Source of the DNA: a virus
Length of the DNA: 43,609 nucleotides
Virus genome (UHGV): UHGV-0384350
Reading direction: 5' to 3' (one strand)
Shown: positions 1-43,609 of the stretch, piece by piece
How positions within the stretch are numbered: the first letter of the stretch is position 1
How the letters are laid out: each line of letters opens with the position of its first letter
Made by a program: the position numbers and the translations under genes
Notes under the pieces: model-generated
What the model was told of the DNA's origin: nothing
The model's input: only the letters and a program-made list of their open reading frames with translations
Database searches by the model: none

Positions 1-1179
1 TATTGGTATATGCTTAACAAAGGAGCAGAAGAAAAACCCTACGAACCTTACACCGGCGGCAAACCATCCCCCAGTCCAGAGTATCCGCAGGGGATAGTGA
101 GTGCTGGTGAGGGTGGTAGCATTACGGTGGAGGTGGGTGGAAAGAACCTGTTAACAGGGAGATTGTACTTCACAAATTATTCAAATGATATTCCGTATGT
201 TCGTAACGAGAATGAAGTCACCTTACCTTTTGCACCATCATTAGAGAGTTTTGGAATTGGTTATGTTGTTCCGTGTAAGCCTGGTGTGCAGTATACCTTT
301 TCTGTCACAAACCCAAACAAAAACTGGTGGCTGGGAATTGCAGAATACGAAAATTTCGAACAGGCAAAAAGCATTTTAAATAAGATAGGGTATCAGTATG
401 GGAGTGAAAAGAGCAGTATCAAATACACTGCTGTCGGAAATGGTGTTTTGGTATGTGCGATAGCAGGAAAATGGACGGACGGAAAAACAACTATCCATGA
501 ATGCACAGAATCCGAGCTATTGCAACTTGAAATCGGTTCTGAAGCAACCACCTACGAACCACCACGCATTCCCCAATCCCTCACCCTCGCCACTCCTAAC
601 GGTTTACCCGGAATTCCAGTGACGAAAGATGGCAACTACACAGATGCAGACGGTCAGCAGTGGGTTTGTGACGAGATTGACTTGGAGCGTGGGAAGTATG
701 TGCAGAGGATAAAAAAGAGTTTAGTCCTATTGAAAAAGACTTCTCATGGAAATCCAGATGGTTATCGGTATATTTCGTATGATGTTAATGATATGCATCG
801 AAATCATACAGAAATTTTATCAGATAAATTTAGGTATAATGAAGGTGCCGCAAACTCATCAGGTGATATTACGATTAGGGGGATACGAGTGTCTCCGGAT
901 TTTAATGCCATAGTTGCTTTTGAAAAAAGTGTTTTACCATCGGAATTAATAGAAACAACGGTATACTATGTTCTCGCCACCCCCATCGAGCGTGATCTCA
1001 CCCCAGAAGAGATTGCCGCCTACAAGGCCCTGCGGACATATATCCCGACTACCGTGATTACAAATGATGCAGGAGTAGGAATGGAAGTGACGTATGTAGC
1101 GGATACCAAGGCTTACATTGACAAGAAATTTAAGGAATTAAATCAAGCTATCGTGAACACTCAAATTGCATTGTTATAG
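1..1179 (+). CDS. C-terminal part of a large tail fiber / receptor-binding-like protein (5' partial; reads in frame from window position 1, apparently continuing the ORF that runs off the 3' end of the window)
   Basis: The ORF is open from position 1 (no stop in the frame before the ATG at 10). The protein has beta-rich, Gly/Thr-rich receptor-binding-like sequence. AT-rich and GC-normal patches alternate along it (mosaic). Its frame matches the end-of-window ORF that starts at 42077. Confidence 0.5.
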   Translation, partial: YWYMLNKGAEEKPYEPYTGGKPSPSPEYPQGIVSAGEGGSITVEVGGKNLLTGRLYFTNYSNDIPYVRNENEVTLPFAPSLESFGIGYVVPCKPGVQYTFSVTNPNKNWWLGIAEYENFEQAKSILNKIGYQYGSEKSSIKYTAVGNGVLVCAIAGKWTDGKTTIHECTESELLQLEIGSEATTYEPPRIPQSLTLATPNGLPGIPVTKDGNYTDADGQQWVCDEIDLERGKYVQRIKKSLVLLKKTSHGNPDGYRYISYDVNDMHRNHTEILSDKFRYNEGAANSSGDITIRGIRVSPDFNAIVAFEKSVLPSELIETTVYYVLATPIERDLTPEEIAAYKALRTYIPTTVITNDAGVGMEVTYVADTKAYIDKKFKELNQAIVNTQIALL

Positions 1180-1189
1180 GAGGTACATA

Positions 1190-1687
1190 ATGTACGATAT
1201 TGTAAAAAATGTTATTATATCAGGTGATTTTAGATTATCTGATATGCAGACTAAAATTGATACTCTCTGGGTACAGGGAGATTTGACTGAAGATGAAAGA
1301 AATGAGTTAATTGCTATTATGAAACAATATGTCAAACCGGAATCAGAAGCTCCAGAACAGATAGAATTGTACAAGCAGCTACTTGCAAAATATGAATCTC
1401 TGGATGAGCGTGTGACCAAGTTGGAAAATGGCGGTGTGACACCGGAACCACCTACAGGCGTAGAAATCCCTGTCTGGGAGCCTTGGGACGGCATCAGTGA
1501 TCAGTACCAATATGGAGCTGTAGTTACAGTCGATCAGAAATATTACATTAGTGCACATCAGGGACAGAATACCTGGATGCCGGGTAGCATGGGAACGGAA
1601 GGACTATGGAAGGAGATCAGTAAAGAAGATGCGGAAGCTGTAATATCCGGCACGAAAACACCGGATCAGGTGGTTAAGGGAGAATAA
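1190..1687 (+). CDS. XkdX-like small phage protein with a C-terminal extension
   Basis: An RBS GGAGGT lies 6 nt upstream of the ATG at 1190. The N-terminus MYDIVKNVIISGDF...LTEDERNELIAIM resembles the XkdX family. The gene sits immediately before the lysin, as in PBSX-like late regions. Confidence 0.4.
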   Translation: MYDIVKNVIISGDFRLSDMQTKIDTLWVQGDLTEDERNELIAIMKQYVKPESEAPEQIELYKQLLAKYESLDERVTKLENGGVTPEPPTGVEIPVWEPWDGISDQYQYGAVVTVDQKYYISAHQGQNTWMPGSMGTEGLWKEISKEDAEAVISGTKTPDQVVKGE

Positions 1688-1690
1688 GGT

Positions 1691-2494
1691 ATGGAGATAA
1701 GACGAGAGATTAAGCAGATAAATTGTTATGCAGGTCAAAACCGCCCAGCATGGATCGTGATCCACGAGACGGACAACTACAAGATGGGTGCAGGTGCCCT
1801 TAAACACTCCGAAGCCCATAAAAACGGCAACCTGTCCACCTCAGTCCACTGGTATGTGGATGATACGGTAGCAGTACAGACCTTATATTACAGAGATGGT
1901 GCCTATGCAGTCGGTAGGCAGTACGGTACGCCTCTGGTGCCAGGGGTTACTAATACCAATAGTATTAACATTGAGATCTGCGTCAACCCGGACTCCGATT
2001 ACGATCAGGCCCGCGCAAACTGCGTGGAACTTGTACGCCAGATCATGGCGGAGACAGGGATCGGGGCAGACCATGTGATCCGGCACTATGATGCCAAACG
2101 CAAGCACTGCCCCCGTAAGATGCTGGATCAGCCGCAGTTATGGACAGACTTCAAGGCAGCGTTGTCAGAACCTGTAAAGAAATCAGGCTGGCAGCAGGAA
2201 GATGGTGGATGGCGGTATTACCTTGGCAACGGTCAGCCAGTATGCAACGACTGGTACTGGCATGAGGGCAAGTGGTACTGGTTCGACGGCTCCGGCATAA
2301 TGGTGCATGATACATGGTACAAGTATAAAGACCACTGGTACTACCTGGGTGCTGATGGTGCTATGGTAACAGGCCAGCAGACCATAGATGGTAAGTGGTA
2401 CATCATGGATGATCAGGGCCGGATGATTGTGGAGCCGGTGACGCTTACTCCGGATCAGGATGGGGCGCTACAGTGGCCTGGACTGGCAGAATAA
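1691..2494 (+). CDS. N-acetylmuramoyl-L-alanine amidase endolysin (amidase_2/PGRP-type catalytic domain plus C-terminal Trp/Tyr-rich cell-wall-binding repeats)
   Basis: The N-terminal motifs WIVIHETDN, HWYVDD and HCPRK are typical of amidase_2. The C-terminus carries repeated GWxxxDGxWYY-type cell-wall-binding repeats. There is an RBS before the ATG and a strong terminator downstream. Confidence 0.85.
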   Translation: MEIRREIKQINCYAGQNRPAWIVIHETDNYKMGAGALKHSEAHKNGNLSTSVHWYVDDTVAVQTLYYRDGAYAVGRQYGTPLVPGVTNTNSINIEICVNPDSDYDQARANCVELVRQIMAETGIGADHVIRHYDAKRKHCPRKMLDQPQLWTDFKAALSEPVKKSGWQQEDGGWRYYLGNGQPVCNDWYWHEGKWYWFDGSGIMVHDTWYKYKDHWYYLGADGAMVTGQQTIDGKWYIMDDQGRMIVEPVTLTPDQDGALQWPGLAE

Positions 2495-2565
2495 GAAAAA
2501 ATCTTTCAGGAAATACCTAACAGACAATATTATATAGGAAGATACATCATAAAGTTAAATGATAG

Positions 2566-2587
2566 CTTAGTAGTCAAATAGTAGTCA
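2566..2587. repeat. 22-bp direct repeat copy 1 (CTTAGTAGTCAAATAGTAGTCA; contains two tandem TAGTAGTCA units), putative integrase arm-type binding sites (P arm of attP)
   Basis: It is identical to 2813-2834. The two copies flank the tRNA-like core at 2660-2702 at roughly 75-110 bp on each side. Confidence 0.5.
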
Positions 2588-2625
2588 ACTTATTCAAAAG
2601 AAGTCATATTCCGTTTTTGATAAAA

Positions 2626-2656
2626 GAAAAAACCCTTGCAAACACAAGGGTTTTTT
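2626..2656. terminator. Rho-independent terminator, bidirectional (A-run, 6-bp GC stem CCCTTG/CAAGGG, T-run)
   Basis: The sequence is aaaaaaCCCTTGcaaacaCAAGGGtttttt, directly after the endolysin gene. Confidence 0.7.
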
Positions 2657-2659
2657 ACA

Positions 2660-2702
2660 GCTACTGACGGGAATCGAACCCGTGACCTCCGCACTACCAA
2701 GG
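2660..2702 (-). other. 3' fragment of a tRNA gene (anticodon loop through acceptor 3' end), likely tRNA-Thr(GGU); putative attP core
   Basis: The minus-strand sequence reads cc-TTGGTAG-TGCGG-AGGTC-ACGGG-TTCGATT-CCCGT-CAGTAGC, with a canonical T-arm (GGGTTCGATTCCC). The 5' half of a tRNA (D-arm, 5' acceptor strand) is absent. This pattern is typical of the tRNA-3'-end homology carried in attP by phages that integrate into tRNA genes. Confidence 0.55.
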
Positions 2703-2803
2703 AAAATTTTTTTAACATCACATAGAAAATTTATTGTAATTACGTTGTTTTTAAATCATTGTAATTACGTTTCGTGTGATTATTTTGGGGTCAAACAACG
2801 AAA

Positions 2804-4162
2804 TTATTGAATCTTAGTAGTCAAATAGTAGTCATTTATGGGCATATGAGAGAGTAGCTGCTGCTCCATAACAGAAGAGGCTTCTATACCCTTGTTTTTG
2901 AAGAAGTAAGAATAAATGTTTAGAGTGGTGGATGGATCTGCATGACCGAGTATTCCAGCAACCGTCCGGACATCAATATTGTTAGCAATTAGGATGGCGG
3001 CAGCAGAGTGGCGGAGTCCGTGGGGAGGTATGTTTTCCGGAATATGCTGCTCTGGCGATTCTGCCACATACTGATTGTACATCCGGATGATTCTTTTATA
3101 TTCCCCGGCAGGGCTGCATATATGCATCTGCTTTCCATTGGCCTGTGTAAACACAAAATTTTTGTTATAGTCCTTTCCGTGATATCCCTTCCAGTCTTCT
3201 CCAAGTTTGAGGGCCTGCTGCATCTGTTCGGCTTTCCACGCTCTAGCCAGGCTGATTACATAAGCTGGGACGGCGTTTTGCCGCTCATTGTGCGTTTTAG
3301 TGTCCTTTAGCTCCATAGTACCGTCCACATAGTCTGTGGATTTATTGATATTGATCTCATTGGTATCCATATTGATATCCTCCCAGGTGAGAGATATATT
3401 CTCACCTCTCCGGTCTCCTATGAAAAGGGATATATAGAAATACAGCTTCCATTTGAGTTTAACGCGTATTGTCTGGGTGTAGGCTTTGACGGTATGCGTT
3501 TTTCCATTTTGCCGCGATTGGTGTTCACGGTGCACAACATCGATAGGATGCTCTAAGGCATCTATAAAACGGATCAGCTCTTCCATGGTAAAATACCTTG
3601 GCTTTGCCTCTTTGCGTGGTTTGCGGTGACCTGATATTTTGCCGGAGTAAATAAGCATATTCATGTTAAGCATCCCCTCAGATACCGCATAGCTTAGGAG
3701 TGCACTGATAACAAGACAGTCTTTTTTGATGGATGCAGGTGATAAAGGCTTTTTTGTAATGGGGCTGATATAATTTTCTTCCAGCATCTTCCTGTAATTG
3801 TTGATATCCTTCTGGCGGATATTTTCAATCTGAATGTGCCCCATAGCCGGAAGAATCCGCATTTCAAGACGCTTTTTATAATCGGCATAGGTTGTCCGGG
3901 CCAGAGTCGGGGGAGTCATATCCTTTAAGTAAGGTCTGGAGAGCTCCTGTAGGGTCATTCGGCCACCTTTTACATTTTTCCCGGATTTTACGTCACGTTC
4001 AAAATCCACAGCAAAGGCATTAAGAGCCAGCTCCAGTTCCCGCTTTTTCATTCCTGGATCGGGAGTCCATGTGGCGGTTTCCAGTATCTTTTTTCCAGTG
4101 ATATCATATCCGTTGCTTACGGTGATCTGGTAGCTGTTTCCGCGTTTTCTAATTGATGCCAT
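2804..4162 (-). CDS. int: Tyrosine integrase (phage integrase family) with an N-terminal arm-type DNA-binding domain
   Basis: The C-terminal catalytic motifs are HGLRHS ... LGHADPSTTLNIYSY (R-H-R-Y). The N-terminus SIRKRGNSYQITV is arm-binding-like. The ATG at 4162 is preceded by AGGAGG, so the ORF-track start at 4195 (GTG) is probably too far upstream. The stop codon overlaps arm-repeat copy 2. Confidence 0.9.
   Translation of the reverse strand: MASIRKRGNSYQITVSNGYDITGKKILETATWTPDPGMKKRELELALNAFAVDFERDVKSGKNVKGGRMTLQELSRPYLKDMTPPTLARTTYADYKKRLEMRILPAMGHIQIENIRQKDINNYRKMLEENYISPITKKPLSPASIKKDCLVISALLSYAVSEGMLNMNMLIYSGKISGHRKPRKEAKPRYFTMEELIRFIDALEHPIDVVHREHQSRQNGKTHTVKAYTQTIRVKLKWKLYFYISLFIGDRRGENISLTWEDINMDTNEININKSTDYVDGTMELKDTKTHNERQNAVPAYVISLARAWKAEQMQQALKLGEDWKGYHGKDYNKNFVFTQANGKQMHICSPAGEYKRIIRMYNQYVAESPEQHIPENIPPHGLRHSAAAILIANNIDVRTVAGILGHADPSTTLNIYSYFFKNKGIEASSVMEQQLLSHMPINDYYLTTKIQ
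2813..2834. repeat. 22-bp direct repeat copy 2 (P' arm sites), overlapping the last codons (DYYLTTK) of the integrase gene
   Basis: It is an exact copy of 2566-2587, and on the minus strand it encodes the integrase C-terminus. Confidence 0.5.
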
Positions 4163-4180
4163 AACTATTCCTCCTATTTT

Positions 4181-4195
4181 GTTGCGACGTCGCAC
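4181..4195. repeat. Palindromic motif copy 1: GTTGCGACGTCGCAC, in the integrase 5' leader just upstream of its RBS
   Basis: It is one of five dispersed copies of the TGCGACGTCGCA-centred palindrome, and the exact reverse complement of the 15-mer at 42010-42024. Confidence 0.6.
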
Positions 4196-4343
4196 ATTTT
4201 TTGGTATAAAAAATACACCTGTACAGGTGTAAGGAGGTATGGTACAATGTAGGTGTCTAAGCTATATTGTATCAGACCTCCGTGGCCTGTACAGAATTTA
4301 TCTAAAAGCCGTTCCTGTTGGCGCAGGGGCGGTTTTTGCGTTA

Positions 4344-5615
4344 TTAAGCAGACTGTTCCTGTTTTAAAATTTCAAGAGTTTCATTATATTCTTTAGCCAC
4401 TGGAATTCGTGTGAATTTGACTGTATTATTAAAATTTTCTTTAACTACCTTTTCTATATCATCCAAAGATACTTTAAAAAATTCTTTTCTTAAATTTACT
4501 CGATTTACACTTTGTTTTTCAAAAGCTTGATGTAAAGCTGTTTCAAGAGCAGGGGCATCGTCCGAGAATATCATGGCGTGTACATCAAATTCAAAGGGGA
4601 CAGAAGCACTTCCAAGTTCTTTTATACGATCCATAGGCTCTAGGCGACGTGTCATTCCTATTTTATATACATCCTGACCAAAAGAGCCAAGATTAGAAAT
4701 AATATAGACATAACCTGCACGAGCATTGGCCTCACGTTCCAGAACGGTTGCTTTGTCAGCTTCTAATTGTTTTAACTTATCATTTAATTCTTTGATTTTA
4801 TCGATGTATAATTGTTTTTCCACATCATCTTGGGTTTTTTGCATATACTGTATAAGACGATTGATTTCATTGGAACATTGGGTCTGGTCTTTTTCGAGTT
4901 TGGCCTTTTGACGTTCTATTTCTCTTCGAACCTTCTCTTCCTCTATCATTTGCTCTTTGATAGCCTTTTGCTGTTCGCGTTCCTGCTCTTTTTTTAATTC
5001 ATATGTGTAAACAAGATTCAGTTCATCTAATTTATATTGTAGGAGTTTCTGATTCAGTTGTACATTATCAACGTCAAATAATTTATTGAGAGTTTCAAAG
5101 GATTTTGTTATTTTGTTTCTTGCAGAATCAATGGTTTTAATGGAAAGATTTAATAAAACATTATCGCATTCAGCATTAAAGCAGCGCAGTATCTGTTTGG
5201 TATTGGCATTTAACATTTTTTTAGGAGAATTTCCGTATGTCTTTATAAAATTGGAATTTTTGATATAATTTTGCTCCTCCAATTTTAGAACAGCTAAATT
5301 ATTTTTGCATTCTTCAGATGAAATCCCATCATAATCAGTAAAACAATAATGCTGGCACAAAACATCACCTTCTAAGACATTGATTGCATCACATAGATTA
5401 TTGTAGTCTGTTTTTTTATTATCAATTTCCTTTTCAAGATTAGTGATTTTATTATTTAAGGAATCGATATCCCCATATTTTTTTTCCAGTTTATTATTTT
5501 CAATCATTTGTAATGTGAGCAATACTATTCCTACAATAATAGAAATAATAGAGGGCCAAAACATAAATAGAATACAAATAAACCATGTTTGAAGATACCA
5601 CTTTCTTTTTTTCAT
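4344..5615 (-). CDS. Membrane-anchored coiled-coil protein with a C-terminal T5orf172/MUG113 (GIY-YIG superfamily)-like domain (DUF4041-type architecture)
   Basis: The N-terminus is a transmembrane segment, followed by a long charged coiled-coil region. The C-terminal motifs are GYVYIISN...YKIGMTRR...R..ELG. The gene sits between int and immA, a typical cargo slot. An AGAGG RBS precedes the ATG at 5615. Confidence 0.55.
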   Translation of the reverse strand: MKKRKWYLQTWFICILFMFWPSIISIIVGIVLLTLQMIENNKLEKKYGDIDSLNNKITNLEKEIDNKKTDYNNLCDAINVLEGDVLCQHYCFTDYDGISSEECKNNLAVLKLEEQNYIKNSNFIKTYGNSPKKMLNANTKQILRCFNAECDNVLLNLSIKTIDSARNKITKSFETLNKLFDVDNVQLNQKLLQYKLDELNLVYTYELKKEQEREQQKAIKEQMIEEEKVRREIERQKAKLEKDQTQCSNEINRLIQYMQKTQDDVEKQLYIDKIKELNDKLKQLEADKATVLEREANARAGYVYIISNLGSFGQDVYKIGMTRRLEPMDRIKELGSASVPFEFDVHAMIFSDDAPALETALHQAFEKQSVNRVNLRKEFFKVSLDDIEKVVKENFNNTVKFTRIPVAKEYNETLEILKQEQSA

Positions 5616-5657
5616 ACCACATACCTCTTTTGCTTTTATTTATTAAAACGCCATTGG

Positions 5658-6107
5658 CTATTTTAATCTCAATTCAATCAATTCTTTTTGATAACCCAAT
5701 ACACGTGCTGCCTGTTCGATCGTATAGTCCTGATATCTGAAATATTCATATAGAACTTCATCGGAAATTAAAAATTCAACGGCAAATTTGTTGGCTTCCT
5801 GCTCTTTACGCGAATTAAGAAAGAGAGTTTTATGCTTTATGAAATAGCAGTTTTCACGAGGGTGAAGAATTGCATGACCTAATTCATGCGCCATGACAAA
5901 TAAGCGCTCATTTCCTTCAAGATTTTCATTTATCCAGATACATTTATTACGCTTTAGATACATATAGCATCCTGATCGCGTGCCGATATCACCAATTGCA
6001 ACTTCAATTCCGAGTGCTTCAGCTAAAGTAAAAGGATCGTTTGTCTGATATTTTTTTATGTAATAAGCAACTTTCTTTTTAATCGTGTTATTCAAGGCTG
6101 GACTCAC
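5658..6107 (-). CDS. immA: ImmA/IrrE-family zinc metallopeptidase (DUF955; anti-repressor protease partner of the CI-like repressor)
   Basis: It has an HEXXH motif (HELGH). It lies immediately downstream of, and translationally coupled to, the XRE repressor, and has a GTG start at 6107. Confidence 0.85.
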   Translation of the reverse strand: MSPALNNTIKKKVAYYIKKYQTNDPFTLAEALGIEVAIGDIGTRSGCYMYLKRNKCIWINENLEGNERLFVMAHELGHAILHPRENCYFIKHKTLFLNSRKEQEANKFAVEFLISDEVLYEYFRYQDYTIEQAARVLGYQKELIELRLK

Positions 6108-6533
6108 CTACTTTTTATTTTTGTTGCCATATTTTACTTTGTTCTTTACTTTTAATCTATGTAACATAAGATCCACTTGGCCTAAAAAGAGTTCGATATC
6201 ATCATCAGGTATATCTTCCCCATCATACGCAGCAGGCCCTAAATCTTTATTAAGTAATTTTTCTCTTAGCGAATCAAGATCCTTTTTTATATCTCTTTCA
6301 TCTCTGGCGGTTAACATAGGGGGCTTTTCTTTTATCATATCATTATTTCCAGTTGTTAGATAGTCTAATGTTACGCCAAAATAGTCAGCTATCTTTTGCA
6401 GCTTATCATTTTTAGGTTTACTTCGCCCACTTTTCCAATCAGAGAAAGTAGATTTTGTAATTCCGGTTGCTTTTACAACGTCAGAATCTTTAACACCTTT
6501 TTCATTTCGTAACTTGCAATAAATTTCGTACAT
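6108..6533 (-). CDS. XRE-family HTH transcriptional repressor (CI-like lysogeny repressor)
   Basis: The N-terminal HTH is ATGITKSTFSDWKSGRSKP. An AAGGAG RBS precedes the ATG at 6533, so the ORF-track start at 6581 is probably too far upstream. It is divergent from the cro-like gene. Confidence 0.85.
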   Translation of the reverse strand: MYEIYCKLRNEKGVKDSDVVKATGITKSTFSDWKSGRSKPKNDKLQKIADYFGVTLDYLTTGNNDMIKEKPPMLTARDERDIKKDLDSLREKLLNKDLGPAAYDGEDIPDDDIELFLGQVDLMLHRLKVKNKVKYGNKNKK

Positions 6534-6549
6534 AATGAACTCCTTAAAA

Positions 6550-6713
6550 GTTTGAAAATCCGTACAAAAAACTATTGACAAGTTCTGAAATCCGTCTTAT
6601 AATACAAATACAAAGTTCGGAAATCAAAACAGCCAAGTGTTGTTTGTTATTTTATGTCTGGTAAATGTATTATAACTGATTTCCGAACTAAAATCAATAG
6701 AAAAGTTCGGAAA
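6550..6713. promoter_or_regulatory. Lysis/lysogeny switch region with divergent sigma70-like promoters and repeated operator half-sites
   Basis: The plus-strand promoter has a TTGACA at 6575-6580, a 17-nt spacer and a TATAAT at 6598-6603. The minus-strand promoter has a TTGATT at 6697-6692 and a TATAAT at 6674-6669. Operator-like repeats AGTTCGGAAAT occur at 6614-6624 and 6703-6713, with the inverse ATTTCCGAACT at 6679-6689, and a related TGAAA(A)TCCGT unit appears twice at 6553-6594. Confidence 0.6.
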
Positions 6714-6723
6714 GGAGAAAAAT

Positions 6724-6924
6724 ATGTATGAAAAATATGTTACATTACGAGATAAAAGAAATGTGACAGATTACAGAGTATCAATAGATACTGGAATTAC
6801 GAAGTCTACTTTTTCTGATTGGAAGAGTGGTCGAAGTAATCCAAAACTGGATAAACTTCTTATCCTCGCCAAGTATTTTGATGTTCCGGTGGAGTATTTC
6901 GCAGAGACTGAGGACGGGAGGTGA
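6724..6924 (+). CDS. Cro-like XRE-family HTH regulator
   Basis: The 66-aa protein has the HTH TGITKSTFSDWKSGRSNPK, nearly identical to the recognition helix of the divergent repressor. An RBS GGAGAAAAATATG precedes it. Confidence 0.75.
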   Translation: MYEKYVTLRDKRNVTDYRVSIDTGITKSTFSDWKSGRSNPKLDKLLILAKYFDVPVEYFAETEDGR

Positions 6925-6928
6925 GAGT

Positions 6929-7249
6929 ATGAGTTCCATTCCAAAAATGAGAGGGATTAACGAGTGTTATGAGTGGTTGAAAAAACAGGACCCGGAAACC
7001 CAGATCACAAAATGGTGCTTCCGAAATCTTGTGAACAAAGGAATCATCCCATCCAGTAGAAGTGGGAGGTGTATTCTTATTAACCAGGATATGCTTCCAG
7101 AGTATTTGAGCCGTTGGGCCGAAAACATGGAAAAGGAAGCAGAGGTTATAAGAGAACAGGCAGAAGCAGAAAAAGAACAGGTTCTTCCAAGAGCTTCTGC
7201 GGAACAACTGCCGCACAGTGGCAAATATGGACAAATTAGAGCTATATGA
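6929..7249 (+). CDS. Putative excisionase/HTH_17-like DNA-binding protein
   Basis: An RBS GGAGG precedes the ATG at 6929. The motif ITKWCFRNLVNKGIIPSSRSGRCILINQDMLPEYL resembles the Xis/MerR-type winged HTH. Confidence 0.4.
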   Translation: MSSIPKMRGINECYEWLKKQDPETQITKWCFRNLVNKGIIPSSRSGRCILINQDMLPEYLSRWAENMEKEAEVIREQAEAEKEQVLPRASAEQLPHSGKYGQIRAI

Positions 7250-7269
7250 GGCAATGAGAGGAGAAGAAA

Positions 7270-7494
7270 ATGCAATCAGAAGCAATTAGGTGCCAGCCCC
7301 CAGTGGAGGGCGTTGTAGTCACTCAGGAGGAAGAGGATCAGATTCTGAAGCTGGGCCGGATCATGAGGGAACAGCTGGATCAGAGCCATAAGGATGTGCG
7401 GCTGTTCGGCAGGATGTCTACGGCGATGGCGTTCCTGCTGGGCGTAGAATCAGCGGTGCTGTTTTTGATGGCTACCGGAATAATAGCACTGTGA
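7270..7494 (+). CDS. Hypothetical small protein with a C-terminal hydrophobic segment
   Basis: It has an RBS GAGAGGAG and sits in the early operon. Confidence 0.35.
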   Translation: MQSEAIRCQPPVEGVVVTQEEEDQILKLGRIMREQLDQSHKDVRLFGRMSTAMAFLLGVESAVLFLMATGIIAL

Positions 7495-7686
7495 GAGGAG
7501 GTGAGGACGATGGACAAGGATGCTTGCGGCACTTGCCATAATAAGAACCGGTGCATAGAACGGAGCAGGTTGTATCCGTGCCTGAGTTACAAGAAGAAAA
7601 AGGACCTGCACAGCGGCAACTGTGTTAGGTCCGGAAACTAAAAATCAACACCCTCTATTATGAGGGAGAACCGAGGGAAAATCAAG

Positions 7687-7896
7687 ATGGCAAACCGAAA
7701 AAACGATGTTTTTTGCGCAGACAACCAGTATGAGGAAGCCCTGATGCTTATGGGGCGGGTCAATGCGCTGGCTGGAATCATTAAGGCAAGCAGGTATACG
7801 ATGATCGAATGTGAGACTGTGGCGGCAGTATTGGGGTTCGATTTGGGTGCTGAATGCGACGAGAAGAAGGAGAAAGAATGTACTATAAAGGAATAG
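7687..7896 (+). CDS. Hypothetical protein
   Basis: There is a good RBS before the ATG at 7687. Confidence 0.3.
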   Translation: MANRKNDVFCADNQYEEALMLMGRVNALAGIIKASRYTMIECETVAAVLGFDLGAECDEKKEKECTIKE

Positions 7897-8054
7897 GCCC
7901 TGAGGCTGGGACGATCGTAGAAGAAGATCAGGCATATCAGTACGCTTTGGAGCGCTGTCTGCATGGGACGTTGGAAGAACAGAAAGAATTTAAGGAAGCA
8001 CTGGTAGAGTGGTATTATTCCGGGAACTGGGATGAGATAGAGGAGGAAATATGA
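7878..8054 (+). CDS. Hypothetical acidic small protein
   Basis: There is an RBS AAGGAGAAAG before the ATG at 7878. Confidence 0.3.
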   Translation: MYYKGIGPEAGTIVEEDQAYQYALERCLHGTLEEQKEFKEALVEWYYSGNWDEIEEEI

Positions 8055-8992
8055 TGGAAAATGTAATGAATATCTATGAAGGTGTGGAAAACAGGCAGGT
8101 ATCCGGCAGAGGCGTGGGTACTGAGATGATGGTTTCCCGTCAGGCTCAGGAAGTACAGGCGGCAATGGTGATCGCCAAAAAGTTCCCCCGCAATGAGGTT
8201 GAAAGTTTCAACCGGATCATGCAGGCCTGCAAGCGCAGGAGCCTTGCAGAACAGGCTATGTATGAATATCCAAGAGGCACCACAAAGGTAACCGGGCCGT
8301 CTATCCGTCTGGCAGAGGCCATGGCTCAGAACTGGGGCAACATTGATTTCGGCATCACAGAGCTGGAGCAGAGAAGTGGGGAAAGCCAGGTCATGGCGTA
8401 TGCCTGGGATTTAGAGACCAATACCCGTCAGACTAAGATCTTTGCAGTGCCCCATGTGCGAAGCACAAAGCAGGGGAATAAGGTACTGACGGATCCGAGG
8501 GATATCTATGAGATGATCGCAAACCAGGGCGCAAGGCGGCTCCGTGCGTGTATCCTGGGTGTGATCCCCGGAGATGTGATCGATGCAGCTATCGCCCAGT
8601 GCGAGGCAACGCTGACAGACAGTAATGGAGGCGTTCCGCTGGAAGACCTGATCCGTTCATCAACTGCTACTCTTCAGGAAAAGTACGGGATAACCATTCC
8701 GATGATCGAGGCTTACATAGGCTGCAATGTCAAGAGCTTTACCATGAATGACCTGATGCGTCTGAAACGGGTGTACAAGTCCCTGGAGGACGGCATGGCA
8801 AAGCGGGAGGATTATTTTGATCTGTCAGACCATTCCCAGGATGCAGCACCAGAGGTCAATAACCCATTTGAAAAGGATTCAGGAAAGCCTTCCGGGAAGA
8901 AAAAAGCCGAAAAAGCGAAAGAAGCTGAAAAGCCGCAGGCAGAAGCCGGAACTCAGCCGCCGGATGAAATCCCGGAGACCCCGTTCCGGTAG
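8051..8992 (+). CDS. Putative single-strand annealing recombinase (RecT/Bet-like)
   Basis: The size and the position directly upstream of a PD-(D/E)XK exonuclease fit a two-component recombination module. It has a Lys/Glu-rich C-terminal tail. The family assignment comes from context and weak motif recognition only. Confidence 0.45.
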   Translation: MMENVMNIYEGVENRQVSGRGVGTEMMVSRQAQEVQAAMVIAKKFPRNEVESFNRIMQACKRRSLAEQAMYEYPRGTTKVTGPSIRLAEAMAQNWGNIDFGITELEQRSGESQVMAYAWDLETNTRQTKIFAVPHVRSTKQGNKVLTDPRDIYEMIANQGARRLRACILGVIPGDVIDAAIAQCEATLTDSNGGVPLEDLIRSSTATLQEKYGITIPMIEAYIGCNVKSFTMNDLMRLKRVYKSLEDGMAKREDYFDLSDHSQDAAPEVNNPFEKDSGKPSGKKKAEKAKEAEKPQAEAGTQPPDEIPETPFR

Positions 8993-9001
8993 AAGGAGTG
9001 A

Positions 9002-9742
9002 GTGATGGTACTTACAGAGCATAATTATTATGGGAAAGAAGCAAATGAATGCTTCTTCTCCGTTTCCCAGTACAAGGATTTTATGAAGTGCGAGGCCATG
9101 GCCATGGCGAAGATCCACGGGGAATATGAGAGACCTGTCACCAGGGCGCTGTTGGTCGGCTCGTTTGTGGACTCCTATTTTGAGGGGACGCTGCCGGAGT
9201 TTATGAAAGAGAATCCCGGAATATACACCCGTAAGAATGAGCTTAAAAGCGAGTTCAGAAAAGCCAATGAGATCATTGGACGGGTGAAGTCAGATCCTTT
9301 GTTTATGCAGTTCATGGGAGGGGAAAAGCAGGCCATTATGACCTTTGACCTGTTTGGGGTTCCATGGAAGATCAAGATGGACAGCTATCTGCCGGGGGTC
9401 TGCATCACAGACCTTAAGGTAGTGGCAAATTTCAAAAGCCTCCCCCTCTGGCGGTATGACCTGCAGGGGGCTGTCTATCAGGCCGGCGTGCTTGCCGTGA
9501 CGGATGAGCGGCTTCCGTTTTATCTGGCGGCGGCAACCAAGGAGCGTGTGGTTGATCTGGATATATTCCAGATCCCGCAGACCACCTTAAACCTCGCACT
9601 GGATGAGATCCGGTATAACATAGACCATTTTGCGGAGGTCAAGGCTGGTCTGGTCCCACCGAAATACTGTGGAAAATGTGATTACTGTAAATCTATAAAA
9701 GCGGCTGCCATCCGCAGTTACAATGAACTTTTGGACATATAA
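9002..9742 (+). CDS. PD-(D/E)XK-family exonuclease (Cas4/YqaJ-like, with Cys cluster)
   Basis: It has a D...ITDLK motif and a C-terminal CGKCDYC cysteine cluster plus an N-terminal Cys. It is paired with the upstream recombinase. Confidence 0.55.
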   Translation: MMVLTEHNYYGKEANECFFSVSQYKDFMKCEAMAMAKIHGEYERPVTRALLVGSFVDSYFEGTLPEFMKENPGIYTRKNELKSEFRKANEIIGRVKSDPLFMQFMGGEKQAIMTFDLFGVPWKIKMDSYLPGVCITDLKVVANFKSLPLWRYDLQGAVYQAGVLAVTDERLPFYLAAATKERVVDLDIFQIPQTTLNLALDEIRYNIDHFAEVKAGLVPPKYCGKCDYCKSIKAAAIRSYNELLDI

Positions 9743-9747
9743 GGAGC

Positions 9748-11304
9748 ATGGACATGAAACTGGTAAAAATATTGACAGACCGGGTGCAGATCCGGACGAA
9801 CCTGGCGGAATTTAAGGATATCCGGATCAATGACCTCATGAAGGTATCGGACGGGAAGGCTGCCCTTGTGACAATGGTTACGGGCCTTACGGATACGGAC
9901 GGAGAGGAACGCATCGGGGAAGAGGATTTCCTGGCAGAGATTACAGGCGTAAAGAGCATTGACTGCACGATCATCGGAAGCCTTAAGGATGGGAAATTTT
10001 TAAAAGCCATCGACACATACCCGACTACCTATGTGCAGATCGAGCAGATCGGGGCGGAAGAGTTCGAGCGAATGATCGCAGGCCCGGAAGGTTCCGGTTT
10101 CCGGATCGGGGAGTATGCATCCTATGGCTGCGGGGCCTGGGTGGATGGAAATAAGTTTTTCCAGCGCCACGCCTGTATTGTGGGAAATACCGGCTCCGGT
10201 AAATCGGAGACCGTGGCAAAAATCCTGGAAGAGACTGCAAAGCTTCCGGGGGCCAACATAATTGTATTTGATATCCATGGAGAGTACAGCAGCCTTTCCT
10301 ATGCATCCAATATCCGGATCGGTGAGGAGTTCCACTTCCCGGTATGGATGTTCGGTTTTCAGGATATTGTGGCGAATATTCTTAAAATCCGGGAAGAATC
10401 CGCCACCACAGTTATGACAGCGCTCAGGAAAGCCTATTATGCGGTATGCCCGGAAGGGAAAGAGAATAAGCCGGTGTATTTCAGTTACAGGGCACTGATC
10501 CAGAAAATGGAGGAGATGGACAGCCAGGTGACAGGGACCGGGGAGTATTACAAAACCGGTGATAAGGCAGGAATGCCCAAAATGGTTAAGGGGGAGTACA
10601 ATGGCAAGCTTACAGGCACGGTGAACCTCCTGAGGGACCGGATGCTGGACAGCCGTTATGGTTTCCTCTTCCACGGGGAGCCGCAGTCCTACCTTTACGA
10701 TCTGGCGGAGGCACTTTTAGGAGGGGACAAGCCTGTAAAGAACATAGACCTTTCTGCCGTTCCCCATGATGTGGCGCTGACGATCATCGGAGTGCTGACA
10801 AGGCTGGTTTTTGACTTGCAGCGTGAGCAGGATATGGACCATATCCGCCCGGTGACGATCGTATGTGATGAGGCACATGTATATATACCTGATAATTTCC
10901 AGCTGACGGCCAGCCAGCGCCGCATGGTGGAGGTGTTTGAGGACATCGCCAAGGAAGGCCGCAAGTTTGGGATCACGCTTTTCCCGGCGACCCAGAGGCC
11001 CTCGGAGCTTAACCGGACCATCGTGGCCCAGTGTGCCAACATGATTATCGGCAAGCTTAATAATGACAATGACAAACAGCTCATTAAGGGGATGCTTCCG
11101 GACGGGGATGACCAGATCATAGATTCGGTTACGATGTTCAACCCGGGTGAGGTTCTGATCGTTGGGGATGCGGTGCCAATCCCGCTTAAGATTAAGGTGG
11201 AGCTTGCAAAGGAGCGCCCGGTATCCCGTACGGTTGATTTCTGGGATGAGTGGAGCCGGGGCCGTGATGTAGATGTGACAGAGCTGGTAGACCGGTATCT
11301 GTGA
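9748..11304 (+). CDS. HerA/FtsK-like P-loop ATPase (DUF87-type), replication/recombination module
   Basis: The Walker A motif is GNTGSGKSE, and the Walker B region is IVCDEAH. Confidence 0.6.
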   Translation: MDMKLVKILTDRVQIRTNLAEFKDIRINDLMKVSDGKAALVTMVTGLTDTDGEERIGEEDFLAEITGVKSIDCTIIGSLKDGKFLKAIDTYPTTYVQIEQIGAEEFERMIAGPEGSGFRIGEYASYGCGAWVDGNKFFQRHACIVGNTGSGKSETVAKILEETAKLPGANIIVFDIHGEYSSLSYASNIRIGEEFHFPVWMFGFQDIVANILKIREESATTVMTALRKAYYAVCPEGKENKPVYFSYRALIQKMEEMDSQVTGTGEYYKTGDKAGMPKMVKGEYNGKLTGTVNLLRDRMLDSRYGFLFHGEPQSYLYDLAEALLGGDKPVKNIDLSAVPHDVALTIIGVLTRLVFDLQREQDMDHIRPVTIVCDEAHVYIPDNFQLTASQRRMVEVFEDIAKEGRKFGITLFPATQRPSELNRTIVAQCANMIIGKLNNDNDKQLIKGMLPDGDDQIIDSVTMFNPGEVLIVGDAVPIPLKIKVELAKERPVSRTVDFWDEWSRGRDVDVTELVDRYL

Positions 11305-11434
11305 AAGGAGGTGGTTCCTCCAAAAATAAAATATAGTTACATACCTTTTGGTGGGATTTGATATGTCACGGTATTAAATGACCTGAGGTGTTGGCCGGGG
11401 CGGCCGGGTTTGTACCTTTTGACCGCCGCCCTTT

Positions 11435-11791
11435 TTGAAAGGTAATAGCGTGGGAAGATCACAGAGAGAGAAAGGCAAGCGCGGGGAGCGTGAGCTGGCA
11501 GGGCTTTTGAGGGAGTACGGTTATGACTGCCGCAGGGGCCAGCAGTATTGCGGGGCCTCCGGTGATGCGGACGTGGTAGGGCTCCCGGGTATCCATATAG
11601 AGTGCAAGAGGGTAGAGAAGCTGAACCTTCTGGATGCAGTATCACAGGCGGTCAGAGACGCCGCCAAAGGGCTTCTGCCGGCGGTATTCCACAGGAAAGA
11701 CCGGTGTGAATGGCTGGTGACGATGCGGCTAGAAGACTGGATCCAGATATACAGGGAGTGGGAAGCAGGCAGGGAGATAGACAGCAGGTGA
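11435..11791 (+). CDS. Putative PD-(D/E)XK Holliday-junction-resolvase-like nuclease
   Basis: It has a G..GERE ... DADVVGLPGIHIECK pattern. The start is uncertain (TTG at 11435 or GTG at 11450). Confidence 0.35.
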   Translation: MKGNSVGRSQREKGKRGERELAGLLREYGYDCRRGQQYCGASGDADVVGLPGIHIECKRVEKLNLLDAVSQAVRDAAKGLLPAVFHRKDRCEWLVTMRLEDWIQIYREWEAGREIDSR

Positions 11792-11795
11792 AAAC

Positions 11796-12530
11796 ATGAA
11801 TTACATAGCCATAATCAATTCTTTCTGGGATTCGGCCACGACAAATCCGTTGTCTACAGGGCAGGTGTCGTTATATTTTGCGTTATTGCATGTATGCAAC
11901 AGAAGCAACTGGACAGAGTGGTTTCAAGCGCCGAATCAAGTGCTGTCAGTACTGACGGGAATGAGCAGGTCAGGAATACTGAAAGCGAGAAATGAATTAA
12001 AACAAAGAGGGCTGATTGATTTCCGGGAAAGGGGAACCAAGACGACAGTGTACTGTATCACTATAGCAAATAGTAAGCAAGCTGGTATGCAAGATGGTGT
12101 GCAAAACAGTAATCAAAACAGTATGCAAGATGGTGTGCAAAACAGTAGCACATTATATAAACATAAACAAAAACAAAACAATAAGAAAGATACTAACGTA
12201 TCAAAAGAACCCACCGACCCGTCAAAGGTGAAACATAAGCATGGTGAATACGGTCACGTCCTGTTGACGGACCAGGAGCTTGAAAAACTGACCAGCGAGT
12301 ACGGAACTTCCCTGACCACAGATGCTGTCCGGTACCTGGATGAGTATGTGGAAATGAAGGGGTACAAACACAAGAGCAGTTACCTGGCTATTAGGAAGTG
12401 GGTCATTGACGCAGCAAAACGGGAGAGGAGGGAAAAAGGTGGATGCTTTGGAGAAGATGATAAGCCGGATAAGAACAGAGAGGCAGGAAACTATCTTGAA
12501 AATGCCGGGGAAGATTTCACAGGGTTCTGA
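11796..12530 (+). CDS. Phage replication initiator / replisome organiser (DnaD-like C-terminal region)
   Basis: It lies immediately upstream of the DnaC-like loader. It contains an internal iteron-like DNA repeat. The C-terminal ...LTTDAVRYLDEYVEMKGYKHKSSYLAIRKWV... is DnaD-domain-like. Confidence 0.5.
   Translation: MNYIAIINSFWDSATTNPLSTGQVSLYFALLHVCNRSNWTEWFQAPNQVLSVLTGMSRSGILKARNELKQRGLIDFRERGTKTTVYCITIANSKQAGMQDGVQNSNQNSMQDGVQNSSTLYKHKQKQNNKKDTNVSKEPTDPSKVKHKHGEYGHVLLTDQELEKLTSEYGTSLTTDAVRYLDEYVEMKGYKHKSSYLAIRKWVIDAAKRERREKGGCFGEDDKPDKNREAGNYLENAGEDFTGF
12087..12147. repeat. Two direct 25-bp repeats (ATGCAAGATGGTGTGCAAAACAGTA) spaced 36 bp apart inside the replication initiator gene; putative origin iterons
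   Basis: The copies are exact, at 12087-12111 and 12123-12147. Confidence 0.45.
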
Positions 12531-13275
12531 ATGCTCTGAATGTCATGGGACTGGCTGGGTGTACTGGCGCGATGCGGAAGGCATAGAGTATGGACGCCGG
12601 TGTGAGTGCGGTCTGGTAGAACGCCAGATCATGGAGCGCAAGCTGTCTTTCGCTAATCTTCCAGAGGCTTTTGCAGACATGGAACTCAATACATTCTGTC
12701 TGGACGTGTACCGGAAAGAGGACAGCAGGAAAACGATAAGGCAGGCGTGTTCTGCGGTTAAATATTATCTGGATAATCTGAATGATATGAGATCTGCCGG
12801 AATGGGGCTGTACCTGTACTCTGATACAAAAGGGTCAGGTAAAACAAGGATGGCAGCCAGTATCGCAAATGAATTGATAAAAAAATACCGGATGCAGGTA
12901 AAATTTGCAGGTTCCGTGCAAATCGTCAATGAAATCAAAGCATCCTGGAGTAGCAGGGATGAAAACGAGAGCAGCCTTTTGTCAGCACTTGCAAGCGTAG
13001 ATGTTTTGGTGATTGATGATTTTGGCGCAGAGGTACCAAAAGACTGGATAGGAGAACGGTTTTATGCCATTATCAACGGGCGGTATCAGGATAAGCTGCC
13101 GACGATTTTTACCAGCAATTCCAACCTGGAGGATTTGCGGTATGATGAACGGATTGTAAACCGGATAAAGGAGCGAACCTATCAAATCCCGTTTCCAGAA
13201 GAATCAATCCGAGATGTAATTGCAGCAGAAAACCGGAAAGCTTTGATTTCCGGGATACAGAAAATGAGAAGATAA
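12457..13275 (+). CDS. DnaC/IstB-like AAA+ helicase loader
   Basis: The Walker A motif is SDTKGSGKTRMA, and the Walker B motif is VLVIDDFGAE. An N-terminal Cys4 zinc-binding motif is present. An RBS GGAGAAG precedes the ATG at 12457. Confidence 0.8.
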   Translation: MISRIRTERQETILKMPGKISQGSECSECHGTGWVYWRDAEGIEYGRRCECGLVERQIMERKLSFANLPEAFADMELNTFCLDVYRKEDSRKTIRQACSAVKYYLDNLNDMRSAGMGLYLYSDTKGSGKTRMAASIANELIKKYRMQVKFAGSVQIVNEIKASWSSRDENESSLLSALASVDVLVIDDFGAEVPKDWIGERFYAIINGRYQDKLPTIFTSNSNLEDLRYDERIVNRIKERTYQIPFPEESIRDVIAAENRKALISGIQKMRR

Positions 13276-13358
13276 AGCTGAGGAAGTGCAATGATGAGAG
13301 AGTGTTGTGGGTGGCATATCCATTATGGGTGTATGCCGTGCAGGAAAGAAAAAGAGCC

Positions 13359-13709
13359 ATGGAGAGATTAACACATCCCCGCAGTAGCGGGATCAAGACG
13401 GGATATTGGAGCCCAAACAAGAAAGATGAACTGATTGAGCGGTTGGCGGCATACGAGGATACCGGGCTGACACCGGAAGAAATCGAACGGCTTAAGGAGC
13501 AGCACCGCTGGATTCCCGTGGAGGAGAGACTGCCGGAAGGAACAGAAGACGATTACTGTCCAGAATTTAATGTAATGACAAAAGGCGCAGTTCAAGCAAC
13601 AACACTGAATTTTGCTCCGGATGGTACGTGGTTTGATGATTTCGGGCAAGGTTATTCCGTTATCGCCTGGATGCCGCTGCCGGAGCCGTATCAGGGCAAG
13701 AAAGGGTAA
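13359..13709 (+). CDS. Hypothetical phage protein (DUF551-like)
   Basis: The ORF has a conserved-looking Trp/Pro-rich C-terminus. Confidence 0.3.
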   Translation: MERLTHPRSSGIKTGYWSPNKKDELIERLAAYEDTGLTPEEIERLKEQHRWIPVEERLPEGTEDDYCPEFNVMTKGAVQATTLNFAPDGTWFDDFGQGYSVIAWMPLPEPYQGKKG

Positions 13710-13774
13710 GTTGTTGTAAACAGTTGTGGTATTAAACAAGTAGTTGTTGTATCGAGAGATTGGAGAAATAAAGC

Positions 13775-14020
13775 ATGAAGCCAGAAGAGGCCATTGATAT
13801 TATCAAGCGTATGCATAAGGGTGCGCCTACAACCGACCAGTATGAAGCTCTGGAACTGGCATATGAGGCATTGGAAAAACAAACTCCGAAGGTTGCTTTG
13901 CCAAGTTGTTGGGCAATGGGAGAAAAATACGAATGCCCTGAATGTGGTAGCGGGCTAAGAGATGCAGATCTGTTTGCAGGGCATTGCAAATGGTGTGGAC
14001 AGGCTATTAGAGAGAATTAA
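13775..14020 (+). CDS. Small zinc-ribbon protein (CPECGSG...CKWCGQ)
   Basis: It has an RBS GGAGAAATAAAGCATG and two CxxC pairs. Confidence 0.4.
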   Translation: MKPEEAIDIIKRMHKGAPTTDQYEALELAYEALEKQTPKVALPSCWAMGEKYECPECGSGLRDADLFAGHCKWCGQAIREN

Positions 14021-14034
14021 GATTTAGAGGAAAA

Positions 14035-14215
14035 TATGACAGATGAAGACAAGAAAGCGTATGCGGATAGAAAATGTCCGAAGAAATGTTTGAATTGTGA
14101 ACATCGGAAGATTATCACACATGGTGTTTTGCCATATAATTTTTGTAAAAAATTGAATGTATCATTTACCAAAAATGGACCAGATGATTTTTTGAATTGT
14201 ACAAAGTTAAACTGA
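14035..14215 (+). CDS. Small Cys-rich protein (59 aa; not in the ORF track)
   Basis: An RBS GAGGAAAATATG precedes the ORF MTDEDKKAYADRKCPKKCLNCEHRK..., which has 6 Cys. Confidence 0.3.
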
Positions 14216-14218
14216 GAT

Positions 14219-14434
14219 TTGGAGGAGAATATGTGTGATTGTATTAAAGAAATTTGTTACAAAATAAAAGAAGCTGGGGGATATGTAAATGTAGACCCTC
14301 CGGTAGAATTGCTTTCAGGTAGAGTGTATTTATCCTTTACTTGCAGAGAATTTGGAAAGAAAAGGACAAAGGAAATTCCTTTAATGTTATCAAAGTGTCC
14401 ATTTTGCGGAGAAGAATACAAACAAGAAAATTAA
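14219..14434 (+). CDS. Small Cys-rich (zinc-finger-like) protein
   Basis: It has an RBS GGAGGAGAATATG and CDC...CPFCG motifs. Confidence 0.35.
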   Translation: MEENMCDCIKEICYKIKEAGGYVNVDPPVELLSGRVYLSFTCREFGKKRTKEIPLMLSKCPFCGEEYKQEN

Positions 14435-14451
14435 GGTTTAGGAGATCAGCT

Positions 14452-14682
14452 ATGAATTTTATCAAAAAGTTGTTTTGCAAGCATAAAAACAGTGAAGTTA
14501 TTTGTTGGCATTGGACACATGGGCCAAATGGTAATGATATCAGATATTTAGAAATCCAGAGGAAATGTTCAGACTGTGGGAGATTTTTCTTTTCGTACAT
14601 AGAAAATCGGAATGATTGTGAAAAATTTGTTTCAAAATATCCAGATAAACAGTGGTCAAATAAATGCAAACCAGTTTTGTAA
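14452..14682 (+). CDS. Small Cys-rich protein
   Basis: It has an RBS AGGAGA and CKHK...CSDCG motifs. Confidence 0.35.
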   Translation: MNFIKKLFCKHKNSEVICWHWTHGPNGNDIRYLEIQRKCSDCGRFFFSYIENRNDCEKFVSKYPDKQWSNKCKPVL

Positions 14683-14711
14683 AACTGACATATAGCGGAG
14701 GAAGGGACAAT

Positions 14712-14915
14712 ATGAAAGATCTAAATAAGGCAATAGGAAAGGCAGCAGAGGCGTTTGCAAATCTGGTTAAAAGCATAGTAGAAATGGCACGATCACTTGC
14801 CAATATATTACTTCCTGTCTTAAAAAGTAATAACTGGCGGAAACTACACAGACTACCTATGAGGAGGCGAATGAGGCCATGTGGCAAAAGAAAAATCCAT
14901 ACCTGGAATACATGA
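14712..14915 (+). CDS. Hypothetical small basic protein
   Basis: An RBS GGAGGAAGG precedes the ATG at 14712. Confidence 0.3.
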   Translation: MKDLNKAIGKAAEAFANLVKSIVEMARSLANILLPVLKSNNWRKLHRLPMRRRMRPCGKRKIHTWNT

Positions 14916-15271
14916 TTGCCCTATTACGAGGGCAGAAAGAAGGGATGCAGCTTGGGGATTGTAAAATCAGAGGCCCAGAGACGAGTGAACCGACTACAGA
15001 GGGAGAGGGCAGTGGCAGCCAGTGACATGGATGCAATCCGGGGTCCGAAACTGGAGGTATGGTCCGCGCGGATGCCAGCGTATGCGTACACGTCGCTGTG
15101 CCCGGATGAGAGATACAGGAGGTAGAAAATTGAATGTACTTAAGAGCGTAGTGATTATCATGTGGGTCATAATAGGGACAATCAATTTGATGCGGCACAA
15201 TATAGACCGATGGGATTACCTCATGGTCTGGGGCTCCCTGATGGCGGTGCTGATGATTTGGAGGTGATGTT

Positions 15272-15502
15272 ATGCCGGGGCCAGTATATTATGACCTGTA
15301 TGATTGCGGGAAGCTTGTGGGGCGGTACAGTGGCATTGAGCTGCAAAAGAGATTCGGCTGGAAGTGTAGGCCTCAGGTCGATAAGTACAGCGACATGGGA
15401 ATCCTGTACCAGAAGCGGTACCTGATTGTCCGAGTGGATATGGAAACCTGGGCGGATGAGTGGAATGAGGCCAGACAGAGGATTTTGAGGGCGAGGAGGT
15501 GA
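15272..15502 (+). CDS. Hypothetical protein
   Basis: It has an RBS GGAGGTGA. Confidence 0.3.
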   Translation: MPGPVYYDLYDCGKLVGRYSGIELQKRFGWKCRPQVDKYSDMGILYQKRYLIVRVDMETWADEWNEARQRILRARR

Positions 15503-15507
15503 TACCG

Positions 15508-15933
15508 TTGAACAAGCAGATATTGGAGCAATACATAGATGCCTGTGAGCTGATTAAGGACACCAAGGATGAGATCCGGAAGCTGAGGAAGCACCGGAGC
15601 CAGATCCAGCAGGACAGTGTTAAGGGCTCTGCGCATGAGTTCCCTTACACGTTACAGACCTACCATCTGGAGGGGATTGGGTATGCAGCCGTTAAGGATC
15701 CGGATGAGCTGGAACGTATGGAAGTGCTGCTGGAGGAGCGGATCCGGAACGCAGAGAAGATTAAGCGTCAGGTGGAAGCATGGCTTAATACAATCTCACC
15801 CAGAATGCAGCGGATTATCCGGTACAGGATATTCGAGGAATTGACTTGGGCGCAAGTGGCGGTTCGGATGGGTCGGAAATCGACCCCAGACGGGATAAGG
15901 AAAGAATTTGAGGCCTTTATGAAGGCTGTGTAA
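15508..15933 (+). CDS. ArpU/RinA-family phage late transcriptional regulator (sigma70 region-4-like)
   Basis: The C-terminal RMQRIIRYRIFEELTWAQVAVRMG is a region-4-like HTH. It lies immediately upstream of the packaging module. Confidence 0.6.
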   Translation: MNKQILEQYIDACELIKDTKDEIRKLRKHRSQIQQDSVKGSAHEFPYTLQTYHLEGIGYAAVKDPDELERMEVLLEERIRNAEKIKRQVEAWLNTISPRMQRIIRYRIFEELTWAQVAVRMGRKSTPDGIRKEFEAFMKAV

Positions 15934-16105
15934 AGTTTTTCCGTTTTTTCCTGTTTTTCCGTTTTCAAAATGTTATAGTGTACCATGAAGCCAAAGGCAT
16001 ACAGCCGACGGCTTACACTTAAATCGACGGTCGCCAGGTGTCACAGCCGGGTGGCCGGTTCGTCTGGCTCTGGTTCCGGTCCAGGGCTGGACGCCCCCCT
16101 TCTTC

Positions 16106-16178
<73 letters not shown>

Positions 16179-16224
16179 TTAGCCTGGTTTAGGGATCTCC
16201 ACCCAGACGTTCCAGGCACAGAGA

Positions 16225-16292
16225 GACATCCTTGAGAGAGGGTGTCTTTTTGTTATGTATACATTGACATTAAAGAACATATGTTCTATACT
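16225..16292 (+). promoter_or_regulatory. Terminator-like hairpin followed by a consensus sigma70 promoter (TTGACA-17-TATACT) whose spacer holds the perfect 14-bp palindrome AGAACATATGTTCT
   Basis: The -35 is at 16264-16269, the -10 at 16287-16292 and the palindrome at 16274-16287. A second extended -10 (TGGTATAAT) lies near 16368-16376. Confidence 0.5.
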
Positions 16293-16409
16293 TTGAAATA
16301 TAAAGAGTCTACTTGTGAGATGTGTAATAATAGCAGGGGGATTTTTTGTATATTCTTTCCATGAAACGTGTGGTATAATGAAAAAAAACGTCGAAATGGA
16401 GAGGTCGAT

Positions 16410-17330
16410 ATGATTATATATTTTTCCAAAATCAATTTAGAATCTACAGAGCTTCTTGAAATGTATAAGAAAGAAGAGATGTTCGATACTATGAGAAAAT
16501 GTATTTTGTCTTTTCTTGAAAATGGAACAGAATATGAAACTGAAGGAAGCTTTAAATCTGATGATGGAGAAGTACATTTTACTAAGACAAAATATCGTTT
16601 ATCGATAGGGTTGAAAGATGATAGTTATGTGTCTGGCGTAATATATAAATCAGCTACGTTATATTATAAACGAATTAATGCTGCGACAGAAGAGGTAGAG
16701 TCCCATTCAATTCCAACGATTGAAGATATTAGATTCTATTTTGATGTAAATAGAGAAATTATTGGATTTCATACAAGAAGTAGGTTTGGTTATCAGGAGT
16801 TTAATAGGGCATTTTCTGGAATAATCAATATGTGTATGGAAAAAAATAATTCACCTCTTAGATTTTCAATATCGCTTTATAACGAGGGGATGGAAATTAA
16901 TGAAATTGAGCGAGAATTAAGAAATATAAAGAATATTAAAAGATTGGAGTTTAATTTTAGATTACCAAATCCGGCTGATGGAAATATGCTGGAGCAGTTA
17001 AATGCTGGATTGACAAATACGGCAGAACTAATGGAAGAAGCAAATGCGAATGCTATGAGTGTGATTTTTGATTCAAATGGTACCATTGGTTTAAATATTG
17101 ATTCTGGGGAAATTAGAGAAAATATTGAGAGAGTAGGTCACTTGTCAAAAGGAATTACGGATAAGGATGCTACTAAAAATGGATATGTTCGTGTTATAGC
17201 CACTGGTAAAGACGGTAAAAAATATACTACAGAAGAGCAGAAACCGATAAAAAGAGAAACTATTGGTGAAACGGCAGAAGAGTTCTTTTTGGCATGCAGA
17301 GATACTATTTTGAATATCTTTTCAAAGTAA
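16410..17330 (+). CDS. Hypothetical cytoplasmic protein (first gene of the AT-rich two-gene cassette); no recognisable family
   Basis: An RBS GGAGAGG precedes the ATG at 16410 (the ORF track starts it at 16368). Its composition is strongly AT-rich compared with the flanks. Confidence 0.55.
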   Translation: MIIYFSKINLESTELLEMYKKEEMFDTMRKCILSFLENGTEYETEGSFKSDDGEVHFTKTKYRLSIGLKDDSYVSGVIYKSATLYYKRINAATEEVESHSIPTIEDIRFYFDVNREIIGFHTRSRFGYQEFNRAFSGIINMCMEKNNSPLRFSISLYNEGMEINEIERELRNIKNIKRLEFNFRLPNPADGNMLEQLNAGLTNTAELMEEANANAMSVIFDSNGTIGLNIDSGEIRENIERVGHLSKGITDKDATKNGYVRVIATGKDGKKYTTEEQKPIKRETIGETAEEFFLACRDTILNIFSK

Positions 17331-17371
17331 AACTAAGGCCATTAATGAAGAGAGGGGAAGAGTGACGAAGA

Positions 17372-18091
17372 ATGATAGAAAGGATAAAAAAGTACAAACG
17401 CTGGAAAGATTATTTTGCAGTAGGCTGTTTTGAGGTAAATATGGCTATTGGTGTCACGGCGATCCTCGGAGTTGTTTTGTTCAAGATGTTTGGAATTTAT
17501 GAGGCATTTTATAACATTCAAGATGATTTAAAACAGATTCTGCTTTCGATTTTAGGTGGGGAGTTTACTTTGTTGGGAATGTCCTTGGCAGGTATGGCTA
17601 TAATTACATCAGTTATATCAACGGAACTCATACGAATCATTAATCTTGTTGATGAAAATGAAACAGTGAATCGTGTTTTATCGCATTTTGAGTTTTCTGC
17701 TTTTAATTTGGCAATTCAAATAGCATATATGTTGGTAATATATTTTTCATTGTTAAGCGAAGCTCCAGTAATAGGAAAATATTCGTTTATAGTTTGCTTT
17801 ATAATAGTTTGTTATCATTTTTTCTTTAATCTTTTTTATATAATTGCATTGATTGGTGAATGTATTAAAATTAATGAAATCAAAAACAAATGTGAGAAAG
17901 TTGCATCGTTAGAAAAAACAACTATAGATATTGCAAATGAGGTTCGAATTGATTATATATTGGCTGTATTATTAAAAGATAGGGGGAATAAGAGCCATTT
18001 GATGAATGCACTGATAGAAATTATTGACAAATCTAATATCTCGGATAAGCAAGCAATAAAAGATTATTTGAAGAAATATTATGGATGGTAA
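17372..18091 (+). CDS. Hypothetical multi-pass membrane protein (about 5-6 TM helices plus a ~90-aa C-terminal soluble region); second gene of the AT-rich cassette
   Basis: It has an RBS GAGGGGAAGAG and hydrophobic helices in its N-terminal two-thirds. Confidence 0.55.
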   Translation: MIERIKKYKRWKDYFAVGCFEVNMAIGVTAILGVVLFKMFGIYEAFYNIQDDLKQILLSILGGEFTLLGMSLAGMAIITSVISTELIRIINLVDENETVNRVLSHFEFSAFNLAIQIAYMLVIYFSLLSEAPVIGKYSFIVCFIIVCYHFFFNLFYIIALIGECIKINEIKNKCEKVASLEKTTIDIANEVRIDYILAVLLKDRGNKSHLMNALIEIIDKSNISDKQAIKDYLKKYYGW

Positions 18092-18246
18092 ATTTTTTCA
18101 TTGCATTTGGTTTATCTTTGATACCGTTTAACATCAATTATACGATAGATAAGTTGTTTCCGCAGGATATTGATTTGATAAAACGCATATCAAAAGTAGA
18201 CGAGTAATGCCCGAGTTCATTATATATAGTGTTTAACAGAGTCATC

Positions 18247-18275
18247 AGAGCCGTCACCGTGCGGCTCTTTTTTCT
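18247..18275 (+). terminator. Rho-independent terminator (AGAGCCG-tcaccgtg-CGGCTCT followed by a T-run)
   Basis: There is a perfect 7-bp GC-rich stem plus TTTTTT, closing the AT-rich cassette. Confidence 0.7.
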
Positions 18276-18357
18276 ATACATAAAAAACAAACACGAACGA
18301 GAGGTGGCCTTAGCTGCCTTTTTTGATTTCAGAAATACAGTCAGATAGGAAGGTGAG

Positions 18358-18846
18358 GTGATGGCAAACAATGGTAACTTAAGACGTTTAAGCCCGAGCG
18401 AAGCTCGAGAATATGGACGCAGAGGAGGAAAAGCATCCGGCGAATCACGGCGTAGGAAGGCCGACTTTCGGAAGATATTGAATGCCCTTCTCACGGCCGA
18501 AATAGACAATCCAGAATGGACGCCGCTGCTGGAGGCATTAGGACTGGACAGCACCTTGGAATCAGCCGTCAACGCAGCCATTATCCGGGAGGCTCTGGCG
18601 GGAGATGTAAAAGCTTATATTGCTATCCGCGACACCTTAGGACAGACCACAAAGTCAGAAGCGGACTTGGAGGAGCAGAAGATACGAACGGCAGCAGCCA
18701 AGGCAAAGACTGGACAGGATGTTGAGGAAGAACCGGAAGACGATGGATTCCTTCAGGCATTTAATGATGCTGCCGATGAAGACTGGCCTGATTTTACAGA
18801 AGAAGCGGAGAACGCAGACGATGAAGAGGAAACGACCGATATTTAA
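18358..18846 (+). CDS. terS: Terminase small subunit
   Basis: The N-terminal HTH-like RLSPSEAREYGRRGGKASGESRR is followed by an acidic C-terminus. The gene lies immediately upstream of, and overlaps, terL. Confidence 0.6.
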   Translation: MMANNGNLRRLSPSEAREYGRRGGKASGESRRRKADFRKILNALLTAEIDNPEWTPLLEALGLDSTLESAVNAAIIREALAGDVKAYIAIRDTLGQTTKSEADLEEQKIRTAAAKAKTGQDVEEEPEDDGFLQAFNDAADEDWPDFTEEAENADDEEETTDI

Positions 18847-20122
18847 ATTTCAGAAATTCTCCCGTAAGCAGCGCCAGGTATTTACCTGGTGGGCTGATTC
18901 AAGTCCGGTAAAGGACGCGGAAGGGATTATAGCAGACGGAGCTATCCGATCCGGAAAGACTGTAAGCATGTCATTGTCTTATGTAATGTGGGCTATGGAA
19001 CGGTTTGACGGAGAAAACTTCATCATGGCCGGAAAGACCATCAGCTCTTTTAAGCGTAATGTATTGCAGAATCTGAAGCTTATGCTTACCAGTCGGGGAT
19101 ATAAGTGGATTTACCATATCTCTGGAGATCTTCCCAACATGCTGGAAGTTACCAGGAAAGGTAAGACAAATTATTTTTTCATATTCGGTGGAAAAGATGA
19201 AGGATCCCAGGATCTGGTTCAAGGTATTACGGCAGCAGGTGCCTTCTTTGATGAGGTGGCATTGATGCCGGAATCATTTGTGAACCAGGCAACAGGACGT
19301 CTTTCGGTGGAAGGCTCTAAGATGTGGTTTAACTGCAATCCAGCGGGCCCTGTGCACTGGTTCAAAGTAAATTGGATTGACAAGCGCAGAGATAAAAAGC
19401 TTCTTTATCTGCATTTTACAATGGATGATAACCTGTCTTTGTCTGAGAAGACTAAGGCCAGATACCGCAGTATGTATGTCGGCGTTTTCTACCTGCGGTA
19501 TATCAAGGGGCTATGGAAAGCCGCTGAGGGCCTGATTTATACCATGTTTACAGATGATAATCTGTACACGGACGATCAACGCCCGGTGGCGCTGAAAAGC
19601 ACAGCGGTTCGGGGTATTGCAGTGGACTATGGCACCACGAACCCCTGTGTATTTTTGGATATCTGGGACGATGGACAGACATTGTGGGTTGATCGGGAAT
19701 ATCGTTGGGACAGCCGATCAGAAGAGGCCAGGCGCAGCCCTAACCCACAGAGAACAGACTCCCAGTATGCAGATGATATGGCAGAGTTCATGGGGAACAG
19801 GCCAGAGGAACAGTGCGAGATCATTGTGGATCCCTCTGCCGCGTCTTTTATAGCCGAGCTGCAGGGGCGTGGCTATTATGTGAAGCTGGCAGATAACGAG
19901 GTAATAGATGGCATTCGGATCGTATCCACTCTTCTGGCTAAGCGTAGCATCAGGATCAACCGTAAATGCAGGGGGCTGACTGGGGAAATGCAGTCTTATG
20001 TGTGGGATGATAAGGCGGCAGAACGCGGAGAGGAAAAGCCGGTGAAACAGCAGGACCATGGGCCGGACGCCCTACGGTATTACTGTAAGACAAAACTACC
20101 AAAATGGAGGATAGCATCATGA
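18824..20122 (+). CDS. terL: Terminase large subunit (PBSX/XtmB-like)
   Basis: The Walker A motif is GAIRSGKT, and there is a C-terminal nuclease domain. The ATG at 18824 overlaps the end of terS. Confidence 0.9.
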   Translation, partial: KRKRPIFKFQKFSRKQRQVFTWWADSSPVKDAEGIIADGAIRSGKTVSMSLSYVMWAMERFDGENFIMAGKTISSFKRNVLQNLKLMLTSRGYKWIYHISGDLPNMLEVTRKGKTNYFFIFGGKDEGSQDLVQGITAAGAFFDEVALMPESFVNQATGRLSVEGSKMWFNCNPAGPVHWFKVNWIDKRRDKKLLYLHFTMDDNLSLSEKTKARYRSMYVGVFYLRYIKGLWKAAEGLIYTMFTDDNLYTDDQRPVALKSTAVRGIAVDYGTTNPCVFLDIWDDGQTLWVDREYRWDSRSEEARRSPNPQRTDSQYADDMAEFMGNRPEEQCEIIVDPSAASFIAELQGRGYYVKLADNEVIDGIRIVSTLLAKRSIRINRKCRGLTGEMQSYVWDDKAAERGEEKPVKQQDHGPDALRYYCKTKLPKWRIAS

Positions 20123-20361
20123 ATAAAGAAGAGAAGAAGGATATTCCATATGGATATGAACGGATTACATACTCCCGGTGCGGGGACAGCGAGGCATTGG
20201 AGATTCTTCGGCCTGCTTCTGATAATGCGGGGCAGGAATCCAGGATACTGTCTCCAGATATAACGGTGAGCCTTGAAACAAAAAGTGGTTTATCCGCTTC
20301 GGAAATAGCGGACAGATTGAAACAGATATTAGCCGAACAGGCTAATGGAGGGAGAAAATAA
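20119..20361 (+). CDS. Hypothetical protein
   Basis: It is a short ORF between terL and the portal gene. Confidence 0.3.
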   Translation: MNKEEKKDIPYGYERITYSRCGDSEALEILRPASDNAGQESRILSPDITVSLETKSGLSASEIADRLKQILAEQANGGRK

Positions 20362-20363
20362 TT

Positions 20364-21815
20364 ATGTCCAAGAGAAGAAACACCCGCCGTACACGGGCAG
20401 ACACAACACAGGCATCCACAGTTACGATGGATGCCTTTTCTAATCCTGCGGCCCGGATTGGATTCGGTACCATGGATCTTTTGCAGGCGACAGAATATCC
20501 CCTGACCCGTATGACCCAGAACTACCAGCTCCTAACCAGTCTGTACCGGGATAACTGGATTGTTCAGAACATCGTAGCTACAATCCCCAATGATATGATC
20601 CGAAAATGGTATGAGATCAGATCGGGTATCGCTCCGGAATATATCGACCAGATGGCCCGCTTAGAACGGACCACCCAGCTGCGAAAGAAATTGCTGACAG
20701 GCTTGTGCTGGGGGAGGCTGTATGGTGGTGCAGTTGGAGTGATTCTTATCAGGGGACAAAATGATATGTCCCAGCCTCTGGATTTGGACAGCATAATGCC
20801 CGGGAGCTTCCTGGGATTGCAGATTCTGGACCGGTGGAGTGGTGTATATCCGGAAAGTGATGTGGTAACAGATCCGTCCGATCCTGATTTTGGACTGCCG
20901 GATTATTATATTATCCGGGATGAGACTACAGGCCAGACGGCTGTGCGTGTGCATCACAGCAGGGTGATCCGGTTCATTGGGCGGGAGCTGCCGTGGCTGG
21001 AACAGGTGGCTGAACAGTATTGGGGAGAGTCGGAGCTGGAGGCGATTTACAGCGAGGTTGTCAAGCGGGACAATGTATCCGGTAATATTGCAGCGCTGAC
21101 TTTCCGGGCAAATGTCAACTATCTCGAAGCGGATGGACTGGATCAGCTGCTGGGGACGGCAAATACAGAGATGCAGCGCAGGTTCTGGAACCTGATGCAG
21201 GCCCAGGCAATCATGGAAAGCAACTTCGGAACCCGCATCATCAACAAGGGCGACGCCATGCACAATGTCCAGTATACGTTTACCGGCCTTGCTGATGTGT
21301 ATGACAGAGTGATGATGGATGTGGCAGGTGCAGCCAGAACACCGGTCACGAAGCTCTTCGGGCGCTCGCCTGCTGGGATGAATGCTACTGGCGAATCTGA
21401 TATGCGTAATTATTATGATTACATAGACGGCCTGCGGGAAACAGATTTCCGGGCTATCATTGAGAGACTACTGCCGATTATGGCATTATCGGCCTGGGGA
21501 CAGATACCGGATGATTTGGAGATTGATTTTCCACCCATGCAGACCCCAGATGCCAAGGAAACTGCGGAGATTGCAGAACGTAAAACGAATGCAATTCTGG
21601 CGGTATACCAAAATGATCTGATCGATTCTGCTACTGCACAGCAGGAACTCCAGACACTGACCGAAGAAACCGGAATGTTTGGAAAAATCACGGACGAAAG
21701 CATCGAGGCGGGCAGAGGTCAGACTTACAGCAGTTCCAGAGCGATGCAGGATCCTCTGATGGGCTTAGAGCTTCCACGGGAACCAGCATCAGGCAATGAG
21801 GGGGATTTTGAATGA
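20364..21815 (+). CDS. Portal protein
   Basis: It is 483 aa and sits directly after the terminase and before the MuF-like gene. Confidence 0.75.
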   Translation: MSKRRNTRRTRADTTQASTVTMDAFSNPAARIGFGTMDLLQATEYPLTRMTQNYQLLTSLYRDNWIVQNIVATIPNDMIRKWYEIRSGIAPEYIDQMARLERTTQLRKKLLTGLCWGRLYGGAVGVILIRGQNDMSQPLDLDSIMPGSFLGLQILDRWSGVYPESDVVTDPSDPDFGLPDYYIIRDETTGQTAVRVHHSRVIRFIGRELPWLEQVAEQYWGESELEAIYSEVVKRDNVSGNIAALTFRANVNYLEADGLDQLLGTANTEMQRRFWNLMQAQAIMESNFGTRIINKGDAMHNVQYTFTGLADVYDRVMMDVAGAARTPVTKLFGRSPAGMNATGESDMRNYYDYIDGLRETDFRAIIERLLPIMALSAWGQIPDDLEIDFPPMQTPDAKETAEIAERKTNAILAVYQNDLIDSATAQQELQTLTEETGMFGKITDESIEAGRGQTYSSSRAMQDPLMGLELPREPASGNEGDFE

Positions 21816-23311
21816 CACGGCAGATGAAGATCCTTCTACCAGATCGGGCAGATGTAACGGCTTATATGCGTATGCTGTTTTTGCGGACAGAGCAGGAAAT
21901 CATAAATGTGATCAACCGTAAGCGGTCGGTGGGCCATGTAGATTATGCTGAGGTAGCTGCTCTGGAACGTGTCCAGAAGATTCTGCAAAGTATGATAGAT
22001 CAGTCCTGGGCCTATGTCCCGACGATGATAGAAAAGATATTCTACCATTCGGATAAGGATGCTTCGGGTTACTCGAATGCCCGGAAGATGACTGAGACAT
22101 TCTCAGCGCCCCGGATTGCTATTATACAGCAGTTGACTGATAATCTTCTGGGTGAGCTTACAGAGGCCTCAGAAACAGCTTATGAGAGCGTACGGAAGGT
22201 CTACACGATTGCGAGACTGGAGGCTGATCCCTTCCGGGAAACAGCACTTAAAAAGGTATTGCGCAAGGAGGCAGCAGGAACTCCATGGATCAACAGCAGT
22301 CAGGCCATGGTACAGGAGATGCAGAATAAGGGGATTACCGCTTTTGTGGATAAGGCGGGGCGAAAGTGGTCTTTGCAGAGCTATGGGAACATGGCTGTCC
22401 GCACAACAGCCCGTCAGGCCCAGGTGGCAGCCCTTCTTACGGCTGACGATTACGATCTGTGGCAGATCGTGAAGGTTGGAAGCACCTGCAAGGTATGCGC
22501 GGCTCTGGAGGGAAGAGTGTACAGTAAAAGCGGAATGAACCCGGACTATCCTCCGTTGTCTCTGGCTTTCGGGAAGGTAGATCCGGATGGGGCGGATGAT
22601 CTGACGAATACCTACCTGAATATTCATCCTAACTGCCTTCATTCATTGGTTAAATATACAACGATAGGAAAGACAGAAAAGCAGATCCAGAAGGATAAGG
22701 ATTTTTCCAATCCTGAAAAGAATCCTATTGACCGGGATCCCCGGACGAAGAAGCAGATCAAGGCTTATCGGGAGAAGGAGCGGAACCGGCAGAGGCTTTT
22801 GCGGGATATGAGGCAGCATAAGGAATATAGGGCTGTTTTAGGGGAGGAAGTACCGAAAGATTTTGCAAAGTTCCAGAAAATGAAGTATACTGAAGGTGAA
22901 AAAATTGAGGTACTTAGAAAAAAAGTTGAAAATCTGGAAAAGTCCCGCAAATTCAAAGAAAAATTAAAAGATGGATCTATAAACATAGCTGTAAGAAATG
23001 TGAAACAGCAGGAACATATTCAGGGAACTAAAAAGTGGAGACAAAGGGTACGTTCTGATTTGGAAACCAAAGGAACAGCACCAGATATGTTCTATAAAAG
23101 TGTGGATGTTCAGAAGCTGGTGGATGAATATTCTGGGACAGGAGAATTTGAATTCCGTAAGAATCAGCAGTACCCTATTGAATACATCAGCGCAAAAGAA
23201 CCGATTGGAAGGTACTTTAACCTTGGAAAAGGAAGATACGAAGAAACAAAGCGTTTTGCAATTCGTTATTCCAGCAAGGGCGTACACCTGCATCCGGTAA
23301 AGGAGGTTTGA
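21812..23311 (+). CDS. Head morphogenesis protein (Mu F / SPP1 gp7 family) with a ~200-aa Lys/Arg-rich C-terminal extension
   Basis: The central MuF motif is RKWSLQSYGNMAVRTTARQAQVAAL. The C-terminal extension ends ...YSSKGVHLHPVKEV. Confidence 0.8.
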   Translation: MTRQMKILLPDRADVTAYMRMLFLRTEQEIINVINRKRSVGHVDYAEVAALERVQKILQSMIDQSWAYVPTMIEKIFYHSDKDASGYSNARKMTETFSAPRIAIIQQLTDNLLGELTEASETAYESVRKVYTIARLEADPFRETALKKVLRKEAAGTPWINSSQAMVQEMQNKGITAFVDKAGRKWSLQSYGNMAVRTTARQAQVAALLTADDYDLWQIVKVGSTCKVCAALEGRVYSKSGMNPDYPPLSLAFGKVDPDGADDLTNTYLNIHPNCLHSLVKYTTIGKTEKQIQKDKDFSNPEKNPIDRDPRTKKQIKAYREKERNRQRLLRDMRQHKEYRAVLGEEVPKDFAKFQKMKYTEGEKIEVLRKKVENLEKSRKFKEKLKDGSINIAVRNVKQQEHIQGTKKWRQRVRSDLETKGTAPDMFYKSVDVQKLVDEYSGTGEFEFRKNQQYPIEYISAKEPIGRYFNLGKGRYEETKRFAIRYSSKGVHLHPVKEV

Positions 23312-23547
23312 TTATGTACAGGGCTAAGATATCACCAAACTTAAAGAAGATATTTGAAAAGGGAGAACGCGGAGAGGTATTAACGCTGTTGTTAGCAGAT
23401 GGCAGGCGCGTTAAATGTAGACTTGAGATGCTCACATATGCCAATAAATCAGATACAGATGATACGGATGTTATGGTTGCCCGAATAAAGTATGGAGATG
23501 GCAACGGAGAGTTGCTGGCAGAGGAAGATATAAAAGAGGTCTTATAA
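23308..23547 (+). CDS. Hypothetical protein
   Basis: It overlaps the MuF stop, has an ATGA overlap and is 79 aa. Confidence 0.35.
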   Translation: MIMYRAKISPNLKKIFEKGERGEVLTLLLADGRRVKCRLEMLTYANKSDTDDTDVMVARIKYGDGNGELLAEEDIKEVL

Positions 23548-23611
23548 TACAGCGGAGAGAGCTATAGTGTATACTTTGCTACAGAGTTAAGATAAGCAAA
23601 AATAATTGAGG

Positions 23612-23652
23612 AGAAATACCACCAGTCAGAAATGGCCGGTGGTTTTTTGTAC
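23612..23652 (+). terminator. Putative rho-independent terminator (ACCACC...GGTGGT stem, T-run)
   Basis: The sequence is ataCCACCagtcagaaatggccGGTGGtttttt. Confidence 0.45.
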
Positions 23653-23663
23653 CCATTTTTAGC

Positions 23664-23679
23664 GTTGCGACGTCGCAAC
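23664..23679. repeat. Palindromic motif copy 2: perfect 16-mer GTTGCGACGTCGCAAC, in the 5' leader 5 nt before the RBS of the gene starting at 23695
   Basis: It is identical to the copy at 33885-33900. Confidence 0.6.
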
Positions 23680-23694
23680 AGGAAGGAGTACACA

Positions 23695-23871
23695 ATGAGT
23701 AGATTTCTAAACTGGCTGAAACGGTTCTTTTGCAGGGCGAATCCTGAATGTGAGCACCTGTATAGAAAGCACTGGTGCCGCCGCTATGGCCCTTATGGCG
23801 GGTATGTGAGGCGGTGTACGAAGTGCGGAAAGGAAACAGAGAGATGCTTGCATATTACGGATACACCATAA
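23695..23871 (+). CDS. Small Cys-rich zinc-ribbon protein
   Basis: An RBS GGAAGGAG precedes the ATG at 23695. The motifs are CRANPECEH ... CTKCGKETERC. Confidence 0.4.
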   Translation: MSRFLNWLKRFFCRANPECEHLYRKHWCRRYGPYGGYVRRCTKCGKETERCLHITDTP

Positions 23872-25067
23872 GCCCCAATCAGATTGAAACTGGAGAGGGC
23901 TTTTTGATTTGCAGAAATGTTCCGATTGCCCGGACTGGAGACCAGGAGTATCTGGGGCGGGAGCTGGGACTTTCTGGTGCTGATGCAGAAAAGGTGGTAA
24001 TCGTTCATCGGTCACCTGAGGAAGTATTTTCTGAGGCTGCTCTGGCAAGTTTTGAAGGGAAACCGACAACGGACGATCATCCGCCGGAGCTTCTTACCCC
24101 GGATACTGTGAGCATGTACGAAAAGGGTCATGCTCAGAATATCAGGAAAGGGACTGACGAATGGGAAGGTTATGTAATTGCAGACCTGCATATCCATGAC
24201 CGAAGCCTGATTGATGCGATCCAGCAGGGGAAGAGGGAGATCAGCTGCGGGTATGAGTGCGAATATGTTTCGGACGGTTCCGGAGCATTCTGCCAAAAGA
24301 ATATAAGAGGGAATCACATTGCGGTCGTAAACCGGGGAAGAGCCGGGAAGCGGGCCGCAATTTTAGATTCAGATACATTAAAAAAAGAACAGGCTGAGAA
24401 GCCGGAAAGGAAAGCTATGAAAAAGAATGGGTTATTTTTCAAACTCTTCGGGCAGGCCGTAAAGGATAAAAGCCCGGAGGAAATTGAACAGCTGGCTATG
24501 GATGCGGCAGATGCATTTGAGGAAGAGGACTCTTCCGGCGGCGGTGATGGAACAGAGCCAGGCAAAGAGGAAAAAGAGGGTACCGCTCAGACGGTACAGG
24601 ATTCCGCTTTTTTAACGGCTCTGGATCAGAAAATCGACAGATTATTAAACCTGTTTGATGAAGCTGCAAAGGAAAAACCAGAAGAGGATCCGATGGATGC
24701 AGCTATCCGGAAGCTGGAGGGGAAAGAGGAAGAAAAAGAGGAAAAGAAGGAAGCCAAAGTAGTTCCGGCAGAGGGAAGCGGTGAACAGGCCCCTACAGTG
24801 GACAAGGCTTTGGCCGCTGCTCTTTTAAAGGCTGCAAGGCCTGCTGTAGCTGCGATCAAAGATGAAAAGGAGCGCAAGGCGGTATCGGATGCCCTGATCG
24901 CCTGCGTAACAGGATCCGGAGCTGACGGGGATATTGCAAAGCTTATGAAGGCAGCCCAGCATAATGCACAGAATGCAGCGGATCATAAGCCTGATGCAGA
25001 TTTAAGCAGGCTGCAGAGCGCTTATGACAAAATGAATCCGCATAAGAATGGAGGTACACAGGAATGA
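23844..25067 (+). CDS. Putative capsid scaffolding / prohead protein (DUF2213-like)
   Basis: It precedes the major capsid gene. The C-terminus is acidic, Glu/Lys-rich and helical. An RBS precedes the ATG at 23844. Confidence 0.45.
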   Translation: MLAYYGYTISPNQIETGEGFLICRNVPIARTGDQEYLGRELGLSGADAEKVVIVHRSPEEVFSEAALASFEGKPTTDDHPPELLTPDTVSMYEKGHAQNIRKGTDEWEGYVIADLHIHDRSLIDAIQQGKREISCGYECEYVSDGSGAFCQKNIRGNHIAVVNRGRAGKRAAILDSDTLKKEQAEKPERKAMKKNGLFFKLFGQAVKDKSPEEIEQLAMDAADAFEEEDSSGGGDGTEPGKEEKEGTAQTVQDSAFLTALDQKIDRLLNLFDEAAKEKPEEDPMDAAIRKLEGKEEEKEEKKEAKVVPAEGSGEQAPTVDKALAAALLKAARPAVAAIKDEKERKAVSDALIACVTGSGADGDIAKLMKAAQHNAQNAADHKPDADLSRLQSAYDKMNPHKNGGTQE

Positions 25068-25573
25068 GAGGACAGACAATCGGAAAAACAATGCCGCACG
25101 GATACGCCGGAAGTTATTCCAGACAGCCGGATATGATCGTGGATTCCCATCCTCTGGAGGGAGATGCCGCAGTAGTATTCGGACAGGCTGTAGTTTATGG
25201 GACAGCTGGTGCAGTGGTTCCCTTCGGCGGCAGCAGCACCGCAGATCAGTTTGTGGGTGTGGCAGCCAGAGAGATTAAATCCGCTACGGATTATCTGAAC
25301 CAGAACGCCGGAGGATATCAGCCAGGAGAGGCTGTGCCTGTATTAAAGCGTGGTCGGATCAACGTAATCTGCCAGAAAGGAACCCCGGCTATCAGAGGAA
25401 AGGTATATGTCCGTACTAAAGCAAACGGAAGTCATCCAAAGGCTTTGGTAGGGGGATTTGAGGCAGAGGCAGACAGCGAAAATACTGTAGAATTGACAAA
25501 TGCTCAGTGGAGAGGAAACGCTGATGCAAACGGCGTGGCTGAACTGAGTATCCTGACAATGATTAACGCATAA
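25064..25573 (+). CDS. Hypothetical head protein (DUF2190-like; possible decoration/auxiliary capsid protein)
   Basis: It lies between the scaffold and major capsid genes. Confidence 0.4.
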   Translation: MRGQTIGKTMPHGYAGSYSRQPDMIVDSHPLEGDAAVVFGQAVVYGTAGAVVPFGGSSTADQFVGVAAREIKSATDYLNQNAGGYQPGEAVPVLKRGRINVICQKGTPAIRGKVYVRTKANGSHPKALVGGFEAEADSENTVELTNAQWRGNADANGVAELSILTMINA

Positions 25574-25584
25574 GGAGGATCAAA

Positions 25585-26634
25585 ATGGTATTTCAGAATG
25601 TAGGTACAATGGATTTAGGCATGCAGGTAGCACGGGGCGCTGGTGGGAGTGCCACTGGCGGAAACGCTGCTCGCATGACAATGGATGCCGCCGGGATTGC
25701 TTCCGGACAGGCATTTTTAACATCAGAGCTGGAAAAAAGAGATACGTTAGTGAGAACACCGCTGACCAGCGTTACATACGCCCGTGATATTCCTATGAGA
25801 GTGGGAGGAGGCTGGGCTGAATTTGTCAGCGCTATGCAGGTAGGATACGGCACTGCCGGAGGCTCTGGCGATAATCTGCATCACGCCGGAGGTGCGAACG
25901 GTATCCCCATGATCCAGGCGAATTTTGAGAAGGGGATGTATAAGTCCCACATGGTAGCCATGGGAACCCGCGTCATGTGGATTGATATGCAGAGAGGCAA
26001 TATGACCGGCCGCAATCTGGACAGCCTGCTTAGGGACGGCCTGCGCCTGACATATGACAAGCATATGGAGGAAAACACATATGCAGGATTCAAACGTTAC
26101 GGAACCACCGGCCTGTTAAACAATGCGGATGTTACGATCACCAGTGCTGCAGCCACAGGATCTGCCAGCGGCACTACCTTTAAGAGTAAGACGCCGGATC
26201 AGATTCTGGATGATATCAATACGGCCATCCTGGCAGCCTGGGCGGCGGCAGAATATGACCGGGATGCAATCCCGAACCATATCATTATGCCGTATGAACA
26301 GTTTAATTATCTGGCAACCACCAGAGTGAGCGATCTGGCAGAAAAGACGATCCTTGCTTTCCTCCTGGAAAACAATGTGGCAAAGCAGAACGGAGTGGAT
26401 CTGTATATTGGCGCCACATCCTGGTGTAAGGGTGCAGGAGCCAGTAAAAAGGACCGTATGGCAGTGTACTGCAATAAAGAGCGTTATCTCGCTATGGATG
26501 AACTTGCACCGTTAACCCGTGCCATGACAGGGCCGAACACAGAGCAGTTCTGCTATGACACGGCATATGCGGCCAATGTGTCTGAGGTAGAGGTATTCTA
26601 CGATCAGACTGTATTGTATGTAGATGGAATTTAA
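25585..26634 (+). CDS. Major capsid protein
   Basis: It is 349 aa, preceded by a strong RBS AAGGAGGA, and lies in the head module. Confidence 0.7.
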   Translation: MVFQNVGTMDLGMQVARGAGGSATGGNAARMTMDAAGIASGQAFLTSELEKRDTLVRTPLTSVTYARDIPMRVGGGWAEFVSAMQVGYGTAGGSGDNLHHAGGANGIPMIQANFEKGMYKSHMVAMGTRVMWIDMQRGNMTGRNLDSLLRDGLRLTYDKHMEENTYAGFKRYGTTGLLNNADVTITSAAATGSASGTTFKSKTPDQILDDINTAILAAWAAAEYDRDAIPNHIIMPYEQFNYLATTRVSDLAEKTILAFLLENNVAKQNGVDLYIGATSWCKGAGASKKDRMAVYCNKERYLAMDELAPLTRAMTGPNTEQFCYDTAYAANVSEVEVFYDQTVLYVDGI

Positions 26635-26646
26635 GGGAGGTACAGG

Positions 26647-26952
26647 ATGTTTATCATTTCAAAAAACAGATTTCTTATTCCGAGGGATGGGGCAGATCCC
26701 TATGTAATTCCGAAGGATTATATCGGAGAAATTCCGGAGGACGTGGCAGGGCATTGGCTCATTGCGGCTGCGATTGAGTCCGGTATGATCGCCACTCCTC
26801 AGGGCAGGAAGGATAAACAGCTGGAAACTGCGGACGAGGCGGCTGCAGAAAAGGCAGAAAGGGCAGACATTCGCCCAGATACGCAGGAAAATGCGGCAGA
26901 AGCGGTTCGGGAAGATGAAAAGCCTTCTGGAAAGAAAAATACAAAGAAATAA
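26647..26952 (+). CDS. Hypothetical head-tail connector/neck protein
   Basis: Assignment is by position only. Confidence 0.3.
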   Translation: MFIISKNRFLIPRDGADPYVIPKDYIGEIPEDVAGHWLIAAAIESGMIATPQGRKDKQLETADEAAAEKAERADIRPDTQENAAEAVREDEKPSGKKNTKK

Positions 26953-26964
26953 GGAGATGATGGT

Positions 26965-27486
26965 ATGGGGACAATCTATGATGCGTTTCACAGTGCAAAA
27001 TCGACAGCTGCAAATATTCCTCAGCCAGGGGAGCAGGGTTCCTATACCATCCCTGCTTTTCTGGAGGATTTCCCACAGTTTTGTCAGGAAGAATATACGG
27101 TCATGGGCTCAGGAGAGATCCGGCGTAAAAGCCTGATCCCGGAAACCATGCTTCAGACATTCGTAGACCAGGCAAATGACAGTGTATTGCCATCCCGATG
27201 GGGGAGTATGTGGCGGTATGCAGTGGGGCTGTATGTAGCACATTTTTCCACGATGTACCTTAAAACGTATTCGCCATGTTCCCAGAGCACTGGACAGGCA
27301 GCAGGGAATGCAGAGCAAAAGGGCGTTGTAAAAACAGTGTCCATGGGTGATACCTCTGTCAGTTATGACAACAGCGCTGTGACAGCTGGAACCGAAAAAT
27401 GGGGAAGCTGGAATACCACCCAGTACGGCTCCCAGCTGGTTACAATGGCCCGTATGGTAGGAATGGGAGGTATGTATGCTATTTGA
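26965..27486 (+). CDS. Hypothetical neck/head-tail adaptor protein
   Basis: Assignment is by position in the module. Confidence 0.35.
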
Positions 27487-27877
27487 TAATCCTATTTTTG
27501 CCGGGTGGTATACAGATACCGTTGATATCTACAGAGTGTCAGCTCAGAAACAGGGGAATGTGACCCGGCAGGAACGGCAGAAAGTAAATACAGCTCCTGT
27601 TTTATGCCGGATCTACAGCCCAAAGAAGGATGGCCCTGTGATGACGGATAATGCATCCAGAGAACGGGCGTCAGAGAAATTAGCTTGTGACCTGTCTGTG
27701 GATATACGGGCAGGAGATGAGCTGCAGGTGATCCGGGGAGGAGCACTGGGACATGCAAATCAGCCGGAACGGTATGTGGCCGGAGCACCGGTGGCCTATT
27801 ATGACCCAGTAGGCGGTGGAATGACCGGTCTGGAGCACAAAGAGGTTGGACTGCTGAAAGACAATATTGTGAGGTGA
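27476..27877 (+). CDS. Hypothetical head closure / neck protein
   Basis: Assignment is by position in the module. Confidence 0.35.
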
Positions 27878-27881
27878 TTGG

Positions 27882-28379
27882 ATGTCAAGTTTTGGTGCTC
27901 AGATGAGGAAGAGGTTAAATGAACTGCGTAAGGTCGGACAGAACGTACCAAAGATCATGGCAGAGGTGGCAGAGGGTGCCACCATTGAGGCTGTACGGGT
28001 GGCGACGGAGAATACACCGCCCAATGATGGTACGATTGCGGGAACCAATATGCGGTCAGGTGATATGGCTCAGCACTGGGCTACGGACAGTCAGACAACG
28101 CCTATTGTTTCAGGGGGAAGTGTGCGGACGGAATTAAACAATCATATGCAGTATGCTTCCTGTGTGAATGACGGTCACCGCGTGGACAAGCATTTTGTTC
28201 CGGGCTTGATCAAGAACGGTTCTCTTTTAGAACGGTCCCCAGACGGCTCAGGCGGTCTGATGGTCGGTACAAAGACCACCTATGTGAAAGGAAAATACAT
28301 GAAGCAGAAAGCAATCGGAAAATACCGCTCTGTGATCCGTACTGAGCTGGATAAGCGGGTAAGGGAGGCGTTCAAATGA
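27882..28379 (+). CDS. HK97 gp10-like tail component protein
   Basis: The size and conserved-looking N-terminus fit, and it is in the right position. Confidence 0.45.
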   Translation: MSSFGAQMRKRLNELRKVGQNVPKIMAEVAEGATIEAVRVATENTPPNDGTIAGTNMRSGDMAQHWATDSQTTPIVSGGSVRTELNNHMQYASCVNDGHRVDKHFVPGLIKNGSLLERSPDGSGGLMVGTKTTYVKGKYMKQKAIGKYRSVIRTELDKRVREAFK

Positions 28380-28828
28380 CTTTTACATTGGATCATATTG
28401 TAGACAGCCTTGCAGGAGTCCTTACTTCCAGATACTCAGCGTATCCGGTTTATGACAGTCCCAATCCCCAGGGGACAGAACCTCCATGCTTTTTTATTTT
28501 TTTCATGCCCTCTACCATAGAAGGGCAGGTGGGAGAACGGTTCCTGCGTGATCTGGGTGTGGACATTGTGTTTGTGCAGGAACGTAACATTGTTAATGCC
28601 AACGCAGAGATTCTCCAGATTGCGGATTATCTGGATACGGTACTGGAGCTGTTCCCTTATTCAGATGGGGGCAGTGAAACAGCATGGGTACGAACCTATG
28701 AGAGGCAGTGGCAGACGGAAGATGGGGAGCTGCATTATCAGTTCCATATCAGGGAACGGGTGCGGCTGCCGGAGGAAGGAAATCCAATGCAGGAAATGGA
28801 GGAACGTTATGGCATCAAAGGCAAATAA
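28376..28828 (+). CDS. Hypothetical tail completion protein
   Basis: It lies directly before the sheath region. Confidence 0.35.
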   Translation: MTFTLDHIVDSLAGVLTSRYSAYPVYDSPNPQGTEPPCFFIFFMPSTIEGQVGERFLRDLGVDIVFVQERNIVNANAEILQIADYLDTVLELFPYSDGGSETAWVRTYERQWQTEDGELHYQFHIRERVRLPEEGNPMQEMEERYGIKGK

Positions 28829-29021
28829 GAGTACAGAGTCTAAGTCTACTGTTGCGACGCCGCACAAAAGAGACGGACAAAAATACTCCACCAGTAAACT
28901 GTTGAAAAGCAAGCATTTGGCCGGGTATCAGCGGGATTTTGCCAGGGTGATCCTGACAGAACCAGAATATACTATCGAAGAGGCAAGAAAGCTTTTAGAT
29001 GAGAGATTAAAGGACAAATAA
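28809..29021 (+). CDS. Hypothetical small Lys-rich protein
   Basis: An RBS GGAGG lies 5 nt before the ATG at 28809. It carries palindrome copy 3 at codons 15-19. Confidence 0.35.
   Translation: MASKANKSTESKSTVATPHKRDGQKYSTSKLLKSKHLAGYQRDFARVILTEPEYTIEEARKLLDERLKDK
28851..28865. repeat. Palindromic motif copy 3 (degenerate): GTTGCGACGCCGCAC, inside a coding sequence
   Basis: It has two mismatches relative to the perfect 16-mer. Confidence 0.4.
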
Positions 29022-29051
29022 AAAGCCGCCCATTTAGGACGGCCTTTAGGA

Positions 29052-29477
29052 TTATGCCCGGAGCTTTGCAAGGAGGGCTTCCTGGAGAGTTTGAGAAAAG
29101 TTGATGCCCTGTTCCAAGGCGGCTTTGTTTAACCATGCTGGAATGGATAGGGTCTTTTTTACAGATTTCTCAAAGTGTTCCTTTGCGTAAGCTTCCACAT
29201 CGACAGAAACCATATTAACAAATGATTCGCAGGGAGGAGAATCCGGATCTAATTCTTTTGCGATAGCCAGGGGATCAATATCTGACAGTCCGGATGGTTC
29301 GGGAAGGGGTTCATTATCTCTTTTGCAAGTATGAATATAACCAGCGAGACAGTCGATAGCCATTCCCATGGCTTCCTGGAGCGTATCGCCCTGGGTGGCA
29401 AGCCAGTTAAGATCTGGGAAAATGACAGAATAGCCATTTTCTTCTTTATAAAAACAAGCTGGGTACACGGATAACAT
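29052..29477 (-). CDS. hicB: HicB-family antitoxin (type II toxin-antitoxin)
   Basis: It carries the motif YSVIFPDLNWLATQGDTLQEAMGMAIDCL. It lies immediately downstream of hicA on the minus strand. Confidence 0.8.
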   Translation of the reverse strand: MLSVYPACFYKEENGYSVIFPDLNWLATQGDTLQEAMGMAIDCLAGYIHTCKRDNEPLPEPSGLSDIDPLAIAKELDPDSPPCESFVNMVSVDVEAYAKEHFEKSVKKTLSIPAWLNKAALEQGINFSQTLQEALLAKLRA

Positions 29478-29518
29478 ATAATATACCTCCTAAAATTATT
29501 TGAGAAGGCAGACTGGGG

Positions 29519-29710
29519 CTATTTGAGCCCCGCCTGCTTCCTGATGGAATTCTCAGTCTTTTTGGTTAAGTCTTTACCCTGATGGAACGGGATTGTAACT
29601 TTTCCGGACTTTATCGGATGTACATAGTTCCGGTGAGAGCCCTCTTGGCTTTTGAATATCCACCCATCTGCAAGGATTAGTTTTTCCATTTCTCTTGGTT
29701 TTAGTGGCAT
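29519..29710 (-). CDS. hicA: HicA-family toxin (mRNA interferase)
   Basis: The sequence MPLKPREMEKLILADGWIFKSQEGSHRNYVHP matches HicA, and the protein is 63 aa. Confidence 0.85.
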   Translation of the reverse strand: MPLKPREMEKLILADGWIFKSQEGSHRNYVHPIKSGKVTIPFHQGKDLTKKTENSIRKQAGLK

Positions 29711-29734
29711 TTGTTATACCTCCCTTGCACTATT

Positions 29735-29763
29735 ATAATAGCATATAATACGTATTATGTCAA
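29735..29763 (-). promoter_or_regulatory. hicAB promoter (minus strand: TTGACA-17-TATTAT) with the 14-bp palindrome ATAATACGTATTAT in the spacer
   Basis: The -35 is at 29763-29758, the -10 at 29740-29735 and the palindrome at 29745-29758. It is followed by a GGGAGG RBS and the ATG at 29710. Confidence 0.5.
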
Positions 29764-29816
29764 TACGTATAAAACAATACATAAAATATTAAAAAATAAG
29801 AAAGCGAGGTCAAAAA

Positions 29817-31172
29817 ATGGCAGGAGGCACATGGACAAGCCAGAACAAAGCTCAGCCAGGTGTATACATTAACACCAAGTCGCAGGGCAATATCAGGGCA
29901 AACATTGGCACACGGGGGACTGTAGCGATTGCAGAACCTCTTTCTTGGGGACCGTCAGGGATTGTGCAGACGATTATCCCAGGAGAGGATCTGACACCGT
30001 ATATCGGTTACGATATTACAAATGAAAAGGCGCTGTTTCTCAGGGAAATGATGAAAGGTAGTGATACAACGGCAGGACCGTCAAAGATCCTTCTGTACCG
30101 CCCAAAAGGAACCAGTGGGGCAAAAGCAACAGTAACAGCCGGCACATTAACCGCTACCGCTGTGTATGACGGAGTGAGGGGAAACGACATTTCTATCATT
30201 ATCACAGCTGATCCGGATGAAGGAAGCACATTCCAGGTTACGACTGTAGTTGATGGATCTGTAAGGGATGAGCAGACCGCTAAGAATGCAGAGGAGCTTG
30301 TTAAAAATAAATGGGTGACATTTAGCGGATCAGGAACGCTTGAGGCGACTGCCGGGAAAAATCTGGCAGGTGGAAAGAATCCTACAGTAGCAACTACCGA
30401 CTATGCAGCATGGCTCACAGCAATGGAACCATACAAATTTGATGTGATGATCTATGATGGTGAGGATAAGACAACGATTCAGGCGGTAGCTGCTTTTGCA
30501 AAGCGTGTCTCAAATAATATCGGTTTGAAATGCCAGGCAGTTATGGCCGATGCTTCTGCATCAAACAGCGAGTGGGTAATTTCGGTCAAGAACGGCGTTA
30601 AGCTGGATGATGGAACCGTATTAACTCCGCAGCAAGCAACGTGGTGGTTAGGCGGAGCAGAGGCAGGAGCGTTGTATAACCAGTCCCTGACCTATTCCCG
30701 TTATCCCAACGCACTGGAAGCCAGTCCGAAGCTGACGGACGCGCAGATCGAAGAAGCAATCAAGGCTGGGGAAATTGTTTTTATTGATACCTTTGACAAA
30801 GTTAAGGTATGCACAGATATCAACACATTTACCAGCTTTGCAGTGGATAAGGGTGAGGAATATTCCAAAAACCGTGTTATGCGGGTGCTGAATCAGTTCT
30901 GCAATGATGTATATGAGCATTTCAGTAATTATTTCATTGGCAAGGTAAGCAATGATGAGACCGGCCGCAGTTTGCTGAAAGGTTGGATTGTAGGGTATCT
31001 GAATGATATGCAGGCAAATGGCGGTGTCCAGAACTTTGAGGCAGAGGATGTAACGGTGGAGGCCGGAAACAGCATTGATGCAGTTCTGATCGCCGTGAAG
31101 ATCCAGCCGGTGGACAGCATTGAGAAAATCTTCATGACGGTTACGGTATCTGTAAACGCTGAAGCAGAATAG
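29817..31172 (+). CDS. Contractile tail sheath protein (XkdK-like)
   Basis: It is 451 aa and lies immediately upstream of the tube gene. It shows sheath-like composition. Confidence 0.7.
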   Translation: MAGGTWTSQNKAQPGVYINTKSQGNIRANIGTRGTVAIAEPLSWGPSGIVQTIIPGEDLTPYIGYDITNEKALFLREMMKGSDTTAGPSKILLYRPKGTSGAKATVTAGTLTATAVYDGVRGNDISIIITADPDEGSTFQVTTVVDGSVRDEQTAKNAEELVKNKWVTFSGSGTLEATAGKNLAGGKNPTVATTDYAAWLTAMEPYKFDVMIYDGEDKTTIQAVAAFAKRVSNNIGLKCQAVMADASASNSEWVISVKNGVKLDDGTVLTPQQATWWLGGAEAGALYNQSLTYSRYPNALEASPKLTDAQIEEAIKAGEIVFIDTFDKVKVCTDINTFTSFAVDKGEEYSKNRVMRVLNQFCNDVYEHFSNYFIGKVSNDETGRSLLKGWIVGYLNDMQANGGVQNFEAEDVTVEAGNSIDAVLIAVKIQPVDSIEKIFMTVTVSVNAEAE

Positions 31173-31182
31173 GAGGTAGTAC

Positions 31183-31653
31183 ATGAGTTTTTTACTTGAA
31201 CGGGACGCCCTGAATGGAAAGGCAGGAAGCGGGTTCATGACAATCGATGGCGAAAACCATGAGATGTTTGGACTAAAAAAATTTGATTCCAATGCAGAAT
31301 TTCAGGAATCTGACTTTAAGGTAGTAGGGACCCGTCTGGTCCAGAAAAAGACTACAGGTGTATCCCTGACTGGTTCCATGACCATTTATTATGGAACGCC
31401 GCATTTCCTGCGAATGCTTCAGGATTATTTGAAGACAGGGAAGTTACCATATTTTACGATCCAGATCACAAATGATGATCCATCTTCCACGGTAGGTACG
31501 CAGACAGTGGTATTTTACAATGTAAAACTTCAGAAACTCCCCATTTCATCTCTGGATGCAGACGCTGATTTTCTGGAGATGGAAGTAGGATTTTCTTACA
31601 CAAATATCGAGGTTCTGAATTGGTTTAAAGACCCGGAACAGTTAGGAGGTTGA
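31183..31653 (+). CDS. Tail tube protein (XkdM-like)
   Basis: It is 156 aa, directly after the sheath gene. Confidence 0.7.
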   Translation: MSFLLERDALNGKAGSGFMTIDGENHEMFGLKKFDSNAEFQESDFKVVGTRLVQKKTTGVSLTGSMTIYYGTPHFLRMLQDYLKTGKLPYFTIQITNDDPSSTVGTQTVVFYNVKLQKLPISSLDADADFLEMEVGFSYTNIEVLNWFKDPEQLGG

Positions 31654-31660
31654 AATTATT

Positions 31661-32086
31661 ATGGGAGATATTAAAGCATTCCTGCTTCCGCCGGTTATGG
31701 AGGAAACGAAAGAGGTAGTAATTACAAAAAGAGCAGTAGGGGAGGATGGCAAGCCAGTACCGTTTGTGATTCGTGTAATTGATCAGGAGACGAATAACCG
31801 TCTGATTAAGCAGGCTACTCGAAAGAGCAAGATGAATGGCCAGCTGATCCGGGAACTTGATGATGATAAGTACGGAAAGCTGTTAGTAGGAGCCTGTGTT
31901 GTAAGCCCTAATTTTAAGGATTCCGAATTATGCGCACATTACAAAGTAGTGGATCCGCTGGATGTACCAGGGCGTATGTTGACTGTTGGGGAGTACAACC
32001 GATTAGTCAGGGAGATCAAGAAGATCAATGATTTAGTGACCGATGATGAAGAACTGAGTGAACTGGATGAAGAAGTAAAAAACTAG
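31661..32086 (+). CDS. Tail assembly chaperone (XkdN-like)
   Basis: It has an acidic C-terminus. It is followed by a short ORF (about 32100-32249) before the tape measure gene, as in G/GT-type chaperone pairs. Confidence 0.5.
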   Translation: MGDIKAFLLPPVMEETKEVVITKRAVGEDGKPVPFVIRVIDQETNNRLIKQATRKSKMNGQLIRELDDDKYGKLLVGACVVSPNFKDSELCAHYKVVDPLDVPGRMLTVGEYNRLVREIKKINDLVTDDEELSELDEEVKN

Positions 32087-32249
32087 TAGCGGAAAATACC
32101 ATGACGGTACAGCTTATGCAAAGAATGCTGTGTGATCATGGTATTTTCCCAAGTGAAGTTATGAATCTGAGAATACAGGAACGGCTTCTTATGGCGGCTC
32201 TTCTGGAGAAAGAACATAAAGAGATCAAGGAAAAGACAAGGGGGTAAAA

Positions 32250-34289
32250 TTGATGGGGAAAATAAATGAAACACTTACATTGACAGATCAGTTTTCTTCC
32301 TCTTTCCATACATTCATCAATCTGGGGGAGCAGGCTCTTTCAAGCCTGATTTCTGTCAACAATGGCATAACAGATCTGGCCTCACAGTCTGCCCGTGAAT
32401 CGGAGAAAACCAGACAGTCCATTGATGGAGTAACACAGAGTATCAATCAGATGTCCGATGCACTCCAGTATATTTCTGTACAGGGAATGAATGAGATCAA
32501 ACAGACGATCCAGCAGATTGATGTAAATCAGCGGAATCATACAGAAGAAACCAAACGGACAGGCAGAGCAGCAGGTGATCTTCTTCGGATATTCCGCCAG
32601 ATCGCAGTAGCAACTGGTGCGGTAAGTTTGGTAAGATCCTTCTTAGGGGTTGCTGATCAGCAGACACAGATTACAGCCCGCCTGAATTTAATGAATGATG
32701 GGCTTCAGTCCACAGCCGAATTGCAGGATATGATCTATGTGTCGGCGCAGCGTACCCGGTCTGCATATGATGCTACGGCACAGGTGGTAGCTGGCCTTGG
32801 ACAGCGTGCCGGTAAGGCATTTTCCTCCAGTGTAGAGATTGTCCAGTTTGCGGAAAACTTAAATAAGCAGTTTAAGATTGCAGGTGCATCGCAGCAGGAG
32901 ATTTCCTCAGCATCCCTGCAGCTGACCCAGGCAATGGGTGCTGGTGTGCTCCGCGGTGAGGAATTGAATGCAATCTTTGAGGCAGCGCCCAATATCATCC
33001 AAACGATTGCGGATTACCTGGGAGAGGACATAGGTAAAATCCGGGATATGGCATCAGAGGGACAGATTACGGCAGAAGTAGTAAAAAATGCTATGCTGAA
33101 AGCGACGGATGAGATAGATGCACAATTTCAAGAGATGCCTATGACACTGGCAGAAGCTTTTACCATGGGAAAAAACGCAATTCAAAAAAACTTGCAGGAT
33201 AGCTTTTATGGATGGAGTGAATTCTTGAATTCAGACGAAGGTCAGCAGGCTATTATGCAGGCAATTACCTTGTTCACAGTTCTTGCACAGATAGGAGTTG
33301 GGACGTTATCTGCGATTGGTCAGGGCGCTTTGTGGGTATCCAATAATCTGGATTTTATTTTACCTATATTGGCGGCAATAGGGGTGGCACTTGTCATATT
33401 GAATGGACAAGCGATTTTAGCAGGCATGGCCAATGTAGGAAGTGCACTGGCATCAGCTGCAGCCTGGGCGGCAGCAAACTGGCAGATATTACTGCTGATA
33501 GCTGTTTTTTCAGCAGCCCTGATTGCCGCCCAACAATTTGGATTCGGAATGCAGGAAGTCGGGAGCTTTGTTGGACAAATTTTAGGATTGCTGTATGTAG
33601 TCGGCTACAATGTCTTTGCATCTCTCTGGAATGTGATTGCTGCATTTGCGGAGTTCTTTGCGAATGTTTGGAATGATCCTCTGGGAGCGACCGCCCGGTT
33701 ATTTTTTGATGTATTTGATACAATTTTGGGAATTGTCGAAACAACAGCCGGAGCCATTGATGCACTTTTGGGAACGGATATGGCCAGTGTTGTATCCGGA
33801 TTCCGCGGCAAGATGTCCGGCTGGGTTGATGATACATTCGGAGAAAATGCAGTCCAGATCAAACGTATGTCAGAACTCGATGTGGTTGCGACGTCGCAAC
33901 AATGGGGGGATGTTGGTGCAAGTCTGGGGGCTAAGCTGGACAACATGGATCTCAGCCTGGAGTCATTGACGGATAATCTGGGAGGCCTGAATGGTTTTGA
34001 CGCATCATCTATCCCAACTGTGGACAACCTTGGAGACATTGGCAAGGTTGGGAAAGTCGGCAAGATCGAAGATGATGTAAAGCTTTCCGATGAAGATATC
34101 AAGATCTACAGGGATTTGGCAGAACGCCGCTATATGAATAACATAGAGCTTCAGACTATGGCGCCGCAGATCCATGTGTCCATTCCGGAAAGCGCTGCCA
34201 AGAATCTGACTGCCAGTGATATTGCGGATAAATTGAAAGCGATCCTGATCGAACAGGCTGCTGCCGGAACAGCAGTATCGCACGGATAG
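32250..34289 (+). CDS. Tail tape measure protein
   Basis: It is 679 aa with helical repeats and a hydrophobic central segment. It carries palindrome copy 4. Confidence 0.8.
   Translation: MMGKINETLTLTDQFSSSFHTFINLGEQALSSLISVNNGITDLASQSARESEKTRQSIDGVTQSINQMSDALQYISVQGMNEIKQTIQQIDVNQRNHTEETKRTGRAAGDLLRIFRQIAVATGAVSLVRSFLGVADQQTQITARLNLMNDGLQSTAELQDMIYVSAQRTRSAYDATAQVVAGLGQRAGKAFSSSVEIVQFAENLNKQFKIAGASQQEISSASLQLTQAMGAGVLRGEELNAIFEAAPNIIQTIADYLGEDIGKIRDMASEGQITAEVVKNAMLKATDEIDAQFQEMPMTLAEAFTMGKNAIQKNLQDSFYGWSEFLNSDEGQQAIMQAITLFTVLAQIGVGTLSAIGQGALWVSNNLDFILPILAAIGVALVILNGQAILAGMANVGSALASAAAWAAANWQILLLIAVFSAALIAAQQFGFGMQEVGSFVGQILGLLYVVGYNVFASLWNVIAAFAEFFANVWNDPLGATARLFFDVFDTILGIVETTAGAIDALLGTDMASVVSGFRGKMSGWVDDTFGENAVQIKRMSELDVVATSQQWGDVGASLGAKLDNMDLSLESLTDNLGGLNGFDASSIPTVDNLGDIGKVGKVGKIEDDVKLSDEDIKIYRDLAERRYMNNIELQTMAPQIHVSIPESAAKNLTASDIADKLKAILIEQAAAGTAVSHG
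33885..33900. repeat. Palindromic motif copy 4: perfect 16-mer GTTGCGACGTCGCAAC, inside the tape measure coding sequence (encodes VATSQQ)
   Basis: It is identical to copy 2. Confidence 0.6.
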
Positions 34290-34298
34290 GAGGATGGG

Positions 34299-35021
34299 AT
34301 GGGACAGCTTAAAAATACAACTTCCATCTATCTGAAATTTGGAAGTACAAAGATCCGGATACCGGTCAATCCGGAGGAGATTGAAATTAAATATCCAAGC
34401 AATAACAAGAAACAGGATATCATCGGCGTGGGAGAGGTTGTTGTACAGAAGCGACCGGGCTTAAGAGAAGTTTCATGGAAAGGCTTTTTCCCCGGCGAGG
34501 ATAGTGCAGATCCTTATATCAATAAGGGCGCAAAAAGCCCGCAGTGGTATGAGAAGCAGATCAGTAAGGCAATGAAGAGTAAACAGAAGGGGCGGCTTAT
34601 TATCAGCCGCTCAGATCTGTACGACACAAATATGCGCTGCATTATCAGCCAATTTGAGACTACCGACAAGGGCGGAGAGCCGGGAGATATGTACTATTCG
34701 CTGGAGCTGCAGGAGTACAGGGATTACTCTCCGCAAACCGTCAACATCGTTACAACCCCGCCTTCGGCGTCCGGAGGAGAACCGGTTCAAAGCGATGCAT
34801 CCACAGAGCAGCAGAGGGCAGTGGAAACTCCGGTGTTACGGGTAGGGGCATCTGTAGTGGTAAATGGGGAATACTGTTATGACAGCTACGGTGGAAAACC
34901 TCATGGTACAGCGAATAATATAAGCACTACCGTGACACGGATTGTCTCCGGAAATCCTTATCCGGTTCATGTTGGCTCTTATGGATGGGTACAGGAAAGC
35001 CAGCTTCAGATAACAGGGTGA
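34299..35021 (+). CDS. Hypothetical tail protein (XkdP position)
   Basis: Assignment is by synteny only. Confidence 0.4.
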   Translation: MGQLKNTTSIYLKFGSTKIRIPVNPEEIEIKYPSNNKKQDIIGVGEVVVQKRPGLREVSWKGFFPGEDSADPYINKGAKSPQWYEKQISKAMKSKQKGRLIISRSDLYDTNMRCIISQFETTDKGGEPGDMYYSLELQEYRDYSPQTVNIVTTPPSASGGEPVQSDASTEQQRAVETPVLRVGASVVVNGEYCYDSYGGKPHGTANNISTTVTRIVSGNPYPVHVGSYGWVQESQLQITG

Positions 35022-35027
35022 TTCGTA

Positions 35028-36052
35028 TGAGCAGTATAACATTACAGGTCCAGACAACGGGACCGGCTCCAGGCGGGGCCACACAGACAGTAATTACCGA
35101 TTACGCGACCACAGCCCGGGAAATTGAACTTATAACAGAGCGGTTTGATACACCGGGCTCCCTCACCTTTACCTGTCTGGAAGACAGCGGGGTCGCTATT
35201 CCGGAAGGGAGCTCCGTAGAGTTTTCCGTGGAAGGGGTAAAGATGTTTAAAGGGTATATTTTTACCGCAGAACGTAATAAGGACGGAGAGGTGTCATATA
35301 CGGCCAGAGATCAGCTGAGATACCTGAAAGCGAATGCCAGTTATCTGTTCCAGAATATGACCCTGCCCCAGATCATCGGGCAGATCGCAGCGGATTTTGG
35401 CCTGAAAGTGGGGGCCATGGAGGATACGGGTTATGCGTTCCCGTATCTGGACAAGGAAAATGAGGGATGTCTGGATATTATATTTGACGCCCTGGCCCAA
35501 ACGATTGTGCAGACCGGAAAGATCTATAATTTCTATGATAATTGCGGAGAGCTGTGTTTGACGGAAGCAAAGAATATGTTCATTACTACGCTTTTGGGAG
35601 ATAAAAGCCTGGTAACAGATTATACCTATAAGCGGGATATTGACAGCAATACATATAACCGCGTGAAGCTGGTGCGTAAAAATAAGGACAGCGGCCGGAC
35701 GGATGCCTATATACATGAGGACAGCGATACCATTAAGAAATGGGGTCTGCTCCAGTATTATGATGAAGTAGATGAAAATCTGAATGAAGCCCAGATTGAT
35801 GAAATGTGCAGGCAGTATCTGCAATATTACAACCGGGTGCTGCAAACATTATCGTTGGATTCGATTGGCATTCCAGGCCTCCGGGCTGGTATGATTATTC
35901 CGGTGAGGATCGGGGCGGTGGATGGCCTTGCTGTTTCCCGGCTTATGATAGCAGAAAAGGTTACACATACCTTTGAGGGGGATGAGCACGATCATACCAT
36001 GAGCATAGAGGTAAAAGACTTTGGACAACTGGGAGGGATAAATATTGTCTAA
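35028..36052 (+). CDS. Baseplate hub-like protein (XkdQ / gpD-like position)
   Basis: Assignment is by synteny and size. Confidence 0.45.
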
Positions 36053-36353
36053 CCTATTAGGAGTAATACAGGAAATCATGCAGGAAAATCAGAAAGCGAT
36101 GAAGCCTACGGAAGTCGCATTTGGGACTGTAGCCACAGTATCGCCTCTTTCTATTCTGGTAGACGGAACCTCACAGCCCAAGCCGGAGGCTGGACTGATC
36201 CTCACAGAATCTGTAATCCCGAAGACTGTTCAGGTGCAGGGAGGCGGCGGAGGAACCGCTGTAATCAATAAAGGGCTGGCTGTAGGGGACAAGGTTGTTA
36301 TGCTGCGGGTTTCCCGTGGGAACCGTTACATTGTCCTTTCCAAGGCACAGTAA
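36045..36353 (+). CDS. XkdR-like small baseplate protein (DUF2577-like)
   Basis: Assignment is by size and synteny. Confidence 0.5.
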   Translation: MSNLLGVIQEIMQENQKAMKPTEVAFGTVATVSPLSILVDGTSQPKPEAGLILTESVIPKTVQVQGGGGGTAVINKGLAVGDKVVMLRVSRGNRYIVLSKAQ

Positions 36354-36362
36354 GGAGGAAGT

Positions 36363-36764
36363 ATGACAACATTACCCGATGGCGTAGGTCTGGATGCATC
36401 CTTAAAGCATACAGAGCAGCCTACAAACACATTCCTGATCGACTGGTCTTCCAGACAGATTTCCGGGATGGATGAGGGACTGGGAGCTATGAGGCAGGCG
36501 GTAGAAATTATTCTACAGAATGAGCGCTTCCGCTGGCAGATCTATGACAGCAATTTTGGGACTGAACTGGAGGATTTGGTCGGAGAAGAATATGATTATA
36601 TTGTAAGTGAGCTTCCCCGCAGGATCGAGGAGGCTTTTTCTTTGGATAACAGGATTTTATCAGTGGAGAATTTTAAATGCTTGGAACAGAACAGTGGAAT
36701 TCTGACAGTATCATTTGACGTTGTAACTGTATACGGGACTTTTTCAGAGGAGGTGGAAATGTGA
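36363..36764 (+). CDS. Baseplate wedge gp25/W-like protein (XkdS, DUF2634-like)
   Basis: Assignment is by size, synteny and conserved-looking motifs. Confidence 0.5.
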   Translation: MTTLPDGVGLDASLKHTEQPTNTFLIDWSSRQISGMDEGLGAMRQAVEIILQNERFRWQIYDSNFGTELEDLVGEEYDYIVSELPRRIEEAFSLDNRILSVENFKCLEQNSGILTVSFDVVTVYGTFSEEVEM

Positions 36765-37909
36765 TTGATTTTAAAGGATATACCCAAAAGGCAATACAGA
36801 CGCAGTTGTTAGGACGGGTATCTGATAAGATCGACAGGCGTCAGGGAAGTATCATCCAGACTGCGCTTGGACCGGTTGCCTGGTATCTGGAAGGCTTGTA
36901 TATGCTGTTGTCACAGGTACAGGAAAATGCTTATGCAGGTACCGCAGTAGGGGAGTATCTGGATTATGTCTGTGCGGAACGCAACATAGTCCGGAAAGCG
37001 CCTACTCCGGCGGTACGGCAGGGGACATTCAACGTGGAGATTCCCGAAGGATCCCTGTTTAAGACCATCAACGGGGCAGCATCTGTCATATTTAGGAGCG
37101 GTGGACTGATAAGCAGCGAAAAAGACCGGTATGTGTATGAAATGACCTGTTCAGTACCGGGAACCATAGGAAATTCTTATACCGGCAATATGCTTCCCAT
37201 TACGGCGGTTTCCGGCCTTACAAGTGCAGAGCTTGGGGAAATTAAAACTCCGGGGTCAGATGAGGAAAACGATGATTCCCTGCGGGCACGGTTTTTCGAG
37301 AGTTTCGATGTGGCTTCCTTTGGCGGAAATATAGCTGCTTACAGAAACACAATCCTTGCCATTGAAGGAGTAGGAGCTGTACAGGTATATCCTGCATGGA
37401 AGGGCGGGGGAACGGTGCTGTGCAGCATTCTGGACAGTGAATTAACACCGGCAGAGAGCGGACTTGTTGCACAGGTGCAAAAAGCAATCTGTCCTCCGGA
37501 GCAGGGCGGATCTGAACCTTCAGGAAATGGTTACGGCATGGCGCCCATTGGAGCAGCAGTGACGATCACAACAGCGACGAATCTGACCCTTAACATATCC
37601 GTATCAATTCAGCTGGCGGCTACGGTAAGGATTGGAGCAGAAGCCTACCAGGAACAGATTGAGCAGAAAATACAGGCGTATTTATTATCTGTGTGCAGAA
37701 CCTGGGGAAATGCGATTAAGGGACAGAAGATCGAATATGTGGTAGCCGTGTATGCATCCAGAATTGTGGCAGCTATCTTGGAAGTCCCGGATATTGTCAA
37801 TGTTACGGATGTTTTAATCAATGGATCTTCAGGAGATCTGACATTAACAGAGACCGCACAATTGCAGCAGATTCCTTCTCTTGGGGAGGTGACAGTTCGT
37901 GAAAATTGA
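36761..37909 (+). CDS. Baseplate J-like protein (XkdT-like)
   Basis: It is 382 aa and follows the gp25-like gene. Confidence 0.65.
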   Translation: MIDFKGYTQKAIQTQLLGRVSDKIDRRQGSIIQTALGPVAWYLEGLYMLLSQVQENAYAGTAVGEYLDYVCAERNIVRKAPTPAVRQGTFNVEIPEGSLFKTINGAASVIFRSGGLISSEKDRYVYEMTCSVPGTIGNSYTGNMLPITAVSGLTSAELGEIKTPGSDEENDDSLRARFFESFDVASFGGNIAAYRNTILAIEGVGAVQVYPAWKGGGTVLCSILDSELTPAESGLVAQVQKAICPPEQGGSEPSGNGYGMAPIGAAVTITTATNLTLNISVSIQLAATVRIGAEAYQEQIEQKIQAYLLSVCRTWGNAIKGQKIEYVVAVYASRIVAAILEVPDIVNVTDVLINGSSGDLTLTETAQLQQIPSLGEVTVREN

Positions 37910-38420
37910 TTTAATGCAGATACTTCCGGAATATTTCCGGGAGATTCTGGAATTTAAGGAGCTTATGAAAACGGATCAGGCTGTGCTTGCAGAGTTGGAG
38001 GCCAATATAGAGCAGATCCGAAAAAATTTTTATATCCAAACAGCAGATGAGTCTACATTGGCACAGAAAGAGGCATTGTTTGATATATTTACATCTCCAG
38101 GTGAAACGGTTGAATATCGCCGTCAGAGATTATTACAGAAATACAACACGATCGTCCCGTTTTCTATCGACTTTTTGAGGGATCAGTTAAAGGAATTGTT
38201 TGGAGAAGATTTTACCCTCAGTGTAGATGCCGTGGCCTGTAAACTGGAGGTTTCGGTTACATCTTCGAGATATGGGGCGGTTGATCTGCTGTATAACCTG
38301 CTCTGGGATGTTATACCGGCGCATATAGAGATACACGCAAATCAGCAGGTTAATAATTATAGTTCCGCAGGACTATATATTGGCGGTGTCATGTCCAGTG
38401 CATTTATGCAGACAATATAG
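37899..38420 (+). CDS. XkdU-like tail protein (DUF2313-like)
   Basis: Assignment is by size and synteny. Confidence 0.55.
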   Translation: MKIDLMQILPEYFREILEFKELMKTDQAVLAELEANIEQIRKNFYIQTADESTLAQKEALFDIFTSPGETVEYRRQRLLQKYNTIVPFSIDFLRDQLKELFGEDFTLSVDAVACKLEVSVTSSRYGAVDLLYNLLWDVIPAHIEIHANQQVNNYSSAGLYIGGVMSSAFMQTI

Positions 38421-38429
38421 GAGGCAATT

Positions 38430-39725
38430 ATGGGAGTATATAAAAAAGCGGTCATCACAGAAGCAGGAGAAGCATTGGCAGCCAGGGCGGTGTCTGGTGA
38501 GGTTACAATACAGTTTTCCCATTCAGGAACATCATCATATGCGTATTCCGAAGGTACAAACTTAAAAAAACTGACAGAACTCCAGGATGTGAAACAGACG
38601 GTGATTCCATCTAACGTGCAAATTGCAAATGATACACTGATCAGTATCCGCTCGATGTTTGATAATAGTGAGATCACACAGGAATATCTGATACAGAATG
38701 TGGGTATCTATGCATCGGATGGGGAAACGGAGATATTATTTGCAGTCTGCCAGGCTGCTACTCCTGATCAGATGCCCGCTTTCAATGGAGTTGCCCCCTC
38801 GTCTTTTATTTATAATGTTCAGATCAGCATAGCTCAGGCGGAGCAGCTGTCTATTTCAATCAGTACAGCAGGTACAGCTACCGTACAGGACGTGCTTGAT
38901 CTGGAGAAAAAAATGGAAGAGAAGAAACTGGATTCTTCCGGAGGAGATGCATCTGATACAGTGGCATCAGTAGAAGAACCAAATTCGGAGGAAGAAAAGT
39001 ATCCAGATATTGGTAGCAAGGGAAGTATGAAAAACATTCTGGGAAATTTATACCGATGGGTTAAGACTTTGAAGGCAGATAAGGTTGATTCCGCAGGCGG
39101 TGACACAGCAGAAACGGTGATTTCGGCGTTTGAAGCATCTTCTGAGAACTTTCCGGTGCCGGCCGTCAAGGAAAAGGCAAAGACCAGATGGGGAAAAGTA
39201 AAGAAGTTTTGCGAAGATTTTAAGGCATGGATGACTGGCGTATGCCTGTTGGGGCATATTGTCAATAACTGTGTCACAAACAACCCTAACCTGCCGCTTT
39301 CGGCGGCTCAGGGTAAGGCCTTGATGGACCTTTATACTGTGCTCAATACCAACACGTCAAAAATTGGTCACACTCATGATGAGAGATACTACACGGAGGA
39401 AGAAATCGAAAACAAGTTATATTGGAAAGCAATAGGCGAAGAAATATCCTTATACCCTGAGTCTGTTAATACCGATGTCTATTATCAGAACGATAAACTT
39501 AAATCTGCGAAAGAACTTCTGATTTATCATAGTAATTTCGGATGTATATACATCCCCAATATCAATCAATATGTAGTACAAACACAGATCCGATCAGAAT
39601 ATTTCTGGGTTACTGTATCTGTATCATTTCAAAAAGACGAAGGCCGAATCGCATATAAAATTATCGCTAAAGGGAGTTCGGAAAATTTTTCATCTAATAG
39701 GATTGTGGGTGTGGCTTATAGATAA
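38430..39725 (+). CDS. Tail fiber protein (XkdV position)
   Basis: It has a collar-like N-terminus and a GHTHDERYY HxH motif typical of fiber proteins. The 3' third is AT-rich. Confidence 0.65.
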   Translation: MGVYKKAVITEAGEALAARAVSGEVTIQFSHSGTSSYAYSEGTNLKKLTELQDVKQTVIPSNVQIANDTLISIRSMFDNSEITQEYLIQNVGIYASDGETEILFAVCQAATPDQMPAFNGVAPSSFIYNVQISIAQAEQLSISISTAGTATVQDVLDLEKKMEEKKLDSSGGDASDTVASVEEPNSEEEKYPDIGSKGSMKNILGNLYRWVKTLKADKVDSAGGDTAETVISAFEASSENFPVPAVKEKAKTRWGKVKKFCEDFKAWMTGVCLLGHIVNNCVTNNPNLPLSAAQGKALMDLYTVLNTNTSKIGHTHDERYYTEEEIENKLYWKAIGEEISLYPESVNTDVYYQNDKLKSAKELLIYHSNFGCIYIPNINQYVVQTQIRSEYFWVTVSVSFQKDEGRIAYKIIAKGSSENFSSNRIVGVAYR

Positions 39726-39776
39726 TAGCAGCTTAAACGGGCATCCCTTTATTTTTTGCTTGTTTTTGATTACATA

Positions 39777-40055
39777 TTATTCAGTGGCTATTATCTTAGT
39801 AGTACTGTCATTTATAAGCAGTTTCAATTTCATATCAGTGTCCAAGTAGAGCACCGCACCACCAGTTTTATGGCAATCTAAAAATATTCCTGGTCTGGAG
39901 GATGGGTTAATATCCGTACGCGCCCGTATAGTGATCGCAGAATTACCTGATCCAGCACCGAAATTACCTGATTCAAGGAACTGCATGGCACTAAAAACAT
40001 TGGATTCATCTTTTTTAGAGGCCTTGGTATTGCGCACATTAAAGCAGTCTACCAT
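39777..40055 (-). CDS. Hypothetical reverse-strand ORF, possibly an alternative fiber-tip segment
   Basis: It is convergent with the fiber gene and AT-rich, and it sits directly next to a truncated tyrosine recombinase. Confidence 0.3.
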   Translation of the reverse strand: MVDCFNVRNTKASKKDESNVFSAMQFLESGNFGAGSGNSAITIRARTDINPSSRPGIFLDCHKTGGAVLYLDTDMKLKLLINDSTTKIIATE

Positions 40056-40108
40056 ATATGCATCCCCCTACCTTAGAATTAAGGTATCAATATAAGGAGG
40101 ATGCGTGT

Positions 40109-40906
40109 ATGGATGAGATCAAATTAAAAGATGATCTGATGGCAAGACTGGCCCGTGAGCTGGAACGGCCTGTTCTGCAGGTGATTGATGGAGCATTATC
40201 GGCAGTGTTGCGGGATTATGATGTTAGTAAGAGGAAAACGGGACTGAGCACAGAGGTGGTAAGCTGGCCGGAATATGATATTTTTATGTCCCGCATGATC
40301 TTCGGTGGCTATTCCAAGAGTACCATTCGGCAGTATGGGACATTTTTAAGAGAGCTGTTGGTTTATGTCGGTAAGCCTGTGCAGGAGATTACAGGGGATG
40401 ATATTGTATCCTGTCTTAATGCCTATGCAGAGGCCCGGCAGATCAGCGGCAGTACCAAGGACCATAAGCGCCTGATCTGTAGCAGCTTTTTCACGTTCCT
40501 GCATGACCGGGGCTATATAGGCCGTAATCCTATGGCTACTATAGACCCGATTAAGTATGTAGCTGAGGTGCGGGAGGCGCTGAACAGTCGGGAAGTGGAG
40601 AAGATGCGGATTGCCTGCGGGGAAAATATCCGGGATAATTTGGTACTGGAATTGTTTTTGGCTACCGGCTGCCGCGTTTCGGAGGTCGTTGGGATGCGGG
40701 TGGAAGAGATTGATCTGGAGAGTGGATCTGTGAAGGTGCTGGGAAAAGGCCAGAAGTTTAGGATATCGTTATCTTTTGGAGAAATGCCTGTAGTTAAAAG
40801 TTCGATATTTCTATCAGCCTCATTTTGCTTGGTATTACACACAATAAAAACGAAAATCCAGGTCCCTTTGGGGCCTTTTATTATACATAAAAATACAAAA
40901 TCATAG
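40109..40906 (+). pseudogene. Truncated tyrosine recombinase (XerC/XerD-like); N-terminal SAM-like domain and first catalytic Arg are present, but the C-terminal H-x-x-R/Y region is missing
   Basis: The conserved region ELFLATGCRVSEVVGMRVEEIDLESGSVKVLGKGQK is followed by unrelated AT-rich sequence and a stop. A full-length enzyme would have about 80-100 more residues. An RBS AGGAGG precedes the ATG at 40109. Confidence 0.55.
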
Positions 40907-40922
40907 AAAGGAAGGATGCCAA

Positions 40923-41210
40923 ATGGAAAAAATCAAAATCCATGATACTGAATATGAAATCATCAGTATTATGCCGGCAGCCACAAACGTGCTGCGGATT
41001 GAATTTGCAGACGCAGTGCCGGAAAAATGGGGAGATATCACCACATATACAGTTGGTGGGATGGAAGCCGGCTGCATCAGTGGATATGACACACTGTATC
41101 GTGCAGATTGTCAGATGATCTACCTGAGTAATGATGGCAGTGTGTATGAGCCGCCAGAAGAGCAGGAGCTGATCAATAGGCCGATGCTGATCGAGGAGGC
41201 GGAAGGATAA
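40923..41210 (+). CDS. Hypothetical protein (XkdW position)
   Basis: It has an RBS AAGGAAGGATG. Confidence 0.3.
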   Translation: MEKIKIHDTEYEIISIMPAATNVLRIEFADAVPEKWGDITTYTVGGMEAGCISGYDTLYRADCQMIYLSNDGSVYEPPEEQELINRPMLIEEAEG

Positions 41211-41500
41211 TGGAATACATACAGACGATCCTTGCGATTTGCGGAGGAATAAGTATTATAGGAGGAGCCGGTGCGGTTATCGTTAAGGTAATCAAGCCGG
41301 CTTTTCATCTGACAGCACGAGTCCAGAAACTGGAAGAGCATTCGGACAAGGATTACAAGCGTCTGGTTGCTCTGGAAAATATGCAGAAACAGCAGTCCAA
41401 GAGTCTTGCAGCTCTGCTCAATCATCAGATCACCGGTAATGGGATAGATACGATGAAGCAGATCCGGGACGAGCTGTTGGAATCTATTATAGACCAGTAG
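41210..41500 (+). CDS. Small membrane protein (XhlA-like position; N-terminal TM plus coiled coil)
   Basis: There is a TM helix at residues about 5-27. It lies next to the holin candidate. Confidence 0.4.
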   Translation: MEYIQTILAICGGISIIGGAGAVIVKVIKPAFHLTARVQKLEEHSDKDYKRLVALENMQKQQSKSLAALLNHQITGNGIDTMKQIRDELLESIIDQ

Positions 41501-41517
41501 AAGGGAGGTGAGGAACT

Positions 41518-41748
41518 ATGCTTAAGAACTGTGTATTTAGGGCTGATGTGGATACCATCCAGTGGGTCAAGGCCGCAGGTATCCGTGCCATTAAGACCAT
41601 GGCGCAGACATTTGTCGCCACCATCGGCTCAGCAGCGGTCATGGGTGAGGTCAACTGGCCTATGGTAGCCAGTGCATCCGCGCTGTCCGGTATCCTGTCG
41701 GTGGCAACATCCATTGCAGGCCTTCCGGAACTGCCAGCCAAGACCTGA
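41518..41748 (+). CDS. Putative holin
   Basis: It is 76 aa with two hydrophobic helices and a charged C-terminus. It has an RBS GGAGGTGAGG and lies in the late/lysis region. Confidence 0.5.
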   Translation: MLKNCVFRADVDTIQWVKAAGIRAIKTMAQTFVATIGSAAVMGEVNWPMVASASALSGILSVATSIAGLPELPAKT

Positions 41749-41838
41749 GAGGAGGTGATCCATAGGTCTCCCGTCCGGCAGGGTCAGAGCCGGAGCAACT
41801 ATTACATATTTTCAACAATGAAAGAGAGGACAAAGATT

Positions 41839-42006
41839 ATGGCAAACGCAACAGGTAAGAATCAGGACAAGAGAACAGCAGAGCAGAGAAAGAACGACGC
41901 AGCACAGAAGGCAAGACCCAAGGGTGCACAGGATACCACTTTTGTAACCACCGGCCCTGCAACCGGCAAGGAGGACGAGAGAGCGGTAGGCACGGAAGAT
42001 AAGTAA
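41839..42006 (+). CDS. Hypothetical small basic protein
   Basis: The start is uncertain (41755, 41818 or 41839). Confidence 0.25.
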   Translation: MANATGKNQDKRTAEQRKNDAAQKARPKGAQDTTFVTTGPATGKEDERAVGTEDK

Positions 42007-42009
42007 GCT

Positions 42010-42024
42010 GTGCGACGTCGCAAC
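42010..42024. repeat. Palindromic motif copy 5: GTGCGACGTCGCAAC, 4 nt after a stop codon and before a terminator
   Basis: It is the exact reverse complement of copy 1 at 4181-4195. Confidence 0.6.
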
Positions 42025-42031
42025 GCAGACA

Positions 42032-42061
42032 GACCCCAGGGAAATCTCTGGGGTCCTTTTT
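42032..42061 (+). terminator. Rho-independent terminator (GACCCCAG-ggaaatct-CTGGGGTC followed by a T-run)
   Basis: It has a perfect 8-bp stem followed by CTTTTT. Confidence 0.75.
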
Positions 42062-42076
42062 AGTTGGAGGTGACCA

Positions 42077-43609
42077 ATGGTTACAGCAGTATTTACAGAT
42101 AACGATGATTACGCCCGCACCTACGGCCTATGGCAGTGGGATTATGGTCAGCAGCTCAGGATAGAGGGACTGCATCTTCCGACGGCGGTAGAAATCCACT
42201 TTGCGCTACAGGAGACTGGCGGCGAGGCCATAACCCGTGTGGGTACCACTAAGGACGGCGTAACAACCGTCACAATCCCGGACAGCATGCTGGAGGGAAA
42301 TCGTGCGACATGGACGGCAGATAAGGCATATAACATCTATGCGTGGGTATACCTGTCGGATAAGTCATCCGGCGAGACGATCAAGCGCATTACCATGCAG
42401 GTCAAATCACGCCCCAAGCCGGAAGCCTTTGAGGCACCGGGAGATGGGGAGATTTTTCACGAGGCGATTGAAGCCGTCAATGACGCTGCCAACCGGGCAG
42501 AAGATGCCGGTGACAAGGCTGTAGTCGCTGCGGATGAGGCCAAGGCAGCAGCCACCCAGACAGCGGAGCATCTGCAAGCTACAGAGGGTCTTGCAGAGCA
42601 GGTGGAGACCAACGCCGACACCGTGGCGCAGGATAAGCAGGCTGTAGCAGGGATGCTCTCTCAGACACAGCAGGCGGCCTCAGATGCGGCGTTATCAGCA
42701 CAGGCAGCCAAGTTATCAGAAACGGCAGCAGGACAGGCCCAGACGGGAGCTGAGGCGGCGGAGGATACAGCCAGACAGTACGCTGAGGAGACAGAGGCGG
42801 ATCGTCAGGCAGTTGCCAATGATAAGCAGGTAGTTAGCCAGATGAGGGAAGCAGTGGCGGCAGACCGTCAGGCGGTAGAGCAGACCGCTGCGCAGTTTGG
42901 ACAGACCTCCCAAGACGCCCTTACAGCCATAGGGCAAGCTCAGAGCACAGCTGTGGGATCTGTTAAGGCCGAGGGGCAAAAACAGACCACAGCGGTACAG
43001 GAGGCAGGTACACAGGCGGTCAGTGAGGTTGCTGAGGCCAAGACTACAGCAGTGCAGGCAGTCACCACAGAGGGCGATAAGCAGACCAAGAGGGTTGAGG
43101 ATGCGGCTGCCGGGATTGTGGCGGATAGGGAGCAGATCAGCCAGAATAAAGCGGATATAGCTACTTTGGCAGAAGAAATGACAGATCTGGCACCGGCAAT
43201 CCATAGCACGGCTTCTGGCTCCGTCATTACCGCCAATGATGCCACAGAAGGCCGTCCGTTCCGGGGGCTGAGGGTGTTTGGGCGGACGGAGCAGGTGAGA
43301 ACAACGGGGGCGCAGCTACTGGACGAATCTAAAGTAGAACAAAATAATTTTAGAGCATTTAAATATATAAATCTCTCAGTTGGAGAAGGAACTTTTACAT
43401 TATCATCAAATATACCAAAAAGTTCTACAGATTCAAGTGCATATATTATGCTGATAAGCGGTAATGTACAAGAAATTTCTTCCGAAAATACTACTGCTAC
43501 TAATGGGGTATATAAAGGACAAAGCAGAACTTTTCCGAGCATAAATGGATATGTGACTATCGCATATAGAAATGATGCAAATGCCAATAATATTATTAAT
43601 TTTAATAAT
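42077..43609 (+). CDS. Large tail fiber-like / structural protein (3' partial; Ala/Gln-rich coiled-coil region, then an AT-rich distal domain); no stop codon before the end of the window
   Basis: It has an RBS GGAGGTGA and an ATG at 42077. It spans 511 codons, exactly to position 43609. The same frame continues without interruption into the ORF at 1-1179. Confidence 0.5.
   Translation, partial: MVTAVFTDNDDYARTYGLWQWDYGQQLRIEGLHLPTAVEIHFALQETGGEAITRVGTTKDGVTTVTIPDSMLEGNRATWTADKAYNIYAWVYLSDKSSGETIKRITMQVKSRPKPEAFEAPGDGEIFHEAIEAVNDAANRAEDAGDKAVVAADEAKAAATQTAEHLQATEGLAEQVETNADTVAQDKQAVAGMLSQTQQAASDAALSAQAAKLSETAAGQAQTGAEAAEDTARQYAEETEADRQAVANDKQVVSQMREAVAADRQAVEQTAAQFGQTSQDALTAIGQAQSTAVGSVKAEGQKQTTAVQEAGTQAVSEVAEAKTTAVQAVTTEGDKQTKRVEDAAAGIVADREQISQNKADIATLAEEMTDLAPAIHSTASGSVITANDATEGRPFRGLRVFGRTEQVRTTGAQLLDESKVEQNNFRAFKYINLSVGEGTFTLSSNIPKSSTDSSAYIMLISGNVQEISSENTTATNGVYKGQSRTFPSINGYVTIAYRNDANANNIINFNN

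Follow-up and report, generated by a model that had tools for sequence, protein, structure and literature searches.

A typed palindrome dispersed in temperate phages of gut Lachnospiraceae and its association with a small zinc-ribbon ORF

The five copies of a short palindrome in the window (the whole 43,609-nucleotide stretch of virus genome UHGV-0384350 analysed here) are genuine members of a palindrome family common to many temperate gut Lachnospiraceae phages and prophages. Together with a small zinc-ribbon ORF next to one of the copies, the element points to an undescribed phage regulatory system. The reading preferred here, tentatively and with somewhat less than even confidence, is that it may act in cis as a hairpin or operator bound by the candidate zinc-ribbon protein, and may also be a crossover point between modules.

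Five copies in the window

A search of the window found TGCGACGTCGCA exactly at 4183, 23666, 33887, and 42011, and a single-mismatch relative, TGCGACGCCGCA, at 28853. These five matches with at most one mismatch compare with 0.05 expected from the shuffled window, in which five were reached in no shuffle, so the five-copy family described in the initial annotation (four exact, one with a mismatch) is confirmed. The copies and the features next to them are:

4181..4196, minus strand: copy 1, CG type, TGTGCGACGTCGCAAC on the int strand, before the int ribosome binding site (RBS)
4197..4343, minus strand: remainder of the conserved int leader, with a sigma-70-like promoter, an anti-Shine-Dalgarno (SD)-like stretch, and a hairpin
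23664..23679, plus strand: copy 2, perfect 16-mer, behind a terminator hairpin plus TTTTTTGTACCCATTTTTAGC
23695..23871, plus strand: 58-aa CHCC zinc-ribbon ORF, directly behind copy 2
28851..28866, plus strand: copy 3, degenerate, GTTGCGACGCCGCACA, in frame as V-A-T-P-H
33885..33900, plus strand: copy 4, perfect 16-mer, in frame as V-A-T-S-Q in the tape measure gene (PF20155)
42009..42024, plus strand: copy 5, TGTGCGACGTCGCAAC, in a stop-motif-terminator arrangement

The perfect 16-mer, GTTGCGACGTCGCAAC, was found at both of the places reported for it (23664-23679 and 33885-33900), and the claim that copies 1 and 5 are exact reverse complements holds over 15 nt; in the local gene direction each reads TG-TGCGACGTCGCA-AC. 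The window is circular, with alignments to relatives running unbroken over its end into its start, and copies 5 and 1 therefore bracket ~5.8 kb, as had been proposed. The contexts of the copies were also as first described, except that copy 5 is 3 nt, not 4, after its stop codon.

Copy 1 lies 18 nt past a terminator-like hairpin and U-run, and is followed directly by ACAAAATAGGAGG and the int ATG (4162). The rest of the leader includes a sigma-70-like promoter (TGTACA-16-TACAAT at 4293-4266, minus strand), an anti-SD-like CCUCCUU, and a hairpin, ACACCTGTACAGGTGT, with a U-run at 4231-4214. In the predicted fold CCUCCU pairs with the int SD and the motif hairpin is enclosed. This leader of ~180 nt, motif included, is conserved in six prophage contigs encoding an identical integrase. 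Prophages sharing the leader have other genes in the slot of the T5orf172 gene, which weakens the earlier suggestion of its product as a binding partner.

Copy 2 is 5 nt 5' of AGGAAGGAG and 18 nt 5' of the zinc-ribbon ATG (23695). Copy 3 forms codons 15-19 of a 70-aa CDS (28809-29021, phrog_966), the gene preceding the tail sheath module, and its orthologues in L122 and L124 have the exact core; a hicAB pair is inserted just downstream of this gene. Copy 4 is retained in the close relatives L037, L119, L121, L131, and L176. Copy 5 begins 3 nt past the TAA (42004-42006) that ends the last small late gene and is separated by 8 nt from a 10-bp intrinsic terminator (42032-42055), behind which come the RBS and ATG (42077) of a gene spanning the window ends. 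The same order of stop, motif, terminator, and RBS recurs in ~12 other loci.

A family found in phages and prophages

The family consensus, TTG[C/T]GA-(2-3 nt)-TC[G/A]CAA, with YR or 3 nt at its centre and usually a sense-strand extension ...CAAC-AG-RAAGG, occurs in hundreds of Lachnospiraceae phage and prophage contigs. The 16-mer is present in more than 118 IMG/VR stretches, and 56 of 120 genome matches carry a record label naming Lachnospiraceae or a genus within it. Of the low-GC genome matches nearly all resemble viral loci, whereas the high-GC ones do not.

A generic host repeat had been named as a finding that would refute the proposal of a maintained element. The low-GC matches fall in prophage-like DNA, and the motif is absent from ~10 kb of host flank beside the prophage (essentially one region, represented by five contigs); both argue against a host iterated palindrome. 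Cyanobacterial HIP1 and enterobacterial REP/BIME, which are very abundant throughout their host genomes, are likewise short iterated palindromes tolerated in coding sequence in preferred frames, but the element considered here was found only in phage or prophage-like DNA. A restriction-modification or methylation target, also raised initially, would be suggested by the AatII-type GACGTC within the motif, which accounts for four of the five such sites in the window, and by the existence of single-step variants of the central CpG (TG and CA). The GACGTC count is at expectation, however (5 against 3.7, neither depleted nor enriched), and a sister type, TTGCGATATCGCAA, takes identical positions in other phages without containing GACGTC. 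Conserving a restriction site would be contrary to the usual tendency of phages to avoid such sites. A host palindrome or modification target is thus a very improbable explanation.

The motif is found at orthologous positions in relatives with 55-100% protein identity, including cases at 55-65%, and in relatives of the DUF2213 head gene a family member persists between terminator and RBS down to ~51-57%. The original claim of a maintained element is borne out by this upkeep at the nucleotide level.

Positions of the copies and constraint within coding sequences

Copies occur in three settings: 2-5 nt ahead of the SD of a module's leading gene (integrase, head operon, lysin, terS, or cro-like), between a stop codon and a terminator, and in frame within a CDS, which would be used where intergenic room is missing. 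Of 198 unique contexts, 59 are RBS-adjacent, and 45 of these have 15-21 nt between the end of the core and the start codon. The genes downstream include at least seven different integrases, four lysins, terS, and cro-like genes, and the TA type is placed likewise. Conservation extends into the 3' flank AAC-AG-RAAGG, invariably on the sense strand, but not to the outer "pairs".

The element is under nucleotide-level constraint, coding copies included. Among copies deep within a CDS, 44 of 55 are read as VATSQ, with identical codons each time; VATSQ with synonymous codons was never seen (471 against 12 near-variants), in agreement with the DNA-level constraint first argued from the copies in genes. 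At the codons of copy 3, ATTGCGATATCGCAACAG (I-A-I-S-Q-Q) takes its place in TA-type phages; the amino acids change and the type of the element is thereby kept. Tape measure homologues of 45-60% identity read LDVGATAAEWG or LDVAATSAEWA at the columns of copy 4, and because there is no indel this copy must have arisen by substitutions.

Central types and the zinc-ribbon ORF

Each phage has one central type, at orthologous positions as well. Loci selected by the CG type contain 122 CG, one CA, and no TA copies; those selected by TA contain 120 TA and no TGCGA-CG; and those chosen by the zinc-ribbon ORF contain 70 CG, three CA, one TG, and no TA. Both types are present in an unbiased set based on DUF2213 (20 CG and 33 TA). 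The type differs between phages even in orthologous int leaders and in one orthologous CDS; the int family of the window is CG here and TA in L486. One contig, L128, is an exception in mixing types, and TA phages often have a second type, TTGTGACGTCACAA, in tandem. Homogeneity within a phage suggests a trans-acting, type-specific factor that would read the central bases.

The CG type is tightly linked to the zinc-ribbon ORF. The ORF is present in 20 of 112 CG-selected loci and in none of 117 TA-selected ones, and where loci were chosen by the protein alone, a TGCGA-NN-TCGCA core is found no more than 150 nt upstream in 28 of 31 unique contexts (26 with exact CG, one with CA, one with TG). Compared with TA-type relatives, there is an insertion directly 3' of the motif, the zinc-ribbon cassette. 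Members of this ORF family have 42-58 aa, with C19, H21, Y23, K25, W27, R29, G35, Y37, R40, C41, C44, and K46 invariant; the one in the window overlaps the start of the DUF2213 head gene. It has no match in Pfam or PHROG, and only two homologues are called in a large protein database. The link could instead be purely physical, since the element belongs to the leader of the ORF and both travel as one cassette.

Hairpin or operator

A binding site for a phage regulator was among the roles suggested at the outset and is the one favoured here, with the putative factor deduced from type homogeneity. The zinc-ribbon protein is the most likely CG-type factor, and its target would more probably be an RNA hairpin abutting the SD than duplex DNA. 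Binding would co-ordinate translation or mRNA fate of the zinc-ribbon gene, the head genes, int, and the tail-proximal gene. Recombination might in addition join modules at the element, because it is the sole sequence common to otherwise unrelated modules.

Several features bear on the form of the target. Loops span 4-5 nt, stems are predicted at -5 to -11 kcal/mol and frequently sit inside a helix that sequesters the SD, and the C-G to U-A double change occurs with no half-changed intermediates. Covariation is nevertheless sparse, limited to one pair and probably to two events; the inner 5 bp are simply invariant, as are A13 and T17 although these cannot pair across a 2-nt loop. The invariance of A13, T17, and the inner pairs is as compatible with duplex half-sites as with an RNA loop. 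Other observations also count against the preferred reading: G-U intermediates were not seen; most copies are downstream of strong terminators, which leaves transcripts carrying the element putative; loci with the zinc-ribbon ORF mostly have one copy within +/-10 kb; and TA-type phages keep the element with no detectable zinc-ribbon ORF in their 117 selected loci, which calls for a different factor in those phages, perhaps one encoded by the host.

A close analogue is Com of phage Mu, a very small basic zinc-binding protein encoded beside a short hairpin 5' of the SD upstream of mom, which exerts translational control of selected late functions. The window similarly has a very small basic zinc-ribbon protein, a putative binder, by a hairpin immediately 5' of an SD predicted to be sequestered. 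It differs in that the ORF has no sequence similarity to Com and no Pfam match, and in that the site is typed, common to many phages, and present in 4-5 copies per genome, also in coding sequences and 3' UTRs. The N/boxB systems of the lambda family also combine a short phage-specific RNA hairpin, with its identity in the loop and more than one copy per genome, with a small phage RNA-binding protein, and a repeated hairpin with a small phage-encoded candidate partner would be comparable. However, a nut site precedes the terminators that it overrides and is accompanied by boxA, whereas most copies in the present family are downstream of terminators or beside SDs, and the candidate is a zinc ribbon rather than an arginine-rich peptide.

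The main alternative, less likely but a serious one, is that a dimeric DNA-binding protein occupies the palindromes as duplex and insulates or silences int, head, and tail modules behind terminators; candidates for that role are the zinc-ribbon protein, working in the way of P2 Ogr, a different phage protein, or one from the Lachnospiraceae host. The dyad symmetry is perfect, the half-sites TTGYGA/TCRCAA are invariant including A13 and T17, and G-U intermediates were not seen. In some loci (L016/L273, L247/L296, and L219) the motif overlaps the -35 or spacer of an extended -10 promoter or lies in a divergent switch region. Against this, the half-sites are spaced by 2 or 3 nt at a single orthologous site, no sigma-70-like promoter lies between any motif in the window and its SD, the gap to the SD is only 2-5 nt at RBS-adjacent copies, and flanking conservation is one-sided, being seen only on the sense strand. 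A promoter scan around copies 1, 2, and 5 was negative or at background level. The operator for a dimeric HTH protein proposed initially is weakened in its rigid form, with 13-nt cores at the same spot, sites that abut SDs or lie in coding sequences rather than at promoters, and a cI-cro intergenic region without a copy.

P2 Ogr and P4 Delta, small zinc-finger activators whose dyad-symmetric sites, about four to a myovirus genome, stand in front of late operons, resemble the window in its small zinc-ribbon ORF and its dyad sites heading operons. The sites of Ogr have their centre near -55, in promoters that possess a -10 box, unlike the window, where there is neither room nor a match for a promoter between site and SD. 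Genome-wide type homogeneity recalls the specificity groups of the stoperators of Cluster A mycobacteriophages (L5 gp71 type), which are many dispersed copies of one short site, placed in short intergenic spaces close to starts and stops, uniform in any one genome but different between groups (PMC6550527, PMC9283540). Copies of the present family are likewise dispersed and of one type per genome. Stoperators, however, are asymmetric 13-mers identical to the early-promoter operator and bound by the immunity repressor, while the core here is a palindrome that the cI-cro switch lacks and that is identical across prophages with different cI-like genes.

An RNA hairpin acting without a dedicated factor is doubtful. 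As an intercistronic stabiliser or insulator it would protect against RNase J-type 5' decay or 3' exonucleases and keep the SD context constant across upstream module swaps, with sequence identity among phages due to horizontal spread of cassettes. Its positions between cistrons or in UTRs beside SDs and terminators, the stable predicted hairpin (extendable through U-tract and purine-tract flanks), the variable length and sequence of the loop, the one compensated pair, and the movement of cassettes between phages are all compatible with this. The stem would then be expected to drift, yet eight positions are invariant over 45 distinct sites while outer pairs are not kept. Type homogeneity, upkeep of type in coding sequences at the expense of amino acids, and the creation of the tape measure copy would also be left unexplained.

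Mosaic breakpoints

Homology between mosaic phages breaks exactly at the motif, with 108 HSP ends no more than 6 nt from its edge against a background of ~1 per nt, and 18 of 53 multi-member flank clusters have at least two different partner flanks. Copy 2 is such a boundary: L041, L066, and L096 align with the window from 23662 rightwards, and L001 over 23600-23681 only, making the copy a left boundary for three loci and a right one for the fourth. Of the recombination or inversion sites envisaged initially, this coincidence with evolutionary breakpoints stands, and they are supported in no other sense; for inversion between copies 1 and 5, no rearranged relative was seen, which is a weak test.

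By analogy with Xer/pdif modules and integron cassettes, the palindrome could be the core site of a recombinase or nuclease, with crossover at its centre and the central bases as compatibility groups, shuffling modules between co-infecting phages and prophages. Insertion of the zinc-ribbon cassette immediately 3' of the motif, the many integrase genes adjoining it, and the constant arms around a variable centre, as in recombinase cores, are in keeping with this, as are the breakpoints. The arms of 5-7 bp and the variable 2-3 nt centre are nonetheless too short for a known tyrosine recombinase core, in which the overlap is 6-8 bp, and a 3-nt centre does not suit a serine recombinase. The core differs from the integron GTTRRRY, the adjoining integrases are of different families with different att sites, and in the case of the int leader the variable gene slot has its edge ~170 nt from the motif. 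Compatibility groups would not explain the joint switch in type of all sites of a genome, and short-homology recombination at the only conserved patch explains the breakpoints equally well. A dedicated recombination site is accordingly unlikely.

Short conserved elements at module borders are known from T4-type PeSL cassettes, lambdoid boundary sequences, and Acinetobacter pdif, and the present motif resembles them in coinciding with mosaic breakpoints. Those elements are promoters with stem-loops of 50-70 bp, or 28-bp Xer sites, unlike this typed palindrome of 14-20 bp, which also occurs in frame within proteins. The window itself carries a recombination module of the PDDEXK exonuclease type.

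Copies in the UHGV-0384350 genome

The core TGCGACGTCGCA occurs exactly at positions 4183, 23666, 33887 and 42011 of the window and with one mismatch at 28853 (copies 1, 2, 4, 5 and 3, respectively). In dinucleotide-preserving shuffles of the window the expected number of core matches was 0.05, and no shuffle reached five. It is also the only 10- or 12-nt palindrome with more than one occurrence there. The five-copy palindrome family described in the initial annotation is thus confirmed, as is its assignment of the perfect 16-mer to copies 2 and 4, found at 23664 and 33885.

The genome is that of a temperate myovirus of about 43.6 kb. It is circular: alignments with relatives run unbroken over the window end and start, and a long ORF from 42077 continues into 1-1179. 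Annotated genes include the following.

2804-4162 (-), tyrosine integrase (int)
6108-6533, cI-like HTH gene
6724-6924, cro-like HTH gene
Other genes: DUF4041/T5orf172, ImmA-like M78 peptidase, a recombination and replication module, ArpU/Alt-like regulator
Packaging and structural genes: terminase, portal, DUF2213, major capsid, sheath, tube, tape measure protein (TMP), baseplate, fibre
Lysis genes: holin, amidase

A megablast search of INPHARED phage records with the late region of the window gave no match.

Conservation and variants

Relatives of the DUF2213 head gene were compared at 70 IMG/VR loci (51–100% protein identity). Nearly all have a palindrome at the copy-2 position, with a terminator on one side and a ribosome binding site (RBS) on the other, in intergenic DNA that is otherwise divergent. 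Persistence at an orthologous position over this range of identities supports the earlier proposal that the element is maintained at the nucleotide level. Its variants there are TGCGACGTCGCA, TGCGATATCGCA (the most frequent among relatives at 53–60% identity), TGTGATATCACA and TGTGACATCACA, along with single-step centres TG and CA and 13-nt cores with centre CCG, CGG or CCA. Copies 3 (at about +5 kb) and 4 (at about +10 kb) are kept in subsets of these loci. Types are named here by their central bases, the window's own being CG (type A) and that in other phages TA (type B, with a GATATC centre).

Eight positions show no variation over 45 distinct sites: T9, G10, G12, A13, T16, C17, C19 and A20, counted on the first aligned sequence. 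One pair changes from C-G to U-A with no half-changed intermediates, and the outer two “pairs” of the palindrome are frequently unpaired. The core itself is a perfect palindrome, and a conserved 3' flank, AAC-AG-RAAGG, is on the sense strand every time. A strand-specific G-U test found no wobble among seven single-arm variants, too few for a verdict.

Restriction or methylation at GACGTC, one of the roles first suggested, was rejected: the site is neither over- nor underrepresented, its count being at expectation, and type B lacks it, having a GATATC centre at orthologous sites. A Chi-like site was discarded because half-sites alone are not enriched; a ParB/parS-like site was dropped in view of the variable centre and of a scan of ~60 window proteins that detected no ParB domain.

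TA-type phages also have a second palindrome, TTGTGACGTCACAA, in tandem with TTGCGATATCGCAA, 1 nt apart and in either order, directly 5' of a terminator at a gene end (L405, L422, e.g., 1929-1958, L435, L439, L447, L451, L453–L455, L485, L496, L500 and L503; L numbers denote IMG/VR or genome loci). Degenerate second elements, GTTGTGATATTACAAC and GTTATAATGTCACAAC, are in the same place at other loci, the CG-type L098 among them.

Placement and predicted structure

A census of placement covered 198 non-redundant contexts of the exact core. In 59 it is directly 5' of a Shine-Dalgarno (SD) sequence and start codon, and in 45 of these the core ends 15–21 nt upstream of the start, the SD lying between. 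Another 55 contexts are deep within long ORFs, and 84 are mixed, including a recurrent stop codon-motif-terminator-RBS layout like that at copy 5. The gene directly 3' is a small zinc-ribbon ORF in about 25 of 61 contexts; elsewhere there are tyrosine integrase genes (seven or more different ones), four endolysin genes, a terS, and cro-like and xis-like genes.

Copies 1 and 2 and most relatives have a terminator on their 5' side, and only the copy-5 class precedes one, by 5–25 nt. This differs from the nut sites of lambda N/boxB antitermination, which lie 3' of an early promoter and 5' of the terminators to be overridden, together with boxA. The P2 Ogr dyad is likewise a poor parallel, since it is centred ~55 bp upstream of a transcription start site with a -10 hexamer, whereas here the core ends 15–21 nt before a start codon and a scan 3' of copies 2 and 5 detected no sigma-70-like promoter. 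None was found near copy 1 between the motif and the int SD, either. A sigma-70 promoter element was rejected, the window having no -10 between motif and SD; at a few other loci (L247/L296) TTGCGA can occupy a -35 position, but not generally.

A cI/Cro operator also does not fit. The site had been put forward as a target for a repressor or Cro-like regulator, but the interval from the cI-like (6108-6533) to the cro-like gene (6724-6924) contains no copy, allowing up to one mismatch, and the same int-leader motif is found in prophages with differing cI-like genes. In Cluster A mycobacteriophages, stoperators have the same sequence as the immunity-repressor operator at the early lytic promoter, and are asymmetric and in a single orientation relative to transcription. 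The element differs in its absence from the cI-cro interval; its core is palindromic, with a 3' flank that is conserved on the sense strand throughout.

Predicted RNA folds consist of a 6–8 bp hairpin (-7 to -11 kcal/mol), frequently nested in a predicted helix that pairs an upstream U-rich/CCUCCU stretch with the SD; this outer helix is predicted at copies 1 and 2 and at many relatives, though not all. Even with the threshold relaxed to E≤10, Rfam 15 covariance models gave no match at the five copies; the one match above its own gathering score in the window is a tRNA, the others being weak and sub-threshold. Four observations together favor an RNA hairpin beside the SD as the form that would be recognized: sense-strand asymmetry, constant SD spacing, a loop of variable length and the absence of promoters. 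The same features count against a duplex DNA operator or roadblock, which is a possible but doubtful alternative.

The int leader (window 4197-4343 (-); 9790-9960 in L309–L314, prophage contigs with an identical integrase) is a conserved unit of ~180 nt. On the 5' side of the palindrome it has a promoter-like site of its own, a CCUCCUU stretch that resembles an anti-SD sequence, and a terminator-like hairpin, an arrangement suggestive of an attenuator or of translational control of the integrase. On the other side of int, adjoining the terminator just 3' of it, is an 18-nt match to the tmRNA 3' end (window 2667-2684 (-), E=0.008, far below the family gathering score), likely an attP core mimicking the ssrA 3' end. 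In the prophage contigs int lies beside host Uma2/Ldh genes, and ssrA was not seen there.

Copies within coding sequences

In 44 of the 55 copies deep within ORFs the element is read in the frame V-A-T-S-Q, usually continued by Q and then E/D, inside acidic linkers. The VATSQ codons are GTTGCGACGTCGCAA in 471 cases and near-variants in 12, and never a synonymous encoding, and selection at the peptide level was rejected on this ground. The codon evidence points to constraint on these copies at the nucleic-acid level, in agreement with the original argument from their retention within genes. The TMP copy took the place of an ancestral LDVGATAAEW-like stretch without an indel, so copies can arise in place. 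The copy in the phrog_966 gene encodes V-A-T-S-H in L122 and L124 and V-A-T-P-H in the window's degenerate copy 3, while TA phages have I-A-I-S-Q-Q at this site; the protein thus differs while the DNA type is preserved.

Copy 3 is downstream of hicB, and hicAB is inserted relative to L122; a HicB operator was therefore rejected. The hicA/hicB toxin-antitoxin pair (29015-29816 (-)) is an insertion between the phrog_966 and sheath genes in that comparison.

Many deep copies lie where domains meet in a single family of mosaic early proteins, phrog_15077, which was set aside as an explanation because the window has no homologue. Its members share a conserved ~130-aa N-terminal domain (YIGYRLKQIRD...KSTVSRFI) and have one to three VATSQQ-encoding palindromes at domain junctions (L003, L004, L019, L023, L030, L042, L045, L076, L194, L217, L276 and L304). 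The C-terminal modules vary, with a Cys-rich domain, acidic tails or, in L045, an RNA polymerase alpha-CTD domain.

Distribution in phage and host DNA

The 16-mer was found in more than 118 IMG/VR stretches (GC mostly 44–48% among the matches listed) and in at least 120 stretches of species-representative genomes. By our own count, 56 of the 120 genome matches listed have Lachnospiraceae or one of its genera in the record title (Acetatifactor, Roseburia, Lachnoclostridium, Merdimonas, Muricomes, Faecalicatena, Parablautia, Butyrivibrio and [Clostridium] symbiosum among them). Some 19 more are unspecified Clostridia, and the remainder are mostly high-GC chance matches. Nearly all low-GC genome loci are similar at the protein level to motif-bearing viral loci, while high-GC loci are not. 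Six prophage contigs encode the identical integrase, and in five of them the host flank (~10 kb, essentially the same region) has no copy. A generic host repeat is therefore very unlikely, and the resemblance of low-GC loci to viral ones, together with the empty host flank, suggests that the element is a property of phages and prophages, not of the host chromosome at large. HIP1 and REP/BIME sequences are in high copy throughout the host chromosome.

A full-text literature search for the motif returned only unrelated CpG-oligonucleotide papers, and nothing was found on it or on palindromes at Lachnospiraceae prophage junctions. To our knowledge, no dispersed genome-specific cis sites have been described for temperate phages of gut Lachnospiraceae.

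Mosaic junctions

In an all-against-all comparison of 195 motif contexts, 108 right alignment ends fell within 6 nt of the motif edge, against about one per nucleotide elsewhere, and alignment starts show a mirror-image pile-up. After clustering of flanks, 18 of 53 multi-member clusters are each linked to at least two different partner flanks across the motif. L041, L066 and L096 are homologous to the window only from 23662 rightwards, L001 only over 23600-23681, and for several loci the sole overlap is a ~230-bp terminator-motif-small-ORF cassette. This typed cis element of Lachnospiraceae phages is real and widespread, and it marks module boundaries.

If a phage-specific factor recognizes it, recombination there would be a result of its conservation. 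A true recombinase core site is a different and improbable explanation. Tyrosine-recombinase cores (Xer/dif, pdif, attC, lox-like) have inverted arms of ~7–13 bp around an overlap of 6–8 bp; here the inverted arms read TTGYGA/TCRCAA, the variable centre is just 2–3 nt, no flank conservation extends beyond 16–20 bp, and GTTRRRY is unmatched.

At the int leader, the boundary of a variable gene slot is ~170 nt upstream of the motif. The DUF4041/T5orf172 protein encoded beside copy 1, initially a candidate regulator, was dropped because prophages with identical leaders have other genes in this slot (Mrr_cat, Zn-ribbon/PH, choline-binding). The slot, between the M78 peptidase gene and int (window 4344-5615 (-); 8500-9870 in L309–L314), is a variable cargo site, occupied in identical-integrase prophages by Mrr_cat/NA-iREase, Zn-ribbon plus PH-glycine-zipper, SNIPE(DUF4041)-T5orf172 or choline-binding protein genes, which are candidate defence genes.

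Type homogeneity

Central bases of the core in sets of loci chosen in different ways
Chosen by CG 16-mer (0.87 Mb): TGCGA-CG, 122; TGCGA-TA, 0; other, 1 CA
Chosen by TA 14-mer (0.97 Mb): TGCGA-CG, 0; TGCGA-TA, 120; other, 15 TTGTGACGTCACAA, 1 CA, 1 CAG, 1 TGTGA-CT
Chosen by zinc-ribbon protein: TGCGA-CG, 70; TGCGA-TA, 0; other, 3 CA, 1 TG
Chosen by DUF2213 (unbiased): TGCGA-CG, 20; TGCGA-TA, 33; other family members also present

Most TTGTGACGTCACAA copies at loci chosen by the TA 14-mer stand in tandem with a TA copy, at a distance of 1 nt, and precede a terminator. CG and TA phages have int, amidase, cI-like, terL, sheath and TMP gene families in common. The window's int family has the CG type here and the TA type in L486, and the MGQLRTRKRG integrase goes with CG in L030 and with TA in L440 and L481. 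The DUF2213 leader motif matches the type of its genome, and mixed types were found in one contig, L128.

A trans-acting, type-specific reader would be expected to keep the central bases concerted throughout a genome; a purely structural hairpin and simple descent do not predict this. A hairpin acting only as a stabilizer, which would agree with the predicted folds, is accordingly an unlikely explanation.

A zinc-ribbon ORF as candidate reader

Directly behind copy 2, window 23695-23871 encodes a member of a family of basic CHCC zinc-ribbon proteins of 42–58 aa. The ORF has no Pfam-A (E≤0.01) or PHROG match, and just two homologues are called in a 5.8-billion-protein set, so annotation largely misses this family. 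At loci fetched by the protein alone, 28 of 31 unique contexts have a TGCGA-NN-TCGCA core within 150 nt upstream (26 exact CG, one CA and one TG), and none of the 31 has the TA type. The ORF is present in 20 of 112 CG-selected loci vs. 0 of 117 TA-selected ones, and among DUF2213 relatives only in CG-type lineages. This association, drawn from gene neighborhoods, is the strongest lead to a trans factor. Physical linkage alone might also explain it, since the motif is part of the zinc-ribbon gene's own leader and both travel as a cassette.

In phage Mu, a small zinc-binding protein of the Com family specifically binds RNA at a hairpin 5' of a structure that sequesters the SD or start codon, activating translation. 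The zinc-ribbon ORF has the CHCC pattern but no Pfam-A match at E≤0.01, which places it outside the Com family; by analogy, its product may nevertheless work like Com.

Possible mechanism

The favored reading of these sequence comparisons is recognition of the element by a phage-specific factor, which for the CG type would be the zinc-ribbon protein, and with an RNA hairpin beside the SD rated likelier than duplex DNA. Together these could form a two-part control system of Lachnospiraceae temperate phages, so far undescribed: a 42–58 aa CHCC protein, almost always missed by gene callers, and a typed 16-nt hairpin or palindromic operator at the front of the modules for integrase, head and tail. 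Phages would fall into specificity groups by their central dinucleotide (CG, TA, others), much as they do into immunity groups. As the only sequence common to unrelated modules, the operator would channel the recombination that builds mosaic gut phages. This full scheme is offered tentatively.

Work on stoperators, nut sites and Ogr dyads has been central to the understanding of genome-wide co-ordination in phages, and the gut temperate phages of Lachnospiraceae are abundant and poorly studied. The element provides a simple sequence marker for a large group of them, points to a tiny conserved gene overlooked by annotation, and is a testable handle on co-control of int and late modules. It would also be a concrete, mappable site of module exchange, which bears on the long-standing issue of whether mosaic junctions are targeted or random.

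Other features of the genome

A tRNA gene (16106-16178) has the anticodon loop GUU (Asn). After it, 5' of the ORF 16410-17330 and near the start of the late region, is a single perfect GAACATATGTTC (16275-16286), in agreement with GAAC-N4-GTTC, the core of the LexA box in Firmicutes. In the minor capsid protein 2 homologue (21812-23311), residues 395–495 form a C-terminal Ntox50 toxin domain.

The ~900-aa ORF across the window ends (42077-43609 plus 1-1179) has no Pfam match in the part scanned (127-1179). In the relatives L119, L079, L121, L123 and L124 a 1.8-kb homologue of its distal part is placed between terminase and portal, bordered by a 9-bp overlap of window 20355-20363, and it appears to be a gene whose position shifts between phages.

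A 42-nt inverted repeat (39322-39363 vs. 40013-40054, 71% complementary) connects the 3' portion of the tail-fibre gene (38430-39725) to the beginning of an ORF on the opposite strand (39777-40055). Adjoining it is a short Xer-like tyrosine recombinase (40058-40906), matched over the first third of the catalytic domain only. The region 39322-40906 resembles an inversion switch for the fibre tip (host range), which may have decayed.
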